This document shows, piece by piece, positions 1-64,000 of a DNA stretch of 64,000 bases (its first letter is position 1; the number at the start of each line of letters is the position of its first letter). The notes beneath the pieces are model-generated. The model was given only the letters and a program-made list of their open reading frames with translations. It was not told the origin of the DNA and did no database searches. This DNA comes from a virus. Where the stretch lies: positions 6,114 to 70,113 of the IMG/VR virus record IMGVR_UViG_3300042691_017212. One strand, given 5' to 3'. The position numbers and the translations under genes are program-made.

Positions 1-2
1 AC

Positions 3-857
3 AAGGTAAAATTAGCTACAATTCTTGGAACTTGGCAGTCGACACTTACAGACTTTAAATATCTTCGCAAGGTTTGGAAAGACAACACCGAAGAAGAGCG
101 ACTACTTGGGGTTTCTTTAACAGGTCAATTTGGGCATAAGTTTATGTCTGGCAAAGAAGACCTAGTAAAGCTTGGCAAGTTTTTGGGAGAAATCAGAGAT
201 GTCGCAAGATTTATTAATAAGGCAGAAGCAGACAGAATTGGCATCAATGAATCAGCAGCGATTACATGTGTTAAGCCTTCTGGAACAGTATCACAACTTG
301 TAGGAGTGTCTTCTGGAATGCATGCATGGCATTCAGAGTATTATATTCGTACAGTTCGTGGAGACAAAAAAGATCCTCTATCTACATTCTTAAAAGAAGT
401 TGGAATTCCAGTAGAAGACGATTTTATGAAACCAAATGATACTTATGTATTTTCATTCCCTGTGAAAGCACCAGAAGGTGCAATAGTTAGAGACGATTTG
501 ACTGCCATCGACCACCTTAATACATGGTTAGTGTATCAACGTGAATGGTGTGAGCATAAACCATCAATTACAGTATCTGTAAAAGAAGATGAGTGGATGG
601 ACGTAGGTGCTTGGGTATATAAGCATTTTGATGAAGTATCTGGAATTTCATTTCTACCGCATTCGGATCACTCATACAAACAAGCTCCATATCAAGAAGT
701 AACAAAAGAAGAGTACGAAGAGCTTTTGGCAAAGATGCCAAAGTCTATTCGCTGGGAAGATTTATCATTTTATGAAACAGAAGATGGAACTAGCGGAACC
801 CAGACTCTTGCCTGTACTTCTGACGGTAATTGTGAAATTGTAGATATTTCAGCATAG
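3..857 (+). CDS. nrdJ: Class II (adenosylcobalamin-dependent) ribonucleotide reductase, 5'-truncated by window edge
   Basis: Frame is open from position 3 (KVKLATILGTWQSTLTDF..EERLLGVSLTG). Contains TCVKPSGTVSQL, EHKPSITV, YKQAPYQE and a C-terminal CxxxxxC redox tail. Confidence 0.9.
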   Translation, partial: KVKLATILGTWQSTLTDFKYLRKVWKDNTEEERLLGVSLTGQFGHKFMSGKEDLVKLGKFLGEIRDVARFINKAEADRIGINESAAITCVKPSGTVSQLVGVSSGMHAWHSEYYIRTVRGDKKDPLSTFLKEVGIPVEDDFMKPNDTYVFSFPVKAPEGAIVRDDLTAIDHLNTWLVYQREWCEHKPSITVSVKEDEWMDVGAWVYKHFDEVSGISFLPHSDHSYKQAPYQEVTKEEYEELLAKMPKSIRWEDLSFYETEDGTSGTQTLACTSDGNCEIVDISA

Positions 858-866
858 TGGTACAAT
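858..866 (+). promoter_or_regulatory. Extended -10 promoter (TGgTACAAT) upstream of holin-like gene
   Basis: Matches the TGnTAnnnT motif that recurs before many genes in this window. Confidence 0.5.
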
Positions 867-924
867 TAATATTGGGGTAAAACCCAAATTCCTGGGCACA
901 AGGCCCAGAAAGAGGAGGTCTTTA

Positions 925-1152
925 ATGAAAGAAGATCTTAATAATGATGGAAGGGTAACAATGCAAGAAAAAATTCTAGCAGCGTTAGCAAGCTATGGTC
1001 GTCATTTTCTTGGCGCCGCCATTGCTCTATATATGACTGGCAACACAGACCCAGGAGATTTAATTAAGGGTGGAATTGCAGCATGCTTACCAGTTATTTT
1101 AAAGGCATTAAATCCAAATGAACCTAGTTTTGGATTTACAAAAAAGGCTTAA
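925..1152 (+). CDS. Small membrane protein, putative holin
   Basis: 75 aa with two hydrophobic segments and a C-terminal LNPNEPSFG plus basic tail. Strong SD GAGGAGG. Confidence 0.55.
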   Translation: MKEDLNNDGRVTMQEKILAALASYGRHFLGAAIALYMTGNTDPGDLIKGGIAACLPVILKALNPNEPSFGFTKKA

Positions 1153-1173
1153 CTAAGTAGTCGATTAGGATTG

Positions 1174-1212
1174 CTCCTATGCTAAAATTAAGCATGGGAG
1201 TTTTCCTATTTT
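1174..1212 (+). terminator. Rho-independent terminator
   Basis: Stem ctcctatgct/agcatgggag (one G-U pair) followed by a T-rich tract. Confidence 0.6.
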
Positions 1213-1222
1213 AGGGGTATAA

Positions 1223-1567
1223 ATGGCTGCACAAAAGAATTTTGAAGTTGATCAGAATGCAACTTTTAGTTTTGAGGTTCTCTATTTAGATGAAGATGAG
1301 AACCCGATACAACTTAATAACCATACCGCTAAAATGCAAGTAAGAGATGTTCAGGGTGGAAAGAAATTAGCTTTTACACTTACTGAATCTGATGGAATAG
1401 TTATAAGCCCAACAGAAGGTAAGTTGTCAATATCTATATCTCCTGACAGAACAAATAAAATGTTTTACCCCAAATCTGCATATGATTTGGTATTAATAGA
1501 TCCAAGTGTTAATAAGACAAGACTTTTAGAAGGGTATATGACTCTCAACAGAGCAGTCACAATTTAA
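1223..1567 (+). CDS. Virion structural protein (BppU-N/Ig-like, DQNATF...YDL...RLLEG type)
   Basis: Motif pattern typical of small phage fibre-attachment proteins; first gene of the fibre cluster. Confidence 0.55.
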   Translation: MAAQKNFEVDQNATFSFEVLYLDEDENPIQLNNHTAKMQVRDVQGGKKLAFTLTESDGIVISPTEGKLSISISPDRTNKMFYPKSAYDLVLIDPSVNKTRLLEGYMTLNRAVTI

Positions 1568-2004
1568 TGGGAACTAAATTAATTGTTAATGAAGACAACC
1601 CGCTTGTTGTAGTAAGGGCTGCTGGTGCACCTGGTAGAACAATTATTAGCGGCGAAGGAAACCCTTCAAATACTTTAGGTGTCCCAGGCGATTTTTATTT
1701 TGATAAATTGACTACTAGGTTTTGGGGCCCAAAAGACTCGGACACTAATACATGGAACGTTTCTAATAGCTTTATACTAGACAAACAAATATCCTTAACT
1801 CATTCCTGGGAGTTAGCACAGGTTACTGGCCCAGTATTAGGAGTTTATTCAGTAGTAATAAATCATAATTTGGGGTTCCACCCAAATGTTACTGTAAAGT
1901 CCAGTAGTGGCGACATATTAGAAACAGGAATAGACTATAATAGTCTTAATATAATTACATTGAAAATGGCACAGCCTTTTTCGGGGACAGCGCATCTGTC
2001 TTAA
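1567..2004 (+). CDS. Fibre-associated structural protein
   Basis: GxPSNTLGVPGDFYFD motif and a C-terminal HNLGFHPNVTV domain. Confidence 0.55.
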   Translation: MGTKLIVNEDNPLVVVRAAGAPGRTIISGEGNPSNTLGVPGDFYFDKLTTRFWGPKDSDTNTWNVSNSFILDKQISLTHSWELAQVTGPVLGVYSVVINHNLGFHPNVTVKSSSGDILETGIDYNSLNIITLKMAQPFSGTAHLS

Positions 2005-2016
2005 AGGGAGTGAATA

Positions 2017-3528
2017 ATGGCAAGAAAATTTTTGGTTAGCATTGATTTAAATAAAAATGAATTACTCAATGCAAGAATCCAGAACTTGGGTACTGCTCCA
2101 AGCAGCCCAGTTACTGGTCAAATTTATTACGATTCAAATGACAACTTACTATATTTTTGGAATGGAACTGAATGGCTAACAGCATCTGGTGACTTTGGTG
2201 CAGGTAACTATACAAGTAGATTAAAGTTTGGTGAGTCTGTTGATCATGGTACATCAGCGTATGTAGCAAGAGCAGATCACAAGCATGATGTTGCTGATAT
2301 TATCGGAACAGCAAATCAAATAACGGTAACTAAAGCAGTAAATGGAAACGCAACACTCTCTATTCCATCTACTTTAAATGTCACAGATGTTGATGCAGCC
2401 ACATTAGATGCATCTGGAAATGTTACCGTAGGCGGAACTCTTACAGTAACTGGACAAACAACACTCAATGATCCACTACAGGTTAACGACTCCCTAAACG
2501 TAACTGGTGCGGTAGATCTTGATTCTACTTTAAATGTTGATGGTTCGTCTACATTACAAGATACTTTAACAGTAAACGGTAATGCAACATTTAATAATCC
2601 AGTTCAAGTAAATAGCACCTTAGATGCGACAGGTGCTGCAACACTTGACAGCACATTAACAGTAGATGGCAGTACCACACTAAATGGTGCTGTTGATATA
2701 AACAATACATTAAATGTTGATTCAACATCGACGTTTAATGATGATGTTCAAGTAAATGCGGATGTAAATGTAACAGGAATGATTACTGGTAATCTTACTG
2801 GTGAAGTTACTGGAAATGCCGCAAGTGCAACAAAGCTAAAGACAGCAAGAACAATTTCTCTTTCTGGAGATGTTGTTGGCTCAGTCTCATTTGATGGAAC
2901 ACAGAATGTAGATATCTCTGCAACAATTCAACCAAATTCAGTAGCTCTTGGAACAGATACAACAGGTAACTATGTTTCTACAATTACTGGAACAGCTGGA
3001 GAAATAACAGTATCTGGCTCTGGTTCTGAAAATGCTGCGGTAACAATTGGATTGCCAGATGACGTAACAGTTGCTGGCAACTTAACAGTTAATGGAAATC
3101 TTGATGTTCAGGGATCAATTAACTCTATAAGCACAACTGAAGTAAATATTGTTGATAATAAAGTTGTACTTAATACAAATGTAACTGGAGCTCCTTCAGC
3201 TGATGCTGGATTAAAAGTAAATCGTGGAACTTCAGCAGATGTAGAGCTGCTTTGGAATGAAACAGATGACCAATGGACTTTAACAAATGATGGTACAAAT
3301 TACCACGAAATAACTAGAAAATATAAGGCTACACTTAGCACATCAGCCACAACTTACACAGTAACCCACAACCTGGGGTCAAAAGATGTTGTAGTGCAAA
3401 TTTATGAAGTTGCTTCTCCATTCGCACAAATAGAAGCAGATGTTGAACACACTTCTACATCGGCAGTAACTATTAAATTTGCTGTAGCACCTTCAGCTGG
3501 AGAGTATAGAGTAGTAGTAATAGGATAG
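2017..3528 (+). CDS. Fibre/spike protein with beta-helical repeats
   Basis: About 12-residue repeats ([12 protein letters not shown] / [12 protein letters not shown]), [24 protein letters not shown] motif and a C-terminal THNLG domain. Confidence 0.7.
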
Positions 3529-3538
3529 GAGTTTAATA

Positions 3539-3916
3539 GTGGCTCGTAAATTTAAATCATTATTAAACCTTTTAACATTAAATGAAGATCCTGTTACTGG
3601 CAACGCTGGTGATGTTTATTTTAATGTAATAAGTAAAAATATAAAAATTCATAACGGTTTATCTTGGGTTGACTTAACTCCTGGATCTTCTGATCCAACT
3701 CCATTCTACATGCATACACATACATACGATGGAGATGTACACACAATAGACATACAAGAAACAATTAATTTTACAAGTGATATTAACAATGTTGCTTCTG
3801 TTAATGAAACAATTCCTGCTATAATTGGACTTGATGGTGGCGAACCAAATTCAACATATGACAATGTTTCCGTAACAAATGTTACATTGTTAGACGGAGG
3901 CGAAGTTGGCAACTAA
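3539..3916 (+). CDS. Fibre-cluster protein (N-terminus paralogous to 2017..3528)
   Basis: GTG start after GGAG. MARKFKSLLNL..GDVYFN resembles [17 protein letters not shown]. Confidence 0.6.
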   Translation: MARKFKSLLNLLTLNEDPVTGNAGDVYFNVISKNIKIHNGLSWVDLTPGSSDPTPFYMHTHTYDGDVHTIDIQETINFTSDINNVASVNETIPAIIGLDGGEPNSTYDNVSVTNVTLLDGGEVGN

Positions 3917-4976
3917 TTTCCCAACAAATTTAGACGATTTATCTAATCCACAAGGTACAGACTCTTTACAAGGCCATGCTCAATTACATACAAATGTAAA
4001 TGACGCAATAGAGGCGTTACAGGAAAAAGTAGGTGTTGATAATTCTAATGATGTAAATTCTTTAGATTATCGTGTCACCGCTCTTGAAGTTGCTCCTCCA
4101 AGCACTGAAGCAACATTAATATATGAGATAGTAAGTAATAATACTGGATCAGAAATTGCTAAAGGCAAGGCTGTATATGTAAGCGGAGCCGTAGGAGCCT
4201 CTGGAAAACTAAGGGTATCTCTTGCCTCAAATACAACTGAGACAACATCTACAAAAACATTTGGAATAACCAGACAAGCAATTGCAAATGCATCTGAAGG
4301 AGAAGTTGTATCAGAAGGAATACTTCAGGGAATAAATACAGTAGGCGCAAATGATGGAGACCCAGTATGGCTTGGCACTAATGGAGATCTTTTATTTGGA
4401 TTAGCCAATAAACCTTCAGCTCCAGCACACCTAGTATTTCTAGGTATAGTAGTAAGAGGCGGGCAGGCAAATACAGGCTCAATTTATGTTAAGGTACAAA
4501 ACGGCTTTGAGATAGAAGAGCTTCATAATGTATCAATAACAAACCCACAAGATGGAAACATACTACAATATAACTCATCTCTTGGGGTCTGGCAAAACGT
4601 TAATCTTGATCTTGAGTACGCAAAAGATGAAGATATAGATTTAATAAATACCACATTAGGATTGGCTGGCAATAACGATATAACTATCACAGGAATAGAG
4701 AATAAAACAACTGTAGATAGCTTTAATGCTAGTACATATAGAACAATCAAATACAGTCTACAAATATCAAAAGGTAGCGAGTATATATCTTCTGACTACC
4801 TGCTATTGAATGATGGAACTGATATCAACGTATCTGAGTCCAATATCATATCAAATACATCAAATAACCTAGCAAATGTTACATTTGAATCAAATGCAGG
4901 TATAATTAGTTTATGTGTTGCTCCCGTAACCACCGCTGTAACGGCAAGGTACGTTAGAACAGCACTTAAAGCTTAA
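3906..4976 (+). CDS. Fibre/decoration structural protein
   Basis: MATNFPTNLD start and ELHNVSITNPQDGNILQYNSSLGVWQN repeat motif. C-terminal domain shared with 4994..6490. Confidence 0.6.
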   Translation: MATNFPTNLDDLSNPQGTDSLQGHAQLHTNVNDAIEALQEKVGVDNSNDVNSLDYRVTALEVAPPSTEATLIYEIVSNNTGSEIAKGKAVYVSGAVGASGKLRVSLASNTTETTSTKTFGITRQAIANASEGEVVSEGILQGINTVGANDGDPVWLGTNGDLLFGLANKPSAPAHLVFLGIVVRGGQANTGSIYVKVQNGFEIEELHNVSITNPQDGNILQYNSSLGVWQNVNLDLEYAKDEDIDLINTTLGLAGNNDITITGIENKTTVDSFNASTYRTIKYSLQISKGSEYISSDYLLLNDGTDINVSESNIISNTSNNLANVTFESNAGIISLCVAPVTTAVTARYVRTALKA

Positions 4977-4993
4977 ACAAGGGGGTTGTCAGA

Positions 4994-6490
4994 GTGGCAA
5001 CAGTAAATAAAAATTTTAGAGTAAAAAATGGCCTGGTAGTTGAGGGAAGTACCGCTACCGTAAATGGCTTTGATATATTAACAAAGAAGGTCGATGATCA
5101 AAATTATATTATCGATCTTATTGGCGGTACTGCAACCTCTGCAAATGAAGCTAATAAAGTTGTTAAGCGTGATGGATCTGGCAATTTTTCAGCTGGAACA
5201 ATTACAGCTACATTTAGTGGTAATTTAACTGGTAACGTAACTGGTACAGTTTCGGATATTTCGAATCATGATACTGGAGACTTGGCAGAAGGAACAAATC
5301 TTTATTTTACAAACCAGAGAGCTCTTGATGCTACAGCGGCTGCTTACGACGCAGCAGGTGCAGCTTCAGCAGCGCAAACCGCAGCTCAAAACTATGCTGA
5401 TGGTTTAGCGGTAAATTATGACGCAGCTGGCTCAGCTTCTTCAGCTCAAACCGCAGCTCAAAACTATGCTGATGGTTTAGTAAACGGTTTAGACACAGAT
5501 GATATTGAAGAAGGTGCTTCTAACCTTTACTTTACAAATGGCCGTGCAAGAAATGCAATGGGTGCAGGTACAGGATTATCTTATGATACTTCAACAGGCA
5601 CATTCTCTGTAACTGCAAACACTTATGACGCTTATGGCGCAGCTTCTGCAGCTGAAGCGGCAGCAAATAGCTATACAGATAGCGAAATTAACGCATTATC
5701 AACCACAGATATTGAAGAGGGCACAAATCTTTATTACACAGACACTCGTGCTCGTGGTGCAGTAAGCGCTGGTTCAGGATTAAGCTATGATGGTGGAACT
5801 GGTCAATTTTCAGTAGACACATCTATTATTGCTAATAAATCATATGTTGATACAGCAATAACAAATCTTGTAGATGGAGCCCCAGGACTTCTCGATACTT
5901 TAAATGAAATTGCAGCAGCAATTAATGATGATGCAAACTTCTTTACTACAGTAACAAACAGCATTAATGGAAAGCTTTCGCTAACTGGCGGAACTTTAAC
6001 TGGAGCATTAACACTTAATTCAGATCCAGTAAATGCGCTTGAGGCAGCTACTAAGCAATATGTAGATGCAGCAGAATCTGCAGCACAATCTGCAGCGGAA
6101 TCAACTGCACAAGCAGCCCTTGATGATGTGCTAGATGGTACAACTGACTTCACAGCACTTGATGTAAATTCAGTTTCTCGTCAAGTTGCAGCAACAACTG
6201 GAAATATAGCTACAGCAGCAGCAACTACTGTTTTAAGCTGGAATAAGACAGACTATAGATCAGCTAAAATTTTGGTTAAGGCTAAGAATGGATCACATAC
6301 TCATGTATCTGAGGTAATAGCTACCCTAGATACATCAGATAATATTGCTTTAAATGAATATGGAATTACAACTACAAATGGATCATTAATGACAATTGAT
6401 GCAGACATTAATAGCGGAAACGTAAGAATCCGTGTAACTCCAGCAAATAATAATACTGAAGTTATGGCACACGCCACTCTTCTTGCTTAA
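4994..6490 (+). CDS. Fibre protein with TDDIEEGxxNLYFT repeats and Ala-rich coiled segments
   Basis: Three EG(T/A)xNLY(F/Y)T repeats; LVDGAPGLLDTLNEIAAAINDD motif common in phage fibres. Confidence 0.7.
   Translation: MATVNKNFRVKNGLVVEGSTATVNGFDILTKKVDDQNYIIDLIGGTATSANEANKVVKRDGSGNFSAGTITATFSGNLTGNVTGTVSDISNHDTGDLAEGTNLYFTNQRALDATAAAYDAAGAASAAQTAAQNYADGLAVNYDAAGSASSAQTAAQNYADGLVNGLDTDDIEEGASNLYFTNGRARNAMGAGTGLSYDTSTGTFSVTANTYDAYGAASAAEAAANSYTDSEINALSTTDIEEGTNLYYTDTRARGAVSAGSGLSYDGGTGQFSVDTSIIANKSYVDTAITNLVDGAPGLLDTLNEIAAAINDDANFFTTVTNSINGKLSLTGGTLTGALTLNSDPVNALEAATKQYVDAAESAAQSAAESTAQAALDDVLDGTTDFTALDVNSVSRQVAATTGNIATAAATTVLSWNKTDYRSAKILVKAKNGSHTHVSEVIATLDTSDNIALNEYGITTTNGSLMTIDADINSGNVRIRVTPANNNTEVMAHATLLA
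5375..5480 (+). repeat. 34-nt exact direct repeat, 72-nt period, in frame
   Basis: caaaccgcagctcaaaactatgctgatggtttag at 5375-5408 and 5447-5480. Confidence 0.85.
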
Positions 6491-6505
6491 CAACTAAATA
6501 TTAAT

Positions 6506-6528
6506 TGGTGGGGGCCAGTCCCCCACCT
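6506..6528 (+). terminator. GC-rich hairpin between fibre genes (terminator or processing site)
   Basis: ggtggggg-ccagt-cccccacc; no clear U-tract. Confidence 0.45.
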
Positions 6529-6552
6529 AAAATTTCGGGGGATATTGAACTC

Positions 6553-6873
6553 GTGGCAACATTAAATAGAGACTTTAAAGTTAAAAATAATCTAGTAGTC
6601 CAATCTGGACAGGTTACACTAGGCTCAGTGCCCCTTAGATATAATTCAGACAATAATAAATTACAAATTCAAGTCAATAATCAGTGGATAGATATATCTG
6701 ACTCTAATGACATGGGTTTTAATGATTTAGATTTAGCCATTGACTACAATGGCTCACCAATATATTCTGTTGGTGATACGGGGATCGTTACTGAGGCTAC
6801 TAAATTTGCCGACGGCGGTTCCCCAAGTAGCTCATCATTTGCACTTACATTTGATTCGGGAGTGGTTTCCTAG
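6553..6873 (+). CDS. Small fibre-cluster protein (start revised to GTG 6553)
   Basis: MATLNRDFKVKNNLVV is paralogous to MATVNKNFRVKNGLVV at 4994. The upstream in-frame extension runs through a hairpin. Confidence 0.6.
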   Translation: MATLNRDFKVKNNLVVQSGQVTLGSVPLRYNSDNNKLQIQVNNQWIDISDSNDMGFNDLDLAIDYNGSPIYSVGDTGIVTEATKFADGGSPSSSSFALTFDSGVVS

Positions 6874-6886
6874 TAAAATAAGCAAG

Positions 6887-6895
6887 TGGTATAAT
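6887..6895 (+). promoter_or_regulatory. Extended -10 promoter TGGTATAAT
   Basis: Perfect TGnTATAAT upstream of 6920. Confidence 0.6.
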
Positions 6896-6919
6896 TCTAA
6901 TATAGGGGTATAAAATAAA

Positions 6920-9900
6920 ATGGCAACAGTAAGAATTCAACTTAGAAGAGGAACATCTTCACAATGGGATACCGCAAACCCAACATTAGCAGCGGGCGAA
7001 ATTGGTATTGAAACAGATACCAATACATTTAAATTTGGTGATGGCGTAACAGACTGGAATAGTTTAAGTTATGCGCTATCAGACACAGTAGATGATTATA
7101 TACCATTATCAGAAAAAGGTGTGGCTTTAGGAGTAGCAACTCTAGATGCTAGTGGATATGTTCCAACATCACAATTACCACCATTAGCTAAAATTACAGT
7201 AAATGCAGTTGCTGATCAAGCAGCACGTTTAGCATTAACTGTTGAGCCTGGTGATATTGCAATTCAGTCAGACAACGGAACAACTTATGTACTTCAGTCA
7301 TCCCCAGCATCTACAAATGCAAACTGGAAAGAGATTTCAGCTACAGCAGCCATTTCTGCAGCAGTCTCAGCTCATGAGTCAGATACAACGAATGTTCATG
7401 GAATAGGCGACACTTCAATATTAGTAACCACAACTGGTACTCAAACTTTAACCAACAAAACAATTACTTCTCCAGCGGGATTAGTAAAGGCAGATGTTGG
7501 ACTTTCAAATGTAGATAATACATCTGATGCAGATAAGCCAGTTTCAACAGCTCAAGCAGCAGCTGATGCTGCAGTAGCATCAACCGCTGCAACAGCATTA
7601 TCTAATCACGAGTCAGACACATCAAATGTTCATGGGATAGCTGATACTTCTGTATTAGTTACATTGTCTGGATCACAAACATTATTAAATAAAACATTAA
7701 CATCTCCAGTAATTAACGGACCAACTGGATTAGTAAAAGCAGACGTAGGACTTGAAAATGTTGACAACACTTCAGATGCAAATAAGCCAATTTCTACAGC
7801 AGTTCAAGGAGCCTTGGACTCCATCACCAACCAACTAGAAGCAGCAGTTGCTGGCATCAGCATTAAGGATTCAGTTCGTGTCGCATCTGATACAAATATT
7901 ACTCTAAGCGGAACACAAACAGTTGACGGAGTAGCATTGTCGGTCGGAGACAGAGTTTTGGTAGCTGGACAAACAGATGCCAAAACAAACGGCGTATATG
8001 TAGTAGCTTCGGGTGCTTGGACTAGAGCAACAGATTTTGATGAGACTTCCGAAGTTAAAGAAGGAAACTTTGTTTTCGTTCAAGAAGGAACTACTAACGG
8101 TTCACATGGATATGTCCTTATATCAGAAGGTTCTGGAGCTGGAGAGTCCATTATATTTGGAACAGATAGCTTAAACTTTACTCAATTTACAGGCGCTAAC
8201 CTTGTTATTGCTGGTACTGGATTAGTAAGAACTGGAGACAATACTTTAAGTGTAAATACTTCAGAAATAGCTACGGTAACTTATGTCGGTAACGCAATAG
8301 ATGGACTAGATCCAGATTTTGCAGCAAAGGCTAATTTAGATGGCGGAGCAACATTTACTGGAACAATTGTTCTTCCATCAACAACATCAATTGGAGATGT
8401 AAGCTCTCAAGAAATATCATATCTAGACGGTGTAACTTCTTCAATTCAAACTCAAATTACAAACTTAACAAATAACACAGCTTCTGATATTTCAGATTTG
8501 CAGACATTAAAGGCCCCACTAGAGTCACCAACATTTACTGGTACTGTAGTTTTGCCAGCTACAACAAGCATAGATAATGTTTCTGGTACAGAAATATCAT
8601 ATTTAAATGGAACTACATCAAATATTCAACAACAAATTGATGCTAAGGCGCCAAGCGACGGTGCAGTATTTACGGGCACAATTAGCTTGCCACAAACAAC
8701 AAGCATAGGTGCAGTTTCAGATACAGAACTTCAATATTTAAATGGAGTTACAGCAGGAATTCAGGGTCAAATTGATACTAAGTCTCCTTCTGCAAACCCA
8801 ACATTTACTGGAACAGTAGTTCTTCCAGATACAACAAGTATTGGAAATGTCTCTTCAACAGAAATTGGATACTTAGATGGTGTAACCTCTAGCATTCAAA
8901 ATCAAATTGATACAAAGGCAAGTAACTCAGCATTGTCTAGCCATGAATCAGACACAACAAATATTCATGGAATAACAGACACGTCAAAATTAGTAACTAC
9001 AGATGGAGTACAAACTCTTACAAATAAGACAATAACAAGTCCATCTGGATTAGTAAAAGCAGATGTAGGTCTTGGAAATGTTGATAATACATCTGATTTA
9101 AATAAGCCAGTCTCTAATGATACACAAACAGCTTTAGATCTTAAGGCACCAATTGCAAACCCAACATTTACTGGAACAGTATCAGGCATCACAAAGTCCA
9201 TGGTTGGACTTGGAAATGTAGATAACACATCTGATGTAAATAAACCAATTTCTACAGCAACTCAAACAGCATTAGACGCTAAAGCTTCATTATCTGGTGC
9301 CACATTTACTGGATCAGTAGAAATTGATCAAAATCTTGTAGTAGATGGAAACTTAACTGTTAATGGTACAACATTTAATGCCAGCTCTACATCAATTGTT
9401 ATTGAAGATAATTTGGTTCAGCTTGCACATCAAAATGCCGCCAATACAGTAGACCTTGGTATTGTTGTAGCTTACAATGATGGTACGGCAAAACACGCAG
9501 GTATTGTTAGAGACGTTTCTGCTAATAAGTGGAAACTTTTCGAAGGTGTAACAGATGAGCCTTCCACTACTGTTAATTTTGCTCAAGGAACTTTAGACGA
9601 TTTAGAGGTTGCTGATATTACAGCGTCTTCAGCAACTATTGGAAATGTTTCAAACACCGAATTGCAATATTTAGATGGGGTTACATCATCAATTCAAACT
9701 CAAATAAATACAAAAGCTCCAACAGCATCACCAACATTTACTGGAACAGTAACCGTTTCGGCATCTGGAGTAGCATTTACAGATGGAACTCAAACAAAAG
9801 AAGGTGTTCCTTCAAGAACATACATATATGGAGCAGCTAATAGCAATGCTATAACTTCAGATACAACATTAAGCACTTTAGCATATAGAGATTCCTTAAT

Positions 9901-10141
9901 TGAAGTAAATAGCTCCAGCGCAGTAACTTTAACTGTGCCACCAAATTCAACTGCAGCATTCCCAATAGGAACATCATGGGATATAGTTAGAATGGGTTCT
10001 GGCGCTGTTACAATAGCAGCAGGATCTGGTGTTACAGTAAACGCAACACCAGGATTAAAACTAAGAGCTCAATATTCTTCTGGAACATTATTTAAGAGAG
10101 GAACGGATTCCTGGTTGTTAATCGGAGATTTAACAGCATAA
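6920..10141 (+). CDS. Long fibre protein with Mtd-N/hyaluronidase-N-like N-terminus
   Basis: RIQLRRGTSSQW..LAAGEIGIETDT..KFGDG N-terminus. Four VGLxNVDNTSDxxKP repeats, five ExxYLxGxTxxIQxQI repeats and PTFTGTV repeats. Confidence 0.75.
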   Translation: MATVRIQLRRGTSSQWDTANPTLAAGEIGIETDTNTFKFGDGVTDWNSLSYALSDTVDDYIPLSEKGVALGVATLDASGYVPTSQLPPLAKITVNAVADQAARLALTVEPGDIAIQSDNGTTYVLQSSPASTNANWKEISATAAISAAVSAHESDTTNVHGIGDTSILVTTTGTQTLTNKTITSPAGLVKADVGLSNVDNTSDADKPVSTAQAAADAAVASTAATALSNHESDTSNVHGIADTSVLVTLSGSQTLLNKTLTSPVINGPTGLVKADVGLENVDNTSDANKPISTAVQGALDSITNQLEAAVAGISIKDSVRVASDTNITLSGTQTVDGVALSVGDRVLVAGQTDAKTNGVYVVASGAWTRATDFDETSEVKEGNFVFVQEGTTNGSHGYVLISEGSGAGESIIFGTDSLNFTQFTGANLVIAGTGLVRTGDNTLSVNTSEIATVTYVGNAIDGLDPDFAAKANLDGGATFTGTIVLPSTTSIGDVSSQEISYLDGVTSSIQTQITNLTNNTASDISDLQTLKAPLESPTFTGTVVLPATTSIDNVSGTEISYLNGTTSNIQQQIDAKAPSDGAVFTGTISLPQTTSIGAVSDTELQYLNGVTAGIQGQIDTKSPSANPTFTGTVVLPDTTSIGNVSSTEIGYLDGVTSSIQNQIDTKASNSALSSHESDTTNIHGITDTSKLVTTDGVQTLTNKTITSPSGLVKADVGLGNVDNTSDLNKPVSNDTQTALDLKAPIANPTFTGTVSGITKSMVGLGNVDNTSDVNKPISTATQTALDAKASLSGATFTGSVEIDQNLVVDGNLTVNGTTFNASSTSIVIEDNLVQLAHQNAANTVDLGIVVAYNDGTAKHAGIVRDVSANKWKLFEGVTDEPSTTVNFAQGTLDDLEVADITASSATIGNVSNTELQYLDGVTSSIQTQINTKAPTASPTFTGTVTVSASGVAFTDGTQTKEGVPSRTYIYGAANSNAITSDTTLSTLAYRDSLIEVNSSSAVTLTVPPNSTAAFPIGTSWDIVRMGSGAVTIAAGSGVTVNATPGLKLRAQYSSGTLFKRGTDSWLLIGDLTA

Positions 10142-10157
10142 AAATAGGAGAAAAAAA

Positions 10158-11516
10158 ATGGCAATTTCTAAAAAAAGATTTGGTACGCAAAGTTCAGCAC
10201 AAGATAACTTCTTAGAGCCAAATGCTGTAACAATCAGCGGAGCTACAATGGTTTCTGGTCGCCCCTATGGAAATGGAGCAATTACATTAACTTACTCCTT
10301 GCCAGCAGCCTCTCCACCAGCAACATTATATACGTTTACATCAACACCAGCAACAACAACTCAAACTTCAACAAATAATTCAACATATACTTTTACTGGA
10401 CTATCTGGAGGTACAAGTTACACAATTACAATAACACCATCAAATGCAGCTGGTAATGGTGCATCCACCACAAGCTCTTCTGTAGCAATTGTAACTGTTC
10501 CACAGGCACCATCTGCTCCAACTGCAACTGCTCAGGTTAATCAAGATTCCGTTTCTTGGTCAGCTCCAGCAAATAATGGTGGCTCGGCAATTACTGGATA
10601 TACATTAAAATCTAGTGATGGTCCAACATACAATTATAATGCTAGTACAACATCAGCAACAATTTCAGAAACTGGTGGAACTAGCCAGACATATCAAGTT
10701 TTGGCTACAAATGCTCAGGGAAACTCGTCATATTCGGCTAGCTCTAATCAAGTTACTACACAATCGCCGTTCTTCCCATTCTTCCCACCGTTCTTCCCAT
10801 ACTTCCCACCGTTCTTCCCGTTCTTCCCGTACTTCCCACCGTTCTTCCCGTACTTCCCACCATTCTTCCCGTTCTTCCCATACTTCCCACCATTCTTCCC
10901 GTTCTTCCCGTACTTCCCACCGTTCTTCCCATACTTCCCGTACTTCCCACCGTTCTTCCCGTACTTCCCATACTTCCCACCGTTCTTCCCATACTTCCCG
11001 TACTTCCCACCGTTCTTCCCATACTTCCCATTCTTCCCAGGCTTTGGACCAAAAGTTCCAGCATACAAGTGCGTATCTGTCGATACTGAAGTTTTGGCTA
11101 AAGACGGATGGAAGAAAGTAGAAAACCTTCAGGTTGGAGATAAATTAATAACAATTCATCCAGAAGATTTTAATTACGAGACACAAAGTGCAAATATAAG
11201 TTCGTCTCAAGTTAAATTTGTAGAAACTACAATTACATCTATAGAATATAGCGAAAAGATGACTTATCAGTTGAACGATTCAGAATCTAAATACTCTGGA
11301 CAGCAACCAATATTTATCAAAGATGGAGACATCTTCTTGGCAACAACAGTAGATACAGTTCAAGAAGGTTCCATAATGCTAAAGGTTGATTCAGATGGAA
11401 ATGTCTCTGAGATTGAATTAAAGTCAATCAAGGAAATGTCAGAAACTAAGGTAGCTGATATAAAGACAGCAGAATATGGATGGCTGATCTCTAAAGATAA
11501 CGTCTTAATGTTCTAA
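10158..11516 (+). CDS. FN3-domain protein with Pro/Phe/Tyr repeat and C-terminal degenerate Hint domain
   Basis: Two FN3-like domains (VSWSAPANNGGSAITGY), a 91-residue P/F/Y-only tract, then CVSVDTEVLAKDGWKKVENLQVGD (Hint block A). Confidence 0.7.
   Translation: MAISKKRFGTQSSAQDNFLEPNAVTISGATMVSGRPYGNGAITLTYSLPAASPPATLYTFTSTPATTTQTSTNNSTYTFTGLSGGTSYTITITPSNAAGNGASTTSSSVAIVTVPQAPSAPTATAQVNQDSVSWSAPANNGGSAITGYTLKSSDGPTYNYNASTTSATISETGGTSQTYQVLATNAQGNSSYSASSNQVTTQSPFFPFFPPFFPYFPPFFPFFPYFPPFFPYFPPFFPFFPYFPPFFPFFPYFPPFFPYFPYFPPFFPYFPYFPPFFPYFPYFPPFFPYFPFFPGFGPKVPAYKCVSVDTEVLAKDGWKKVENLQVGDKLITIHPEDFNYETQSANISSSQVKFVETTITSIEYSEKMTYQLNDSESKYSGQQPIFIKDGDIFLATTVDTVQEGSIMLKVDSDGNVSEIELKSIKEMSETKVADIKTAEYGWLISKDNVLMF
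10767..11039 (+). repeat. Coding tandem repeat of 9-nt and 12-nt units encoding (P)PFF/PYF
   Basis: Only CCA, CCG, TTC and TAC codons over 273 nt. Confidence 0.95.
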
Positions 11517-11528
11517 ATTCAATATATT

Positions 11529-11565
11529 AAAATATAGGAGGGGAAACCCTCCTATATTTTATTTT
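11529..11565. terminator. Rho-independent terminator, probably bidirectional
   Basis: Perfect 14-bp stem aaaatataggaggg-GAAA-ccctcctatatttt. Confidence 0.85.
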
Positions 11566-11570
11566 GGGTA

Positions 11571-11599
11571 TTGAATATGTAAAAATGAAATGATATAAT
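11571..11599 (+). promoter_or_regulatory. Promoter TTGAAT-17-TATAAT with extended TG; leaderless start at 11606
   Basis: The -10 ends 6 nt before the ATG; no SD. Confidence 0.7.
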
Positions 11600-11605
11600 T
11601 CAAAT

Positions 11606-12349
11606 ATGGAATCAAAAACACAATACGACAATTCAGGAGACACCTGGCTATACAAAGATAGGTCAGAAACTGCTTCTAAAAGAATAGAAAGAGTTTTTGG
11701 AGATATAAAAGTAGAAAACCCAGGGCTCGGATTGAATATATATAAAAATGCTTTTACAAAAGATCAGATAGACAACATTATAAATGCACTAGAATCTAAT
11801 GTTGGAAGCGGAGTTTATAGATGGAATGAAGCCACTGTAACAAACTCAACTACACCAATTAAAAAAGCTAGAGACTGCGTTGATTTCAAGATGAGCAGAA
11901 ACTCCCTTGGCCCACGTAATGAAAAGAATGCTGCTCTGCACGATGTTTATGAAACAGTTTTTGATACTCTTAAGAAGTGCGTAGACGATTATTCTAAGTA
12001 TTGGGGCATATTTGTTAACTGGTATGAAGTTTTTAATTTTGTTAAGTATGAGGGTGAAGGAAAAGAGTTTAAGATTCATGGAGACCACGGACCAAAATAT
12101 GTGTGTACAGTTTCTGCAGTAATTTATTTAAACGATGATTACGAGGGTGGCGAAATACATTTCCCAAGGCTAGACGACATTGTAATAAAACCTTCTTATG
12201 GAGACATAGCCGTATTCCCATCAAATTATATATATGAGCATGCCTCATTGCCAATAAAAAGCGGTACAAAGTATTGTGTTGTCATAATGATGGACATTAA
12301 TGATTTGGGTCATAAAGATAACCCATATGCAGTAAAGGTGGAACAGTAG
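11606..12349 (+). CDS. 2OG-Fe(II) oxygenase, prolyl 4-hydroxylase-like (Lys-type)
   Basis: HGD...YLNDDYEGGE...EHASLPIKSGTKY. Confidence 0.85.
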   Translation: MESKTQYDNSGDTWLYKDRSETASKRIERVFGDIKVENPGLGLNIYKNAFTKDQIDNIINALESNVGSGVYRWNEATVTNSTTPIKKARDCVDFKMSRNSLGPRNEKNAALHDVYETVFDTLKKCVDDYSKYWGIFVNWYEVFNFVKYEGEGKEFKIHGDHGPKYVCTVSAVIYLNDDYEGGEIHFPRLDDIVIKPSYGDIAVFPSNYIYEHASLPIKSGTKYCVVIMMDINDLGHKDNPYAVKVEQ

Positions 12350-13032
12350 TGGAACCAGTAGTTGAATCACAAAATGAAATAAAGCAAACCTGGAGCTTAA
12401 AAGAAGATATGGGGAATGGTATCTGGGTATATAGAGATGTTCTTCCAAAAGATTTAGACATCATAAACAGACTAGAGTCTATTCTTGGGGCTTCAAATAA
12501 TTCTTTTAATTGGCAGCCAGCATATGTAGGCTATATGGAAAGAATGCCAGAATATAGAGATTGTGTAGATTTTAAATATAAAAAAGAAAATTTAATTGGT
12601 TATCCAACACAAGCAGCAAAAGATTTAGTTCAAATTTGGCAAGACTGTTATGATAGAAAATCTGAAGCAGTAAAAGATTATTGCAAGATGTATAACATAC
12701 AAGAATTAAGATACTGGGAGTCTTTTAATTTTGTTAAGTATGAACCAGGACATCATTTTATGGAGCATCATGATCATGGGTACTCATACAACTGTACCGT
12801 TTCTTTGGTCTCATATTTAAATGATGATTATGAGGGTGGAGAGATTTATTTTAGATTACAGCAGCTTAACATAAAACCAAAAGCTGGGGACTTATATGTA
12901 TTCCCTTCTAACTTTATGTATCCTCATCAAGCAATGCCAGTAAAGTCTGGAACTAAATACTCATTAGTTACAATGTTAGATTATAGTTCAAAGTATCATA
13001 ACCCTAAGTTCTATCAAGAAACAGGGGACTAA
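12349..13032 (+). CDS. 2OG-Fe(II) oxygenase, prolyl 4-hydroxylase-like (Lys-type)
   Basis: HHD...YLNDDYEGGE...HQAMPVKSGTKY. Confidence 0.85.
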   Translation: MEPVVESQNEIKQTWSLKEDMGNGIWVYRDVLPKDLDIINRLESILGASNNSFNWQPAYVGYMERMPEYRDCVDFKYKKENLIGYPTQAAKDLVQIWQDCYDRKSEAVKDYCKMYNIQELRYWESFNFVKYEPGHHFMEHHDHGYSYNCTVSLVSYLNDDYEGGEIYFRLQQLNIKPKAGDLYVFPSNFMYPHQAMPVKSGTKYSLVTMLDYSSKYHNPKFYQETGD

Positions 13033-13754
13033 TGTCTATACTGAAGGCGTATCAGTCACATGAAAATGCATTAAAGATAACTCCAATGCCAATGCAGAGA
13101 TATTGGGCAGAGGACACTTTTGCACGACACGCCTATCATTGTTTTCCAGTAACTACAGCAAATACTATAGGGTGGTATTTATCTTCTAAATACAGAATTG
13201 TTTTTGAGTGGGACGGAATATATCCAGATCCAACTGGAGAACATTTAACAATTATAGAAGGACAAGATTATTGTCACTCTAAAAGAGGGCATTTAACATT
13301 AAGTATAGGTACTGGATTAAAATTTACATCAGATAAAAATATTAGCTTGTGGACAATCAATCCAGTTAATTATTTTAATAAAGATTGGGAGGTTATGTCA
13401 TCCCTTATTAGTACTTCTTTTTATAACCAAGAACTTCCTTTAGCTCTTAGAGTGATTTCTCCAAATAAAAAAATTGTTATAGAGCCAGGAGAACCAATAG
13501 CAACAATTGTTCCAATATCTTTAAGTTTATTAAAAAATGAATCAATAGACATTTATGATTGGCATATGACAGCAGAATATACACAATATAACAAAGAGTA
13601 TGGAGAGGCTGCTGCACAAAAAAATATGCGTGGAATATGGACGGATTGGTACAGAGATGCAGTAAATTATAAAGGAGAAAAAATAGGAGAACATGAAGCC
13701 AAAGCACTTAAGCTTAAGGTGAATAACTATTCAGAAAGATTTAAGGATGAGTAA
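13032..13754 (+). CDS. DUF6065-like protein
   Basis: HAYHCFPVTTANTIGW and IEPGEPIATIVP motifs; lies within the oxygenase cluster. Confidence 0.55.
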   Translation: MSILKAYQSHENALKITPMPMQRYWAEDTFARHAYHCFPVTTANTIGWYLSSKYRIVFEWDGIYPDPTGEHLTIIEGQDYCHSKRGHLTLSIGTGLKFTSDKNISLWTINPVNYFNKDWEVMSSLISTSFYNQELPLALRVISPNKKIVIEPGEPIATIVPISLSLLKNESIDIYDWHMTAEYTQYNKEYGEAAAQKNMRGIWTDWYRDAVNYKGEKIGEHEAKALKLKVNNYSERFKDE

Positions 13755-14490
13755 TAAAATAAGATTTGTTGCTAATAGGCCATGGTTAGATAAGGACAGT
13801 TTTGGTGCACCCACTACAATACTAAAAACAATTCCAGACTGGTATAGAAAGGCTGACAGGTTTGCAAAAAACCAAAAGGGTGATTTTGTTATCGGACCCG
13901 ATAAAGGAAAGATACCAACGTGGAAAGCTTGTCCAGCAGTATTTGATGTTATGGGTACTGGGTATGCTTATGTAACTCCTTATGACATAGAATTTTTTAT
14001 AAATGATAGGGGCGTGATTGATGCCAAGATATTGAATAATGAAAACAGTCCATCATTTTATCCAAGTTTAGTTACCCCAAGACCTCCAATGCCCCAGTTT
14101 CATCATCCAGAAGGATACTACAAAGATCATTTTGCTTGGTTCCCAGAGTGGGCAATAGAGACCCCAGAAGGATATAGCGCACTGTATGTTCACCCATTAA
14201 ATAGATATGAACTTCCATTCTTTACAGTTAGCGGGATTATTGACAATGACGATGTTAACCTCCCAGGTTCAATGCCGTTTTTTGTAAGGGAGGGATTTGT
14301 TGGTATAATTGAGGCAGGTACCCCGTTTGCACAAATAATACCTTTTAAGCGTGAAGATTGGGAATCCGAAATCATTATAGAAAGTAAATATGATTTAGCT
14401 AGAAAAAATGCAATTAACTCACAAAGATTTAGAAGACCAAATGGTGGGGTATATAAAAATGAGGTTTGGTCTCAAAGGAAATATACATGA
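13747..14490 (+). CDS. DUF6065-related protein (dUTPase-like beta fold suspected)
   Basis: TWKACPAVFDVMGTGY, TPEGYSALYVHPLNR, SGIIDND and GTPFAQIIPFKRE motifs. Confidence 0.55.
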   Translation: MSNKIRFVANRPWLDKDSFGAPTTILKTIPDWYRKADRFAKNQKGDFVIGPDKGKIPTWKACPAVFDVMGTGYAYVTPYDIEFFINDRGVIDAKILNNENSPSFYPSLVTPRPPMPQFHHPEGYYKDHFAWFPEWAIETPEGYSALYVHPLNRYELPFFTVSGIIDNDDVNLPGSMPFFVREGFVGIIEAGTPFAQIIPFKREDWESEIIIESKYDLARKNAINSQRFRRPNGGVYKNEVWSQRKYT

Positions 14491-15164
14491 AAAAAGACTA
14501 TGCTAATGATATGGAATGGCTACAGAATAGAGTTTCTATAACTCCCTCTGGGTTTTTCGGTTCCTCACCAGAAATGATTCAATCTAGAGAAAATTTTATG
14601 ACAGATAAAGAATTAGAATTTTTGTCTAGTCAAGCTAGATCTATTGATGAGTGGGATATAACAGAAACACACTATAATGAAGAAGGCACAATAATATACT
14701 ATTCTGAATACTGGAAAGATCGTGTGGCTTCTAGACCGATATTGGATAAAAAGGATCCTATGATTGCTAGAACTATAGATGGCATGGTTGCAAGATTAAA
14801 AAAAGAAGTAGATAGTTTTTTTAAAGTCAATGCCATACCAACTAGTCCAGCTATAGTTAGATGGATGCCTGGATATAAGCAAGAGCCTCATGCAGACAAA
14901 GAACTTCATATTGGAGATGACGCAGGAAAGCCAAATGATTTTCCATATTATGATTTAGCAGGATTGTTTTATTTAAATGATGATTATGAAGGCGGAGAGT
15001 TATATTTTCCAAATCAAGAAATTAAATTTAAGCCAAAAGCAGGGGCAGCATATTTTTTCCCAGGAGATAAAAATTTTATTCACGGCGTATCAGAAATAAC
15101 TTCTGGAATTAGATATGTGATACCGTTTTTCTGGACTATAGCAGAACATGTAGGAGATAATTAA
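14487..15164 (+). CDS. 2OG-Fe(II) oxygenase (Arg-type); start revised to ATG 14487
   Basis: HAD...YLNDDYEGGE...HGVSEITSGIRY. ATGA overlap with the upstream stop. Confidence 0.85.
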   Translation: MKKDYANDMEWLQNRVSITPSGFFGSSPEMIQSRENFMTDKELEFLSSQARSIDEWDITETHYNEEGTIIYYSEYWKDRVASRPILDKKDPMIARTIDGMVARLKKEVDSFFKVNAIPTSPAIVRWMPGYKQEPHADKELHIGDDAGKPNDFPYYDLAGLFYLNDDYEGGELYFPNQEIKFKPKAGAAYFFPGDKNFIHGVSEITSGIRYVIPFFWTIAEHVGDN

Positions 15165-15166
15165 AA

Positions 15167-16003
15167 ATGTCAATTAACTTTATAGAAATATTTCCAAAAA
15201 TTCATGTATACCCAAATGCATTAGAAAATACAGATTTTTGGATAAAGGATTCTTTAAATGGCTCACATCAATGGAATGATTGGGGAATGTATGGTAAAGC
15301 ATTTTCAACTTCTCAAAATCTTGTAATCCATGAAAAATTCCCAGAGTTTGATCAGTTTTATAAGAATGCAATAAATGAAAGTCACTACCCTTCTTTTGCG
15401 GACGTGTACGGAAAAGCTTTTTACAAAAACACTAAGCACTGGCTAGAAATGTATCCTATGGAATTGGATAACTGGATAAGTTCTGCACCAGCAATATGCC
15501 AGTATACATTAGGGCCAAAAAATGGTCATGGTACTACGTTCGTAATGGCTTATCATTCTGATTATACAATAGGAGAAGAAACTTGGCCTGGAGATAAATT
15601 TGAATTAACTGCAACACTTTATTTAAACGATGACTATGAAGAAGGAGAGATTTGTTTTGTTGTAAAAAATACAGATGGAACAGATACTAGGTTTTCTTAT
15701 AAACCAAAAGCTGGAGACATGATGGTTTTTCCAGCAAGACCTCCTTATTTTCATGCAGTAAAAAGAGCTTATGGAGATAATAGATACATAGTAAGATCAT
15801 TTTGGCAGTGTAGAAAAGATGGAGACGCTGCTTGGCATGAAGGCATTGAAAAATATGGTAAAGAAAAATGGAACGAAATGAAGATGGCAGAAATCCATGA
15901 GTATAGACAAAAGCATATCCCTAATCCAGAAATATACGCAGACAGTTACAACAGAGACAATGAAAGGCTAGGATTAAATCCAGATGGAACTTTTAAAGTT
16001 TGA
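15167..16003 (+). CDS. 2OG-Fe(II) oxygenase (Arg-type)
   Basis: HSD...YLNDDYEEGE...HAVKRAYGDNRY. Confidence 0.85.
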   Translation: MSINFIEIFPKIHVYPNALENTDFWIKDSLNGSHQWNDWGMYGKAFSTSQNLVIHEKFPEFDQFYKNAINESHYPSFADVYGKAFYKNTKHWLEMYPMELDNWISSAPAICQYTLGPKNGHGTTFVMAYHSDYTIGEETWPGDKFELTATLYLNDDYEEGEICFVVKNTDGTDTRFSYKPKAGDMMVFPARPPYFHAVKRAYGDNRYIVRSFWQCRKDGDAAWHEGIEKYGKEKWNEMKMAEIHEYRQKHIPNPEIYADSYNRDNERLGLNPDGTFKV

Positions 16004-16763
16004 TGACCTTGTTATAAAAGAAATCGATACTAGTACATTTATTTACATGAAAAATGAACCCAACAATAAGGGTGTTTTAAATGTACCAGAAAATAAAATT
16101 GTTGAAATACCAAATTTTATTACACCAGATGCTCCAGAAAGACTGATACATTACTTTGAAAATTGCGGAGTAGAATGGGGAGATATTGCTTTTTATGGAT
16201 CCTCTGGAAAGGGTTTAAAGCCTGATGCTGCAAAGTTAGCAGAAAGCGGACTACCCTCAACTTTCTTTGAAGACATAAAGTCTAAGTTTCAAGAATCTGT
16301 AGAGACTGTTTTTGGCAAAAAAGTAAGAGCTAATACTTCCCATGCACAGAAGTGGGATGTCGGAGGATTCGCCCCACCGCATTCAGATAATTCTGACAAT
16401 GATGGAACCCCAAATGCGTTTGAAATAAATAAATATGTTGCAATCTTGTATTTAAATGACAACTATGAAGGTGGAGAGTTGTTCTTTTTAACAGGGTGGC
16501 CAGGAGAAACATGGCTTTCCTTTAAGCCAAATAAGTATTCTTTAATTGTTTTCCCAGGAGGCGTAGAAAATATTCACGGAGTTTCAGAAATAACAAAAGG
16601 AACTAGATACACGATGGTGTCATTTTGGGACTTTGCAGATTTAGAGTATGACAAAGAAACTCTAACAAAATGGGAAGAAATGACAAAAGTGGTAAGGCAA
16701 GAGCAGGCTGTACAAAAAGAAGAATGGAAGGCAGGCATAGGCCTACCTCCAAAAGATAACTAG
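15984..16763 (+). CDS. 2OG-Fe(II) oxygenase (Arg-type)
   Basis: HSD...YLNDNYEGGE...HGVSEITKGTRY. Confidence 0.85.
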   Translation: MELLKFDDLVIKEIDTSTFIYMKNEPNNKGVLNVPENKIVEIPNFITPDAPERLIHYFENCGVEWGDIAFYGSSGKGLKPDAAKLAESGLPSTFFEDIKSKFQESVETVFGKKVRANTSHAQKWDVGGFAPPHSDNSDNDGTPNAFEINKYVAILYLNDNYEGGELFFLTGWPGETWLSFKPNKYSLIVFPGGVENIHGVSEITKGTRYTMVSFWDFADLEYDKETLTKWEEMTKVVRQEQAVQKEEWKAGIGLPPKDN

Positions 16764-16772
16764 TGATATAAT
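16764..16772 (+). promoter_or_regulatory. Extended -10 TGATATAAT; leaderless start at 16779
   Basis: The -10 ends 6 nt before the ATG. Confidence 0.6.
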
Positions 16773-16778
16773 TTTAAA

Positions 16779-18539
16779 ATGTCATACTATTATAATGTAT
16801 TAAAAGATTCACCAGTTGGTTTCTGGAAACTTGATGAAACCGAAGGGGCTACTTGTTATGATAGTTCTGGATGTGGTAATCACGGAAGTTATATTGGAGA
16901 CCTATTAATACAGGCAATTCCCTTAGTAGAAGGTGGATTGCATTCTACTAAAATAACAAATACTAGCTATGTAGAATTTACAGTATCTAAAAATTTTAGT
17001 GGACTTGCAGGAGGCGGAGGTTTTGGAATATCGAAAACATCCGACAATGATTTTTCTTTAGAAATCTGGTTTCATCCTAAAAACATAACTCAAGAAACTC
17101 CAATTTTGGCGGACAGTAACGGGGTCGGAATATATTGGGATAAAGGCAATATTATTTTTAGATTAGAGAATGAGGAAATATTTTACTCTGTTCCTAATTC
17201 CAGCAGGTCCATGCATGTGGTAGCCATGTATGGAGTTAAATATATGTCAATGTATTTAGATGGAAATTTAGTAGCCTCTAAATCTATTTCTAAAATTGAA
17301 TTTCAAAATGAGAGCCTTGTTTTTAATTGTGGTCCTGCATTACCAAATGAATATTTTCTTATTGATGCTCCAGCAATCTATAGATATTCTTTAAGTCCTA
17401 ACAATATACTAGATCATTATAATAATTTTATTTCCAACACTGAATCTAATATTGTATTGTCAGACTCTGGAGAACTTTTTAAAGCTTCAGAAAAATATCA
17501 AAATATAAATACTACAATTGCATTTCCTGCCCAACTAGATTGGAGATATCATGTTGACGATAATATACTGTATAGAGAGTCAACAAATAGCCTCTACCTA
17601 TCTCCAAACGCCCTTGAAGGAGAGTTTATAAAAGTTATTAGTTTGCCACATTGGAAAAGTTACGTGTCTTCTAAAGTAGAGTGGTTGTCTAGTAATGGCG
17701 TTTCAGTTTATGTTTCTACTAGTGGAGAGTCTGGGCCATGGCAAGAATGTGAAAACGGAAAAGCGTTACCAGGATTTTCACAGGGATTAAATTTTTTAGA
17801 TAAAAAAGTTTTATTTTTTAAATTCAAATTTGAGTCGGAAGATGCTGCAATTTATACACCTGAACTTTATTATGTTAAAATTCATTTTTATGACGAGAAG
17901 AAAGTTTTAGCGCATGGTGGAGGAAGTATAATATCTACATCACAACCTAACTCAGGATCCTCTTGGGAAATATCAGTGTCTAATGATAGTAGCAATATAC
18001 TATTAAGAAAAAGTGACAACGGAATAACAACAAGTAATTCAATTTTTTACATAGATACAGATAAAGATATAAAGTCTTTAGAGATGATATTCTCCCCTAA
18101 ATCATTATCTAATGGATATCTATTTTATAATAAAACTGGATCAACAGAGTCCTACGTGTCCTGGTCAACAAACGGGGCAATATCCAAAAATAATATTTCT
18201 GGGCTTTTTGTAAATGGGCAAAATGTATCTTCTGAGTTAAACATATCTAATTATTTATACCTAGAAGACCCAAATTATATTTTGATAAAAACTACATCGT
18301 CTATGACTGGGCAAATATGGTTGAATGGTAAGCAGGATGTCGGAAATAGGTCTGGCGTACTAGACGATAATACTTATCAAAATATAGCTATATATGAGTC
18401 TGATTCTATAGATCACCTAAAACATTATAATCTATATATAGGAAAAGATATTATTGAGGCTAGTGATTCTGTCATTGAGATAACAGAAGAGGCAGTCAAG
18501 ACGTATTCTAGAGACAGGATTTTGTTAAATAATCTATAA
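16779..18539 (+). CDS. LamG/concanavalin-A-like domain virion protein
   Basis: SPVGFWKLDE..DSSG.GNHG, FSLEIWF, HVVAMY..MYLDG and IDAPAIY..L..HY motifs. Confidence 0.7.
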   Translation: MSYYYNVLKDSPVGFWKLDETEGATCYDSSGCGNHGSYIGDLLIQAIPLVEGGLHSTKITNTSYVEFTVSKNFSGLAGGGGFGISKTSDNDFSLEIWFHPKNITQETPILADSNGVGIYWDKGNIIFRLENEEIFYSVPNSSRSMHVVAMYGVKYMSMYLDGNLVASKSISKIEFQNESLVFNCGPALPNEYFLIDAPAIYRYSLSPNNILDHYNNFISNTESNIVLSDSGELFKASEKYQNINTTIAFPAQLDWRYHVDDNILYRESTNSLYLSPNALEGEFIKVISLPHWKSYVSSKVEWLSSNGVSVYVSTSGESGPWQECENGKALPGFSQGLNFLDKKVLFFKFKFESEDAAIYTPELYYVKIHFYDEKKVLAHGGGSIISTSQPNSGSSWEISVSNDSSNILLRKSDNGITTSNSIFYIDTDKDIKSLEMIFSPKSLSNGYLFYNKTGSTESYVSWSTNGAISKNNISGLFVNGQNVSSELNISNYLYLEDPNYILIKTTSSMTGQIWLNGKQDVGNRSGVLDDNTYQNIAIYESDSIDHLKHYNLYIGKDIIEASDSVIEITEEAVKTYSRDRILLNNL

Positions 18540-18601
18540 TTTTGTCATTATGATTGACAAAAGCTGGACTTGAGGCATTGAAAGTGGTAAAATAATTACC
18601 T

Positions 18602-18946
18602 ATGGATATCAAAAAAACAAATGCTAAATTTAAAGAAAACGAAACCAGGCTAGGGGTTTATGTTTGGGAGATGCCTGATGGCCGATGGATAGGCGACGAT
18701 GAAGGTAATTTTCTTTCAATAAGCTCAATGAGGGATAATCGAGACAGAATAAATTTATTGGCCAAGGCAGTAAGAGGTTATGGAATCCATGAGGGTGGCC
18801 CTAAATTCCTTGAAGGAAGTAGGCAAATCGACGATGAAGAATTTGAGTATCAAAAGCAAAGATTAAGGTGGGGCCTAACTCCAGACCCATTAGATATTGG
18901 TGTACATAAAGACGAAATGGCTAAATTAAGGAAGGGCAAACAATGA
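18602..18946 (+). CDS. Hypothetical protein upstream of portal
   Basis: Clean ORF after TGGTAAAAT; ATGA overlap with the portal gene. Confidence 0.65.
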   Translation: MDIKKTNAKFKENETRLGVYVWEMPDGRWIGDDEGNFLSISSMRDNRDRINLLAKAVRGYGIHEGGPKFLEGSRQIDDEEFEYQKQRLRWGLTPDPLDIGVHKDEMAKLRKGKQ

Positions 18947-20523
18947 TTGAGTATGAAGATGATATAGTCTCAAATAATGTAGAGATATCAAATGTTGCTG
19001 ATTGGATGAGATTTAATTCCACAATAACTCAAAAAAATGATGATCCATTTTCCGCAGAAGGCGAAGACCTATTAAAAATTTCTGGATTAAGCCCAGCACT
19101 TAGAAGAAAAGCAAGCAGAGATATTCAAAAGAAGTTTGTCGGAACTGATAATACTGGAACTCAACAACTATTAATTCAGCAAGCCGTAAGCGGATATGCA
19201 CTATTCGATCTTGTTATGCCAGAATATAACCTAGACTATTTGTCTACAATATATGAAATATCTCCATACAATTATGCTGCAATTAACGCTAAAGTTTCTA
19301 ATATAGTAGGCCTTGGGTTTGATTTTATTGAAAGTAGAAAAACTACAGATTTATTAGATTCAATTGATGATGAGAAACAATTAGAAAGAGCACGTAGAAA
19401 ATTAAATAGAATTAAGCAAGATTTGCATCAATGGCTAGAGGATTGTAATGAAGAAGAAACATTTAAAGAAACTCTTATCAAGTTCTATACTGACGTAGAG
19501 GCTACTGGTAATGGCTATCTGGAGGTCGGTAGAACGACTGCTGGAAAGATAGGGTACATCGGACACATACCTTCAAAGACAATGCGTGTAAGGCGCCTCA
19601 GAGACGGTTTTGTGCAGTTGCTTTATGGCAAGGCTGTATTTTTCCGTAACTTCGGAGATACAGAAACCCCAAATCCAATTGCAGGGGCAACAGATCGTCC
19701 AAATGAAATTATCCATCTGAAGAAATATACTCCTAAAAACAACTATTATGGTATCCCAGATATTATTGCGGCATCTAATGCTATGGCTGGAAATGAATTT
19801 GCGGGCAAATATAATTTAGATTATTTTGAAAATAAAGCAGTTCCAAGATATATAATTACAGTTAAGGGTGCTAAATTGTCACCTGAATCTGAACGTAAAT
19901 TATTAGAGTTTTTCCAAGTTGGACTTCGTGGTAAAAATCACAGATCTCTTTATATACCACTTCCCCCAGACTCTCCAGATTCAAAAACTGAATTTAAGAT
20001 GGAGCCAATTGAGGCTGGAACTCAAGAATCTTCATTTAACGTATATCGTCAAACAAATAGAGACGAAATATTAATGGCTCACAGAGTTCCAATTAATAAG
20101 GTCGGAACGGCTACTGGAATATCTTTGGCTAATGCAAGAGATGCTGATAAAACATTTAAAGAGCAGGTTTGTGCTCCAGCGCAAGATATTCTTGAAAAGA
20201 AATTAAATAAAATAATTCAAGAAATGACAGATGCCCTAGTTCTTAAATTTAATGAATTAAGCTTAACTGATGAAGACACTCAGTCAAAGATTGACGAAAG
20301 ATATTTAAGGTTACAGGTAATTACCCCTAATGAAATTAGAATTAGGAAGGGTATGGTTCCAAGAGAAGGCGGAGATGAGGTTGTAGATTTGGCTGCCAAG
20401 GCAGCTGAAATTAAGGCTCAGGCTATGCAAAGCCGAACCAGGGATGGGGAACGTGCTGCAAATTCTCCAGATAATTCTGGGGAGGGCAGAAATGCAAAAG
20501 GCGACGGCAGACAAGTTGAGTAG
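18943..20523 (+). CDS. Portal protein
   Basis: TGNGYLEV, IIHLKKY..YYGIP, YFENKAVP, ILMAHRVP and ITPNEIR motifs. Confidence 0.9.
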   Translation: MIEYEDDIVSNNVEISNVADWMRFNSTITQKNDDPFSAEGEDLLKISGLSPALRRKASRDIQKKFVGTDNTGTQQLLIQQAVSGYALFDLVMPEYNLDYLSTIYEISPYNYAAINAKVSNIVGLGFDFIESRKTTDLLDSIDDEKQLERARRKLNRIKQDLHQWLEDCNEEETFKETLIKFYTDVEATGNGYLEVGRTTAGKIGYIGHIPSKTMRVRRLRDGFVQLLYGKAVFFRNFGDTETPNPIAGATDRPNEIIHLKKYTPKNNYYGIPDIIAASNAMAGNEFAGKYNLDYFENKAVPRYIITVKGAKLSPESERKLLEFFQVGLRGKNHRSLYIPLPPDSPDSKTEFKMEPIEAGTQESSFNVYRQTNRDEILMAHRVPINKVGTATGISLANARDADKTFKEQVCAPAQDILEKKLNKIIQEMTDALVLKFNELSLTDEDTQSKIDERYLRLQVITPNEIRIRKGMVPREGGDEVVDLAAKAAEIKAQAMQSRTRDGERAANSPDNSGEGRNAKGDGRQVE

Positions 20524-20541
20524 TCCTACTCAACTAGTTAT

Positions 20542-20570
20542 TTGCCTTTAGATATATAGAAGTCTATAAT
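20542..20570 (+). promoter_or_regulatory. Promoter TTGCCT-17-TATAAT, near-leaderless
   Basis: The -10 ends 8 nt before ATG 20579. Preceded by hairpin gttgagtag/ctactcaac over the portal stop. Confidence 0.65.
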
Positions 20571-20578
20571 ATACACAT

Positions 20579-21913
20579 ATGACCATTGAAAAATCACACT
20601 GGTCTTCTAATGGAAATGCTATTAATTTATCAGTTCCATTTACGAAGGTCAACAGAGAAAAAAGAACAGTCTCAGGTTTTGCAACACTAGATAACCTAGA
20701 TCAGACTGGTGATGTGGTCACGCAGGAAGCAAGCATGAAAGCATTTGAAAGCTTCCGTGGAAATCTAAGAGAAATGCACCAGCCAATGGCTGTTGGTAAG
20801 GTTGCATCTTTTAGACCAGAAACTTATTATGATCCAAAAACAAAAGAATTTTATAATGGAGTGTATGTTGATGCATATATTTCAAAGGGCGCACAAGATA
20901 CTTGGGAAAAAGTTCTTGATGGCACATTAACAGGATTTTCAATTGGCGGAAAGATTATAGACTCAGATACTGAAGTAAATAAGTCTACAGGACAAAGTGT
21001 CCGATTCATTAAAGATTACTCACTTGTTGAATTGTCAATAGTTGACTCTCCAGCAAATGAACTCTGCAACATATTGTCCATTGAAAAAGTCAATGGTCAA
21101 ATGATTTTCAAGGGCATAGCTGCAGATGTGAAAATGGAGAACATTTTCTATTGTGCAGAAAGTGATTCTGTATTTATGTCAACAGAGTCTGAGTATATTT
21201 CACCAGTTACTGGTAAGAAGACAGAACTTATTGGATGGGTGGAATCAAACGACACTAACAAGTCAAAAGAAATAGATAAGATTCTTGATTCGTATAAATC
21301 AAGATTGCAAACGTTGCCTGATACACAAATTGCAAAACAGGCAAACGCAGAAGGAGGTAATGAAGTGGAAAACGTAGAAACAACAAATACTGAAGAGACT
21401 GTTGAGAAGTTACGTGCACCAGGCGCAGCAGCGGAAGTTGTTGAGCAGGTTGTAGTAGCAGAAGAAACACCAGTTGAAAAAGTAGAAGAATCTGCAGAAA
21501 CCAACACTTCTGCCGAAGTTCTGGAACAAGCAGCCGATGTATCAGACGAGCAGGCTCAAGAGCCTGATTTCGCAAAGATGCTTGGCGACCTTAAGGGTTT
21601 CTTCTCAGAGACTTTGGAAAAGGCCTCTGAAGCAAACGCAGCTCAAGTTACAGCTATTAAAGAAACAGTTGAAACTTTCAGCAAGGGCGTAGATGCTAGA
21701 ATTTCAGAATTAGCAGAAAAGCATACAGCACTCTCAGAAGCAGTAAATGCAATTAAGAGCACCATTGATGGTGTTGAGAAGAGAGTAGACGCAGTCGAAT
21801 CAGAGACTGCAATTAAGAAGTCCTCAGACCTTGGCGGGTCTCAGGAAGTAACAATAAAGAAATCAAAATGGAACGGCACTTTCCTCGGTTCCGTTAGTGA
21901 ATTGATTAAATAA
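20579..21913 (+). CDS. Prohead protease fused to scaffold domain
   Basis: LREMH, TGFSIGG and ELSIVDSPAN (HK97-type protease motifs); acidic coiled-coil C-terminus. Confidence 0.85.
   Translation: MTIEKSHWSSNGNAINLSVPFTKVNREKRTVSGFATLDNLDQTGDVVTQEASMKAFESFRGNLREMHQPMAVGKVASFRPETYYDPKTKEFYNGVYVDAYISKGAQDTWEKVLDGTLTGFSIGGKIIDSDTEVNKSTGQSVRFIKDYSLVELSIVDSPANELCNILSIEKVNGQMIFKGIAADVKMENIFYCAESDSVFMSTESEYISPVTGKKTELIGWVESNDTNKSKEIDKILDSYKSRLQTLPDTQIAKQANAEGGNEVENVETTNTEETVEKLRAPGAAAEVVEQVVVAEETPVEKVEESAETNTSAEVLEQAADVSDEQAQEPDFAKMLGDLKGFFSETLEKASEANAAQVTAIKETVETFSKGVDARISELAEKHTALSEAVNAIKSTIDGVEKRVDAVESETAIKKSSDLGGSQEVTIKKSKWNGTFLGSVSELIK
21365..21913 (+). CDS. Putative nested in-frame scaffold protein
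   Basis: AAGGAGGT (21351-21358) lies 6 nt before in-frame GTG 21365. Confidence 0.6.
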   Translation: MENVETTNTEETVEKLRAPGAAAEVVEQVVVAEETPVEKVEESAETNTSAEVLEQAADVSDEQAQEPDFAKMLGDLKGFFSETLEKASEANAAQVTAIKETVETFSKGVDARISELAEKHTALSEAVNAIKSTIDGVEKRVDAVESETAIKKSSDLGGSQEVTIKKSKWNGTFLGSVSELIK

Positions 21914-21932
21914 GGGTAGGTGAAAATAACTA

Positions 21933-22967
21933 ATGAGTAATGAACTATTAGCTAAAGCGGCTGAAGCAAATACAACCCTAACAGGTAGTATGGTTGGAGC
22001 AGCTAACCCCACCGATGGAATCCACGTCGGTTCCGAGGGTAAGGGTGGTTTGCTCAATCCTGAGCAGTCCGCAAGATTCCTTGATTACATGTTCGATGCA
22101 ACAGTAGTCGGAAAATTAGCACGTACAGTTCGCATGCGAGCTGATACTACTGAGATAGATCGTATTGGCGTCGGCGAAAAGCTTATGAAGCTTGCCGCTG
22201 AAGCTGAGAACACTGGCACAAACGCTGCCGTACAGTTCTCAAAGATCTCTCTAACAACAAAGAAGCTTCGTTTAGATTGGGAGCTTTCGACAGAGTCTCT
22301 AGAAGACAATATTGAAGGTGCCGATCTCGAAGACCACATTGCAAGACTTATGGCAACACAGGCAGGTAATGACCTTGAAGACGTAGTCCTCAACGGTGAT
22401 ACTTCCTTGACTTCAGACAATCTATACAAGGCTTTTGACGGCATTGTAAAGATTGCTAAGGCCAACGGTCACGTTGTTGATGCTGATGGGGCAAATGTGT
22501 CCCGTGAGGTATTCAATAACGCACTTAAGGCACTTCCACGTAAGTACAAGCAGCGCAGACCAGATCTTCGCTTCTTGTCAGGATCTAACTTGATCCAGGA
22601 TTACCTATATTCTACATCACAGAATATATCTAACGTTAACCCACAAGATATTGCTGCAAGCATTATCCGTGGCGAAACAGCAGGTCTCGGTGGTCCAGCT
22701 GGATTTACAGCCCCATTTGCATTCGGTATTCCGATTGTTGAAGTTCCTCTATTGAAGGAAACTCAGGGTGCTGACAGCGACATGGGCGATGTCCACTTGA
22801 CATTCCCAAATAACGTCGTTATTGGTATCAAGCGTGACGTCACAGTTTATCGCTTCTTCTGGCCAAAGAAGGACTCCATCGAATATACAATGTATACTCG
22901 TGTTGGATGCCAAATTGAGCAAGCAGATGCGTGGGTCGTTGTTAAGAACGTTAAAGTTGCTTCCTAA
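21933..22967 (+). CDS. Major capsid protein (HK97 fold)
   Basis: Position after protease; GGLLNPEQ, LEDNIEG, DLEDVVLNGD and FDGIVK motifs; biased C-ending codon usage. Confidence 0.9.
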   Translation: MSNELLAKAAEANTTLTGSMVGAANPTDGIHVGSEGKGGLLNPEQSARFLDYMFDATVVGKLARTVRMRADTTEIDRIGVGEKLMKLAAEAENTGTNAAVQFSKISLTTKKLRLDWELSTESLEDNIEGADLEDHIARLMATQAGNDLEDVVLNGDTSLTSDNLYKAFDGIVKIAKANGHVVDADGANVSREVFNNALKALPRKYKQRRPDLRFLSGSNLIQDYLYSTSQNISNVNPQDIAASIIRGETAGLGGPAGFTAPFAFGIPIVEVPLLKETQGADSDMGDVHLTFPNNVVIGIKRDVTVYRFFWPKKDSIEYTMYTRVGCQIEQADAWVVVKNVKVAS

Positions 22968-22992
22968 TTAATAAATAGGAATTAAAACTGCT

Positions 22993-23031
22993 GAAAAGCC
23001 TCCAAATTAATTTTTGGGGGCTTTTCCTTTT
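22993..23031 (+). terminator. Rho-independent terminator after capsid gene
   Basis: gaaaagcctccaaa...tttgggggcttttc followed by a T-run. Confidence 0.8.
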
Positions 23032-23041
23032 AACCCACTAA

Positions 23042-23050
23042 TGCTATAAT
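23042..23050 (+). promoter_or_regulatory. Extended -10 TGCTATAAT
   Basis: Upstream of SD GGAG and ATG 23076. Confidence 0.6.
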
Positions 23051-23075
23051 TTATTTACATACCAAAGGAGTAAAT

Positions 23076-23474
23076 ATGTCATTTGACACATTGAAGGTTA
23101 AAGAATTAAAGCAAATTGCTGAAGACTTTGCCGTAGACACAGATGGACTAAAAAATAAAGCAGACATCGTTGCCGCATTGGCAGAAGAAGGCGTAACTTG
23201 GTCAGTCTATCAAAGTACATTAAAAAATATAGAAGATTCAAAAGAAGAGGCACCAGAGGTTCTGCCTAAGTTTGATCCTAATCAAGAGATAGAGGACGAC
23301 ATGGTTTTAGTAAGAATGACACGTGCAAATTATAGATATGATATTGCAGGACATACATTTACAAAGGAGCATCCTTTTGTTGCTATGAAACCTGAAAAGG
23401 CACAACAAATTTTCGACAAGGAGGAAGGGTTTAGGTTGGCTACGCCAAGAGAGGTACAAGAGTACTACAACTAA
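23076..23474 (+). CDS. Head-associated protein with N-terminal Rho-N/HeH-like motif
   Basis: LKVKELKQIAEDF..GLKNKADIVAAL. Confidence 0.55.
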   Translation: MSFDTLKVKELKQIAEDFAVDTDGLKNKADIVAALAEEGVTWSVYQSTLKNIEDSKEEAPEVLPKFDPNQEIEDDMVLVRMTRANYRYDIAGHTFTKEHPFVAMKPEKAQQIFDKEEGFRLATPREVQEYYN

Positions 23475-23483
23475 ACCTGCTAA

Positions 23484-24470
23484 ATGGCAGAAATATATAA
23501 GGATACAAATGCTCCCATAAAAACAAGAATTTCTTGGAAGGGTGAAGTAATAGACAACGACTATCCAGTAGTTGTTGTTGTATATGATATAACAGAAGAT
23601 CCTAAGATTGTTCCGCCAATTAGCCCTACAGTTCCCGTTGGAATATTTACAGCAGAACCAGAAGAATCAGATCCTGGAACTTACATTCTTTACATGCCCT
23701 TGCATCTAACCACTAGATTAAGAAAATTTAAATTGCATTGGCAATTCACAATAGGAGACGGCAACACACAGTTTTTGGTAACTTACTGTGATGTCGTTAC
23801 TCCATATGTAAGCATGGCTGAAGTTGTAGAAGACCTAGGATTAGGGGCAGAGTACACTGATCCTAATTTTAAAAGCTATCACGATTTAAGAATGGCAGAA
23901 AAATATGCCAGAAAGATGGTCGAGTATTATACTGGACAAAAGTTCTTTTTATTCGATGATACATTTACTATAATGGGCAATGATTCTGATACACTGCCGT
24001 TACCTAGAAAATTGAATACTATACATACACTACATCAAAACGATCAATTGTGGATAGATGAATTAGAAGGAATAAATCATTTAGGTTATGTTATAGAGCC
24101 AACAACAAGCGGGTTTGGCATTAAGATAAATCAAGCAGAAATTTTAGATAATGATGTTTATATAGCAAATGGAATGGTGCCACCATCAATACATGACGTT
24201 TCTCCAAATATATTTAGACGTGGCAAGCAGTATAAAGTTTATGGTAGATTTGGCTGGGAATATGTGCCAGATGAGGTAGAGCAAGCTACAATTGAAATAA
24301 TGAGACTTTACTTTAGTAAAGATCGTGTTTGGAAAGATAGGTATGTGAATAAAATATCTACAACTGATTGGGATTTTCAATACACTTCAGATGCATTTAC
24401 TGGAACTGGTTCGGCGTATGCAGATAAGTTGTTAATCGATTATGTTGTAACTCAAATGGTTGTGGTATAG
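23484..24470 (+). CDS. Head-tail adaptor
   Basis: Position; YYTGQKF, GWEYVPDEVEQA and TGSAYADKLL motifs. Confidence 0.7.
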   Translation: MAEIYKDTNAPIKTRISWKGEVIDNDYPVVVVVYDITEDPKIVPPISPTVPVGIFTAEPEESDPGTYILYMPLHLTTRLRKFKLHWQFTIGDGNTQFLVTYCDVVTPYVSMAEVVEDLGLGAEYTDPNFKSYHDLRMAEKYARKMVEYYTGQKFFLFDDTFTIMGNDSDTLPLPRKLNTIHTLHQNDQLWIDELEGINHLGYVIEPTTSGFGIKINQAEILDNDVYIANGMVPPSIHDVSPNIFRRGKQYKVYGRFGWEYVPDEVEQATIEIMRLYFSKDRVWKDRYVNKISTTDWDFQYTSDAFTGTGSAYADKLLIDYVVTQMVVV

Positions 24471-24895
24471 TGTTTAGTATAATAGACGGCCTAATGTCTA
24501 TGAAGCTAGATGTTTATAGACAAGAAGAAGAGCAAGATCCAAATACTGGAGCCATGGTAAAAAGATTTATGTTTTATAAAACCTTAGATTGTTATGCCCG
24601 TGGTGTAATTCAAGAAAATGTTAATAGAAATATAGATAAGCAAACCTTTGGTAATACGTATGTTAACAGTCAAGCCCTAGAGGTGAGAACCTTAGAAAGG
24701 TTAAGCCAAAGAGAAAAAGTAAAAGATATTAGAGATTCTAATAGTAATATTATATGGTATGAATTAAATTATCCAAACAATACAGGAACTGTCTTTGAAG
24801 TAATAGGATCAACTCCAATAACGGATCCATTTGGGACTGTTGTTGGATATAACACATCATTAAAGAGATCGGAGAATCAGCAAATTGGCTTCTGA
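24470..24895 (+). CDS. Head closure/stopper protein
   Basis: Position and size. Confidence 0.55.
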   Translation: MFSIIDGLMSMKLDVYRQEEEQDPNTGAMVKRFMFYKTLDCYARGVIQENVNRNIDKQTFGNTYVNSQALEVRTLERLSQREKVKDIRDSNSNIIWYELNYPNNTGTVFEVIGSTPITDPFGTVVGYNTSLKRSENQQIGF

Positions 24896-25676
24896 AGCAA
24901 TGGCATTGCAAGCTGCTAGCGGACTAGTTAATTTAATGGCTGGTCAGCCAATAAGTGGTGCAATAAAAGACAGCACCGTTGCTCAAATATCTGCAGCAGT
25001 TTTTTATAAAACAAATGTTATGGCTAAGCTTACATCTAATTTAGCTTTTCAGAATGCTTTTAGAAATACTATATTTAATCAGGTAGAGGAAGATTTTGGA
25101 AATTATGTTGATGCAAAAGCTAGGACCTCTCCAAGATCATTGCACCATGTTTATGAGTGGGGCAAAGTTGGGAATAAAGAATCAAGACTATTTAAGCTAA
25201 ACAAATTCCCATCCGACGGATTGTCTTTAAAGATAAACTATGATTTATTAGATTCTACTTCGTTTGTGCCTTCTAAAACATCTAACCACAGGCATGTGTT
25301 TATTAAAAAAGCTTCCATTATGGAAGAGGGCAAAACAGTTGTAATATCTCCAAGAAGTTCTGAAAGACTTGTTTTTGAAATAAATGGTTATATGGTTTTT
25401 ATGCCAAAAGGAGAATCTGTTACTGTGACCAAGCCTGGTGGAGTAGCTACTAAAAATTCATTTTTATCAGCATACAAATATTTTTTTACTGGTCCATTAA
25501 TAAATCTTTCAATAAAAAAATCTGGATTTCAAAGATTATTTAATTCTGCAATGAGTAGAGCCTTGTCAGTTCCAGTAAGCATAAAAACTGTAAAGTATAA
25601 ATTTTCTCCAAACAGTGTTGCTAGTGAGGCAGATGCAGCGCTTTTGGCAGCGTTTACGGGGGTAGCAAATGCCTAA
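24885..25676 (+). CDS. Neck/tail completion protein
   Basis: Position in the neck module. Confidence 0.5.
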   Translation: MASEAMALQAASGLVNLMAGQPISGAIKDSTVAQISAAVFYKTNVMAKLTSNLAFQNAFRNTIFNQVEEDFGNYVDAKARTSPRSLHHVYEWGKVGNKESRLFKLNKFPSDGLSLKINYDLLDSTSFVPSKTSNHRHVFIKKASIMEEGKTVVISPRSSERLVFEINGYMVFMPKGESVTVTKPGGVATKNSFLSAYKYFFTGPLINLSIKKSGFQRLFNSAMSRALSVPVSIKTVKYKFSPNSVASEADAALLAAFTGVANA

Positions 25677-26178
25677 CTATAAATTAGATGCAATGTTTGA
25701 GTTAAGAAAATATATGTGGAATAAGATGAAAGCTTCTAATATATTTGATCCAAATACTTATTATGCAGATAACCTAGATGAGACTCTAATCCCAATAGTT
25801 CCAGTTCAGCAGCAGGCAGAGATGAGTCAATTTTTGAGCGGTAAGAAGCATATAGTCTATGACAAGATAGGTATGTCATATAAAGACAACTGGCTTATTT
25901 GCTGTGAACAAGTTCTATTTACTGTATATTCAACAGACATTTTGGACATAGTTGAGATAAGAAACTTTATGACAGATGAATTTAGACGAATGGATGAATC
26001 GGGTAAGGATGTAAATAAATGGAGTGGGCTATCAGACAAATTTAAGTTCCATACTATATTCATAGCAGACATATCCCCTACAAAACCATCAGAAGAAATG
26101 CAAGGATTTTTGGCCACAGACATCATATTAGAAATACAATATTCAAGAATCACAGACAATAATGGCAGATTTGCCTAG
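25669..26178 (+). CDS. Tail terminator-like protein
   Basis: Position immediately before the tail tube gene. Confidence 0.5.
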   Translation: MPNYKLDAMFELRKYMWNKMKASNIFDPNTYYADNLDETLIPIVPVQQQAEMSQFLSGKKHIVYDKIGMSYKDNWLICCEQVLFTVYSTDILDIVEIRNFMTDEFRRMDESGKDVNKWSGLSDKFKFHTIFIADISPTKPSEEMQGFLATDIILEIQYSRITDNNGRFA

Positions 26179-26179
26179 T

Positions 26180-26208
26180 TTGCTTTAGGCGACTAAATCC
26201 CGTAAAAT
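26180..26208 (+). promoter_or_regulatory. Promoter TTGCTT-17-TAAAAT for major tail gene
   Basis: Canonical 17-nt spacing. Confidence 0.55.
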
Positions 26209-26281
26209 TGGCTATAGAGGAAAGGGCCTAGCCAGCCAAATATATATATATTAATTTCATGAAATAGGAGGATAAAAACTC

Positions 26282-26959
26282 ATGGCACAATCAGCAGGTA
26301 ATGCTAAAAACATTCTCGTTGGAGCGTCTCCATTATTTATATCAAACATTGATATTACAGAAGGAGCAGCATATAAGGAAAATGCAGAACCAGGTTCCGC
26401 AGACGCAGGCGCATACGTAGCAGGCACATCTTATACATCAACATTGAATGGAATTGATTCAGGAGCATTTTATTACAGAAACGTAGGTTTCACAAATAAT
26501 GGTCTTCAGATCACTTATAATCCAACGTACGACTCAGTAACCGTCGATCAGCTTCTTGATACAGCTAAGCTGTTCAAGTCTGCGATGGAGGTTATGATCG
26601 CAACAGAAATGTCAGAAGGTACACTAGAAAACGTTCTAGTTGTATTTGGACAGGGTTCCGATACATTAACATCACCAACAACTGGTACACAAGCAGATAA
26701 CGATGTACTAGCACTTGCAGGTGGAGCACTCGGTGAGGCTCCAACAGAGCGTCAGCTTATTGCAGTTGGTCAAGCACCAACTTCACAGGTAGCTAATACA
26801 GAGCGTATTTATTATGCTCGTCGTGTTCTCTCTGTACAGCAATCACAGTTCTCGTTGGCTCGTACAACACCAACTACGTTCCCAGTAACATTCCGTCTTC
26901 TTCCAGACGCCTCAAAGGTCGGTCAAGAATACGGTCTAATTATTGACAGAGCAATTTAA
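26282..26959 (+). CDS. Major tail (tube) protein
   Basis: Strong SD AGGAGG; VGFTNNGLQITY..VTVDQ and FPVTFRLLPD motifs; precedes chaperones and tape measure. Confidence 0.85.
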   Translation: MAQSAGNAKNILVGASPLFISNIDITEGAAYKENAEPGSADAGAYVAGTSYTSTLNGIDSGAFYYRNVGFTNNGLQITYNPTYDSVTVDQLLDTAKLFKSAMEVMIATEMSEGTLENVLVVFGQGSDTLTSPTTGTQADNDVLALAGGALGEAPTERQLIAVGQAPTSQVANTERIYYARRVLSVQQSQFSLARTTPTTFPVTFRLLPDASKVGQEYGLIIDRAI

Positions 26960-26979
26960 TAATTAATATTAATTATTAG

Positions 26980-27012
26980 TAAATGGCCCCCAGAAATGGG
27001 GGCTTATTTATT
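26980..27012 (+). terminator. Terminator after major tail gene
   Basis: taaatggccccc-agaaat-gggggcttattta. Confidence 0.75.
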
Positions 27013-27039
27013 GTATCTGCATGATGCTTATGCTATAAT
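27011..27039 (+). promoter_or_regulatory. Promoter TTGTAT-17-TATAAT with extended TG
   Basis: Canonical spacing; upstream of SD GGAGG. Confidence 0.65.
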
Positions 27040-27065
27040 AATTTAGAATCCTAAAGGAGGATAAA

Positions 27066-27398
27066 TTGGCTACAACAGTATACGATGTAGAAGAAATTGA
27101 ATTACAAAATGGTGCTAAAGCAAAACTTAAGCCATTGTCTATTAAGCAACTCCGTAAGTTTATGGAAGTTGTAAAAAAAATACAAGACTCTCAAGAAGAA
27201 GATGTCACTCTAGGCATTTTAATTGATGCATGTGCAGTAGCACTAGAAACTCAGTTACCAGATCTTGTAGCAGACAGAGACAAGCTTGAAGAGGCTTTGG
27301 ACGTTCCAACAATTAACCGCATTCTTGAAGTTTGCGGAGGAATTAAGATGGACGACCCAAACCTAATAGCGGCAGCGGTTCTAGCTGGTCAGAACTAG
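27066..27398 (+). CDS. Tail assembly chaperone (gpG-like)
   Basis: Lies between tail tube and tape measure; TTG start with AAGGAGG SD. Confidence 0.8.
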   Translation: MATTVYDVEEIELQNGAKAKLKPLSIKQLRKFMEVVKKIQDSQEEDVTLGILIDACAVALETQLPDLVADRDKLEEALDVPTINRILEVCGGIKMDDPNLIAAAVLAGQN

Positions 27399-27727
27399 AT
27401 CTAGCCGCATTAGAAGGTGAAGTTTTTCTTCTTGGGCATTGGAAGAATTACGAAGAGTTGGAAGAAAATTTATCAATGCCAGAGCTCCTTCAGACGCTAG
27501 AATCTATGCATAAGAAAGAGCACAGCCAGCGAAAATTTACCGCATCTTTAAAAGGAATACAATTAGATGATGAGGTAGAAGAAAAAAAGAGTAAGACCTT
27601 TGACGATGTAAAAAGGAAAGCTCTTGGAATAAACGCCAGTGGAGACGATGTAGTTTCTTTACAAGGTAGTTTTGCACAAGACGCAGGATTTGGAATCGGA
27701 ATGGGGTTAGGTTACTCTAAGGGGTAA
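27356..27727 (+). CDS. Tail assembly chaperone gpT-like part, reached by -1 frameshift at C-CCA-AAC
   Basis: The -1 frame is open from 27347 to 27727; slippery heptamer at 27356-27362. Confidence 0.75.
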   Translation, partial: PKPNSGSGSSWSELDLAALEGEVFLLGHWKNYEELEENLSMPELLQTLESMHKKEHSQRKFTASLKGIQLDDEVEEKKSKTFDDVKRKALGINASGDDVVSLQGSFAQDAGFGIGMGLGYSKG

Positions 27728-27730
27728 TAG

Positions 27731-30700
27731 ATGGCCGACGAGCAAATTGTAACGAGTATAGTCGCCAAAGCTGACTTGTCAAGCCTTGTGTCTGAAGTAC
27801 ACAGGGCTACAGTTAGTTTACAGCAATTACAAAGAGAACTACTAGCTTCAAACAAATCTATTGCTTCGGCTACAAAGGTAGCAAATAATTTATTCAGAGA
27901 TACATTAACTGGAAGCGGATATTATTCAAGCCATTTCGTAAACCTTAATTCAGACGTAGATAAATTTGGAAAACAATTAGATGCTGGAAGGCTAAAGCTA
28001 AAAGATTATTTCCAGACATTCAGAACGCATGCCACAACACAAAGAGGAATGATAAGAGAACTTGCTAAAGAGCAAGTAATGCTTCAAAATTCCGTACTTC
28101 AGCCTTTAGGCAGAAACGCTCAAGGCTTAATGCAATACAATGTAATGATTCCACGAGGACTAGATGCTGTAAAAAATAGTGCACAGTTAGCTCGTATGGA
28201 AATGCAAATAATGAATCGTGCATTGTTGGAAGGTTCTACATCTTTAATCAATTGGGGTAAAAATACTCAATGGGCAGGTCGACAGTTAACAGTAGGATTA
28301 ACAGTCCCACTTGCAATGTTCGGAGCACAGGCTGCAAAAGCATTTAGAGAAGCAGATCAGGAATTAACAAGATTAGTTAAAGTTTACGGAGATATATCTG
28401 GAACTGCTTCAGCAGATTTACAAAAAATTAGAGAAGAAGTAACCTCTACTGCAAAAGAACTATCAAGCGCTATGGGAGTTTCTTTTAAAGAAACCATTGG
28501 TTTGGCTGCTGATATTGCAGCAACTGGACAGCAAGGAGACCAACTTCTTGGATCACTGAAAGAAACAACAAGGCTTGCTGTTCTTGGTGAAGTAGATAGG
28601 GCGGAAGCCATGAAGGCTACATTAGCAATACAAACTGCCTTTAAATCTAATACACAAGAATTAACCGAATCAATTAACTTTTTGAACGCAGTAGAAAACC
28701 AAACTTCAACAACTCTAAATGATTTAGTTGAGGCCATTCCAAAAGCTGGAACAGTTGTTAAGCAATTAGGTGGAGACGTTGAAGACCTAGCTTTGTATTT
28801 AACAGCTATGAGAGAGGGCGGAGTAAACGCTTCAGAAGCTGCAAACGCATTAAAGTCTGGACTTGCATCTATGATTAATCCAACTAAACAAACTGTTGGA
28901 CTGATGGCAGATTTTGGAATAGACATACTCGGAATGGTAGAAAGAAATGCTGGAAGTACAACTGGCATGATATTAGATTTACAAAAAGCATTAGATAACT
29001 TAGATCCATTAAGTAAAGCTAGAGCATTAGAACAAATGTTTGGTAAATTCCAGTTTGCACGTATGAGTGCATTATTTAATAACTTAGGTAAAGAAGGAAG
29101 TCAGACTCTGCAAGTTATGCAGTTAATGAATGCTAGTGCAGAAGATTTAGCTAATGTAGCTAGTCGAGAGTTAAGCCTTGTAACCGAATCTGCTTCTGGT
29201 AAATATAAGAGAGCAGTTGAAAGCTTAAAGGCCAGCATGGCGGACATAGGAGAAGAATTTTTAGGTGTAGCAACTAAATTTATAAATGCATTTACAAAAG
29301 TGCTAGACTTCTTTAATAATTTACCAGAACCAATTAAAAAAGCTGTAACTTATTTAGGTGGATTTACAGCAATAATTGGTCCAGTAATTATGTTAACTGG
29401 TGTTTTGGCAAACTTCTTTGGCTATATAACAAAAGGCGTTGTACAGCTAAGAGCGTTCTTCCAGAGAGCTGCTGGATGGAAGATGTTGACCCCAGAAATA
29501 ATTGCTGCAGAAAAAGCAGCTCAAATGGTGGAACAGGCATTCTATTCAGACGCAGCTGCAGCAGAAGTACTTCATGGAGCATTAACAAAATTAGTTGCAG
29601 ACTATATGAATTTACAAAATGCAATGCTAAAGGGCTCTATACCAACTAATCCAGTTTTGAGTACAGTAGGTGGAACAATGCTTCCTATTAGAAGAGAAGT
29701 AGATCCAGCCAATGTTTATGCTGGCGACATGGACACAAGAGCAATGTCACATATAAATGTAAGAGATCCAAAAAATCCTGCTTCATTAATGGGAGTTGTT
29801 CCAGGAGCATTGCCAGTTAACAGAGGCATTGGAAGAACTCCTCAAATGTACATGAGCGAAAGGCTTCCAAATATAGAAGGATTAACATCAGTAAAAGGAA
29901 TTTCTACTGGAATAGTTGCTGGAGAAGCTGCAAGATTCCATGCTTTGATGGCCACTTTAGGAATGCAAACAGAAGCCGAAGTGGCTGCCTTAAAACAAAC
30001 TATTGCAATGGGAGGAACGGTAAGTAAAGAATTATTAGATACATTCGATGATATTCTTCCAATAACTGCAAAAATAGCAGACGGTGCTGCAACTCAATCT
30101 GCTGCAATTGTAGCACAATTACGTGCAGGCAAAATAACCGTAGACCAAGCCAAAGCAGAAATTGTTGCATTAAATGCTCAAATAGATGCAATGCTGAGAT
30201 CAGAAATATCTGCATACGCAACATCCAGAGGCAGAGCAATTGATTTTACTAAAGCTCCATTAATGAATCAGCCAGTAGTTGATGCAAATGGTCAATTCAC
30301 ATTAAGAGATTTATATAAAAAGGAAGCTAATAAAGCAGTCATGGAGGAGTTTGGAAGACTTCGTGGCGTTAGAACATTTGGTGCTCCATATAGCATGCAT
30401 GTTACAAGATTACCTAAGTTTAATGAAGGCGGTGCCCCAGAAAGTTTTGGTGCAAATAAAACTGTAGTTAGTGGTCCAACATCAGTAACATACGATGACA
30501 GACTAGGAAATGTCCCATTAGGCGGTTTTGTTTTAAATCAAAGCGCATCAATGAATCCAGCAAATGCTGATTTAGTTGCTGCTGCTCCATCAACATACAT
30601 GAATAATGGAGGCAATATAACTGCAGCGTTAACTCCAGGAGAGGTAGTATTTGGTCCAGGAATACAAAATGATCCAGAGTTGTATGCTCGTGTAGAAGCT

Positions 30701-33700
30701 GCTAATAGAGGAATTCCTGGTGGAAATGTTGGCGGAAGGATTAGGTTTAATAAAATTGGTTATGGATTACCAATGCCAGCATCGGTTAGACCATCTGCTA
30801 GACTAGCTGGAGCAAGAGTTCAAACTTCAGATAGAGCTACAATATATGAAGCATTAGTTGGAAGAAGTGGAATAGATCAATCTGTTTTAGCTTCATTAAG
30901 AAACTGGGGCACAACAAGACAATTTGGGATGCAGCCAGGAGCCTTTGCCCCAAGAGCTCATGGACCTTATGACGTAGCTGGTGGATTAGATATTCCTCAT
31001 GTTGGATATATGGGACAAGCTCAAGTTTCTAGACATAATGAATTGCAAAATATATTAAGTAAATCTTTAGGAGTTAGAAATATAAATCCAATAACTCCAT
31101 TTTCTTCACAAGAAATGTTTGCAGAAATAATGACAAAGGGCGGCGGAGCAGGATTTAGAAGATATGCATATATAGATGATGTAATGGATATCGGCAAAGC
31201 AAAAAGATACCTAGAGCATTTTGAAGATGTATTTTATGGTAAAGCTAGATGGAAGTCAGCTGAATTTGGATTAAAGCCTTCTATGTTGTTAAAAGAATAT
31301 GGAAAGAAGCCAGATGAATTATCTACATATTTAAATTATTTATTAGACGAAAAGGCAGTCACAACAACTAATAAAGTTGGAATCATATTTAACGATGCTC
31401 AAGCTATATTAGCAAAATTAAAAGTATCTCCAGATGAAGCAATATCTATGGCTGAAAGAGCGTATGCAAAAACAATGTCTCAGCAGCCACTAACTGATGA
31501 TGAGTATTATGCCTTAAGACTTCTAGACTTTGAAGAAGGTGGACAGTTTGCTTCATTTAGAAACTCATTTAATCGTGGAGGTAAAATTCCAGGATACATG
31601 GCTGGAGGCAATTTGGGATATTTATATTCAAGAGCATTGTCACAAGGTCAATTAAAAGATGTAGCTTTACCAAGAACGTATTTGATGAAAGCATTAGGAG
31701 CCACATCACACTTTGATCCAGCAACAAGAAGATCAATGGTTTCTAGTTTGCCAATGAGGCCTAACTTATCAATGTTTGATAGTTTGCCAATATCAAGACA
31801 AGCTAAATTAGCCTTATATGATTCCTTAGTTGAATCAGTTCAGTATAATAGAATGAACACTCTTGACAAAAATATTAAACGAGGTTTCGGAGTAAACGAC
31901 ACCAGAAATATTTGGCATAGCGCATTGTCTGGAGCACTGCTTCCAAGCAGGGCTAATAAATTAGGTGCAGCTGATATTACAGTTCTTAAGGGCCTAGAAG
32001 ATAGAATATCAAGACTTCAGATTGATATGCCTCCATCTGTTGCCAATAAGTTATTTGGAGGCAAGCTAAAGCTTAATCGTGGTGGAAGAATCCCAGGATA
32101 TAGAATGGGAGGAGGGATTGTATCTAGACTAAGAGGCGCATATGGCACAACAGATGAGTTAAAGCGTAAGATAGCTCAGTTAAGATCTCAAGGTGCTCTT
32201 TCTGTAGAAGACGAAGAAAGAATGAAGAGGGCATTAAGGTCTGGGCAAGCTCAGAGAATATCTGCTGTTGCTTCTGAGGTTGAAAGAGCATCACAGGCAT
32301 TAATTAAACAAGAAAAGGCATTTAGAAGCTATTCGGTTCCAATGCAGCAGCCAGACGTAGATGAGCTCGGACATAAAACTCAACCAATGCTACTTGGAAG
32401 AAAGCCAGTTGAGGTTCCAGAAGGAAAACAATACAGAAGATTCTTTGGGTATACTTTTGCAGATTTCCAGGCGAAGTATGGAAGAAGGGCAGTATCTCCT
32501 ATAACACCAATGTCTGTAGATACAGTTGGGTATACAGGTATATCTGAAAGAGGCGGAGCAGTACCAGGAAATGCATATGCAGCCAGAATAAATAATCCTG
32601 AAATAGCTTCAATATTAAGATTAACAAGCATGCCATTGAATAACGCCTTGGATAAATTAAGAGATGCATTGGAAAAGCCATTAACTGCAATTAGAAATGC
32701 GATAGTATTTCAAAATAAACAATTGCAAAAGCCTGCAGTATTATCTGGTTTAAGTTCAAGCAGAGAGCTAGTACATGTTCCTGGTTTAGGTAAAACATAT
32801 GGAAGAGATCTTGCAACAATTCCAGAATTTAGAAATAGATTTAATGCCGATGCTGCTGCTTTAGCTGCAAAAAATATGATGGGCCCAGATGGACGTCCTA
32901 TGCCAATGTATGGTAATTTAACTGGGACTGCAGCATATAGATCACTTTCTCTTATGTCTAACTATGATGAAAATGGAAGATATATAGGAGGTCCTGGAGG
33001 GTTCCAGCAATCAAGACTAGCCAGACTTTTGGGGCAACAAGGAATTGGTAGAGATGCAATGCGTCAAGCAGGAAGATACGCATCTGCCTGGAAGCCAGCT
33101 GGAGAAGGTGTTTATACAAGAAAAGGTGAAGGATTCCTAGGGCTTAGAAGAAGAGAGTTCCTTGTAACAAATCCACAAACTGGACAACAGGAAATAATAA
33201 ATAGAAGCGAAGCAACTAGAAGAGGTATATACCAAGGACCACAAATGGGAATGGGAAGCCAAATGGGTATGATGATGGCTTCTTCTGCTGGCGGAATGTA
33301 TTTGATGGGACAGGATCCAGAAAAAAGATTCTTAGGAATGAATCCTCAAATGGCTGGTATGGCTTTAATGACTGCTGGATCTACTCTTCCGTTCATGATG
33401 GGTCCAGCCGTAAAGGGCATGATGAATATGAAGGCCGCTATGAGTGGAGTAAAAGCTTCCGCTGGCTCTTTGTTTAACGTTATAAGTGCTGCAAAATTCT
33501 TATCAGTAGCTACTGGAGTTGGTGCCGTTACTACAGCATTACTAGTTTTACAGAAAGTTAATAACAATTGGAATCAAGATGCGGCTAACAGATTTGGCCT
33601 TACAAAGAAAGCCGCCGAAGAGCTTGGGGTAGAATATTTTAATATTGCTGAAAGAATGAAGTCTATGAAAGCTGCACAAGATGCTCAACGTGCAGCTGCA

Positions 33701-35851
33701 CTTTCTGGAGCACAAGTCGGAGTTCCTGGATTAATGATGGATCCACAAAAAATGCAACAGTTAAAAGAATCTGCTGGAAAACAATTTAAAGAATCAATTG
33801 AGTCTATTAATCGAGCAGACTCAAGTAATATTGTTGAATTAGTTACAAATCTAAAATCTCAAATGATAGGCTTAGGAGTTAGTGCAGAAGAAGCAAACAA
33901 GAACATACTTGGCATGATGATGGCTTCTAATAATGCTAATCTAACCTTCAAGGTATTTGCAAATTCTGGATTCTCTGCAATTGTGGATAGGGCAACTGCT
34001 GCTAAATCAATATTTGCAAATCTAAGAGATGAAATAGATAATCCAGGAGATCAGTTTGGAACTAAAATGATTGAAGGATTCAGCTCATTGTTAAATATAA
34101 CCGATCAGGCAATTAATAATTTAGTCGGAACTAAAAATGCAACTTACGGAGTTATTGATGAAGCAGAAGCATTAAAGATTGTTTTAGATGATTTTAGAAA
34201 AAATTCTGGTTTTGATAAAGTTATAGGCACAGAGGCATTTAATGAATTGCCAAAAGAACTTCAAGCAGTTTTAAATGCCACTGATACCATAGGAAGCTCT
34301 ATTGCAAAATGGAGAATATATTTAACTAATACGACTATGGACATAAAGAACATGTCCGCTGAAACAGCATTGATGCTTGACAACTGGAACGCATCATTTG
34401 AGTCTGCAACAACTGCCTTGCAAAATGGCGTAAAGGGAGACTCTAGCACTTTCGGATCAATTGGCAAAGCGTTAAAAGCAATAGATGATATACAGAATAA
34501 GGTTTCTAAGAATGCACAAAGAGCTTATGCTACTTCTCAAAAAAATGCACAGGAAGAGCTAAAGTTAATACAAAAGAAAATTTCTTTAATAGAAGAAGAA
34601 AAAAACAAAAAGCTAGAAGCTCTTAGGGCTACACAAGATAGAGAAAACTATCAACTAGAATTACAAAAGCTACAAATTGAATACCAGGATGCAATTGCTC
34701 GTGGAGATATGTCCGCTGCAGCAAGGGCACAAATTGAAATTCAACAACTTTCAAAGCAAAGACAGTTTGAATTAGCTCAGCAAGCATTAGAGGATGCTGC
34801 TGAAAAGAAAAAGAAGCCATTGTTGGCTCAAGCAGAACGTGTGCAGAAGAAATCTGATAAAGCGGGAGCTGCATATCAGTCAGCTGGCTACGCTGCAGAA
34901 GATGCTGGGTCAGCAAAAGAAAAATTAGTGGACTTTGAAAATAGGTATGGCGATCTTTTAAATAGAATGAATTTTGAGCCAACAGTAGCAAAACCATTAC
35001 TCGATTCTTTAATATCAGAAATACAAAAAGCTGGAACTGCAAAGGGTGCCGATGCTAAGTATATTAGACAATCTTTTGGAGATTTGTTTACTGCCGATGG
35101 TAAAGCTAAAAACTTCTTTAATCCTAAAGTAGACACTAAGGGAATGCCTACAGGAACAGCTTCTCACTTGCAAGACTTTGCAAGATACGGAGCTAGGTCT
35201 GGACTTGATGCAATGTATGCTAGAGATTTACAGGCTGCAAATGCACAAGCCGATAAAATTGTTAAGGGTCTAGGAGGTAACGCCACCTTAGCTAATGTGG
35301 TCGCCGCCATAAGGGGAGACAAGGCTACTTCTGGACAGTCAAAAGCAACTAATATTACAGTAACTTCAGTTGGGTACGGAACTAATTCTGCTTCTTATAC
35401 AACAGAAAATTTGACTAAAAGAAAGATTAAAGAAGGAGACTATGTAACAGGGAAAAATGGAGTTGAGTATAAGGTAGGCAAAACTGTTGATGGAAGGACT
35501 TACCTTGTGCCCCGTTACAATAGTGGAGGGCCAGTTTCAAGAGCGCAGGGTGGGAGATTTGTCCCAGGCAAAATGTATAGCCTAAATGATGGCGGTAAAA
35601 TAGAAGGTATAAAATTTGATGCTCCTGGCACAATATATCCAAACGCAATGACTATGCCTAAATATAATGTAGGTGGACCAATAACTTCAATGAAAAGAAA
35701 TTATGGAAATCCGCCACCAAGCAACACCGCCTTGTATAATATTAAGGTAGAATTAAATGGCTCTGACTTAAATCCACAAGATGTTGCTAGAGCAATAAGA
35801 AGAGAAATGGAAGTTAGAGAAATGATGTCTGGACCAGGAAGGAAATACTAA
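27731..35851 (+). CDS. Tape measure protein (2706 aa)
   Basis: TP901-like core (LTVGLTVPL..AAKAF..ELTRLVKV..ASEAANALKSGL); length and position. Confidence 0.92.
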   Translation: MADEQIVTSIVAKADLSSLVSEVHRATVSLQQLQRELLASNKSIASATKVANNLFRDTLTGSGYYSSHFVNLNSDVDKFGKQLDAGRLKLKDYFQTFRTHATTQRGMIRELAKEQVMLQNSVLQPLGRNAQGLMQYNVMIPRGLDAVKNSAQLARMEMQIMNRALLEGSTSLINWGKNTQWAGRQLTVGLTVPLAMFGAQAAKAFREADQELTRLVKVYGDISGTASADLQKIREEVTSTAKELSSAMGVSFKETIGLAADIAATGQQGDQLLGSLKETTRLAVLGEVDRAEAMKATLAIQTAFKSNTQELTESINFLNAVENQTSTTLNDLVEAIPKAGTVVKQLGGDVEDLALYLTAMREGGVNASEAANALKSGLASMINPTKQTVGLMADFGIDILGMVERNAGSTTGMILDLQKALDNLDPLSKARALEQMFGKFQFARMSALFNNLGKEGSQTLQVMQLMNASAEDLANVASRELSLVTESASGKYKRAVESLKASMADIGEEFLGVATKFINAFTKVLDFFNNLPEPIKKAVTYLGGFTAIIGPVIMLTGVLANFFGYITKGVVQLRAFFQRAAGWKMLTPEIIAAEKAAQMVEQAFYSDAAAAEVLHGALTKLVADYMNLQNAMLKGSIPTNPVLSTVGGTMLPIRREVDPANVYAGDMDTRAMSHINVRDPKNPASLMGVVPGALPVNRGIGRTPQMYMSERLPNIEGLTSVKGISTGIVAGEAARFHALMATLGMQTEAEVAALKQTIAMGGTVSKELLDTFDDILPITAKIADGAATQSAAIVAQLRAGKITVDQAKAEIVALNAQIDAMLRSEISAYATSRGRAIDFTKAPLMNQPVVDANGQFTLRDLYKKEANKAVMEEFGRLRGVRTFGAPYSMHVTRLPKFNEGGAPESFGANKTVVSGPTSVTYDDRLGNVPLGGFVLNQSASMNPANADLVAAAPSTYMNNGGNITAALTPGEVVFGPGIQNDPELYARVEAANRGIPGGNVGGRIRFNKIGYGLPMPASVRPSARLAGARVQTSDRATIYEALVGRSGIDQSVLASLRNWGTTRQFGMQPGAFAPRAHGPYDVAGGLDIPHVGYMGQAQVSRHNELQNILSKSLGVRNINPITPFSSQEMFAEIMTKGGGAGFRRYAYIDDVMDIGKAKRYLEHFEDVFYGKARWKSAEFGLKPSMLLKEYGKKPDELSTYLNYLLDEKAVTTTNKVGIIFNDAQAILAKLKVSPDEAISMAERAYAKTMSQQPLTDDEYYALRLLDFEEGGQFASFRNSFNRGGKIPGYMAGGNLGYLYSRALSQGQLKDVALPRTYLMKALGATSHFDPATRRSMVSSLPMRPNLSMFDSLPISRQAKLALYDSLVESVQYNRMNTLDKNIKRGFGVNDTRNIWHSALSGALLPSRANKLGAADITVLKGLEDRISRLQIDMPPSVANKLFGGKLKLNRGGRIPGYRMGGGIVSRLRGAYGTTDELKRKIAQLRSQGALSVEDEERMKRALRSGQAQRISAVASEVERASQALIKQEKAFRSYSVPMQQPDVDELGHKTQPMLLGRKPVEVPEGKQYRRFFGYTFADFQAKYGRRAVSPITPMSVDTVGYTGISERGGAVPGNAYAARINNPEIASILRLTSMPLNNALDKLRDALEKPLTAIRNAIVFQNKQLQKPAVLSGLSSSRELVHVPGLGKTYGRDLATIPEFRNRFNADAAALAAKNMMGPDGRPMPMYGNLTGTAAYRSLSLMSNYDENGRYIGGPGGFQQSRLARLLGQQGIGRDAMRQAGRYASAWKPAGEGVYTRKGEGFLGLRRREFLVTNPQTGQQEIINRSEATRRGIYQGPQMGMGSQMGMMMASSAGGMYLMGQDPEKRFLGMNPQMAGMALMTAGSTLPFMMGPAVKGMMNMKAAMSGVKASAGSLFNVISAAKFLSVATGVGAVTTALLVLQKVNNNWNQDAANRFGLTKKAAEELGVEYFNIAERMKSMKAAQDAQRAAALSGAQVGVPGLMMDPQKMQQLKESAGKQFKESIESINRADSSNIVELVTNLKSQMIGLGVSAEEANKNILGMMMASNNANLTFKVFANSGFSAIVDRATAAKSIFANLRDEIDNPGDQFGTKMIEGFSSLLNITDQAINNLVGTKNATYGVIDEAEALKIVLDDFRKNSGFDKVIGTEAFNELPKELQAVLNATDTIGSSIAKWRIYLTNTTMDIKNMSAETALMLDNWNASFESATTALQNGVKGDSSTFGSIGKALKAIDDIQNKVSKNAQRAYATSQKNAQEELKLIQKKISLIEEEKNKKLEALRATQDRENYQLELQKLQIEYQDAIARGDMSAAARAQIEIQQLSKQRQFELAQQALEDAAEKKKKPLLAQAERVQKKSDKAGAAYQSAGYAAEDAGSAKEKLVDFENRYGDLLNRMNFEPTVAKPLLDSLISEIQKAGTAKGADAKYIRQSFGDLFTADGKAKNFFNPKVDTKGMPTGTASHLQDFARYGARSGLDAMYARDLQAANAQADKIVKGLGGNATLANVVAAIRGDKATSGQSKATNITVTSVGYGTNSASYTTENLTKRKIKEGDYVTGKNGVEYKVGKTVDGRTYLVPRYNSGGPVSRAQGGRFVPGKMYSLNDGGKIEGIKFDAPGTIYPNAMTMPKYNVGGPITSMKRNYGNPPPSNTALYNIKVELNGSDLNPQDVARAIRREMEVREMMSGPGRKY

Positions 35852-36444
35852 TGTCTTTTCAAACTTTGCCTAAAGGATCTATATTGTACATCAAAGCAAA
35901 AGATCTTTTGTTTATGGATATAGGGGGCAATGGATTTACTTACCCAAATGCAACATCTCCAAGTTCAGCTAGTGGACAGGCATATCCTTCTTCAGTAGCT
36001 GCAAAAAATAAACTTACAGAGTCATCAAAAAATAATTTAGTGTTTAGAAGAGTATCTGAACATAATAGATCAGAGTTTAATGAAAGAACTTTAAGAATTG
36101 AACAGAATCAAAGAATGGCTAATGGCTTGCTTAGAAAATATTATATTGCAGATAAAAAACAATGGGATATTTCTTGGACTATGCTACCTTCTTACCGAAA
36201 TGAAACTGTAGATGGAGGTTGGGCGGCTGAAGACATTAAAACATTTTATGAAAGCGAAGATGGTAAAAAAGCTTTTCAGATAAAAATAAATACTTCTCAC
36301 AATCCTTCAAACATAGAAGACTCTAGTTATTGGGAATCTACGGCCAATACTTACGACGTTGTTTTTACTTCTTGTGATTTTACAGTTGTTAAGAGGGGCC
36401 TGCAACCTTACTGGAATGTTAAGTTAAGTATGGAGCAGATATGA
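35851..36444 (+). CDS. Distal tail protein-like
   Basis: Directly after the tape measure gene; RMANGLLRKYYIADK..W motif. Confidence 0.6.
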   Translation: MSFQTLPKGSILYIKAKDLLFMDIGGNGFTYPNATSPSSASGQAYPSSVAAKNKLTESSKNNLVFRRVSEHNRSEFNERTLRIEQNQRMANGLLRKYYIADKKQWDISWTMLPSYRNETVDGGWAAEDIKTFYESEDGKKAFQIKINTSHNPSNIEDSSYWESTANTYDVVFTSCDFTVVKRGLQPYWNVKLSMEQI

Positions 36445-39400
36445 TATCAGCTTCAGAGTCCTTAAAAAATTTATTAAAGACTAGTAATTATATATCTACT
36501 TCTGCTGGGGCATTAATAGAATATAACTTAAATACTATGGTTGAATATATAAAGGCTGAGTCATTTGGGGCTGATCATGTTCTTTCAAATGCATTTAAAA
36601 AACTATTTCCAATTGATACAATATATAAACCATTTAGACCATTAGAACCAGGAATAAAATATTTAGTTAATACTTCTGGAAATACTGATACTCCAACAGA
36701 TTCTTATCAGTCTGTAAGAACAGTTGGAATGTCAAATAAGCCAAGACTTTACTATCCTGGACCAGATACATATTATAAATATTGGATGGGTCCTAAAAAT
36801 TCAAACATCAATATTTCTCTATCGTACTTTGCCAATGAAGAAAAGACTACGCCAAAAATAATAGTTACCAATAAAGTTGTAGCAAGATTTGAAACTAGTC
36901 ACGATACACCTACCTCATGGACAATTAAAGCAACAAAAGAAGATGGCTCAGAAGTAACGTTAGGCACAGGCACGGCATTAAATTCAAAAGGAGAGGCTGT
37001 AGTTTATTATAATGGAACATCTTGGGTCACAACAGAGCCTTTACTTTATACAAATACGCAGTCTTTTAAAAAAGTTTCTCTTCAAGCAGTAAACTCGAAT
37101 ACTGGAAAATTTTTAGCAGTACTAGAGCTAAGTCCAAAATGGGTTTTAGATGTAACCCAAGATGTGGTTTCATTTGAAGTAAATAAAGAAACCGATCAAG
37201 AAGGATTTTTACCAGTAGGAACTATAACTGCAAACATGCTGTCAATATCTTTAAATAAGTTTAAGCAAAATGAAAAAAATATTGTTGAGTATAATAGATC
37301 TGGGTCCATAGATAATACCAAGTTGTATCTTTTTAAAAATGCTGTAATAAGACCGTATATTAATATTAAAAACGGTCAAGATGATAATAAAATTTATCAG
37401 GGCCATTTCTATATGCATTCTTGGCAAATTTCTGAATTTGGTCAGGCAGAAATAGCAGCATTAGATTCAGCTAAAATATTACAAGAAACATTGTGCCCAG
37501 AGGTTTTAGTTGAAAATGGATCAATAAGTTTAATTATAAAAAGAATATTAGACTCTGTAGGATTTTCTAATTATAGAATATATGTTAAAACTGACTCAAA
37601 CAACAATGTTATTGATGACTCACTCCCTACTTTGACTTATTGGTGGACAAGTTCAGAAGAAACAGTTTGGGAAGCTTTACAGAATGTATGTAGAGACTTT
37701 CAAATAAACGCATTTGTAGATGAATATAATGTGCTTAATTTTTATAGTAGAGACTATATATATGACTCAGCACGAGACAGTGTTTGGAAATTTACCAGCG
37801 AGCCATTAGTAGAAGGAAGTATTACCATACTTCCAAATATAATATCTTATAGTTCAGAAGAGCAAGCGTCTGCAAATGAAGTTAGAATTAGATATGCTGT
37901 TCCATCGGTATATCAAGGTCAAGATAGCGGTCAGCCATTATGGGAATCAGATACATATATCCTAGGCGCAGGAGCTCTATCTCAAGATTTAGGACTTAAC
38001 GACGAGTATTTTAATTTAGAAACAACTACATTTGATACTGCACAAACTAATCAGCTACTTGGTGGATATAGTGGATATATTCTTCTTAATAATGAAATAG
38101 TAGAATACGATGGAATAGAGTATCAATATGTTCCACTAGATTCTACTACAGATAATCCAGTGCCAGTTATTATAAAGTCTGCTAGTGATATTGCCAAGTA
38201 TGTTAATCTTTCTAAAAAGAATACTTTAACTAAGCAATATTTTACGGCAACTGGGAGATATAAAATTAAAACAAGAGGCGCTTTGTCTACAGAAGACGCA
38301 AAAAGAATTCATCAAAAATCTCCTTCTTCTTATATAAATTCAACTCCAGGTTCAGATCCAGATAAATTTAATATGTATAAAATTGATATAACAACAGCCC
38401 AAGATAAAGGGTATAAGCCTGGACAAGGATCATTTAAGGCACCAGTCAATCCAATGACAAAAACCGTTTCTAAGGCTTTCCTTTCTTTATCAAATTTAGA
38501 TCAGGATAAAAGGACATTTGATGTAGCAACAAAACAATTCAGCTCTGTTGACAATACCAAAAACTACTTTGCTTTCGGCACTAGAATGTTTTTTGATAGC
38601 CAATTTGAAAGTCCAGAGCAGGCTGGAGGACTTGCAATATTTACAGACCCAGAAGGGAAATACGGATATTATTTAATACTAAGAAGTACAGCCTTTGCGG
38701 GATTAAAAAAAGATTTAATGTTAGTTAAGCAGTGGAAGGTTGGAAATAAGACTGGCATTAAAGTTTTAAAAGATTCTCAAGATAACAGCTTCAGCACTTT
38801 GGCTGGAATTTATGCTGGCTCTGCTTATAATATAGATGTTATAGTAAAAAAAGAAGTAGGTAAAAATACAATAACAGTATTTGTAAATGGTTTTAAAATG
38901 ATAGCCCAAGACGTTATGTTTGAGTCTGGAGAGTCTGAAGTGAATCCAGTTATTCCAACTAAAAATATAGGAGTTCATTGCGGACAAGGAGTAGTATATT
39001 TTGAATATATATACGCAAAAGACATAAGTAAAGAAGAGTATGATAATCTGTCAGTTAAATCTGGTATGGATTATGTTGGAGTTTATTCTGATGACTCGCT
39101 GTCTTTATTAAATGGAGACCTAATATATTCTGCTGGAGAAACTGTAGATTCTAGAAAAGGATCTTTGATTGAATTTGGAAGCACTGCAAGAGAGATTAGA
39201 AAAATTAAAACAGTTTATTCTGATAGGCCAGCAATTCCAAATTATGTAAGAACTGGAAATAATAGATATGCAAATGTTCTTGCACAGAGAATTCAACCAT
39301 TTTCTTTCGAGACTTACGTTTTAAATAATACGTCTACGAGTATACCTCTTCATGATGGTGAATTTGCTAGCTTTTATGTTAGTGGATCTAGAATATCAAA

Positions 39401-39716
39401 ATCTAGTCCAATAGAGTATGATACTAGATCTGATACAGACTCTGACAACATAGAGCCATTAATTTTAAATACGAATTGGATACAGTCAGAATCAGATGCA
39501 AAAAAACTGGCCGAGTGGATAAAGTCTACTGTACTTAATAAAGGTAGAATAATTAATATAGAGTCTTTCGGTAACCCATTGATTTCTCCAGGTGATATTG
39601 TTTCAATTAATTACCCGTTACAGTCATTATCTGGCAGCGCCAAATATATAGTTACTAAGGTGTCTAATAGATTTGAGGAGGGGATTTCTACTTCAGTAAG
39701 CTGTCGAGCTATTTGA
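36441..39716 (+). CDS. Tail tip/baseplate hub protein
   Basis: Position; C-terminal NWIQSESDA..GNPLISPGDIVSI motif. Confidence 0.65.
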   Translation: MISASESLKNLLKTSNYISTSAGALIEYNLNTMVEYIKAESFGADHVLSNAFKKLFPIDTIYKPFRPLEPGIKYLVNTSGNTDTPTDSYQSVRTVGMSNKPRLYYPGPDTYYKYWMGPKNSNINISLSYFANEEKTTPKIIVTNKVVARFETSHDTPTSWTIKATKEDGSEVTLGTGTALNSKGEAVVYYNGTSWVTTEPLLYTNTQSFKKVSLQAVNSNTGKFLAVLELSPKWVLDVTQDVVSFEVNKETDQEGFLPVGTITANMLSISLNKFKQNEKNIVEYNRSGSIDNTKLYLFKNAVIRPYINIKNGQDDNKIYQGHFYMHSWQISEFGQAEIAALDSAKILQETLCPEVLVENGSISLIIKRILDSVGFSNYRIYVKTDSNNNVIDDSLPTLTYWWTSSEETVWEALQNVCRDFQINAFVDEYNVLNFYSRDYIYDSARDSVWKFTSEPLVEGSITILPNIISYSSEEQASANEVRIRYAVPSVYQGQDSGQPLWESDTYILGAGALSQDLGLNDEYFNLETTTFDTAQTNQLLGGYSGYILLNNEIVEYDGIEYQYVPLDSTTDNPVPVIIKSASDIAKYVNLSKKNTLTKQYFTATGRYKIKTRGALSTEDAKRIHQKSPSSYINSTPGSDPDKFNMYKIDITTAQDKGYKPGQGSFKAPVNPMTKTVSKAFLSLSNLDQDKRTFDVATKQFSSVDNTKNYFAFGTRMFFDSQFESPEQAGGLAIFTDPEGKYGYYLILRSTAFAGLKKDLMLVKQWKVGNKTGIKVLKDSQDNSFSTLAGIYAGSAYNIDVIVKKEVGKNTITVFVNGFKMIAQDVMFESGESEVNPVIPTKNIGVHCGQGVVYFEYIYAKDISKEEYDNLSVKSGMDYVGVYSDDSLSLLNGDLIYSAGETVDSRKGSLIEFGSTAREIRKIKTVYSDRPAIPNYVRTGNNRYANVLAQRIQPFSFETYVLNNTSTSIPLHDGEFASFYVSGSRISKSSPIEYDTRSDTDSDNIEPLILNTNWIQSESDAKKLAEWIKSTVLNKGRIINIESFGNPLISPGDIVSINYPLQSLSGSAKYIVTKVSNRFEEGISTSVSCRAI

Positions 39717-39724
39717 CAGCCAAA

Positions 39725-39733
39725 TGGTATAAT
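39725..39733 (+). promoter_or_regulatory. Extended -10 TGGTATAAT; leaderless start at 39740
   Basis: The -10 ends 6 nt before the ATG. Confidence 0.6.
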
Positions 39734-39739
39734 AAATAA

Positions 39740-40087
39740 ATGACAATAGAAGCTGGTAAAATTGCCCCAATTATTTCTGATAACGATAAACTGTTAGCAG
39801 AAGTTTGGAAGGCTAAGCCAAAGGAACAGTTTAAAGGAGTCAACGGCTCTTTTCCGTTTGGCAGTTCGGGATCTGTATCAGGTGGACCAAAAGACCCAGA
39901 AGACCCATCTGAAAAAGGAAGACCTCAACTTAGCGATATCCAATATCTAGGATCAGAAACTTATTATGATGCTTCTGGAATGCAAATGGCAAAATCTAAA
40001 TTTAGAATTTATAATTCTAGTGGAGAAGAACTAGAAAAGTATGCATTGATAATTACCCTATCTGATCAACAAGGAGGACGGGCATGA
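39740..40087 (+). CDS. Hypothetical tail-region protein
   Basis: Clean ORF coupled to the next gene. Confidence 0.55.
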   Translation: MTIEAGKIAPIISDNDKLLAEVWKAKPKEQFKGVNGSFPFGSSGSVSGGPKDPEDPSEKGRPQLSDIQYLGSETYYDASGMQMAKSKFRIYNSSGEELEKYALIITLSDQQGGRA

Positions 40088-40944
40088 TAACAAAATTTGG
40101 CAAAAGATTTTTAACAAATTTTATTGCTGGCAATTCATCTTTTTCAAATAAAGAAATAGCAATAGGTATAGCTACTAATAACGAGTATGAATTGTCAGAT
40201 ACAAATTCAAGGCTAGGTTTTGAATTTCACAGAATCCCAGCACGTGAGGGCGGAATAGATATAGATGCTTCAGTTACTCCTACAAAGTATACAGTAGTAT
40301 ACTCAGCAACAATACCCACAAATGTTGCAGGTAGAATAAATGAAATAGGTCTATACCCTGGAATCAGAAATTCAAAAAATTATTTTGACAGCAAGTTTAT
40401 AACAGATTTTGAACTGCCGTTTGACTGGAGTCCAACACCAGATATTGATGAATCAAACTTTAGGGTGGGGAATAGCTCTCTTGTATTTAAATCAAATGGA
40501 ACAACTCAGCAAGAGTATAGGTTGCCATTGGGTAATTTTGATTTGTCTGGGTATAATGCATTAGACACAATATGTTTTTCATATAGAGTAAATAACTTGT
40601 TTTTGTCACAAATAAAACTTAGATTTTATAGCTCTGACGTAGCTTACTATGAAGTTGTTTTTGATGGACATTCTTCTGGAGATAATATTAAAGAAAAAAA
40701 TATTTCTGATTTAGTTGCAACGAACTCTCCTAATATAAATAATATAACAAGTTTGGGAATAGTTATTGTTCCAACAACTGGAGAAGCGTCTGTGTCTGTA
40801 GATGGTTTAAGAATAAATGATGAGGACACATTTGACCCATCATATGGATTAATTGCAAGATCAGTTTTACCAACTGAAGTAATAAAAGTTTTAGGTAGAG
40901 AGTCACAAATAGAATTTAAACTAGATCTATCTTTCGGAGATTGA
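40084..40944 (+). CDS. Tail/baseplate protein
   Basis: MITKFGKRFL..IAIG..LGFE..INEIGLY pattern of fibre-attachment proteins. Confidence 0.55.
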   Translation: MITKFGKRFLTNFIAGNSSFSNKEIAIGIATNNEYELSDTNSRLGFEFHRIPAREGGIDIDASVTPTKYTVVYSATIPTNVAGRINEIGLYPGIRNSKNYFDSKFITDFELPFDWSPTPDIDESNFRVGNSSLVFKSNGTTQQEYRLPLGNFDLSGYNALDTICFSYRVNNLFLSQIKLRFYSSDVAYYEVVFDGHSSGDNIKEKNISDLVATNSPNINNITSLGIVIVPTTGEASVSVDGLRINDEDTFDPSYGLIARSVLPTEVIKVLGRESQIEFKLDLSFGD

Positions 40945-40945
40945 T

Positions 40946-43900
40946 ATGGCAGAAAAAAATCAAGATTTAGGAATTACTCAAAAACAAGATGGCGACTATA
41001 CAGATATCGTCATACCAGATCTTGATTTACTAACCACATATGGATTGCAGGTGGCATGGGTTTATGCTGACAAGCAAAAAGGCACAAGCGATTTTTCTGA
41101 TGTATTTGAGTTCACAACCCCAGGACCAACTAGACCAGAAGTAACTAATGTTGTTTGGGTTTGGGAAGGTACAACTTTAAAGGGAACCTGGGACAATGCA
41201 AGCAATAATGCAAAAACATATCAAATATATTTAACTCCAGTTGGAGGAACTTCAGATCTAGAAAGATCTTGGACCAGATCGGCAGATCAAACCCAAACAA
41301 AGCAAATGTTCACATTGACTAAGGATTCTAATATTGGAAACTTTGGTAAAATATTTAGAACGCAATTCACTGGAAAAATAAAAACAACTTATTTAGACGG
41401 AACGACAAGCGGTGTTTCTTTTACTACACCAGCATACGCAGATCCAGTATGTACAGCAACTATATCAGATTCTAGCTGGTCTGTTCTTTCTGTACCAAAT
41501 GGTATATCTGTTTCTTGGCAAGATGATATAACAAAAGCGGAAACCTATAAATATACTAATGTTTATGTTTCTACATCACAGTCTGGACCCTGGGTACAAT
41601 ACAGTGGTACAAGTCCAGTTCAAATACCTCTTTACAATTTTAATACACATTACGTAAAAATAAATCATTTTTCATCTAGCGAATGCGAGTCTACTACTTC
41701 TTCTATTAAAGAAGGAAAAGCTTACGATCCAATAGCTTTTGATGATATACCTCCAGATCCAGTACAGCCTCCAGTTACAGCTGCGTGGAATACTGATAAG
41801 GCATTAGTTGTCTCTTATAAGATGCCAGCACAAAATTTGCCCACATACGTAAAAATATTTTTAACATATAACGGTACAACAAAATGGTTTGAAAAAACTG
41901 TTACAACGTCTACAGCAAACGCATCAACATCATCTATAATAAATAGGCAAGAATTCATAGACGCATTTGGCGAGTCTCCAAATAGTTTCACCGCTGGATA
42001 TATAACAGACATGGATGTTTATAGAAATGAAAATACAACTCAAGTTCCTATTTCAAATATAACTACAGCGGTTAAGCCAAACCCACTGCTTGGTAAAACA
42101 ACCACTATATCCGTTACTGGAGCTGCAAATGCTTATGTTGTTTCTTCTAATTTAGACTCTAAAGCAACAGGCATTAAAGTTTATCAAAGCTCTACTGAAA
42201 ATGGAACCTATACTTTAGTTGCATCTAGCAATTCAAGCCCAGTTATAGTTTATGATGAATCTAGTGCAGGGAGTACTGTTTGGGTAAAAGCACAATGGAC
42301 ATCTGAAGATGGAAATGCAGAAATGTCTGCAGCCACTTCTGTTTTAATACTTGATGTTGGTGCATTGTCAATTATTGAAAATCCAATTAAAATAAAAACA
42401 GATGGATCCATATTTGCGGGCACACTTGATTCTAATGATGAGCCAGTCTTAACTGGAGCCAGAGCGGTATTTAATAAGCGTGGATTCTTTTTATACGATG
42501 ATAACGATGCAAATGGACTAAATCCAACCACACAAATAATTGGTGAAGACAATGGAATAACTGCAACATTTATTACCAAGAAAGCTAGAATAGCAAATTG
42601 GACTATTTCTGATAATAAAATAGAAAATACTTTAAATGCTACAGCTGGAAGCTATGCTGGATTATCTCCAAATGGAACTTACGCCTTTTGGGCAGGCGGT
42701 GGAGTAGCTGGAGGGTATTCGGTAGATTCTAGTCAAGATGCAAAATTTTCCGTAACTCCTTCTGGAAATGTGATAGCAAGAAATATTAAAGTTTTAGGTG
42801 GAGAAATAACAGTAGGTAGTAAATTTAATGTAGACACACAAGGAATTATTACCGCAACAGATGCTAATTTAACAGGAACAATTAAGGCACAATCTGGAAT
42901 TTTAGGATCTGTAGACATAGGTGGCTCCATGATAATAGGTGGGGTAGCAACAAATGTAGATGGTCAATTAAGAGTAACGGTATCTGGAGCAACTGGGGGT
43001 AAGGTAGAAATTGGAAAATTTACCTCACCAGCTACTGGCACTGGCATAGTAACAGTTGGTGCTGGTATTCAGGTTACCAATACAAGCGGTGGTTGGTATG
43101 CACAATTAGACCCAACAAATGGAATCGTGGCAAAGAAGGGCTCTATCGGCGGTTGGAAAATTGATGAATTTACTTTAAGTGCATATGCAAATAAAGTTGG
43201 AATGCATGCGCCAGCCATCCCAAACGATAATTCTGTAGCATTTTGGGCTGGAGGATTAATAGATAATCCTAAATTTAAAGTTACATATGGTGGATTGCTA
43301 GAAGCAATTAATGCAAAAATATATGGAGAGGTTAGATCTAATACAGCCAAGTTCGGTACATTTAATGATTCTAATTTTACTACTTTAGAAAAAGGCTGGG
43401 AGGTTGATGGGGCACAAATAAAATCTACAAAATTAACTGCTAGTGGAGCTCCAGTATTTTTAGATGGAGAATGGGGAGCAATTTCTGGAGCAAATGTAAT
43501 AGCTTCAGTTTTGTGGTTAAATCCAATAAGTGCACAAGTTGCAGCTGCAGAAACCCCAGAGGCTTCTGCTGATTATGGATATGATTATATTTCTTCTGCT
43601 GGACATTTCAGGCTTGGATCTGGTAAAATTAGGTATAGCTCTTCTGCTGGATTAACTATAAATGCAAACTTAACTGCCTCAAATTTATACTTAGGAGACA
43701 CTGCTGGTTCTGCAGATTATATAATTGGAAAAGCTGGAGATGGAAGATCTGCTGGAGATTTTCGTTTAGGCGCAGGCGCCATAACAAATACCAATGGAGT
43801 ATTTAAAATAGCAACAAATCAGATATACATGCCAAGCTCTGCTAGTATCGACGACAACGATGGTACCTTCGGAGATTCAACTATAGTTGTTGCTGATGTC

Positions 43901-44083
43901 GGCTACGAATCTAGACTAGTAAGAGGAAGAGCTCTTTGGTATGGAGGAAATAATGCTCCAACAAATATAACAAGTAGATATGGATTTAACGTAGCATTTG
44001 GAGCAAATCAAGGAAACGGAAGATTTACTTCATCAAACCCAGGTAATTTTACCAAGGGCGATTTATGGTTACAGAGAGTGTAG
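40946..44083 (+). CDS. Tail fibre/minor tail protein with FN3-like domains and beta-stranded GxIGGW repeats
   Basis: FSVTPSGNVIA, GTIKAQSG and GSIGGWKID motifs; C-terminal GDLWLQ. Confidence 0.65.
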   Translation: MAEKNQDLGITQKQDGDYTDIVIPDLDLLTTYGLQVAWVYADKQKGTSDFSDVFEFTTPGPTRPEVTNVVWVWEGTTLKGTWDNASNNAKTYQIYLTPVGGTSDLERSWTRSADQTQTKQMFTLTKDSNIGNFGKIFRTQFTGKIKTTYLDGTTSGVSFTTPAYADPVCTATISDSSWSVLSVPNGISVSWQDDITKAETYKYTNVYVSTSQSGPWVQYSGTSPVQIPLYNFNTHYVKINHFSSSECESTTSSIKEGKAYDPIAFDDIPPDPVQPPVTAAWNTDKALVVSYKMPAQNLPTYVKIFLTYNGTTKWFEKTVTTSTANASTSSIINRQEFIDAFGESPNSFTAGYITDMDVYRNENTTQVPISNITTAVKPNPLLGKTTTISVTGAANAYVVSSNLDSKATGIKVYQSSTENGTYTLVASSNSSPVIVYDESSAGSTVWVKAQWTSEDGNAEMSAATSVLILDVGALSIIENPIKIKTDGSIFAGTLDSNDEPVLTGARAVFNKRGFFLYDDNDANGLNPTTQIIGEDNGITATFITKKARIANWTISDNKIENTLNATAGSYAGLSPNGTYAFWAGGGVAGGYSVDSSQDAKFSVTPSGNVIARNIKVLGGEITVGSKFNVDTQGIITATDANLTGTIKAQSGILGSVDIGGSMIIGGVATNVDGQLRVTVSGATGGKVEIGKFTSPATGTGIVTVGAGIQVTNTSGGWYAQLDPTNGIVAKKGSIGGWKIDEFTLSAYANKVGMHAPAIPNDNSVAFWAGGLIDNPKFKVTYGGLLEAINAKIYGEVRSNTAKFGTFNDSNFTTLEKGWEVDGAQIKSTKLTASGAPVFLDGEWGAISGANVIASVLWLNPISAQVAAAETPEASADYGYDYISSAGHFRLGSGKIRYSSSAGLTINANLTASNLYLGDTAGSADYIIGKAGDGRSAGDFRLGAGAITNTNGVFKIATNQIYMPSSASIDDNDGTFGDSTIVVADVGYESRLVRGRALWYGGNNAPTNITSRYGFNVAFGANQGNGRFTSSNPGNFTKGDLWLQRV

Positions 44084-44091
44084 CGTGAATC

Positions 44092-47000
44092 GTGCCTATA
44101 TATAGAAAAGCAAATCCTGGAGATCCTGGTGAGTCAGGCGGATGGATAAGATTAAAAAACATATATCGAAAAGCAGACCCTGGAGATCCTGGTGAGTCAG
44201 GCGGATGGATAAAGTTAAAATCAGTTTGGAGATTTTTGGGTGGGTCTTCCTGGGAAAGAGTATTTGGAATTTTATGTCCTTACTCTACTGGCTCTGAAAA
44301 TGTTCCAAAGTTTTACTTTATAGAATCTCCATACACGTCTACAGCAAACAAAAGCCAAGACGCAGATAGGTACTCTGGAGCGGCGTGGCAAAACTCAAAA
44401 ATTTATATAACAAGAGGTAAATGGGAAGAAAGCCCAATATACTTTGAGTTTACATTTCAAAAATCTTTAAATGGCGGAAGCTTTACAAATATAGGAAGTC
44501 CAATAGTAAAAACATATACTTCTTATAATGATAATCAATCTACCGATTTTTTTCCTGCATCATCATCAAATTGGCCTCTTATATCTCTTAGCGATGTACA
44601 AAATTCTGCTAAGTATAGAGTTAAGGTAAGAGCATCAGACACTAATCCTGCTTCAGAATCAGATTTGGATTGCTCTCTTGTTTATTACCCAATAGAAAAT
44701 GGCATATCTCCAAGACTTAAATTTGCTTTTAATCCATATGGAGCAGACAATGACCCAAATATTAGCGGTGTTTCAGAAAATCAATCTTTGTCTAATTATG
44801 TAAATAAACAATTAGCTATACAATGGAGATACAACACTACTTTAGTTCCTACTAACCAAAATTCTAATTCATACAAGCATCAGATTGTCTGGATGGAATC
44901 TATGGAAGGGGAAGTAGTTTTTGGACCAATAGACGTTCCAGTTACTAATACTGCTACTCAGTCGTATACAATAAATTATCCTCAGTCTGTAGCAGACGCT
45001 GGAGGGGAATATGTTGTTAATGTTTTAACAGTTGCAAATGATGGTTACTGGTCAGCAAATTCTTTACAAGGCCATATAGACAGTCTGGAAGAAACAAGTA
45101 ATTTAGCTAGCTTCTTATGGACACTTCCAACCAAACCAGTAACAGATAATACTCATGATATAGGATCTAATTCTAAAAATAATAGAGGAAGAATAGGATC
45201 TACAGCAGTACTGCTTTCAAAAGGAAATTGGACAAAGGTAACAGAAGAAACTACATATCTGTATAAAATGAGGATATACGACACTAATCCTTTAGACCCC
45301 ATTGATGTTATTTCAAATGATACTGGAGTTTTTTCTATATCAAGTCAATATGTTGGTAAGCAAGCAAGATTTACAGTTACGGCAACAAACCCTGGAACAT
45401 CACTATTAATAAATAGACAGACAGAGTCTATTGGAAAAGACTATAGCATAGACAGTCCACCTGTAGTAACAATAACTTCTCCAACAAGTAATGTTATATC
45501 CGCAAATACTAATTTTCAGATAGAAGCAACTATAACCAATTACCCAACACAAATTACTGTTAATACCACCATTGCAGGTGCCTCTGCAGCTAAAGATGGT
45601 TCATCTGACTACAACAATGTCGTAATATCAATTCCATCAAATACTGCTATATATGATTACTCAAGCCCACAATTGCAATATCCATCTGGTGGAAATAGAT
45701 TAATACAAATTACAGCTGAGCCAGAAGGATCTTATGATTTTAAAAATATAACAGTGCCACTTTCCTCTATAACTCCAGGAACAGTAGAGCTAGTACAACC
45801 TTGCGGAGATGGGAAATTTGCAGTGGGAGACTACTTTAATATTGTACCAGTAGGCTGGGTTGGAGACAATGGAGGAGATCCCGATCTAATATTAAATTAT
45901 CAATATCGTTATTTTGTCAATGGAGTTCCAAGAGAGTATAACGACGAGATACCAAATAGAATTGGAGATTTCGGAGAGTCAGTAGGCGATGTGGTTAGAG
46001 GTGAAGTTAAGTCAGCATTTTTAAATCCAATTGATTTATCTAAGAGTGTGGAGACAGACTGGATACCTTCTCAAAATTATACAATTGTTGCTGGTCCAAC
46101 ATACGGCGACTGGGGATTCTGGAGCATTTGCACAGATGTAGATGGTGTAAAGAAAAGTTCAAGATCAAGAACAGAAACTGTTTGCGGAGTCACCACTACT
46201 AAAACAGAAACAAAGAATTGCGGATGGTATTGTACAACAGTTGGTCAAGGAGCTACATGTACTTGCACACAAACCGTAGAAGCTACAAACATAAGTGGAA
46301 CTGGTTCTGGATTTTCTACATCATGTAGTGAATCAGGATTTCCTTCATGCCAAGCACCATGTACATGTAATTCAACAGAAGAGGCAAAATGTACTGCATG
46401 GGTTAGAACCTATACGGCTGATTGGTCCGCTTTTGGAGAATGTTCTGCAACTGTATTCGGAATTCCTGGAACAAAAACTCAAACTCGACCTTATGTTGAA
46501 ACTAGAATTTGCCCAACTGGATCTAGTTCAACTAATGAAAATGGAGTTACAACATTAATACTACCCTCGCCTTGCCAAACTTCCAGAACTGGAACTCATG
46601 TAAATTCTGTTTCATGTTGTAAGGTTGGAACAGAGACATTTGATCCAAGAACAATATATGGTCAATATTCTGAATGGACTGCATGCGGCACTGCCCCATC
46701 TAAATCAACAAGAACTAGAAATATTACTCAAAGAGTTAGTACTAGAACTTATAATGAAGATTGTACCTATACAGATGGCACTAGCGACACTGTTACTGTA
46801 GATACCGAAACTGCTGATTGCTGGTATTGTACAGAAAATTATCAAGGGGTTAATTGCATTCCATGTGGATACTCAACTGCAATTTTTAATAATAGTGGAA
46901 GTGGTTCTGGTTACATCAGGTCTTGCAGCACTGCTGGATATCCGTCATGTTCAATAAATTGCGTTTGTAATTCTACTGAAGAAAGTAAATGTACAAATTG

Positions 47001-48690
47001 GTCTTCATGGAGTGAATGTACTGGACCTACTGGGGCCAAAACAAGAACTAGGACAAGAACTTGTCCGTCTGGATCTCCATGCATAACAACAGAAACTCAA
47101 GATTGCTGGTATTGTACAGATAGTTATAATTCAAATTGTGCTGGTTGCGGGTACCATATTGAAGGATCTAATGTTTCTGGTGGAGGAAATTCTTTTTATT
47201 CTACAGCTTGTAGTAGAACAGACTTTCCGTCATGCCAAACATCATGCGTTTGCAACTCCACCTTAGAGTCTCAATGTGGAGGCTGGAGTAGAGTCGAAGG
47301 CACTTCGACTGATTGGAGCGCATGTAATGCAATTGGAGACACACCTGGTAGACAATGTAAAACTACTCCATACACACAAACAAGGACATGCCCTGCAGGC
47401 AGTCCATGTGTTACATCTGAATCTGGAAGTACACAACAATGTAGAGACTGCTGTACAGCAAAAACAACTTGCGATACCCCAGTAGTTACATATGGAACTC
47501 CAACAGAATGGAGTGCTTGCTCAGGAAATCCACCTACTCAAACTAGGTCTATGCCTAGAACTACCAAGACAACATGTACTACTAGAGCAGTAGATTGCTC
47601 AGAATCAACTAGCACTACAACTGTAAATGATACATATGTAGAAACTAGAAGTTGCTGGTACTGTACAACAAGCGTAAGTCAAAATTGTGCAGGGTGTACT
47701 GAAACTATAGAAGGAAGCAATATAAGTCAGAGTGGTTCTGGATATTCAATTAGCTGTAGTCAGGCAGGATTCCCATCTTGCGGAACACCCTGCTCATATT
47801 GGTGGTGCAAAACCACAAGACAAGAGTCTGGATATTGTGCTTTGAGCGGACCACATACGTCAAGTCAAGCTGGTGTTTCAGGAGGAGGATTTGTTACTGT
47901 TTGCCAGCAGGCTGTTTCGCAGCCATATAGCTGTCAACAATCCCCAGCACCGTTCTTCCCGTACTTCCCACCGTTCTTCCCGTACTTCCCGTACTTCCCA
48001 CCGTTCTTCCCGTACTTCCCGTACTTCCCACCGTTCTTCCCGTACTTCCCGTACTTCCCACCGTTCTTCCCGTACTTCCCAACTTTCGTTATTGATACTA
48101 TCAATACTATTAACACTATCAATACTATTAACACTATCAATACCATTAACACTATCAATACCATTAACACTATCAATACTATTAACACTATTGATACTGG
48201 CGGTGGTGGTGGATGCCACGTTGTAGGAACTAAAATTCAAATGTCAGATGGGACATTTAAAAACATTGAAGATCTTTATATTGGGGATGAAGTAATGGCA
48301 GCAAACATACCAGGATTGCCAGACAATGAAACTGATATAAACAATTTAGAATTGTGGTCATCTGAAGATATTTCTGGGACAACAAAGACTATAGCTAATG
48401 TGACAAATGTTATCATTAGATCCTATGAACAATATTATTTAATTAATAATTCTATCAAGATAACCTATGAGCACATGGTTCCAGCCAACCAAGAAGGAAT
48501 CTGGAAGTTTATAAAGGTAGAAGATTTACAGATAGGCGATATCATTGTTAATGAAAACTTAGAGAATATAGTAGTTATGTCAAAAGATTTAATTAATGAT
48601 TCAGTAAACACAGTTTCAATTGACATTGAGGATAAAGATGTTTATTTTGTTGAGGGCCTAATGGCACACAACTTGAGCGCAAAGACATAG
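44092..48690 (+). CDS. Mosaic receptor-binding-type protein: Ig-like domains, Cys-rich TSR-like repeats, P/F/Y repeat, (INT)n repeat, C-terminal Hint domain
   Basis: WSSWSECT..RTRTRTC; PFFPYFP repeats; G5-CHVVGTKIQMSDGTFKNIEDLYIGDEV..TYEH..YFVEGLMAHN. Confidence 0.75.
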   Translation: MPIYRKANPGDPGESGGWIRLKNIYRKADPGDPGESGGWIKLKSVWRFLGGSSWERVFGILCPYSTGSENVPKFYFIESPYTSTANKSQDADRYSGAAWQNSKIYITRGKWEESPIYFEFTFQKSLNGGSFTNIGSPIVKTYTSYNDNQSTDFFPASSSNWPLISLSDVQNSAKYRVKVRASDTNPASESDLDCSLVYYPIENGISPRLKFAFNPYGADNDPNISGVSENQSLSNYVNKQLAIQWRYNTTLVPTNQNSNSYKHQIVWMESMEGEVVFGPIDVPVTNTATQSYTINYPQSVADAGGEYVVNVLTVANDGYWSANSLQGHIDSLEETSNLASFLWTLPTKPVTDNTHDIGSNSKNNRGRIGSTAVLLSKGNWTKVTEETTYLYKMRIYDTNPLDPIDVISNDTGVFSISSQYVGKQARFTVTATNPGTSLLINRQTESIGKDYSIDSPPVVTITSPTSNVISANTNFQIEATITNYPTQITVNTTIAGASAAKDGSSDYNNVVISIPSNTAIYDYSSPQLQYPSGGNRLIQITAEPEGSYDFKNITVPLSSITPGTVELVQPCGDGKFAVGDYFNIVPVGWVGDNGGDPDLILNYQYRYFVNGVPREYNDEIPNRIGDFGESVGDVVRGEVKSAFLNPIDLSKSVETDWIPSQNYTIVAGPTYGDWGFWSICTDVDGVKKSSRSRTETVCGVTTTKTETKNCGWYCTTVGQGATCTCTQTVEATNISGTGSGFSTSCSESGFPSCQAPCTCNSTEEAKCTAWVRTYTADWSAFGECSATVFGIPGTKTQTRPYVETRICPTGSSSTNENGVTTLILPSPCQTSRTGTHVNSVSCCKVGTETFDPRTIYGQYSEWTACGTAPSKSTRTRNITQRVSTRTYNEDCTYTDGTSDTVTVDTETADCWYCTENYQGVNCIPCGYSTAIFNNSGSGSGYIRSCSTAGYPSCSINCVCNSTEESKCTNWSSWSECTGPTGAKTRTRTRTCPSGSPCITTETQDCWYCTDSYNSNCAGCGYHIEGSNVSGGGNSFYSTACSRTDFPSCQTSCVCNSTLESQCGGWSRVEGTSTDWSACNAIGDTPGRQCKTTPYTQTRTCPAGSPCVTSESGSTQQCRDCCTAKTTCDTPVVTYGTPTEWSACSGNPPTQTRSMPRTTKTTCTTRAVDCSESTSTTTVNDTYVETRSCWYCTTSVSQNCAGCTETIEGSNISQSGSGYSISCSQAGFPSCGTPCSYWWCKTTRQESGYCALSGPHTSSQAGVSGGGFVTVCQQAVSQPYSCQQSPAPFFPYFPPFFPYFPYFPPFFPYFPYFPPFFPYFPYFPPFFPYFPTFVIDTINTINTINTINTINTINTINTINTINTINTIDTGGGGGCHVVGTKIQMSDGTFKNIEDLYIGDEVMAANIPGLPDNETDINNLELWSSEDISGTTKTIANVTNVIIRSYEQYYLINNSIKITYEHMVPANQEGIWKFIKVEDLQIGDIIVNENLENIVVMSKDLINDSVNTVSIDIEDKDVYFVEGLMAHNLSAKT
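44116..44212 (+). repeat. 34-nt exact direct repeat, 63-nt period
   Basis: cctggagatcctggtgagtcaggcggatggataa at 44116 and 44179. Confidence 0.85.
47950..48081 (+). repeat. Coding tandem repeat encoding PFFPYFP(YFP), 44 codons
   Basis: 30-nt unit ccgttcttcccgtacttcccgtacttccca x3 flanked by 21-nt units. Confidence 0.95.
48091..48198 (+). repeat. 9-nt coding repeat IDT(INT)10IDT
   Basis: Alternating atc aat ac(t/c) and att aac act units. Confidence 0.95.
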
Positions 48691-48707
48691 GAGCTAAAGG
48701 ATAAAAA

Positions 48708-49289
48708 ATGATTACAGAAAACCTAGGTAATAATATATATATGTATAAAAATGTTATTTCTGAAGATTTAGATATTTTGTCTGAGCTTAATAAAATATTG
48801 TCTGACTATAATAAAGATTACAATGCTGCAACAATAAATAATCATGACTACGATACATCTTTAAGGTCTTGCACCGTATTCTCTTTATATCCAACTTTTG
48901 GGGAAGATAAACAGTTTAATAATGCAAAAACTATTCTTAATAAAAAAATAGATATGGCTCTTTCTGAATGCATATTGCACTTTATTAAAAATACAGGAAT
49001 TAAAATAAAAGAAAGAGAGCCATGGGAAATATTAAAATACGAAATATCGCAAAAGCTTACATGGCACAGCGACGATGGTAAAAGTCATCCAGCAACCATC
49101 TCGTTTGTTTATTATATAAACGATGACTATGAGGGCGGGGAGATACAGTTTAGAGATCTTCTTGATAAAATTCCTATAAAGCCTGAAAAAAATAGTTTAA
49201 TAATTTTTCCATCAGACGCAAAATATGTGCATAGGGTGCTTCCAGTAACATCTGGAGTAAAGCATGCAGTAATATCTTTTGGTAAATAA
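48708..49289 (+). CDS. 2OG-Fe(II) oxygenase, prolyl 4-hydroxylase-like (Lys-type)
   Basis: WHSD...YINDDYEGGE...HRVLPVTSGVKH. Confidence 0.85.
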   Translation: MITENLGNNIYMYKNVISEDLDILSELNKILSDYNKDYNAATINNHDYDTSLRSCTVFSLYPTFGEDKQFNNAKTILNKKIDMALSECILHFIKNTGIKIKEREPWEILKYEISQKLTWHSDDGKSHPATISFVYYINDDYEGGEIQFRDLLDKIPIKPEKNSLIIFPSDAKYVHRVLPVTSGVKHAVISFGK

Positions 49290-49344
49290 CACAACATATA
49301 GACATCTTTTTAGTTAAATGATAGAATATATATAAAGGAGAGTT

Positions 49345-49587
49345 ATGAAAAAAACAGAACTTGGCGGTAGCACATATATGGTCTTAGTGGACGGAGAGTT
49401 TGCTGGGTGGTTTAATATACCCACAGGGAACGAGGAAACTCATATGCTAAGAGCGGGACTAGCAAGTAATCCAACTATTATAGACATGGAAGATATTTCC
49501 TTAGACATTGAAGATCTTCCAGTTCCAGGTAAAGGGTTTATGTGGGACGGTAAAGGTTTTTATAAGGGTGAAGAAATTGACAACTAA
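49345..49587 (+). CDS. Hypothetical protein (fibre-assembly-like GFMWDGKGF C-terminus)
   Basis: SD AAGGAG; promoter TAGACA-17-TAGAAT upstream. Confidence 0.55.
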   Translation: MKKTELGGSTYMVLVDGEFAGWFNIPTGNEETHMLRAGLASNPTIIDMEDISLDIEDLPVPGKGFMWDGKGFYKGEEIDN

Positions 49588-49813
49588 ATGGGAGCAGATA
49601 AAGAAATTAGCCAAATCTGACGACGTAAAACCATGGGATTTTTTAAAGCCTAGTACAGAATATGCTGACTCAGAAGAAGCAGATAGAAGGTATGACATAT
49701 GCCTATCCTGCCCGCTATTAAATCAAACTACTAAAACCTGTAAAGAGTGTGGTTGCTTTATGGCAGCTAAAACAAAATTAAAACAGGCCACTTGCCCTGT
49801 AGGCAAATGGTAA
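49577..49813 (+). CDS. Cys-rich DUF6171-like protein (start revised to TTG 49577)
   Basis: RYDICLSC..CKECGCFMAAKTKL..CPVGKW. Confidence 0.65.
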   Translation: MTTKWEQIKKLAKSDDVKPWDFLKPSTEYADSEEADRRYDICLSCPLLNQTTKTCKECGCFMAAKTKLKQATCPVGKW

Positions 49814-49838
49814 TGGTATAATATAAAAGGAGGGTAAA

Positions 49839-50066
49839 ATGCCAACACAATATGATTTGACAAACGCACAAAAGGCTGAGGTTCTTATATCTCACCTAAA
49901 AACTTTATCTACCGCAAAATATAATGCAGAGATAAGTTTGCTAGAGGAAAACTCTACCGATGAACCATCACAAGAATTTATTAATGGATTAAATTCACAA
50001 ATTTCAGCTATCTCAGCTAAAATAGCAGTATTGGAAGCTAAGCTACTAGAAGTTTCAGGACAATAA
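49839..50066 (+). CDS. Small coiled-coil protein (paralog of next gene)
   Basis: SD GGAGG; TGGTATAAT upstream. Confidence 0.6.
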   Translation: MPTQYDLTNAQKAEVLISHLKTLSTAKYNAEISLLEENSTDEPSQEFINGLNSQISAISAKIAVLEAKLLEVSGQ

Positions 50067-50068
50067 AA

Positions 50069-50296
50069 ATGGCTTACGAGTTAGAGATAGAAGATAAAAG
50101 ATCTGTTATAGATTCTCATATAAGAAGATTAACATATGAAAAGTATAACTCAGAAATTAGTATAATTGTTGAACAAACTTCAGCGAGTATTGATAATTTG
50201 ATGGTAAGCTCATTGAACGAAAAAGTTTTAGATTTATCAAATAAAATTCAGAAGCTTGAAGAAATTAAGTCTGAATTAAATAGTCAGGAAAATTAA
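50069..50296 (+). CDS. Small coiled-coil protein (paralog of previous gene)
   Basis: Shared YxL..K..V..SH..L..KYNxEIS pattern. Confidence 0.6.
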   Translation: MAYELEIEDKRSVIDSHIRRLTYEKYNSEISIIVEQTSASIDNLMVSSLNEKVLDLSNKIQKLEEIKSELNSQEN

Positions 50297-50481
50297 TGTC
50301 AGAAAAAGCAGAACTTGTAATTACAGCATTACAAGAAAGAATAGGTCAGTTGGTGGCAAATTATGAAACACAAATTGCTATTCTTCGTGCTGAATTAACT
50401 CAGCACATAAACAAAGAAAAAGAAAAACAATCAGCACTAGATAATTACTCTGAAAAAATAAATGAGGTATTAGGAGAATAA
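50296..50481 (+). CDS. Small coiled-coil hypothetical protein
   Basis: TAATG coupling at both ends. Confidence 0.6.
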   Translation: MSEKAELVITALQERIGQLVANYETQIAILRAELTQHINKEKEKQSALDNYSEKINEVLGE

Positions 50482-50894
50482 TGTCTGTATCTTTTCAAGA
50501 TGGAGAGCCAGTAGATCCTTTAAAGCTACAAAAATTACAGGATCAAATTACAGCTGTGTCTGAGAAGGCAAATGATGCCTTTGTCTTAGGAAGTAGGCTA
50601 GATAGCCAGCAGCGTCAAGTTATTTTTCACACTAAAGCTGGCGTAGAAGTTTTTGAAGGTGGTATTAATGCTGGAGAAATCAAAACGTCACCAATTGATT
50701 TAGAGTGGGGCGGAGAGTATACAAGTGTTTATACTGTTGCTACGCCAAGATTAAAAGATCCAGGAAAAAATAATATAAGAATTTCTTTTAGTGGAGATTC
50801 AAGAGTTCCAACAATGGTGGTTTGGGCAGAAAAAAAATTTACAGCAGATTTATATGTTCACTGGATTAGTGTTGCTACAAAGCCTATAAGCTAA
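50481..50894 (+). CDS. Hypothetical protein, possibly a short fibre/lectin-like protein
   Basis: FQDGEPVDPLKLQKLQDQI N-terminus; VHWISVA C-terminus. Confidence 0.5.
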   Translation: MSVSFQDGEPVDPLKLQKLQDQITAVSEKANDAFVLGSRLDSQQRQVIFHTKAGVEVFEGGINAGEIKTSPIDLEWGGEYTSVYTVATPRLKDPGKNNIRISFSGDSRVPTMVVWAEKKFTADLYVHWISVATKPIS

Positions 50895-50897
50895 GTA

Positions 50898-50925
50898 TTG
50901 ACAACCCTAAGAATTATGTTACAAT
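50898..50925 (+). promoter_or_regulatory. Promoter TTGACA-16-TACAAT with extended TG, start of replication module
   Basis: Consensus -35 plus TGtTACAAT. Confidence 0.7.
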
Positions 50926-50972
50926 TCTTACTACGCTAATATAAAGTATTTGCGTACATAATTAGGTGCTTA

Positions 50973-51773
50973 ATGACAAATGATTTAAAATGGATGCTTT
51001 CATCCGACCAGCAGTTCCCGTATCAAGATGATAAAGCTATTTCTTTATGGTTTAAAGTTATGAAATGGTTTAAGCCAGATGTTGTAGATTATTTGGGAGA
51101 CACAGACGATCAGGCTTGTTATAGTAAATATACAGAAGGAAGATCTGCAGAATTTTTAAATCTTCATAAAACGGATAGTAGAGATCTTATTGTTCCAATG
51201 ATGAGACACGAAGCTAAAGGTGCTCGTGATTTTTATGCTAAAACAAGAGAGATGCTTCCAGATGCACAATTATTCTCAGCATTAGGAAATCATGATGTCA
51301 GAGTTTTTAATTATATAGATGCTAAACTTCCTGACTACATTAATGAGGTAACTCCAGAAGCCCTTTGGAGTCTAGACTCTTTAGGATATGAATATATTCA
51401 TTATAATGAATTGCCCAAACGACGCTTTGGAGATATCCATGTTCATCATGGTTTATCAATTGCAGATACTGGTGCCGTAAGAAAAGATATGAATGATTTA
51501 CAAATATCATTAATTCGTGGACACTCCCACAGAATTGCCTCGCATTTGCAAACATATGAGTTAAGAAATGATGGCGCAGGAGAAACAATTCGTGGCTATG
51601 AGATCGGACATATGTGTGATGAAAAGGGTCCAGGAATGAAGTATATGCAGCATCACGATTGGCAAAAAGGGTTCGCTATTGCACATATTGTAAATGATTA
51701 CCCGCATATTCAAATGATTCATATTGCACCTGATTATTCATGTGTTGTAGATGGAAAGGTTTTTACTTTATGA
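50973..51773 (+). CDS. Calcineurin-like metallophosphoesterase
   Basis: SD, LGDTDD, GNHD, HHG and GHSH motifs. Confidence 0.85.
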   Translation: MTNDLKWMLSSDQQFPYQDDKAISLWFKVMKWFKPDVVDYLGDTDDQACYSKYTEGRSAEFLNLHKTDSRDLIVPMMRHEAKGARDFYAKTREMLPDAQLFSALGNHDVRVFNYIDAKLPDYINEVTPEALWSLDSLGYEYIHYNELPKRRFGDIHVHHGLSIADTGAVRKDMNDLQISLIRGHSHRIASHLQTYELRNDGAGETIRGYEIGHMCDEKGPGMKYMQHHDWQKGFAIAHIVNDYPHIQMIHIAPDYSCVVDGKVFTL

Positions 51774-51958
51774 TGAAATGCGACAAGTGTAAGGGAAGAG
51801 TTTTTGTGGATAGAGTTTTTTCACAAAAATTACACGTAGAGTTGTTTTGCATAATGTGTGGAAAACGATGGATGATTAATAAGGATACGAGCCCACTAGG
51901 ACGATGGCTAGAACAGGCAGAAAAAAACAAACTAAAAGATTTAGCTATTTCTTCTTAA
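51770..51958 (+). CDS. Small zinc-ribbon protein (start revised to 51770)
   Basis: CDKC...CIMCG; ATGA overlap. Confidence 0.65.
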   Translation: MMKCDKCKGRVFVDRVFSQKLHVELFCIMCGKRWMINKDTSPLGRWLEQAEKNKLKDLAISS

Positions 51959-52383
51959 ATAATAAAATACATAAAGTATTAAATTATTCTAGATCAAAAG
52001 ATGAACTAGTTGCTTGGTGTTATCCAGACAAGAAGCGTGTGCTTTATTCGTATTCTCAAGTAGTTAAAAATATGGAAAATGCATATTCAACTAAACAGGT
52101 TGCACAAATATTAAATAAGCATAAGATTACAATCGAAGATTATATCTTGGAAGGTAAAATAAGATATCCTCAAAAAGTATATCCTATTAGCAATCCAGAA
52201 AGTGATTGGTATAAATTTATGTATAGCGAATCGGACATAATGGACATACATGAATTTATTTTAGAGTCAGGATATTCTAAAAACATGCCATCAAAAAATG
52301 AATTAAGGGCACTTCTCAAAAACAACATCATATTGTATACTAAGACTGATTCAGGGTTTGTACCAGTATGGAAAGCAGAATAA
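51904..52383 (+). CDS. HTH (MerR/excisionase-like) DNA-binding protein
   Basis: YSTKQVAQILNKHKITIEDYILEGKI. Confidence 0.6.
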   Translation: MARTGRKKQTKRFSYFFLNNKIHKVLNYSRSKDELVAWCYPDKKRVLYSYSQVVKNMENAYSTKQVAQILNKHKITIEDYILEGKIRYPQKVYPISNPESDWYKFMYSESDIMDIHEFILESGYSKNMPSKNELRALLKNNIILYTKTDSGFVPVWKAE

Positions 52384-52490
52384 TGTCAGGACGTTTTGTA
52401 GTTTGTGAGATATGCGGTAAGGAGATAGAATTGCGTTGGGGTATATTTGGCCACGACACATTAAGTAGACACAGAAAGGCGGAACACTAA
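52383..52490 (+). CDS. 35-aa C2H2-type zinc-finger microprotein (not in ORF track)
   Basis: MSGRFVVCEICGKEIELRWGIFGHDTLSRHRKAEH; TAATG coupling at both ends. Confidence 0.65.
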   Translation: MSGRFVVCEICGKEIELRWGIFGHDTLSRHRKAEH

Positions 52491-52756
52491 TGGGGTTTGA
52501 ACAGCTACCACCTAAACAAAATGAGGTAGATCTTCCATATTTTAATTGGAGGCCACCAACACAAGTTAGAGTAGATTTATCTTTTACAAGAAATTTAGGA
52601 AACTTTGAGAGTATTAAAATTGGAATAGGGGTAGACGACTATGTTCGTGACGGAGAGTCTGTAGATGCCGCTACAGATAGAGTCTATAAGTTTGTAGAAA
52701 ACAAATTGATATCTAAAACTCAAGAAGTTGAAGAAGAGCTAAATGGCAACAAATAA
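52490..52756 (+). CDS. Hypothetical protein
   Basis: TRNLGNFESIKI motif; coupled ORF. Confidence 0.6.
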   Translation: MGFEQLPPKQNEVDLPYFNWRPPTQVRVDLSFTRNLGNFESIKIGIGVDDYVRDGESVDAATDRVYKFVENKLISKTQEVEEELNGNK

Positions 52757-53057
52757 AGAACCGTATATTTTGCTAACTATTTACATGGCACTTTATGAGC
52801 AAAAGTATGGAAAGAAGCCTAGAATAAATAAGTATAAGGAAAAATGGGCTATGCAAGATGTTTTAGACAGCATAGGTTTTGACAGTGCAAAAGATGTGTT
52901 AAATTATTATTTTCGTACAGGAAAGAATGGACACCCATTAAATTTCTTTTATAATAATTTTGATAGGCTTGAAGATATGATGATACAAATTAACAAAGAC
53001 GTAGCCAATAGGGCTCGCCTACTAGAGCAAACAAAGAAGTTGGTTGAAGAAGAGTGA
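52743..53057 (+). CDS. Hypothetical protein upstream of helicase
   Basis: Overlaps both neighbouring genes. Confidence 0.6.
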   Translation: MATNKEPYILLTIYMALYEQKYGKKPRINKYKEKWAMQDVLDSIGFDSAKDVLNYYFRTGKNGHPLNFFYNNFDRLEDMMIQINKDVANRARLLEQTKKLVEEE

Positions 53058-54319
53058 ATACCGAAGCTGAATTAATTTCTGCTGTATGTAAGAATAAGGA
53101 CATCAGCACACTCCTTGCCGACAATGCCGATGATTTATTTACTTCTCATAAAGATATCTGGGAGGGATTGAAGAGTTATTATTATAAGTTTAGAGCAGTT
53201 CCAGAAGTTGGGATTTTACAAGATAAGTTTAAAGATTTCGAGCCAGTTCAAACTAAAGCTGAAACAGGTTATTATTTAGACAAACTTAAAAATGAATTTG
53301 TTGCTGCTAAGTTAAAAACTATTATGCTTCAAGCTGGCTCCTCATTAAAAGAAGATGCCCCATCAAGAGTTTTGGGGGTAATGCAAAGCCAATTAGCTAC
53401 TCTAAGTAGATATACAAATAATGTTAGAGATGTTGATATTACAGATATAGATTCAGCAGAAAGACATTATCAGTCTGTTAAGGACAGATCTACTGTAATG
53501 GGTGGTAGCCCAGGAATACTGACAGGGTTTGAGGCAATTGACAAGGCCTATCCTACAGGCATGGCTCCAGGACACCTTATAGTGGCCATAGGATGGCCAG
53601 GAAGAGGAAAGACATGGTTTACTTCATACTTAGCCTGTAAGGCGTGGGAGCAAGGATTTAAGCCAATGATCGTATCTTTGGAGATGGCTCCAGAGAATAT
53701 GCGTGACCGAATTTACACTATGCTTGGCTCTGGGCTATTCCGTGCAAGCGATTTTTCAAAAGGAGATATTAATTTAGATGACTTCAAATCATGGGGGCAA
53801 AAAAAGACGGAAGGCAAGAACAGCTTTATTCTTGTTTCTAATGAAGGCACAGCAGAAGTCACACCTGCCACAATTCAAGGAAAGATTGACCAACACAAAC
53901 CAGATTTAGTTATCCTTGACTATCATCAATTATTTAATGATAACAAGCGCAGTAATTCAGAAGTTGAAAGAAATAGAAATATATCAAGAGACTTTAAATT
54001 GCTAGCAGTGGCAAACAATATTCCAATTATAGATATTACTGCTGCAACCGCTGATGACATATCTGATCAAGATGAGCCACCTATGATGAGCCAGGTGGCA
54101 TGGTCTAAGGCTATTGAGTACGATGCAGACATGGCTATTGCTATTCATAAGCATGCTAATACAGATATGATTGAGGTTGTCTCTAGAAAAAATCGTCACG
54201 GACACGACTTTAGATTCTTCCTTGATTGGGATATTAATCGTGGAATTATTAAACCTATTTATGAAAACTTACCAGAATTAAATAATGACTCACAAGCAAA
54301 TAAAACGATTTCAAATTGA
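53054..54319 (+). CDS. dnaB: Replicative DNA helicase
   Basis: Walker A GWPGRGKT, SLEM, ILDY, IEYDAD and KNRHG motifs. Confidence 0.9.
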   Translation: MNTEAELISAVCKNKDISTLLADNADDLFTSHKDIWEGLKSYYYKFRAVPEVGILQDKFKDFEPVQTKAETGYYLDKLKNEFVAAKLKTIMLQAGSSLKEDAPSRVLGVMQSQLATLSRYTNNVRDVDITDIDSAERHYQSVKDRSTVMGGSPGILTGFEAIDKAYPTGMAPGHLIVAIGWPGRGKTWFTSYLACKAWEQGFKPMIVSLEMAPENMRDRIYTMLGSGLFRASDFSKGDINLDDFKSWGQKKTEGKNSFILVSNEGTAEVTPATIQGKIDQHKPDLVILDYHQLFNDNKRSNSEVERNRNISRDFKLLAVANNIPIIDITAATADDISDQDEPPMMSQVAWSKAIEYDADMAIAIHKHANTDMIEVVSRKNRHGHDFRFFLDWDINRGIIKPIYENLPELNNDSQANKTISN

Positions 54320-54575
54320 AGTAGAGTTTATTGATGATTCTGATATTATTAGAATCAGAAATCAATATGAAAATCTATTAACGAGTCAAATGCGTGACGC
54401 TGGATATATAAGAGTACTTGACATAGATCCAGCTTTCTCGGTAGAATTCACAGGCGAGACATGGAAGTTCCTAATGACCATCCATGGAATTTATGTGGGA
54501 AAGAAGAAGGCATGGCAATTAGAGGGTATAGCCCAAAACAAACCAGTCAAACGGAATACACGCCAGCTCACATAA
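54285..54575 (+). CDS. Hypothetical protein
   Basis: ORF bridging helicase and primase. Confidence 0.55.
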   Translation: MTHKQIKRFQIEVEFIDDSDIIRIRNQYENLLTSQMRDAGYIRVLDIDPAFSVEFTGETWKFLMTIHGIYVGKKKAWQLEGIAQNKPVKRNTRQLT

Positions 54576-55510
54576 AGTCTGTAATTAAAAGTCTTGGTAT
54601 AGATATTGCAGGCGAAACAGCTAACGATTATTTATCTTATTGTCCATTTCATTCAAATAGACATACCCCTAGCTTCAGTATAAGCCGTACTAAAGGAGCA
54701 TATATTTGCTTCAATCCTTCTTGCGGAAAAGCTGGAACTATAATGGATCTTGTAAAAGAGTCATTAGGTAAAAATGAATATCAGGCATTAAGATATATTG
54801 AATCAAAGCAGCAGGAATCTTTAGAGAATTTTGATGAAGAGCTGAAGTCTATGTTTGAAGATAAGCCAGACTTTGTAGAATTTTCCCAAAAAACTTTGGA
54901 TGATTTATACAATAATCTTGGCAAAAATAAACATGCACAGGAGTATTTTGAACATAGGGGAATTAGTCTAGATTCAATGCATTACTTTAAATTAGGGTAT
55001 TCATCTAATTTAGGAATGGTTATTGTGCCAGTACATAGTCCAGACGGAATTCCAGTGGGCTTAGTTGGTAGATCTATATCTGAAAAAAAGTTTAAGAACA
55101 GCAATAACCTTCCACGTAGCAAAACTATGTTTAATATACATAGGGCTAAAAAAATAGGAGACAAGGTCATCATCGTAGAGTCTACTTTTGATGCCATTAG
55201 AATACATCAAGCAGGATTTCCAAACGTAGTTGCCACGCTGGGAGGACATGTATCACATGATAATATTAAATTATTAAATAGATATTTTAATACAATTATT
55301 TTAATGACAGATGCAGATCCAGCAGGTAGAGAATTAGGAATGTCTATTGCTTCTAAATTAAAAAATAAAAACATCTTGTGGGGTTCGCATTCATATGGTA
55401 AGATATATCCTAATGGAGCAAAAGATGCAGGCGACATGTCCGATGAAGATATAAAGGTATGCATAAATAACGCAGTTTCCGATTTCGAATATCGATCTTG
55501 GAACCCATGA
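54512..55510 (+). CDS. dnaG: DNA primase (start likely ATG 54512)
   Basis: CPFH..TPSF..C..C zinc finger; TOPRIM VESTFDA, DAD and KDAGD motifs. Confidence 0.9.
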   Translation: MAIRGYSPKQTSQTEYTPAHIKSVIKSLGIDIAGETANDYLSYCPFHSNRHTPSFSISRTKGAYICFNPSCGKAGTIMDLVKESLGKNEYQALRYIESKQQESLENFDEELKSMFEDKPDFVEFSQKTLDDLYNNLGKNKHAQEYFEHRGISLDSMHYFKLGYSSNLGMVIVPVHSPDGIPVGLVGRSISEKKFKNSNNLPRSKTMFNIHRAKKIGDKVIIVESTFDAIRIHQAGFPNVVATLGGHVSHDNIKLLNRYFNTIILMTDADPAGRELGMSIASKLKNKNILWGSHSYGKIYPNGAKDAGDMSDEDIKVCINNAVSDFEYRSWNP

Positions 55511-55564
55511 TATAATGGAAAGACAGACGGATATATACCGTCATACATATTAAGGAGATATAAA

Positions 55565-56233
55565 ATGGGTATAGTAAAAGGTCTAAAAGACTTAAACAAA
55601 GCGCTAGATAAGCCACAGCCAACAGGTGGCGAAGGAAGTAAAGGACGTTGGGTAAAGCTTGAAGATGGAGAAAGTGTTAAGATTAGATTTCTTCAAGAAT
55701 TAGATCCAGACTCACCAACATATAATGATAAGTTTGGTCTAGGATTTATTGCAGTAGAACATACAAATCCAAAAGATTATCGCAGAAAACTTTTATGCAC
55801 AATGCAAGATCAAGGTAAGTGCTGGGGTTGCGAGCAACACAGAAAAGATTACAAGGCAGGCTGGAAGGGCCGTTCACGTCTTTATATAAACGTATTAGTT
55901 GACGATGGAAAGAATGAACCATACGTAGCAATATTATCTCAAGGTTCAAGTGGTAAAACAGTTACACCTACACTAATTGAATACGCTGGAGAAATGGGAT
56001 CCATCACAAATTTAATGTGGAGAATAAAGCGTACTGGTACAAAGACAGATACTAGTTATACAATTATCCCGCTTGCAAAGGATGAAACGCCATTTGACGG
56101 TTCGTCATTAGAACTGCACAAGCTAGAAGAAACTGCAGTTCGTGAAATGAAGTACGCAGACCAAGAGTCCTTCTTTAATGGAGAAGGCGGAACCGAGGAG
56201 CCAGAGTCTACATCAACAGATGTAACTTGGTAA
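55565..56233 (+). CDS. gp32-like single-stranded DNA-binding protein
   Basis: KLEDGESVKIRFL, C..CWGC, RxGTKTDTSY and acidic C-tail; TGATATAAT upstream. Confidence 0.7.
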   Translation: MGIVKGLKDLNKALDKPQPTGGEGSKGRWVKLEDGESVKIRFLQELDPDSPTYNDKFGLGFIAVEHTNPKDYRRKLLCTMQDQGKCWGCEQHRKDYKAGWKGRSRLYINVLVDDGKNEPYVAILSQGSSGKTVTPTLIEYAGEMGSITNLMWRIKRTGTKTDTSYTIIPLAKDETPFDGSSLELHKLEETAVREMKYADQESFFNGEGGTEEPESTSTDVTW

Positions 56234-56253
56234 TTTAGAAAGGCGGAGAGTTA

Positions 56254-59200
56254 ATGTCATTTGTACATCTGCATGTACATTCCTACTATTCATTAATGGA
56301 TGGCCTTAACTCTCCAGCCGATCTTGTCAAGGCCGCTAAAGATTCTGGACAAACCTCAATTGCAATAACAGATCACGGCACACTTGCGTCACATAGAGAG
56401 TTTCAAATAGCATGTAGGGAACAGCAAATAAAGCCTATCTTAGGCGTTGAGGCATACATATCACCAACAGATAGGTTTGACAGGTCTTCTAAAACAGACA
56501 AATCAATTCAAGCCTACAACCATATTATTTTGCTTGCTAAGAATAAAGCTGGCTTATCTAACATAAATGCACTACAGGAAATTGCATGGAACGAAGGGTT
56601 TTATCACAAGCCTAGAATTGATCGGGAGGTTCTAAAAGAATATGCAGAAGGTATTATTGTTCTTAGTGGATGCCTCAATGGCCTTGTTAGTAAATGCATT
56701 GAACGCCAGGAATTCTCGGAAGCAAAACTTATACTCAAAGATTTTAAACAAACTTTTGGCGAAGATTTTTATGTTGAGGTACAGTCTCATAATCCAAAAG
56801 AAGTAAATGATAAATTGCTGGAGCTTGCTGATGAATTAAAAATTAAGGCGGTGGCAACAGGAGATGCACATTTTGCTAAGGGTGAAGATAAGATATTAGA
56901 AGAGGCGATGCTTATATTGTCTACAAATCCCAAGATGGATAAAGATGCAGACTTTGAAATGTCTCGCAACATGAAAGATATGCTGGATAGATTTAATTAT
57001 TTATATCCAGACAGAAGAATATCGTTTCAAGACTATAATTTGTTTATACAAACATATGATGAGATATCAGAGGACTTTCGTAAAGCAGGAATTCAGCGCA
57101 CAGATATTTATGAAAATACACTGGAGATTGCTAACAAGGTTGAAGAATATGATTTCTATAGAGGTCTAGACTTATTGCCTGTGCCAAAAAGAAATGCAGA
57201 TGAAAAGTTAAAGGAATTAGCCTACGAAGGGTTAAAAGCAAAAGGTTTAGATAAAGATATTAATTACATTGAAAGAATTGAAGAAGAGTTAAAAATAATT
57301 AAAGATAAAAATTTCGCTTCATACTTTTTAGTTATTGCGGATATGATTAATTGGGCCAAAACAAATTCCATTATGGTTGGTCCAGGTCGTGGTTCGGCAG
57401 CAGGTTCTTTAGTTTGCTACTCTTTAGGAATTACAGACGTTGACCCAATTAAATATGACCTACTCTTTTTTAGATTCATTAATCCAGAAAGAAATGACTT
57501 CCCAGATATTGATACTGACTTTGAGGATCGACGCCGCAAAGAGGTCAAGAACTACTTGAAGAAGAAATTCAAACATGTTGCCTCCATTTCTACTTATACT
57601 TATTTTAAAGATAAGGGTGTTGTCCGAGATGCAGCACGTGTATTTATGGTTCCACTTTCCGATGTAAACCGTGCCCTCAAATCAATTGATACATTTGAAG
57701 ATTATTTAGAGTCTCCAAACACAAAAGAATTCAGAATGAAGTATCCAGAAGTAACTTGGCTTGCAGAAAAACTACGTGGGAAAATTAGAAGCGTAGGAGT
57801 TCATGCTGCTGGCGTAGTTGTTGCAAAAGACGACATTAGAAATTATGCGCCTATTGAGTCTCGTGAAGATGCACAAGATAAAGTTTCTGGAAGAATTCCA
57901 GTGGTTGCTTATGATATGGATACTGTTGCCGATATAGGCCTAATTAAATTAGATGCCCTAGGACTTAAAACCCTTTCGGTTATTTCAGATACATTGTCTT
58001 CTATAAAAGAAAGATATGGAAAAGAAATCAACTTGTCAAGTATACCATTAGATGACAATGCTATATACAAAAGTTTAAGTGATGGCTATACTATGGGAGT
58101 GTTTCAGGCTGAAGCGACTCCTTACACTAATCTTCTAATAAGAATGCAAGTGTCTACCTTTGAAGACTTAGCAGCTTCAAATGCTCTCGTTCGCCCAGGA
58201 GCTATGGACACAGTAGGTTTATCTTATATTAAAAGAAAGCATGGGCAAGAGGCTGTTAAATATATACATCCTATAATGAGACCATTTACAGAAAATACTT
58301 ATGGGGTTATTATTTATCAAGAGCAAGTTATGCAAGCCTGTGTATATTTAGGGGGTATGACCTGGTCTGAGGCAGACAAGGTAAGAAAAGTTATTGGAAA
58401 GAAGCAAGATGCAAAAGAACTCAGTCCATTCAAAGATAAGTTTATTCAAGGTGCTACACAGCATATCAGCAGGGACGAAGCTGAACATCTCTGGAAAACC
58501 TTTGAGGCCCACGCAGGTTACTCGTTCAATAGGTCTCATGCTGTTGCTTACTCTATGCTTTCTTATTATACCGCTTGGCTTAAGCATCATTATCCTCTTG
58601 AATTTTTATTCTCGATCCTTAAAAATGAAAACGATAAAGACGCAAGAACAGAGTATCTGATTGAAGCCAAGAGACTTGGCCTTAAAATAAAATTACCACA
58701 TATTAATGAGTCTGATATTTACTTTTCTTTACAAAAAGATTCTATAAGATTTGGTTTGGCTGAAGTTAAGTTTATATCTGATAATATTGCTAATAAAATT
58801 ATTGAGCAAAGGCCTTATAAGGATTACTCAGATTTTATCTCTAAGGCTTCTAAAAAAGGCAGCGGAATTAATTCAAGGGCAATTTCGGCCTTAAACTCAA
58901 TCGGCGCTGCAGCATTTGATGATAATCCTAGAACAGGAAAAGAAGAGCACAATTATTACGAGTTTTTAAATATACCTCAATTTAATGTTGGGATGAATCC
59001 TAAAATAAAAGCTCAGGCTAGACCTATTGTAGACTTTGATGATTTAGGATCATTTCCAATGTTCGGTATGGTAAAAAATATTAAGAGGGGCTCAGGGTGG
59101 GCAAGAATAGAATTGGTAGACGAGAGTGGCTCAGTAGGTTTATTCCATAACGAACAGACACAAATAGAGACTGGCAAAATGTATTTTGTTTTGGTCGGAG

Positions 59201-59520
59201 ACAACAGAATTGCAAGATATGTAAAGGTAGATGACATCAAAGAAGATTCATCTGATATATTCATACAGTATTTATATTCTAACGGATATGATATTGACGA
59301 AGATGAAATGTATGTGATAAGCTTTAGTCCGTATAAGACAAAAGCAGGCAAGACAATGGCTCACATTGTTATGTCTGATAAAGATAAAAACCTAACAAGA
59401 GCTATTGCGTTTTCCAGCACATACCCAATTGCATTAGCAAAAATGCGTGAGGGTATGGTTTGCAAGCCAGTTCTAAAAAAATTAGATGATGGCACTTTAA
59501 TGATAAAGGAAATAAAATGA
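56254..59520 (+). CDS. dnaE: DNA polymerase III alpha subunit
   Basis: PHP HLHVHSYYSLMDG and ITDHG; GPGRGSAAGSLV; PDIDTDF; HAAGVV; YSFNRSHA. No intein seen. Confidence 0.95.
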   Translation: MSFVHLHVHSYYSLMDGLNSPADLVKAAKDSGQTSIAITDHGTLASHREFQIACREQQIKPILGVEAYISPTDRFDRSSKTDKSIQAYNHIILLAKNKAGLSNINALQEIAWNEGFYHKPRIDREVLKEYAEGIIVLSGCLNGLVSKCIERQEFSEAKLILKDFKQTFGEDFYVEVQSHNPKEVNDKLLELADELKIKAVATGDAHFAKGEDKILEEAMLILSTNPKMDKDADFEMSRNMKDMLDRFNYLYPDRRISFQDYNLFIQTYDEISEDFRKAGIQRTDIYENTLEIANKVEEYDFYRGLDLLPVPKRNADEKLKELAYEGLKAKGLDKDINYIERIEEELKIIKDKNFASYFLVIADMINWAKTNSIMVGPGRGSAAGSLVCYSLGITDVDPIKYDLLFFRFINPERNDFPDIDTDFEDRRRKEVKNYLKKKFKHVASISTYTYFKDKGVVRDAARVFMVPLSDVNRALKSIDTFEDYLESPNTKEFRMKYPEVTWLAEKLRGKIRSVGVHAAGVVVAKDDIRNYAPIESREDAQDKVSGRIPVVAYDMDTVADIGLIKLDALGLKTLSVISDTLSSIKERYGKEINLSSIPLDDNAIYKSLSDGYTMGVFQAEATPYTNLLIRMQVSTFEDLAASNALVRPGAMDTVGLSYIKRKHGQEAVKYIHPIMRPFTENTYGVIIYQEQVMQACVYLGGMTWSEADKVRKVIGKKQDAKELSPFKDKFIQGATQHISRDEAEHLWKTFEAHAGYSFNRSHAVAYSMLSYYTAWLKHHYPLEFLFSILKNENDKDARTEYLIEAKRLGLKIKLPHINESDIYFSLQKDSIRFGLAEVKFISDNIANKIIEQRPYKDYSDFISKASKKGSGINSRAISALNSIGAAAFDDNPRTGKEEHNYYEFLNIPQFNVGMNPKIKAQARPIVDFDDLGSFPMFGMVKNIKRGSGWARIELVDESGSVGLFHNEQTQIETGKMYFVLVGDNRIARYVKVDDIKEDSSDIFIQYLYSNGYDIDEDEMYVISFSPYKTKAGKTMAHIVMSDKDKNLTRAIAFSSTYPIALAKMREGMVCKPVLKKLDDGTLMIKEIK

Positions 59521-59741
59521 CACAAAGCACAGAAGAACTATTTCAGGCAATGAATGCTTCTCGGATTTTGGTAGCTATACTAACTAAGCTTGGTACTGTA
59601 GAGATTCCAACTGAATTATTTATGGCTGCAAATAACGAAGATAAGCAATTATCTGTAACATATAACGATGACACATTGTCATTTGAATTTAGATTGCGTG
59701 AAGATGGTGAAGCAGATAATTATGAACTCGTTAATGACTGA
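59517..59741 (+). CDS. Hypothetical protein
   Basis: ATGA overlap with dnaE. Confidence 0.6.
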   Translation: MTQSTEELFQAMNASRILVAILTKLGTVEIPTELFMAANNEDKQLSVTYNDDTLSFEFRLREDGEADNYELVND

Positions 59742-60063
59742 TTATGGTCTAGACGCCTTGTCTGCTGTTTTGCACGAAACTGCAAAAGAAAAAGGATTTT
59801 GGGATGGAGAATATAGCCACGACAAAATTGGTAATAAGCTTGCGCTTGTTCATTCAGAAGTAACTGAAGTTTTAGAAGCCATTCGCAAAGATCAGGGATC
59901 TGAAAAAATTGTTGAAGAGATTGCAGATATAATTATTAGAATATTGGATTTATATGCTGCAATGAGAAATGAGGAACATGTGATTCATAGCCTAGATGAG
60001 TCTTTACAAAATAAAATGAATAAAAATATTTCTCGTCCAAGACTTCACGGAAATTTATTTTAA
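59722..60063 (+). CDS. MazG-like nucleotide pyrophosphohydrolase
   Basis: LALVHSEVTEVLEA..EEIADIIIRILD..KMNKN..RPRLHG. Confidence 0.8.
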   Translation: MNSLMTDYGLDALSAVLHETAKEKGFWDGEYSHDKIGNKLALVHSEVTEVLEAIRKDQGSEKIVEEIADIIIRILDLYAAMRNEEHVIHSLDESLQNKMNKNISRPRLHGNLF

Positions 60064-60091
60064 TGCTATACTTATATAAAGAAAGAGAATA

Positions 60092-61096
60092 ATGACTATA
60101 CAAATAGATGATATACTAGCAAAGCTTGATCCAAAAACAAGAAATAGAGTTCAGTCTGCAGTAGAGGTAACTGTTGAAAAGCAGCCTACTCCTAGCATAG
60201 GACTCAACCTTGCACTAAGAGGTGGTCTTGGATTTGGCAGACAGGTTCTAGTTTGGGGAAATAAATCTGCTGGTAAATCATCTTTTTGCCTACAGATGAT
60301 TGCAGAAGCCCAAAAATCTGGAAAGACTTGCGCCTGGATTGATGCAGAACATTCATACGATAAGTCTTGGGCAGAAAAGCTTGGAGTTAACTCAGAAGAG
60401 TTAATATATTCATCAGCTAAAACAGTAAATGATATGGTAGATGTTGCAACACAATTAATGGAGGCGGAAGTAGATATTATTGTGGTTGACTCTATATCAG
60501 CATTGTTGCCAGCAATATACTTCGAGAAAGATTCATCTGAACTCAAAAAGCTTGAGGATACAAAACAAATTGGAGCAGAAGCAAAGGATATGACTCATGC
60601 AGTCAAAATGTTAAATTATGCAAACAAAAACACACTACTTGTTCTTATCTCACAGCAAAGAAATCAGTTTGGATCTATGCATGCTTCCCATATCCCAACA
60701 GGCGGTATGGCAGTTAAGTTCTTCTCTTCAACAGTCATCAAGCTCTGGTCTTCCGAAGCCGAGGCAAATGCTATTAAGTCTGGTGTTAAGGTTGGCGATA
60801 AAATTATTGAACAAAGAGTCGGGCGCCCAGTTAATTGGATTATTGATTACAACAAACTTGGGCCACCAAATTTATCAGGACAATACGATTTCTATTTCCA
60901 AGGAGAATCTTTAGGCGTTGACTCTGTTGGTGAAACCCTAGATGTGGCGGAAATGTGCGGTGTAGTAGAAAAGGGTGGTGCTTGGTACACTGTTAACGGA
61001 GAACGTTTTCAGGGACGTGCTAAAGCTGTTCAATATTTAAAAGAGAATCCAGATGTTGTTGAATTTTTAAGAGGAGAGATTAGTGCCAAACATTAA
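60092..61096 (+). CDS. recA: RecA/UvsX-like recombinase
   Basis: GNKSAGKS, WIDAEH, VVDSI, TGGMAVKF and KGGAWY motifs; TGCTATACT upstream. Confidence 0.92.
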   Translation: MTIQIDDILAKLDPKTRNRVQSAVEVTVEKQPTPSIGLNLALRGGLGFGRQVLVWGNKSAGKSSFCLQMIAEAQKSGKTCAWIDAEHSYDKSWAEKLGVNSEELIYSSAKTVNDMVDVATQLMEAEVDIIVVDSISALLPAIYFEKDSSELKKLEDTKQIGAEAKDMTHAVKMLNYANKNTLLVLISQQRNQFGSMHASHIPTGGMAVKFFSSTVIKLWSSEAEANAIKSGVKVGDKIIEQRVGRPVNWIIDYNKLGPPNLSGQYDFYFQGESLGVDSVGETLDVAEMCGVVEKGGAWYTVNGERFQGRAKAVQYLKENPDVVEFLRGEISAKH

Positions 61097-61277
61097 CGAG
61101 TTTATTGGGCCTAAACCAACACAAGATCAGTTGTCTGATTTAGAAAAGATAATTGGAAGCAAACCATGTGGCAAGTGCGAACTTGATGTTCAGGAATATT
61201 TTTGGGATCCATCAGAATATATTATGAAGTGGACCTGTAGTTCTGGTCACGTAACTACAGTTAAGGTGAATTCTTGA
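61083..61277 (+). CDS. Small zinc-ribbon protein
   Basis: CGKC...CSSGH. Confidence 0.6.
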   Translation: MPNINEFIGPKPTQDQLSDLEKIIGSKPCGKCELDVQEYFWDPSEYIMKWTCSSGHVTTVKVNS

Positions 61278-61588
61278 CAGAGCGTGGCGAGGCAAAGCGA
61301 GATGGGGCAAGGCAGCAAAAAAATTCTGGACGTGGGCAGTATCAAAAAGGTGATGCTCAATGGTACCAGTTCGTTGTAGATTATAAAGAGTCTGCATCTT
61401 CATTTAATTTAAATAAAGATGTTTGGTCTAAAATCTGCACAGATACATTTAAGGTTAATAGGAATATGTTTCCAGCCTTAAAATTAATTATAGGCGAAGA
61501 AAGTAAAGTAAGACTTGCCGTAATTGAATGGGCACTACTAGAAGAGCTAGTAGAAGCCTGGGAAAACAAGGAGAATAAGAATGGCTAA
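61274..61588 (+). CDS. Holliday junction resolvase-like PD-(D/E)XK nuclease
   Basis: NSG..KGDA..VVDYK. Confidence 0.65.
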   Translation: MTERGEAKRDGARQQKNSGRGQYQKGDAQWYQFVVDYKESASSFNLNKDVWSKICTDTFKVNRNMFPALKLIIGEESKVRLAVIEWALLEELVEAWENKENKNG

Positions 61589-61958
61589 TCCAACTATTAC
61601 ACTAGTCGGAAGGCTTGGTCAAGATCCAGCTCCAATTGGAGAAAATGGTCTTAGACTGCGTTTGGTAACAAATGATCGCAAGAAGAACGAAGAAACTGGC
61701 AAGTACGAAGACTCTGCTACGTCTTGGTGGACTATTAAGGTGTGGGGAGAGCTGGCTAAACAAACCAGAAATTCAATTAAGAAAGGTCAGGAACTAACTG
61801 TTGTTGGTACAATCTATGAGGAAAATTGGGTAGACAGATCTGGAACGAATAGAACTTCGTATGAAATTAATGCAAGAAATATTGGCGTAACAACTTATAG
61901 TATTTCAAAAGAAGTTGCTAAAGACAGATTCTTTGATGAAGTAGAGGTTCCATTCTAA
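61581..61958 (+). CDS. ssb: Single-stranded DNA-binding protein (OB fold)
   Basis: ITLVGRLGQDP, WWTIKVWGELA, KGQELTVVG and C-terminal EVPF. Confidence 0.9.
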   Translation: MANPTITLVGRLGQDPAPIGENGLRLRLVTNDRKKNEETGKYEDSATSWWTIKVWGELAKQTRNSIKKGQELTVVGTIYEENWVDRSGTNRTSYEINARNIGVTTYSISKEVAKDRFFDEVEVPF

Positions 61959-62119
61959 TGAAAGAAATCTTTCTTACAACATTAGTTGGAGCACTAGTGG
62001 GTGGCGTGTTTAGTGCATTCAAGCTTCCAATACCAGCACCTCCAGTTTTTTCTGGATTGATGGGTATTGTAGGGTTATGGATCGGCTATGCTTTAGTAAC
62101 TAAGATTGTAGTTGGGTGA
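61958..62119 (+). CDS. XapX/DUF1427-like small membrane protein (not in ORF track)
   Basis: MKEIFLTTLVGALVGGVFSAFKLPIPAPPVFSGLMGIVGLWIGYALVTKIVVG; TAATG coupling. Confidence 0.75.
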   Translation: MKEIFLTTLVGALVGGVFSAFKLPIPAPPVFSGLMGIVGLWIGYALVTKIVVG

Positions 62120-62120
62120 C

Positions 62121-62456
62121 ATGAGCGAGTTGAATACACTAGAGTTAATTAGTAAAATAACTGAGTTTAATGATCTTCATGAATACATGAAAGATGAACA
62201 GCTGGATAAGGCATTATCAATTGTAGTAAAATTATTAATGAATCCAGATGTTCCAGCATCAAAGGCTCCTATGCTTATAATTGAATTACAGGCAATGTCT
62301 ACTAAGTTTTCTATGATGGCTTCAGTGTATTCAACTATTGCTAAAGATAAAGCAGGTACAGTAAACAATAATAAAAAAAATATTTATTATTCAGCAAAAG
62401 AATCTATAGACAAACTAGTAGATGCTCTCAAGTATGTGGTAAGGTACAATGGGTAA
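62121..62456 (+). CDS. Hypothetical protein (start likely ATG 62121)
   Basis: Follows the stop of the XapX-like ORF by 1 nt. Confidence 0.6.
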   Translation: MSELNTLELISKITEFNDLHEYMKDEQLDKALSIVVKLLMNPDVPASKAPMLIIELQAMSTKFSMMASVYSTIAKDKAGTVNNNKKNIYYSAKESIDKLVDALKYVVRYNG

Positions 62457-63225
62457 AGAGATAGTAGCAAATTTAAAATTTAAAAAGGTAACTGGAAACT
62501 TTGACCCATCAGCCTTTGCTAAAATGTTGGATGATGCATATTTAGCCACAAAAAGACCAGATCAAAAACAAACTAAAAATAGTTTTAGCCCAAGTTCTTT
62601 AGGGTATGGAAGCGGTAACTGCCCAAGATATTGGTACCTTGCTTTTAGCGGAGCAATGTTTATAGACAATAATAATTCACAGGCAATAGCTAATATGTCA
62701 CAAGGTACTCAGGCACATGAACGAATTCAGGGGATAATTAAAAAGATGGGAGTGATGAAGCATGAGGAGTATGAAATTATTAATGAATATCCTCCAGTAC
62801 GTGGCTTCATAGATCTAATTTTAGACTGGAACGACCAAGAAGTTATTGGAGAAATTAAAACGGCAAAGCAAGAAAATTGGGACAGTCATCAAGCTAAGAT
62901 GTCACCTTCTCCTAATCATCTTCTTCAACTACTTACTTACATGAAATTGAAAGATGTAAAAGAAGGTTTCTTTTTGTATGAGAATAAAAATACACAAGAA
63001 ATTTTAATTATACCAGTTCAAATGAATGATAAAAATAAAAAAATTATAGAAGAGTTATTTGAGTGGATGTGTATGGTTTATGATAACTTTAGGTCTGGAG
63101 AGCTTCCAATAAGACCATTTATAAAATCAAGCTCTGCTTGCAAAAATTGTAAAATAAAGAAAGAATGCTGGTCTGGAGAAAATGGAACTATAGAAATTCC
63201 AGCATATGAGCCACCAAAGTTATGA
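62449..63225 (+). CDS. Cas4-like PD-(D/E)XK exonuclease
   Basis: CPRYW, GTQAH, GFID, EIKT, QLLTY and C-terminal CxxCxxxxxC. Confidence 0.8.
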   Translation: MGKEIVANLKFKKVTGNFDPSAFAKMLDDAYLATKRPDQKQTKNSFSPSSLGYGSGNCPRYWYLAFSGAMFIDNNNSQAIANMSQGTQAHERIQGIIKKMGVMKHEEYEIINEYPPVRGFIDLILDWNDQEVIGEIKTAKQENWDSHQAKMSPSPNHLLQLLTYMKLKDVKEGFFLYENKNTQEILIIPVQMNDKNKKIIEELFEWMCMVYDNFRSGELPIRPFIKSSSACKNCKIKKECWSGENGTIEIPAYEPPKL

Positions 63226-63500
63226 TCTGTTCAAACAAAGAATGTGCTAAAGAGTTTGACGCCAAGACACATAATCAAAAATATTGTTGTGATGAATGTT
63301 GTAGAGTTGCAACAAATAAAAAAATTATGGAAAAATATTATGAAAAAAAAGCAATTAGGTCTGGCGCAAAAAGAGAATGCAGGGTCTGCAAGTCTAGGCT
63401 AAGTAGGTATAATCAGTCTAACATTTGTGCTAAATGTGAAAAAAATTCTGCTATAAGTAACAGATCTACTATTTTAAGGATGATTGATGACATTAGCTAG
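63222..63500 (+). CDS. Cys-rich zinc-binding protein
   Basis: Multiple CxxC motifs. Confidence 0.6.
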   Translation: MICSNKECAKEFDAKTHNQKYCCDECCRVATNKKIMEKYYEKKAIRSGAKRECRVCKSRLSRYNQSNICAKCEKNSAISNRSTILRMIDDIS

Positions 63501-64000
63501 TTTAATAAAAACAAAAGCAAGCAGGGTTTTGGGAATAGACGCATCAACAAACTCAATAGCATTTTGCTTACTTGAAAATAATGTTCCAGTAAAATGGGGC
63601 AAGATTAATTTAACTGGTAATGATATATATGAAAAAATATATGATGCTAAATGCAAAGTGTTTGCAATAATGGATGAAATAAAATCAGACTATATAGCAA
63701 TTGAAGGTGCGATACTTGTCAAGTCAGCGGATGCCGTGATAAAATTATCTTATGTATACGGTGTCGTCATTGCTGAGCTTATGTCTAGTGGTGCTAGTGT
63801 TATCACTATATCTCCTTCATCTTGGCAGGCTCATATTGGAAATAAAAACCCAACAAAGTTTGAGAAAGACAGACTTAGGATTGAAAATCCTGGATACGCT
63901 GACTCTTGGTATAAGGCGAAGATGCGTGAGATCAGGAAACAGCGTACAGTAGATTATTTTAATAAAAAATATAAATTAGAATTAAATGATTTTGATGTGG
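63487..64000 (+). CDS. RuvC-like resolvase, 3'-truncated (not in ORF track)
   Basis: MTLASLIKTKASRVLGIDASTNSIAF..YIAIEG..LSYVYGVV..SPSSWQ; frame open to window end. Confidence 0.8.
   Translation, partial: MTLASLIKTKASRVLGIDASTNSIAFCLLENNVPVKWGKINLTGNDIYEKIYDAKCKVFAIMDEIKSDYIAIEGAILVKSADAVIKLSYVYGVVIAELMSSGASVITISPSSWQAHIGNKNPTKFEKDRLRIENPGYADSWYKAKMREIRKQRTVDYFNKKYKLELNDFDV

What the first reader, a model, noticed from the sequence alone, without database searches (positions are those of the whole stretch)
10158..49289. Candidate new system, present twice: [virion protein + Pro/Phe/Tyr repeat + C-terminal Hint domain] followed directly by a prolyl-hydroxylase-like oxygenase
Seen: two otherwise unrelated proteins (10158..11516, FN3-based; 44092..48690, Ig/Cys-rich) both end in a pure P/F/Y repeat followed within 10-45 residues by a Cys-initiated Hint-like domain. 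Each is the last gene of a fibre cluster. In both loci the next gene (11606; 48708) is a 2OG-Fe(II) oxygenase with Lys at the 2OG-binding position (GTKY, GVKH). Known: collagen/plant-type prolyl 4-hydroxylases use this Lys and act on Pro-rich tracts; Hint domains form an N-terminal thioester and can self-cleave or ligate a nucleophile, as in hedgehog and BIL domains. Inference: a post-translational maturation module in which the aromatic polyproline tract is hydroxylated and the Hint domain releases, caps, cross-links or cyclises it. The product would be a modified virion surface adhesin or a RiPP-like peptide.
Basis: partly seen in the sequence, partly recalled or inferred. Interest (0 to 1): 0.92.

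Follow-up and report, generated by a model that had tools for sequence, protein, structure and literature searches.

The report
Self-cutting phage fibre caps with hydroxylases
An uncultured phage ends two fibre-cluster proteins in a proline/phenylalanine/tyrosine tract plus an intein-like domain, each followed by collagen-hydroxylase-like genes; one enzyme is predicted to dock on the intein-like domain, a testable idea of how phages might chemically tailor fibres.

Summary
ORFs 10158-11516 and 44092-48690 each end in a pure P/F/Y tract (91 and 44 residues), then a Cys-initiated Hint domain. The next gene is a PF13640 oxygenase in both loci.

The two loci are not equivalent:
- Locus 2 has a complete A-type BIL-like Hint (Cys1, TxxH, His-Asn, Lys-bearing tail) with its oxygenase 17 nt downstream. 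Its P/F/Y tract is absent from 12 of 12 relatives, which carry (TIN)n, and is an exact substring of the locus-1 tract, so it is probably an intragenomic copy.
- The locus-1 Hint has the fold but lacks the block-B His and the His-Asn. A complete relative lacks it altogether. A terminator-like hairpin separates it from a battery of five oxygenases.

Across viral contigs, Hint genes are followed at once by an oxygenase in 18 of 74 cases, against 7 of 463 other genes. Aromatic-Pro proteins are followed in 63 of 134 cases, against 130 of 635, with or without a Hint. Most Hint-capped phage proteins have no oxygenase.

A complex prediction supports the locus-2 oxygenase docking on the Hint (0.81; best control 0.00).

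No chemistry is shown. This scan noted the same module earlier on other genomes. I found no paper on it.

The parts
10158..11516 (+). Locus-1 protein (452 aa): FN3 region, P/F/Y tract, degenerate Hint. It is the last gene of a fibre-like block upstream of the portal gene.
   Evidence: ORF and translation. fn3 E 8e-8. Relatives L011-L014 keep the architecture.
10767..11039 (+). P/F/Y tract, residues 204-294 (37 P, 42 F, 12 Y). DNA period is 30/60 nt.
   Evidence: Codons are 42 of 42 TTC and 12 of 12 TAC.
11070..11516 (+). Hint domain of locus 1 (P0001, 148 aa). Cys1 is kept, block B reads S-G-Q-Q instead of T-x-x-H, there is no C-terminal His-Asn and no tail.
   Evidence: hhalign 96.3%. Family profile E 4.4e-12. 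AF2 pLDDT 87.1 with Foldseek hits 2LWY E 3.4e-6 and 1AT0 TM 0.76/0.78. Motif columns.
11528..11561 (+). Terminator-like hairpin (15-bp stem followed by a T run) between the locus-1 gene and the oxygenase battery.
   Evidence: The core hairpin is conserved in relative L012.
11571..11599 (+). Promoter-like site (TTGAAT, 17 nt, TATAAT, with TG) ahead of the first oxygenase gene.
   Evidence: The same site is present in L012. This is a consensus match only.
11606..12349 (+). 2OG-Fe(II) oxygenase, P4H type (247 aa), first of the battery.
   Evidence: PF13640 E 1.8e-10. Best solved relatives are LH3 lysyl hydroxylase E 8e-4 and B. anthracis P4H. 33% identical to the 48708 enzyme over 192 aa.
12349..13032 (+). 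2OG-Fe(II) oxygenase (227 aa).
   Evidence: PF13640 E 1.1e-14.
13032..14490 (+). Two DUF6065/phrog_7084 paralogs (13032-13754 and 13747-14490) inside the battery.
   Evidence: DUF6065 E 3.7e-24. phrog_7084 E 6e-8 and 1.4e-29.
14466..16763 (+). Three more 2OG-Fe(II) oxygenases (14466-15164, 15167-16003, 15984-16763).
   Evidence: PF13640 E 8.2e-9, 1.3e-7 and 1.7e-9. Six matches in the whole record.
44092..48690 (+). Locus-2 protein (1532 aa), the last tail-block gene. It has a Cys-rich middle (61 Cys in residues 640-1290), then the P/F/Y tract, (TIN)n, Gly5 and the Hint.
   Evidence: Relatives L001-L010, L020 and L021.
47950..48081 (+). P/F/Y tract of locus 2, residues 1287-1330. It is an exact substring of the locus-1 tract and is absent from 12 of 12 relatives.
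   Evidence: (97% nucleotide identity over 132 nt).
48082..48213 (+). Linker TFVID(TIN)n...TIDTGGGGG. The 18-nt unit occurs 5.3 times and copy number varies among relatives.
48214..48690 (+). Complete A-type BIL-like Hint (P0002, 158 aa): Cys1, T84-x-x-H87, H152-N153, then the tail LSAKT.
   Evidence: Invariant columns. Profile against PDB gives BIL2 E 2e-12 and 2LWY E 2.4e-11. Tail Lys rule holds in 111 of 115.
48708..49289 (+). 2OG-Fe(II) oxygenase (193 aa), 17 nt after the Hint gene. It is predicted to dock on the Hint through residues 72-103.
   Evidence: PF13640 E 5.1e-14. H120, D122 and H175 are invariant in 7 of 7 orthologs, with K in 6 and R in 1. Complex prediction 0.81 against 0.00.
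49345..49813 (+). Two small downstream genes: an 80-aa protein with a W-D-G-x-x-F motif, and a Cys-rich DUF6171-like protein. The listed ORFs overlap and the true starts are uncertain.
   Evidence: DUF6171 E 1.9e-6. DUF6171-like genes recur after Hint genes in L024, L026 and L029.

Best explanation
These are two copies of a modular C-terminal cassette that a group of uncultured phages attaches to fibre-cluster proteins. The cassette is a short-period repeat stalk followed by a bacterial-intein-like (A-type BIL) Hint domain.

Locus 2
- The Hint is catalytically complete. I infer that it makes a thioester at Gly1374|Cys1375 and removes itself. The thioester would be resolved by water or by the conserved Lys of its 5-residue tail, as in the isopeptide-forming BIL2 domain. 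Asn1527 would cut off the tail.
- The co-transcribed P4H-type oxygenase (48708) uses the Hint as a docking handle and modifies the fibre end before the Hint leaves. The target residue is unknown. It cannot be only proline, because relatives carry (TIN)n.

Locus 1
- The Hint keeps Cys1 and the fold but has lost the block-B His and the His-Asn. It is at best an N-cleavage-only or non-cleaving cap.
- The aromatic polyproline tract is the likeliest substrate of the separately transcribed battery of five oxygenases.
- The P/F/Y tract at locus 2 was copied from locus 1.

Shown by computation: the architecture, the homology, the motif conservation, the gene linkage and the predicted docking.
Inferred: the cleavage, the ligation, the hydroxylation and the substrate.
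For: Hint
- The profile hits BIL2 at E 2e-12 and 2LWY at E 2.4e-11.
- T84, H87, H152 and N153 are invariant in 30 of 30 sequences.
- The search found 1742 clusters at E <= 1e-3. In 125 of the best 150 the Hint ends within 20 residues of the C-terminus.
- The +1 residue is never Cys. 111 of 115 short tails hold a Lys, where 26 are expected.
- BIL2 forms a Lys isopeptide with the upstream C-terminus (PMC8616854, passages read).

Linkage
- An oxygenase is the next gene in 17 of 22 loci whose Hint is at least 41% identical to this one.
- 18 of 74 Hint genes have an oxygenase starting within 300 nt, against 7 of 463 other genes.
- The pair sits in different contexts: the tail end in L023 and L024, and fibre blocks in L026, L028 and L030. 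At least three oxygenase subfamilies are involved.
- In canonical-Hint loci the oxygenase start overlaps the Hint gene's stop or lies at most 17 nt after it.

Docking
- ipSAE was 0.81 (runs 0.82, 0.78 and 0.81) against a best control of 0.00.
- The runs agree in at least 39% of contacts, and the partner pLDDT is at least 69.
- The tool's mark was reached by 58 of 80 solved complexes and by 2 of 110 mismatched pairs.
- The interface joins oxygenase residues 72-103 to Hint residues 21-24, 38-43, 62-68 and 137-140.

Tract and oxygenases
- 63 of 134 aromatic-Pro proteins have an oxygenase starting within 300 nt, and 92 of 134 within 1.5 kb. Other genes of the same loci give 130 and 269 of 635.
- PBCV-1 P4H hydroxylates that virus's own Pro-rich repeats (PMC3634087, passage read).

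Copying
- The 44-residue locus-2 tract is an exact substring of the locus-1 tract, and 12 of 12 relatives lack it.
Against: - No chemistry of any kind has been shown.
- The conserved locus-2 tract (TIN)n has no Pro.
- The predicted interface includes neither the repeat, nor the Gly|Cys junction, nor the HxD/H site.
- Predicted interface residues are not better conserved than the rest. On the Hint side, identity in L023, L024 and L028 is 0.33-0.39 at the interface against 0.50-0.59 elsewhere. On the oxygenase side it is 0.18-0.41 against 0.36-0.42.
- 52 of 77 records with a Hint gene hold no PF13640 match.
- In Dickeya phage AD1 and phage NCTB the C-terminal Hint is followed by structural genes, not by an oxygenase. 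The Hint therefore works without an oxygenase.
- Among aromatic-Pro proteins without a Hint, 63 of 91 still have an oxygenase within 1.5 kb.
- After dereplication, only 24 of 49 protein clusters have an oxygenase within 1.5 kb.
- The locus-1 ortholog in a 100%-complete relative has the tract and the battery but no Hint.
- A terminator-like hairpin and a promoter-like site separate the locus-1 gene from the battery.
- Linked loci are mostly kin of one broad phage group, so the counts are not independent.
- These genomes are rich in oxygenases: 6 in this 70-kb record and 11-12 in relatives.
Confidence: 0.45

Rival explanations
1. Gene order without function. The Hint is only a self-removing cap or folding aid, like the auto-cleaving chaperone domains of tail spikes. 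The repeats are spacers of variable length. The oxygenases act on something else, such as small molecules, host proteins or nucleic acids. On this view they sit next to fibre genes because this phage group carries many of them in variable regions.
For: - 52 of 77 records with a Hint gene have no oxygenase match.
- AD1 and NCTB have a C-terminal Hint but no oxygenase after it.
- There are 6 oxygenases in this 70-kb record and 11-12 in complete relatives.
- A terminator-like hairpin lies between the locus-1 gene and the battery.
- Among control genes in repeat-centred loci, 130 of 635 are already followed by an oxygenase within 300 nt.
- Iyer et al. 2010 proposed secondary-metabolite roles for the tandem dioxygenase array of cyanophage Syn9 (PMC2938197, passages read).
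Against: - Immediate adjacency is 18 of 74 for Hint genes against 7 of 463 for other genes.
- The pair recurs in different genomic contexts with different oxygenase subfamilies.
- Starts overlap or nearly overlap in canonical-Hint loci.
- The docking prediction scored 0.81 against 0.00 for the controls.
Confidence: 0.27
2. Ligation rather than release. The Hint's thioester is passed to an amine. In cis this would be the conserved tail Lys, giving an isopeptide-capped fibre end. In trans it would be a Lys of another virion or host-surface protein, giving a covalent cross-link or attachment. The oxygenase would act on the Hint or its tail, not on the stalk.
For: - 111 of 115 tails hold a Lys, where 26 are expected, and the +1 residue is never Cys.
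- The closest solved relative, BIL2, makes a Lys isopeptide.
- A Gly run precedes Cys1 in many family members.
- The oxygenase is predicted to touch the Hint and not the repeat.
- The best solved match of the 11606 enzyme is a lysyl hydroxylase, LH3, at E 8e-4.
Against: - No product is known.
- According to the review passage in PMC7765530, A-type BILs cleave but do not ligate the flanking sequences.
- The locus-1 Hint has no tail at all.
- The predicted interface does not include the tail or the junction.
Confidence: 0.15
3. The BIL domain and the repeats are mainly variability devices. They would serve as recombination-prone junctions that let phages swap fibre tips, as proposed in general for BIL domains. 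The Hint and the oxygenase would have no specific biochemical role in the finished virion.
For: - N-terminal parts differ widely (334 to 1532 aa) in front of the same repeat-Hint cassette.
- Repeat copy number differs between close relatives.
- The P/F/Y tract moved between loci.
- BILs are described as lying in hypervariable regions of non-conserved proteins (PMC7765530, passage read).
Against: - The catalytic residues are invariant in 30 of 30 sequences, and the tail Lys is kept in 111 of 115. This argues for selection on the chemistry.
- Cys1 is kept in 49 of 50 Hint-bearing aromatic-Pro proteins, including the degenerate types.
Confidence: 0.1

Closest known systems
A-type bacterial intein-like (BIL) domains, e.g. 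Clostridium thermocellum BIL (PDB 2LWY)
   Same: - Mini Hint fold with no endonuclease.
- Cys1, block-B TxxH and a conserved C-terminal His-Asn.
- No nucleophile at +1.
- Located in variable, non-conserved proteins.
- The profile hits 2LWY at E 2.4e-11. The locus-1 model matches it at TM 0.70/0.74. The defining features come from PMC7765530 (passages read).
   Different: - Here the domain sits at the very C-terminus of phage virion-type proteins, behind a tandem-repeat stalk and a Gly run.
- The tail is only 2-25 residues long and almost always holds a Lys.
- In one phage group a hydroxylase gene follows.
- The locus-1 copy lacks the TxxH His and the His-Asn.
BIL2 domain of the Tetrahymena thermophila BUBL1 polyubiquitin-like locus (PDB 6TMM, 6Y75)
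   Same: - It is the best solved sequence relative of the family (E 2e-12).
- It joins the C-terminus of the upstream domain to a Lys side chain as an isopeptide, without ATP (PMC8616854, passages read).
- The conserved tail Lys here fits that chemistry.
   Different: - BIL2 lies between two ubiquitin-like domains and dispenses a ubiquitin-like protein.
- Here the upstream part is a fibre protein and the downstream part is a few residues.
- No ligation has been shown here.
Chlorovirus PBCV-1 prolyl 4-hydroxylase with the virus's own (Pro-Ala-Pro-Lys)n repeats
   Same: A virus encodes a P4H-type 2OG oxygenase together with Pro-rich repeat proteins that the enzyme hydroxylates (PMC3634087, passage read). 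The enzymes here belong to the same Pfam family, PF13640.
   Different: - The PBCV-1 case is a eukaryotic virus with a single enzyme, no Hint and no aromatic tract.
- Here there are batteries of 1-5 (up to 12 per genome) divergent enzymes.
- The tracts include ones without Pro.
- Sequence similarity to solved P4Hs is weak (E 0.014-0.2).
Tandem dioxygenase array of Synechococcus phage Syn9 (Iyer, Abhiman, de Souza, Aravind 2010)
   Same: A phage carries a tandem array of many unrelated 2OG dioxygenases of unknown role (PMC2938197, passages read).
   Different: - That array includes a JmjC-type member and halogenases, and was proposed to make secondary metabolites.
- In the passages I read, no repeat protein or Hint domain was linked to it.
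- Its supplementary data were not seen.
Hedgehog C-terminal autoprocessing (Hog) domain (PDB 1AT0)
   Same: A Hint at the C-terminal end of a secreted or structural protein releases the N-terminal part through a thioester. The locus-1 model matches it at TM 0.76/0.78.
   Different: - The hedgehog domain has a sterol-recognition region after the Hint and transfers cholesterol.
- Here the tail is 0-5 residues.
- At locus 2 the His-Asn of inteins is present.
Intramolecular chaperone auto-cleaving domains of phage tail spikes and fibres (Peptidase_S74; recalled, not from a call)
   Same: They work alike: a C-terminal domain of a phage fibre removes itself after assembly.
   Different: The fold and chemistry are unrelated. 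Neither protein gave a Pfam match to that family.

Membership tests
Hint superfamily, A-type BIL domain | Hint (hedgehog/intein) fold | tested here: met
   Locus 1: the AF2 model has pLDDT 87.1 and Foldseek matches 2LWY, 6Y75, 1AT0 and inteins at E 3e-6 to 1e-3. Locus 2: shown by profile only, with E 2e-12 and 2.4e-11 to solved BILs. Its own 4-sequence model was poor (pLDDT 51).
Hint superfamily, A-type BIL domain | N-terminal Cys (or Ser) nucleophile at the junction | tested here: met
   Cys305 (locus 1) and Cys1375 (locus 2). Cys1 is invariant in relatives and present in 49 of 50 Hint-bearing aromatic-Pro proteins.
Hint superfamily, A-type BIL domain | Block-B Thr-x-x-His | tested here: inconclusive
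   Locus 2 meets it: T-Y-E-H, with T84 and H87 invariant in 30 of 30. Locus 1 does not: it reads S-G-Q-Q. The same C-S-Q type occurs in 10 further proteins, plus 3 that are C-S-Q with His-Asn, out of 50.
Hint superfamily, A-type BIL domain | Conserved C-terminal His-Asn with no Cys/Ser/Thr needed at +1 | tested here: inconclusive
   Locus 2 meets it: A-H-N followed by Leu. Among 115 tails, +1 is never Cys, is Ser in 6 and Thr in 4. Locus 1 does not: the protein ends ...DNVLMF with no His-Asn.
Hint superfamily, A-type BIL domain | No homing endonuclease; sits in variable, non-conserved proteins | tested here: met
   The domains are 148 and 158 aa. The carrier proteins range from 212 to 1640 aa with unrelated N-terminal parts.
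Hint superfamily, A-type BIL domain | Auto-cleavage at the N- and/or C-terminal junction | not testable with these tools
   Needs expression and mass spectrometry.
P4H-type 2OG-Fe(II) oxygenase (Pfam PF13640, 2OG-FeII_Oxy_3) | Match to the family model over its curated cut-off | tested here: met
   Six of six matches score over 27 bits: ORFs 11606, 12349, 14466, 15167, 15984 and 48708.
P4H-type 2OG-Fe(II) oxygenase (Pfam PF13640, 2OG-FeII_Oxy_3) | His-x-Asp...His iron triad and a basic residue for the 2OG carboxylate | tested here: met
   In the 48708 type, H120, D122 and H175 are invariant in 7 of 7, with Lys in 6 and Arg in 1. The Lys aligns with the Arg of LH3 and PKHD hydroxylases. The role of that residue is recalled knowledge.
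P4H-type 2OG-Fe(II) oxygenase (Pfam PF13640, 2OG-FeII_Oxy_3) | Hydroxylation of peptidyl proline | not testable with these tools
   Solved relatives include prolyl, lysyl and PKHD-type hydroxylases at weak E-values (8e-4 to 0.2). Specificity cannot be read from the sequence.
RiPP-like system (precursor peptide, tailoring enzyme, leader removal) | Small dedicated precursor whose core peptide is released as the product | tested here: not met
   The carriers are 452 and 1532 aa proteins with FN3 or Cys-rich domains, at the ends of fibre and tail gene blocks. Only the logic resembles a RiPP: a recognition handle that is later removed.
Hedgehog-type Hog domain | Sterol-recognition region after the Hint | tested here: not met
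   Zero (locus 1) or five (locus 2) residues follow the Hint.

The most novel reading that the evidence does not exclude
The Hint domain is a removable recognition handle. It recruits a dedicated hydroxylase to the end of a phage fibre, which is RiPP logic on the scale of a whole virion protein. It then spends its thioester on the conserved tail lysine or on another protein's amine. The result would be a hydroxylated fibre tip that is covalently capped or cross-linked. The aromatic polyproline tract would be a hydroxylated adhesive stalk, comparable to the Pro/Tyr repeats of plant and mussel structural proteins (that comparison is recalled, not from a call).
Probability: 0.18. Interest if true: 0.85.

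Novelty: new variant of a known kind. Interest (0 to 1): 0.64.

Why it matters
- Phage oxygenases of the 2OG family are abundant in aquatic viral genomes and have no established substrate.
- Hint-type domains at the ends of phage structural proteins form a large family: 1742 clusters at 50% identity. I found no paper that describes it.
- This locus gives a concrete pair that can be expressed: a 250-residue fibre end and a 193-residue enzyme, with a predicted contact surface.
- A positive result would assign a first substrate class to these enzymes.
- It would also show post-translational tailoring of phage fibres.
- It would add a self-removing, ATP-free ligation or cleavage module with a short Lys tail to the protein-engineering toolbox.
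- A negative result would send the oxygenase question back to small molecules or host targets.

Tried and rejected
- DNA search of 10158-13032 against deposited phages gave no match.
- PHROGs gave no family for either carrier protein.
- phmmer of the locus-2 Hint alone against PDB gave no hit. The 30-sequence profile was needed.
- BLASTP between the two Hints was only marginal (E 0.003). Profile methods settled the homology.
- The AlphaFold2 model of the locus-2 Hint from a 4-sequence alignment was poor (pLDDT 51) and was not used. The second and last structure job went to the locus-1 domain.
- The word-indexed protein search for the locus-1 Hint found only 3 clusters.
- Pfam on the Cys-rich middle of the 44092 protein found nothing, even at E <= 1. 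The 'Ig' label and a thrombospondin-like reading by eye both remain unsupported.
- I first read the codon bias of the tracts as proof of a shared DNA origin and then rejected that. The same bias holds in 172 tracts of other phages: TTC is 85% inside and 28% outside. It is therefore a general property. With the codons fixed in this way, 97% nucleotide identity adds little beyond the identical peptide.
- Predicted interface residues are not more conserved than the rest, so conservation gives no independent support for the docking.
- My first home-made oxygenase HMM missed 4 of 23 loci that PF13640 finds. After adding seeds it found 23 of 23, plus one extra locus, L037.
- Literature searches for a C-terminal Hint on phage fibres returned only terminase inteins.
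- I considered the hedgehog-type sterol transfer and RiPP readings and set them aside (see the membership tests).

Full report
**Observation**

- ORF 10158-11516 (452 aa) has an FN3 match (E 8e-8). Residues 204-294 consist only of P, F and Y (37, 42 and 12). A 10-residue linker follows, then Cys305 at codon 11070.
- ORF 44092-48690 (1532 aa) has 65 Cys. Residues 1287-1330 consist only of P, F and Y. A 44-residue linker follows, made of (TIN)n and five Gly, then Cys1375 at codon 48214.
- The tracts are strong tandem repeats with a 30/60-nt period (scores 246-325 and 255).
- The next genes, 11606 and 48708, match PF13640 over its cut-off.
- 'Ig' was not confirmed.

**Setting**

The window is most of a 70,113-bp viral contig, estimated 60% complete. 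GC is 36.6%.

- It has an HK97-type portal, protease and capsid at 18943-22967 and a 2706-aa tape measure protein at 27731.
- The portal is 57-59% identical to those of about 130-kb Streptomyces phages.
- Locus 2 is the last gene of the tail block. Locus 1 closes a fibre-like block upstream of the portal.
- The record holds six PF13640 genes. Five lie in a battery at 11606-16763 together with two DUF6065 paralogs. The sixth is at 48708.

**The Hint domains**

- A 30-sequence alignment of the locus-2 type keeps T84, H87, H152 and N153 invariant.
- Its profile hits the Tetrahymena BIL2 domain (E 2e-12), the C. thermocellum BIL 2LWY (E 2.4e-11) and, more weakly, inteins.
- The locus-2 domain therefore has every sequence mark of an A-type BIL as the review passage defines it (PMC7765530): Cys1, TxxH, a terminal His-Asn, no +1 nucleophile and no endonuclease.
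- The locus-1 domain is a true homolog. hhalign gives 96.3% probability and E 1.8e-9, and the family profile gives E 4.4e-12.
- The locus-1 domain also has the fold: pLDDT 87.1 and Foldseek matches to 2LWY, BIL2 and hedgehog 1AT0 at TM 0.67-0.78. The alignment used for that model included canonical Hints.
- Its block B reads S-G-Q-Q, and the protein ends without His-Asn or a tail.
- This degenerate type recurs. Of 50 Hint-bearing aromatic-Pro proteins, 32 are canonical, 10 are C-S-Q without His-Asn, 3 are C-S-Q with His-Asn, 2 are C-S-E, 2 are C-S-H-H-N and 1 is of another type. Cys1 is kept in 49 of 50.
- The CASP paper cites a report that flanking sequence can compensate for the block-B His in one intein. 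I saw only the reference title, so activity of the locus-1 domain is open.

**A large family of C-terminal Hint caps**

- The locus-2 profile finds 1742 clusters (50% identity) at E <= 1e-3, and 480 at E <= 1e-10.
- In 125 of the best 150, the Hint ends within 20 residues of the protein's C-terminus.
- The stretch before Cys1 is usually a Gly run preceded by a low-complexity tract. These tracts can be PT-rich, collagen-like, or aromatic/Pro repeats. By eye I counted 12 with aromatic repeats, plus 2 with VGVSP repeats, among the 150.
- 115 of the 150 have a His-Asn and a tail of 1-25 residues. The other 35 were left out because no His-Asn was found there or the tail was longer or absent.
- Of those 115 tails, 111 hold a Lys where 26 are expected. 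The +1 residue is never Cys.
- BIL2, the closest solved relative, makes a Lys isopeptide with the upstream C-terminus (PMC8616854).
- Cultured phages have the same cap. tblastn found 58 records, mostly Erwinia, Dickeya and Yersinia jumbo phages, annotated as virion structural proteins.
- In Dickeya phage AD1 and phage NCTB the Hint is C-terminal and is followed by structural genes, not an oxygenase.

**Co-occurrence, starting from the Hint**

- A scan of viral contigs with the conserved motif returned 80 loci, the best 80 of 96 confirmed.
- PF13640 was then searched in 77 of their records; 3 were not held. 25 records have a match.
- The oxygenase is the very next gene in 17 loci. All 17 are among the 22 loci whose Hint is at least 41% identical to this one. 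It is also the next gene in L069, where the Hint is internal.
- With a local oxygenase HMM checked against PF13640 (23 of 23 loci recovered, one extra), 18 of 74 evaluable Hint genes have an oxygenase starting within 300 nt. The figure for other genes of the same loci is 7 of 463. Within loci that hold any oxygenase it is 18 of 24 against 7 of 145.
- These loci are kin, so the Fisher values are not probabilities of independent events.
- By Hint identity below 60%, I count about seven lineages among the 17.
- The pair sits in different contexts. In L023 and L024 it is at the tail end, as here. In L026 and L030 it is in the locus-1 position, with canonical Hints and (PPVYSN)n or (PPPYDNTYYN)n tracts. 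In L028 it is inside a fibre block.
- The adjacent enzymes fall into at least three subfamilies.
- The tracts before oxygenase-linked Hints are TIN/TVN, NTQ/ATQ, GGSTNS, PVQNTQ, PPVYSN and PPPYDNTYYN. Loci with PT-rich, poly-Gly or collagen-like linkers had no oxygenase.
- Exceptions are L029, where a DUF6171-like gene follows directly, and L025, where the oxygenases lie 7.6 kb away.

**Co-occurrence, starting from the repeat**

- Two degenerate DNA patterns, for PFFPYFPPFF and PPFFPPFF, found 57 and at least 120 viral stretches.
- Of 174 loci, 155 hold 172 ORFs with an aromatic-Pro window. 134 ORFs were evaluable. I dropped 13 that were open at the 3' end and 25 with less than 1.5 kb downstream.
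- 43 of the 134 carry a Hint.
- An oxygenase starts within 300 nt in 29 of 43 with a Hint and in 34 of 91 without. Within 1.5 kb the counts are 29 of 43 and 63 of 91. Control genes give 130 and 269 of 635.
- After single-linkage clustering (60% identity over 50% of the shorter protein), 24 of 49 clusters have an oxygenase within 1.5 kb: 6 of 9 with a Hint and 18 of 40 without.
- The tract-oxygenase link is therefore frequent and above background, does not depend on the Hint, and is far from universal.

**The two loci are not two copies of one system**

1. The locus-2 P/F/Y tract is absent from 12 of 12 relatives (L001-L010, L020, L021), which carry only (TIN/TID/TVN)n.
2. Its 44 residues are an exact substring of the locus-1 tract, with 4 mismatches in 132 nt. 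I read this as an intragenomic copy.
3. A second genome, G009, also has the same FFxPP repeat type in both of its Hint proteins.
4. The locus-1 ortholog in a 100%-complete relative, G005, has FN3 plus (PPFFPPGFFS)n and no Hint. A protein with two W-D-G-x-x-F motifs follows, and then the battery.
5. A 15-bp terminator-like hairpin (11528-11561) and a promoter-like site (11571-11599) lie between the locus-1 gene and the battery. Both are conserved in L012.
6. In canonical-Hint loci, by contrast, the oxygenase start overlaps the Hint gene's stop or lies at most 17 nt after it.

**Docking prediction**

- I folded the 48708 enzyme (7-row alignment) with the last 247 residues of the 44092 protein (7-row alignment).
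- ipSAE was 0.82, 0.78 and 0.81. The three controls scored 0.00.
- The runs agree in at least 39% of contacts, and the partner pLDDT is at least 69.
- The tool's mark was reached by 58 of 80 solved complexes and by 2 of 110 mismatched pairs. The tool notes that these counts hold only roughly when the user's own alignments are supplied.
- The model supports binding; it does not show it.
- The interface joins enzyme residues 72-103, in the N-terminal part, to Hint residues 21-24, 38-43, 62-68 and 137-140. It does not include the repeat, the junction or the iron site.
- Interface residues are not better conserved than the rest.
- The 11606 and 12349 enzymes share this N-terminal part with the 48708 enzyme (33% and 32% identity over 192-198 aa).

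**Mechanism**

- Most likely (0.45): the repeat stalk plus Hint is a modular fibre end. At locus 2 the Hint excises itself through a Gly|Cys thioester and serves as the docking handle for the co-transcribed hydroxylase, which modifies the fibre end first. At locus 1 a degenerate Hint caps an aromatic polyproline tract that is the likeliest substrate of the separately transcribed battery.
- Shown by computation: the architecture, the homology, the motif conservation, the linkage and the predicted docking.
- Inferred: the cleavage, the tail-Lys chemistry, the hydroxylation and its target.
- Rivals: gene order only, with other substrates (0.27); ligation as the main purpose (0.15); variability device (0.10).

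**Comparison and novelty**

- The parts are known kinds: A-type BIL domains and P4H-type oxygenases.
- Viral P4H acting on a virus's own Pro-rich repeats is known from PBCV-1 (PMC3634087).
- Tandem dioxygenase arrays in phages were described for Syn9, with a secondary-metabolite proposal (PMC2938197).
- What I did not find in print is threefold:
  - a C-terminal Hint cap family on phage structural proteins with a conserved tail Lys;
  - its pairing with a hydroxylase;
  - aromatic polyproline tracts as candidate substrates.
- I therefore class it as a new variant of a known kind.
- Earlier notes of this scan describe the same module on other genomes. Their leads on BIL2, the tail Lys and the Syn9 paper were checked here.
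- One note claims that the enzymes appear only where the repeat is proline-rich. That does not hold for the TIN, NTQ and GGSTNS loci seen here.

Noticed in passing
window 10767-11039 and 47950-48081; loci L099 onward: Inside aromatic-Pro tracts the codons are strongly non-standard for these AT-rich phages. Over 172 ORFs, TTC is 85% inside against 28% outside, TAC 67% against 31%, and CCG 26% against 4%. In this window, 60 of 60 Phe codons are TTC and 20 of 20 Tyr codons are TAC. Avoidance of T runs or selection on translation are possible causes; neither was tested.
   Followed up: partly
loci L265, L182, L173, L233, L169, L163 (tails printed): In other phages the same PPFF-type tract ends in a small Cys-rich knot instead of a Hint, or simply in ...PPAFK or ...FIRAY. 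The tract looks like a general stalk that carries exchangeable tips.
   Followed up: no
window 49345-49813; L024 8235-8597, L026 7588-7812, L029 648-887; L098 8464-8868: A small Cys-rich DUF6171-like protein (E 1.9e-6) and a small protein with W-D-G-x-x-F motifs recur downstream of Hint genes or beside the oxygenases. In L029 the DUF6171-like gene follows the Hint gene directly, with no oxygenase.
   Followed up: partly
window 13032-14490: Two DUF6065/phrog_7084 paralogs sit inside the oxygenase battery. They recur with it in relatives L030, L074, L085, L086 and L097. Their function is unknown.
   Followed up: no
window 46000-47950 (residues about 640-1290 of the 44092 protein): This region holds 61 Cys, with repeated C-W-Y-C-T and W-S-x-W/W-S-A-C motifs that look thrombospondin-type-1-like by eye. 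Pfam finds nothing, even at E <= 1.
   Followed up: partly
window 44098-44220 and 5344-5480: There are two further coding tandem repeats. One is a 63-nt unit repeated twice at the N-terminus of the 44092 protein. The other is a 72-nt unit repeated 1.9 times in the fibre-like gene 4994-6490.
   Followed up: no
records G003, G005, G006 (relatives of about 115 kb): Complete or near-complete relatives carry 11-12 PF13640 matches each, in four or five clusters. This is a large share of a 115-kb phage genome.
   Followed up: no
window 6920-10141: This 1073-aa fibre-like protein has an Mtd_N domain (E 3.5e-15) and matches to tail-fibre, minor-tail and head-decoration PHROGs. It directly precedes the locus-1 gene.
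   Followed up: no
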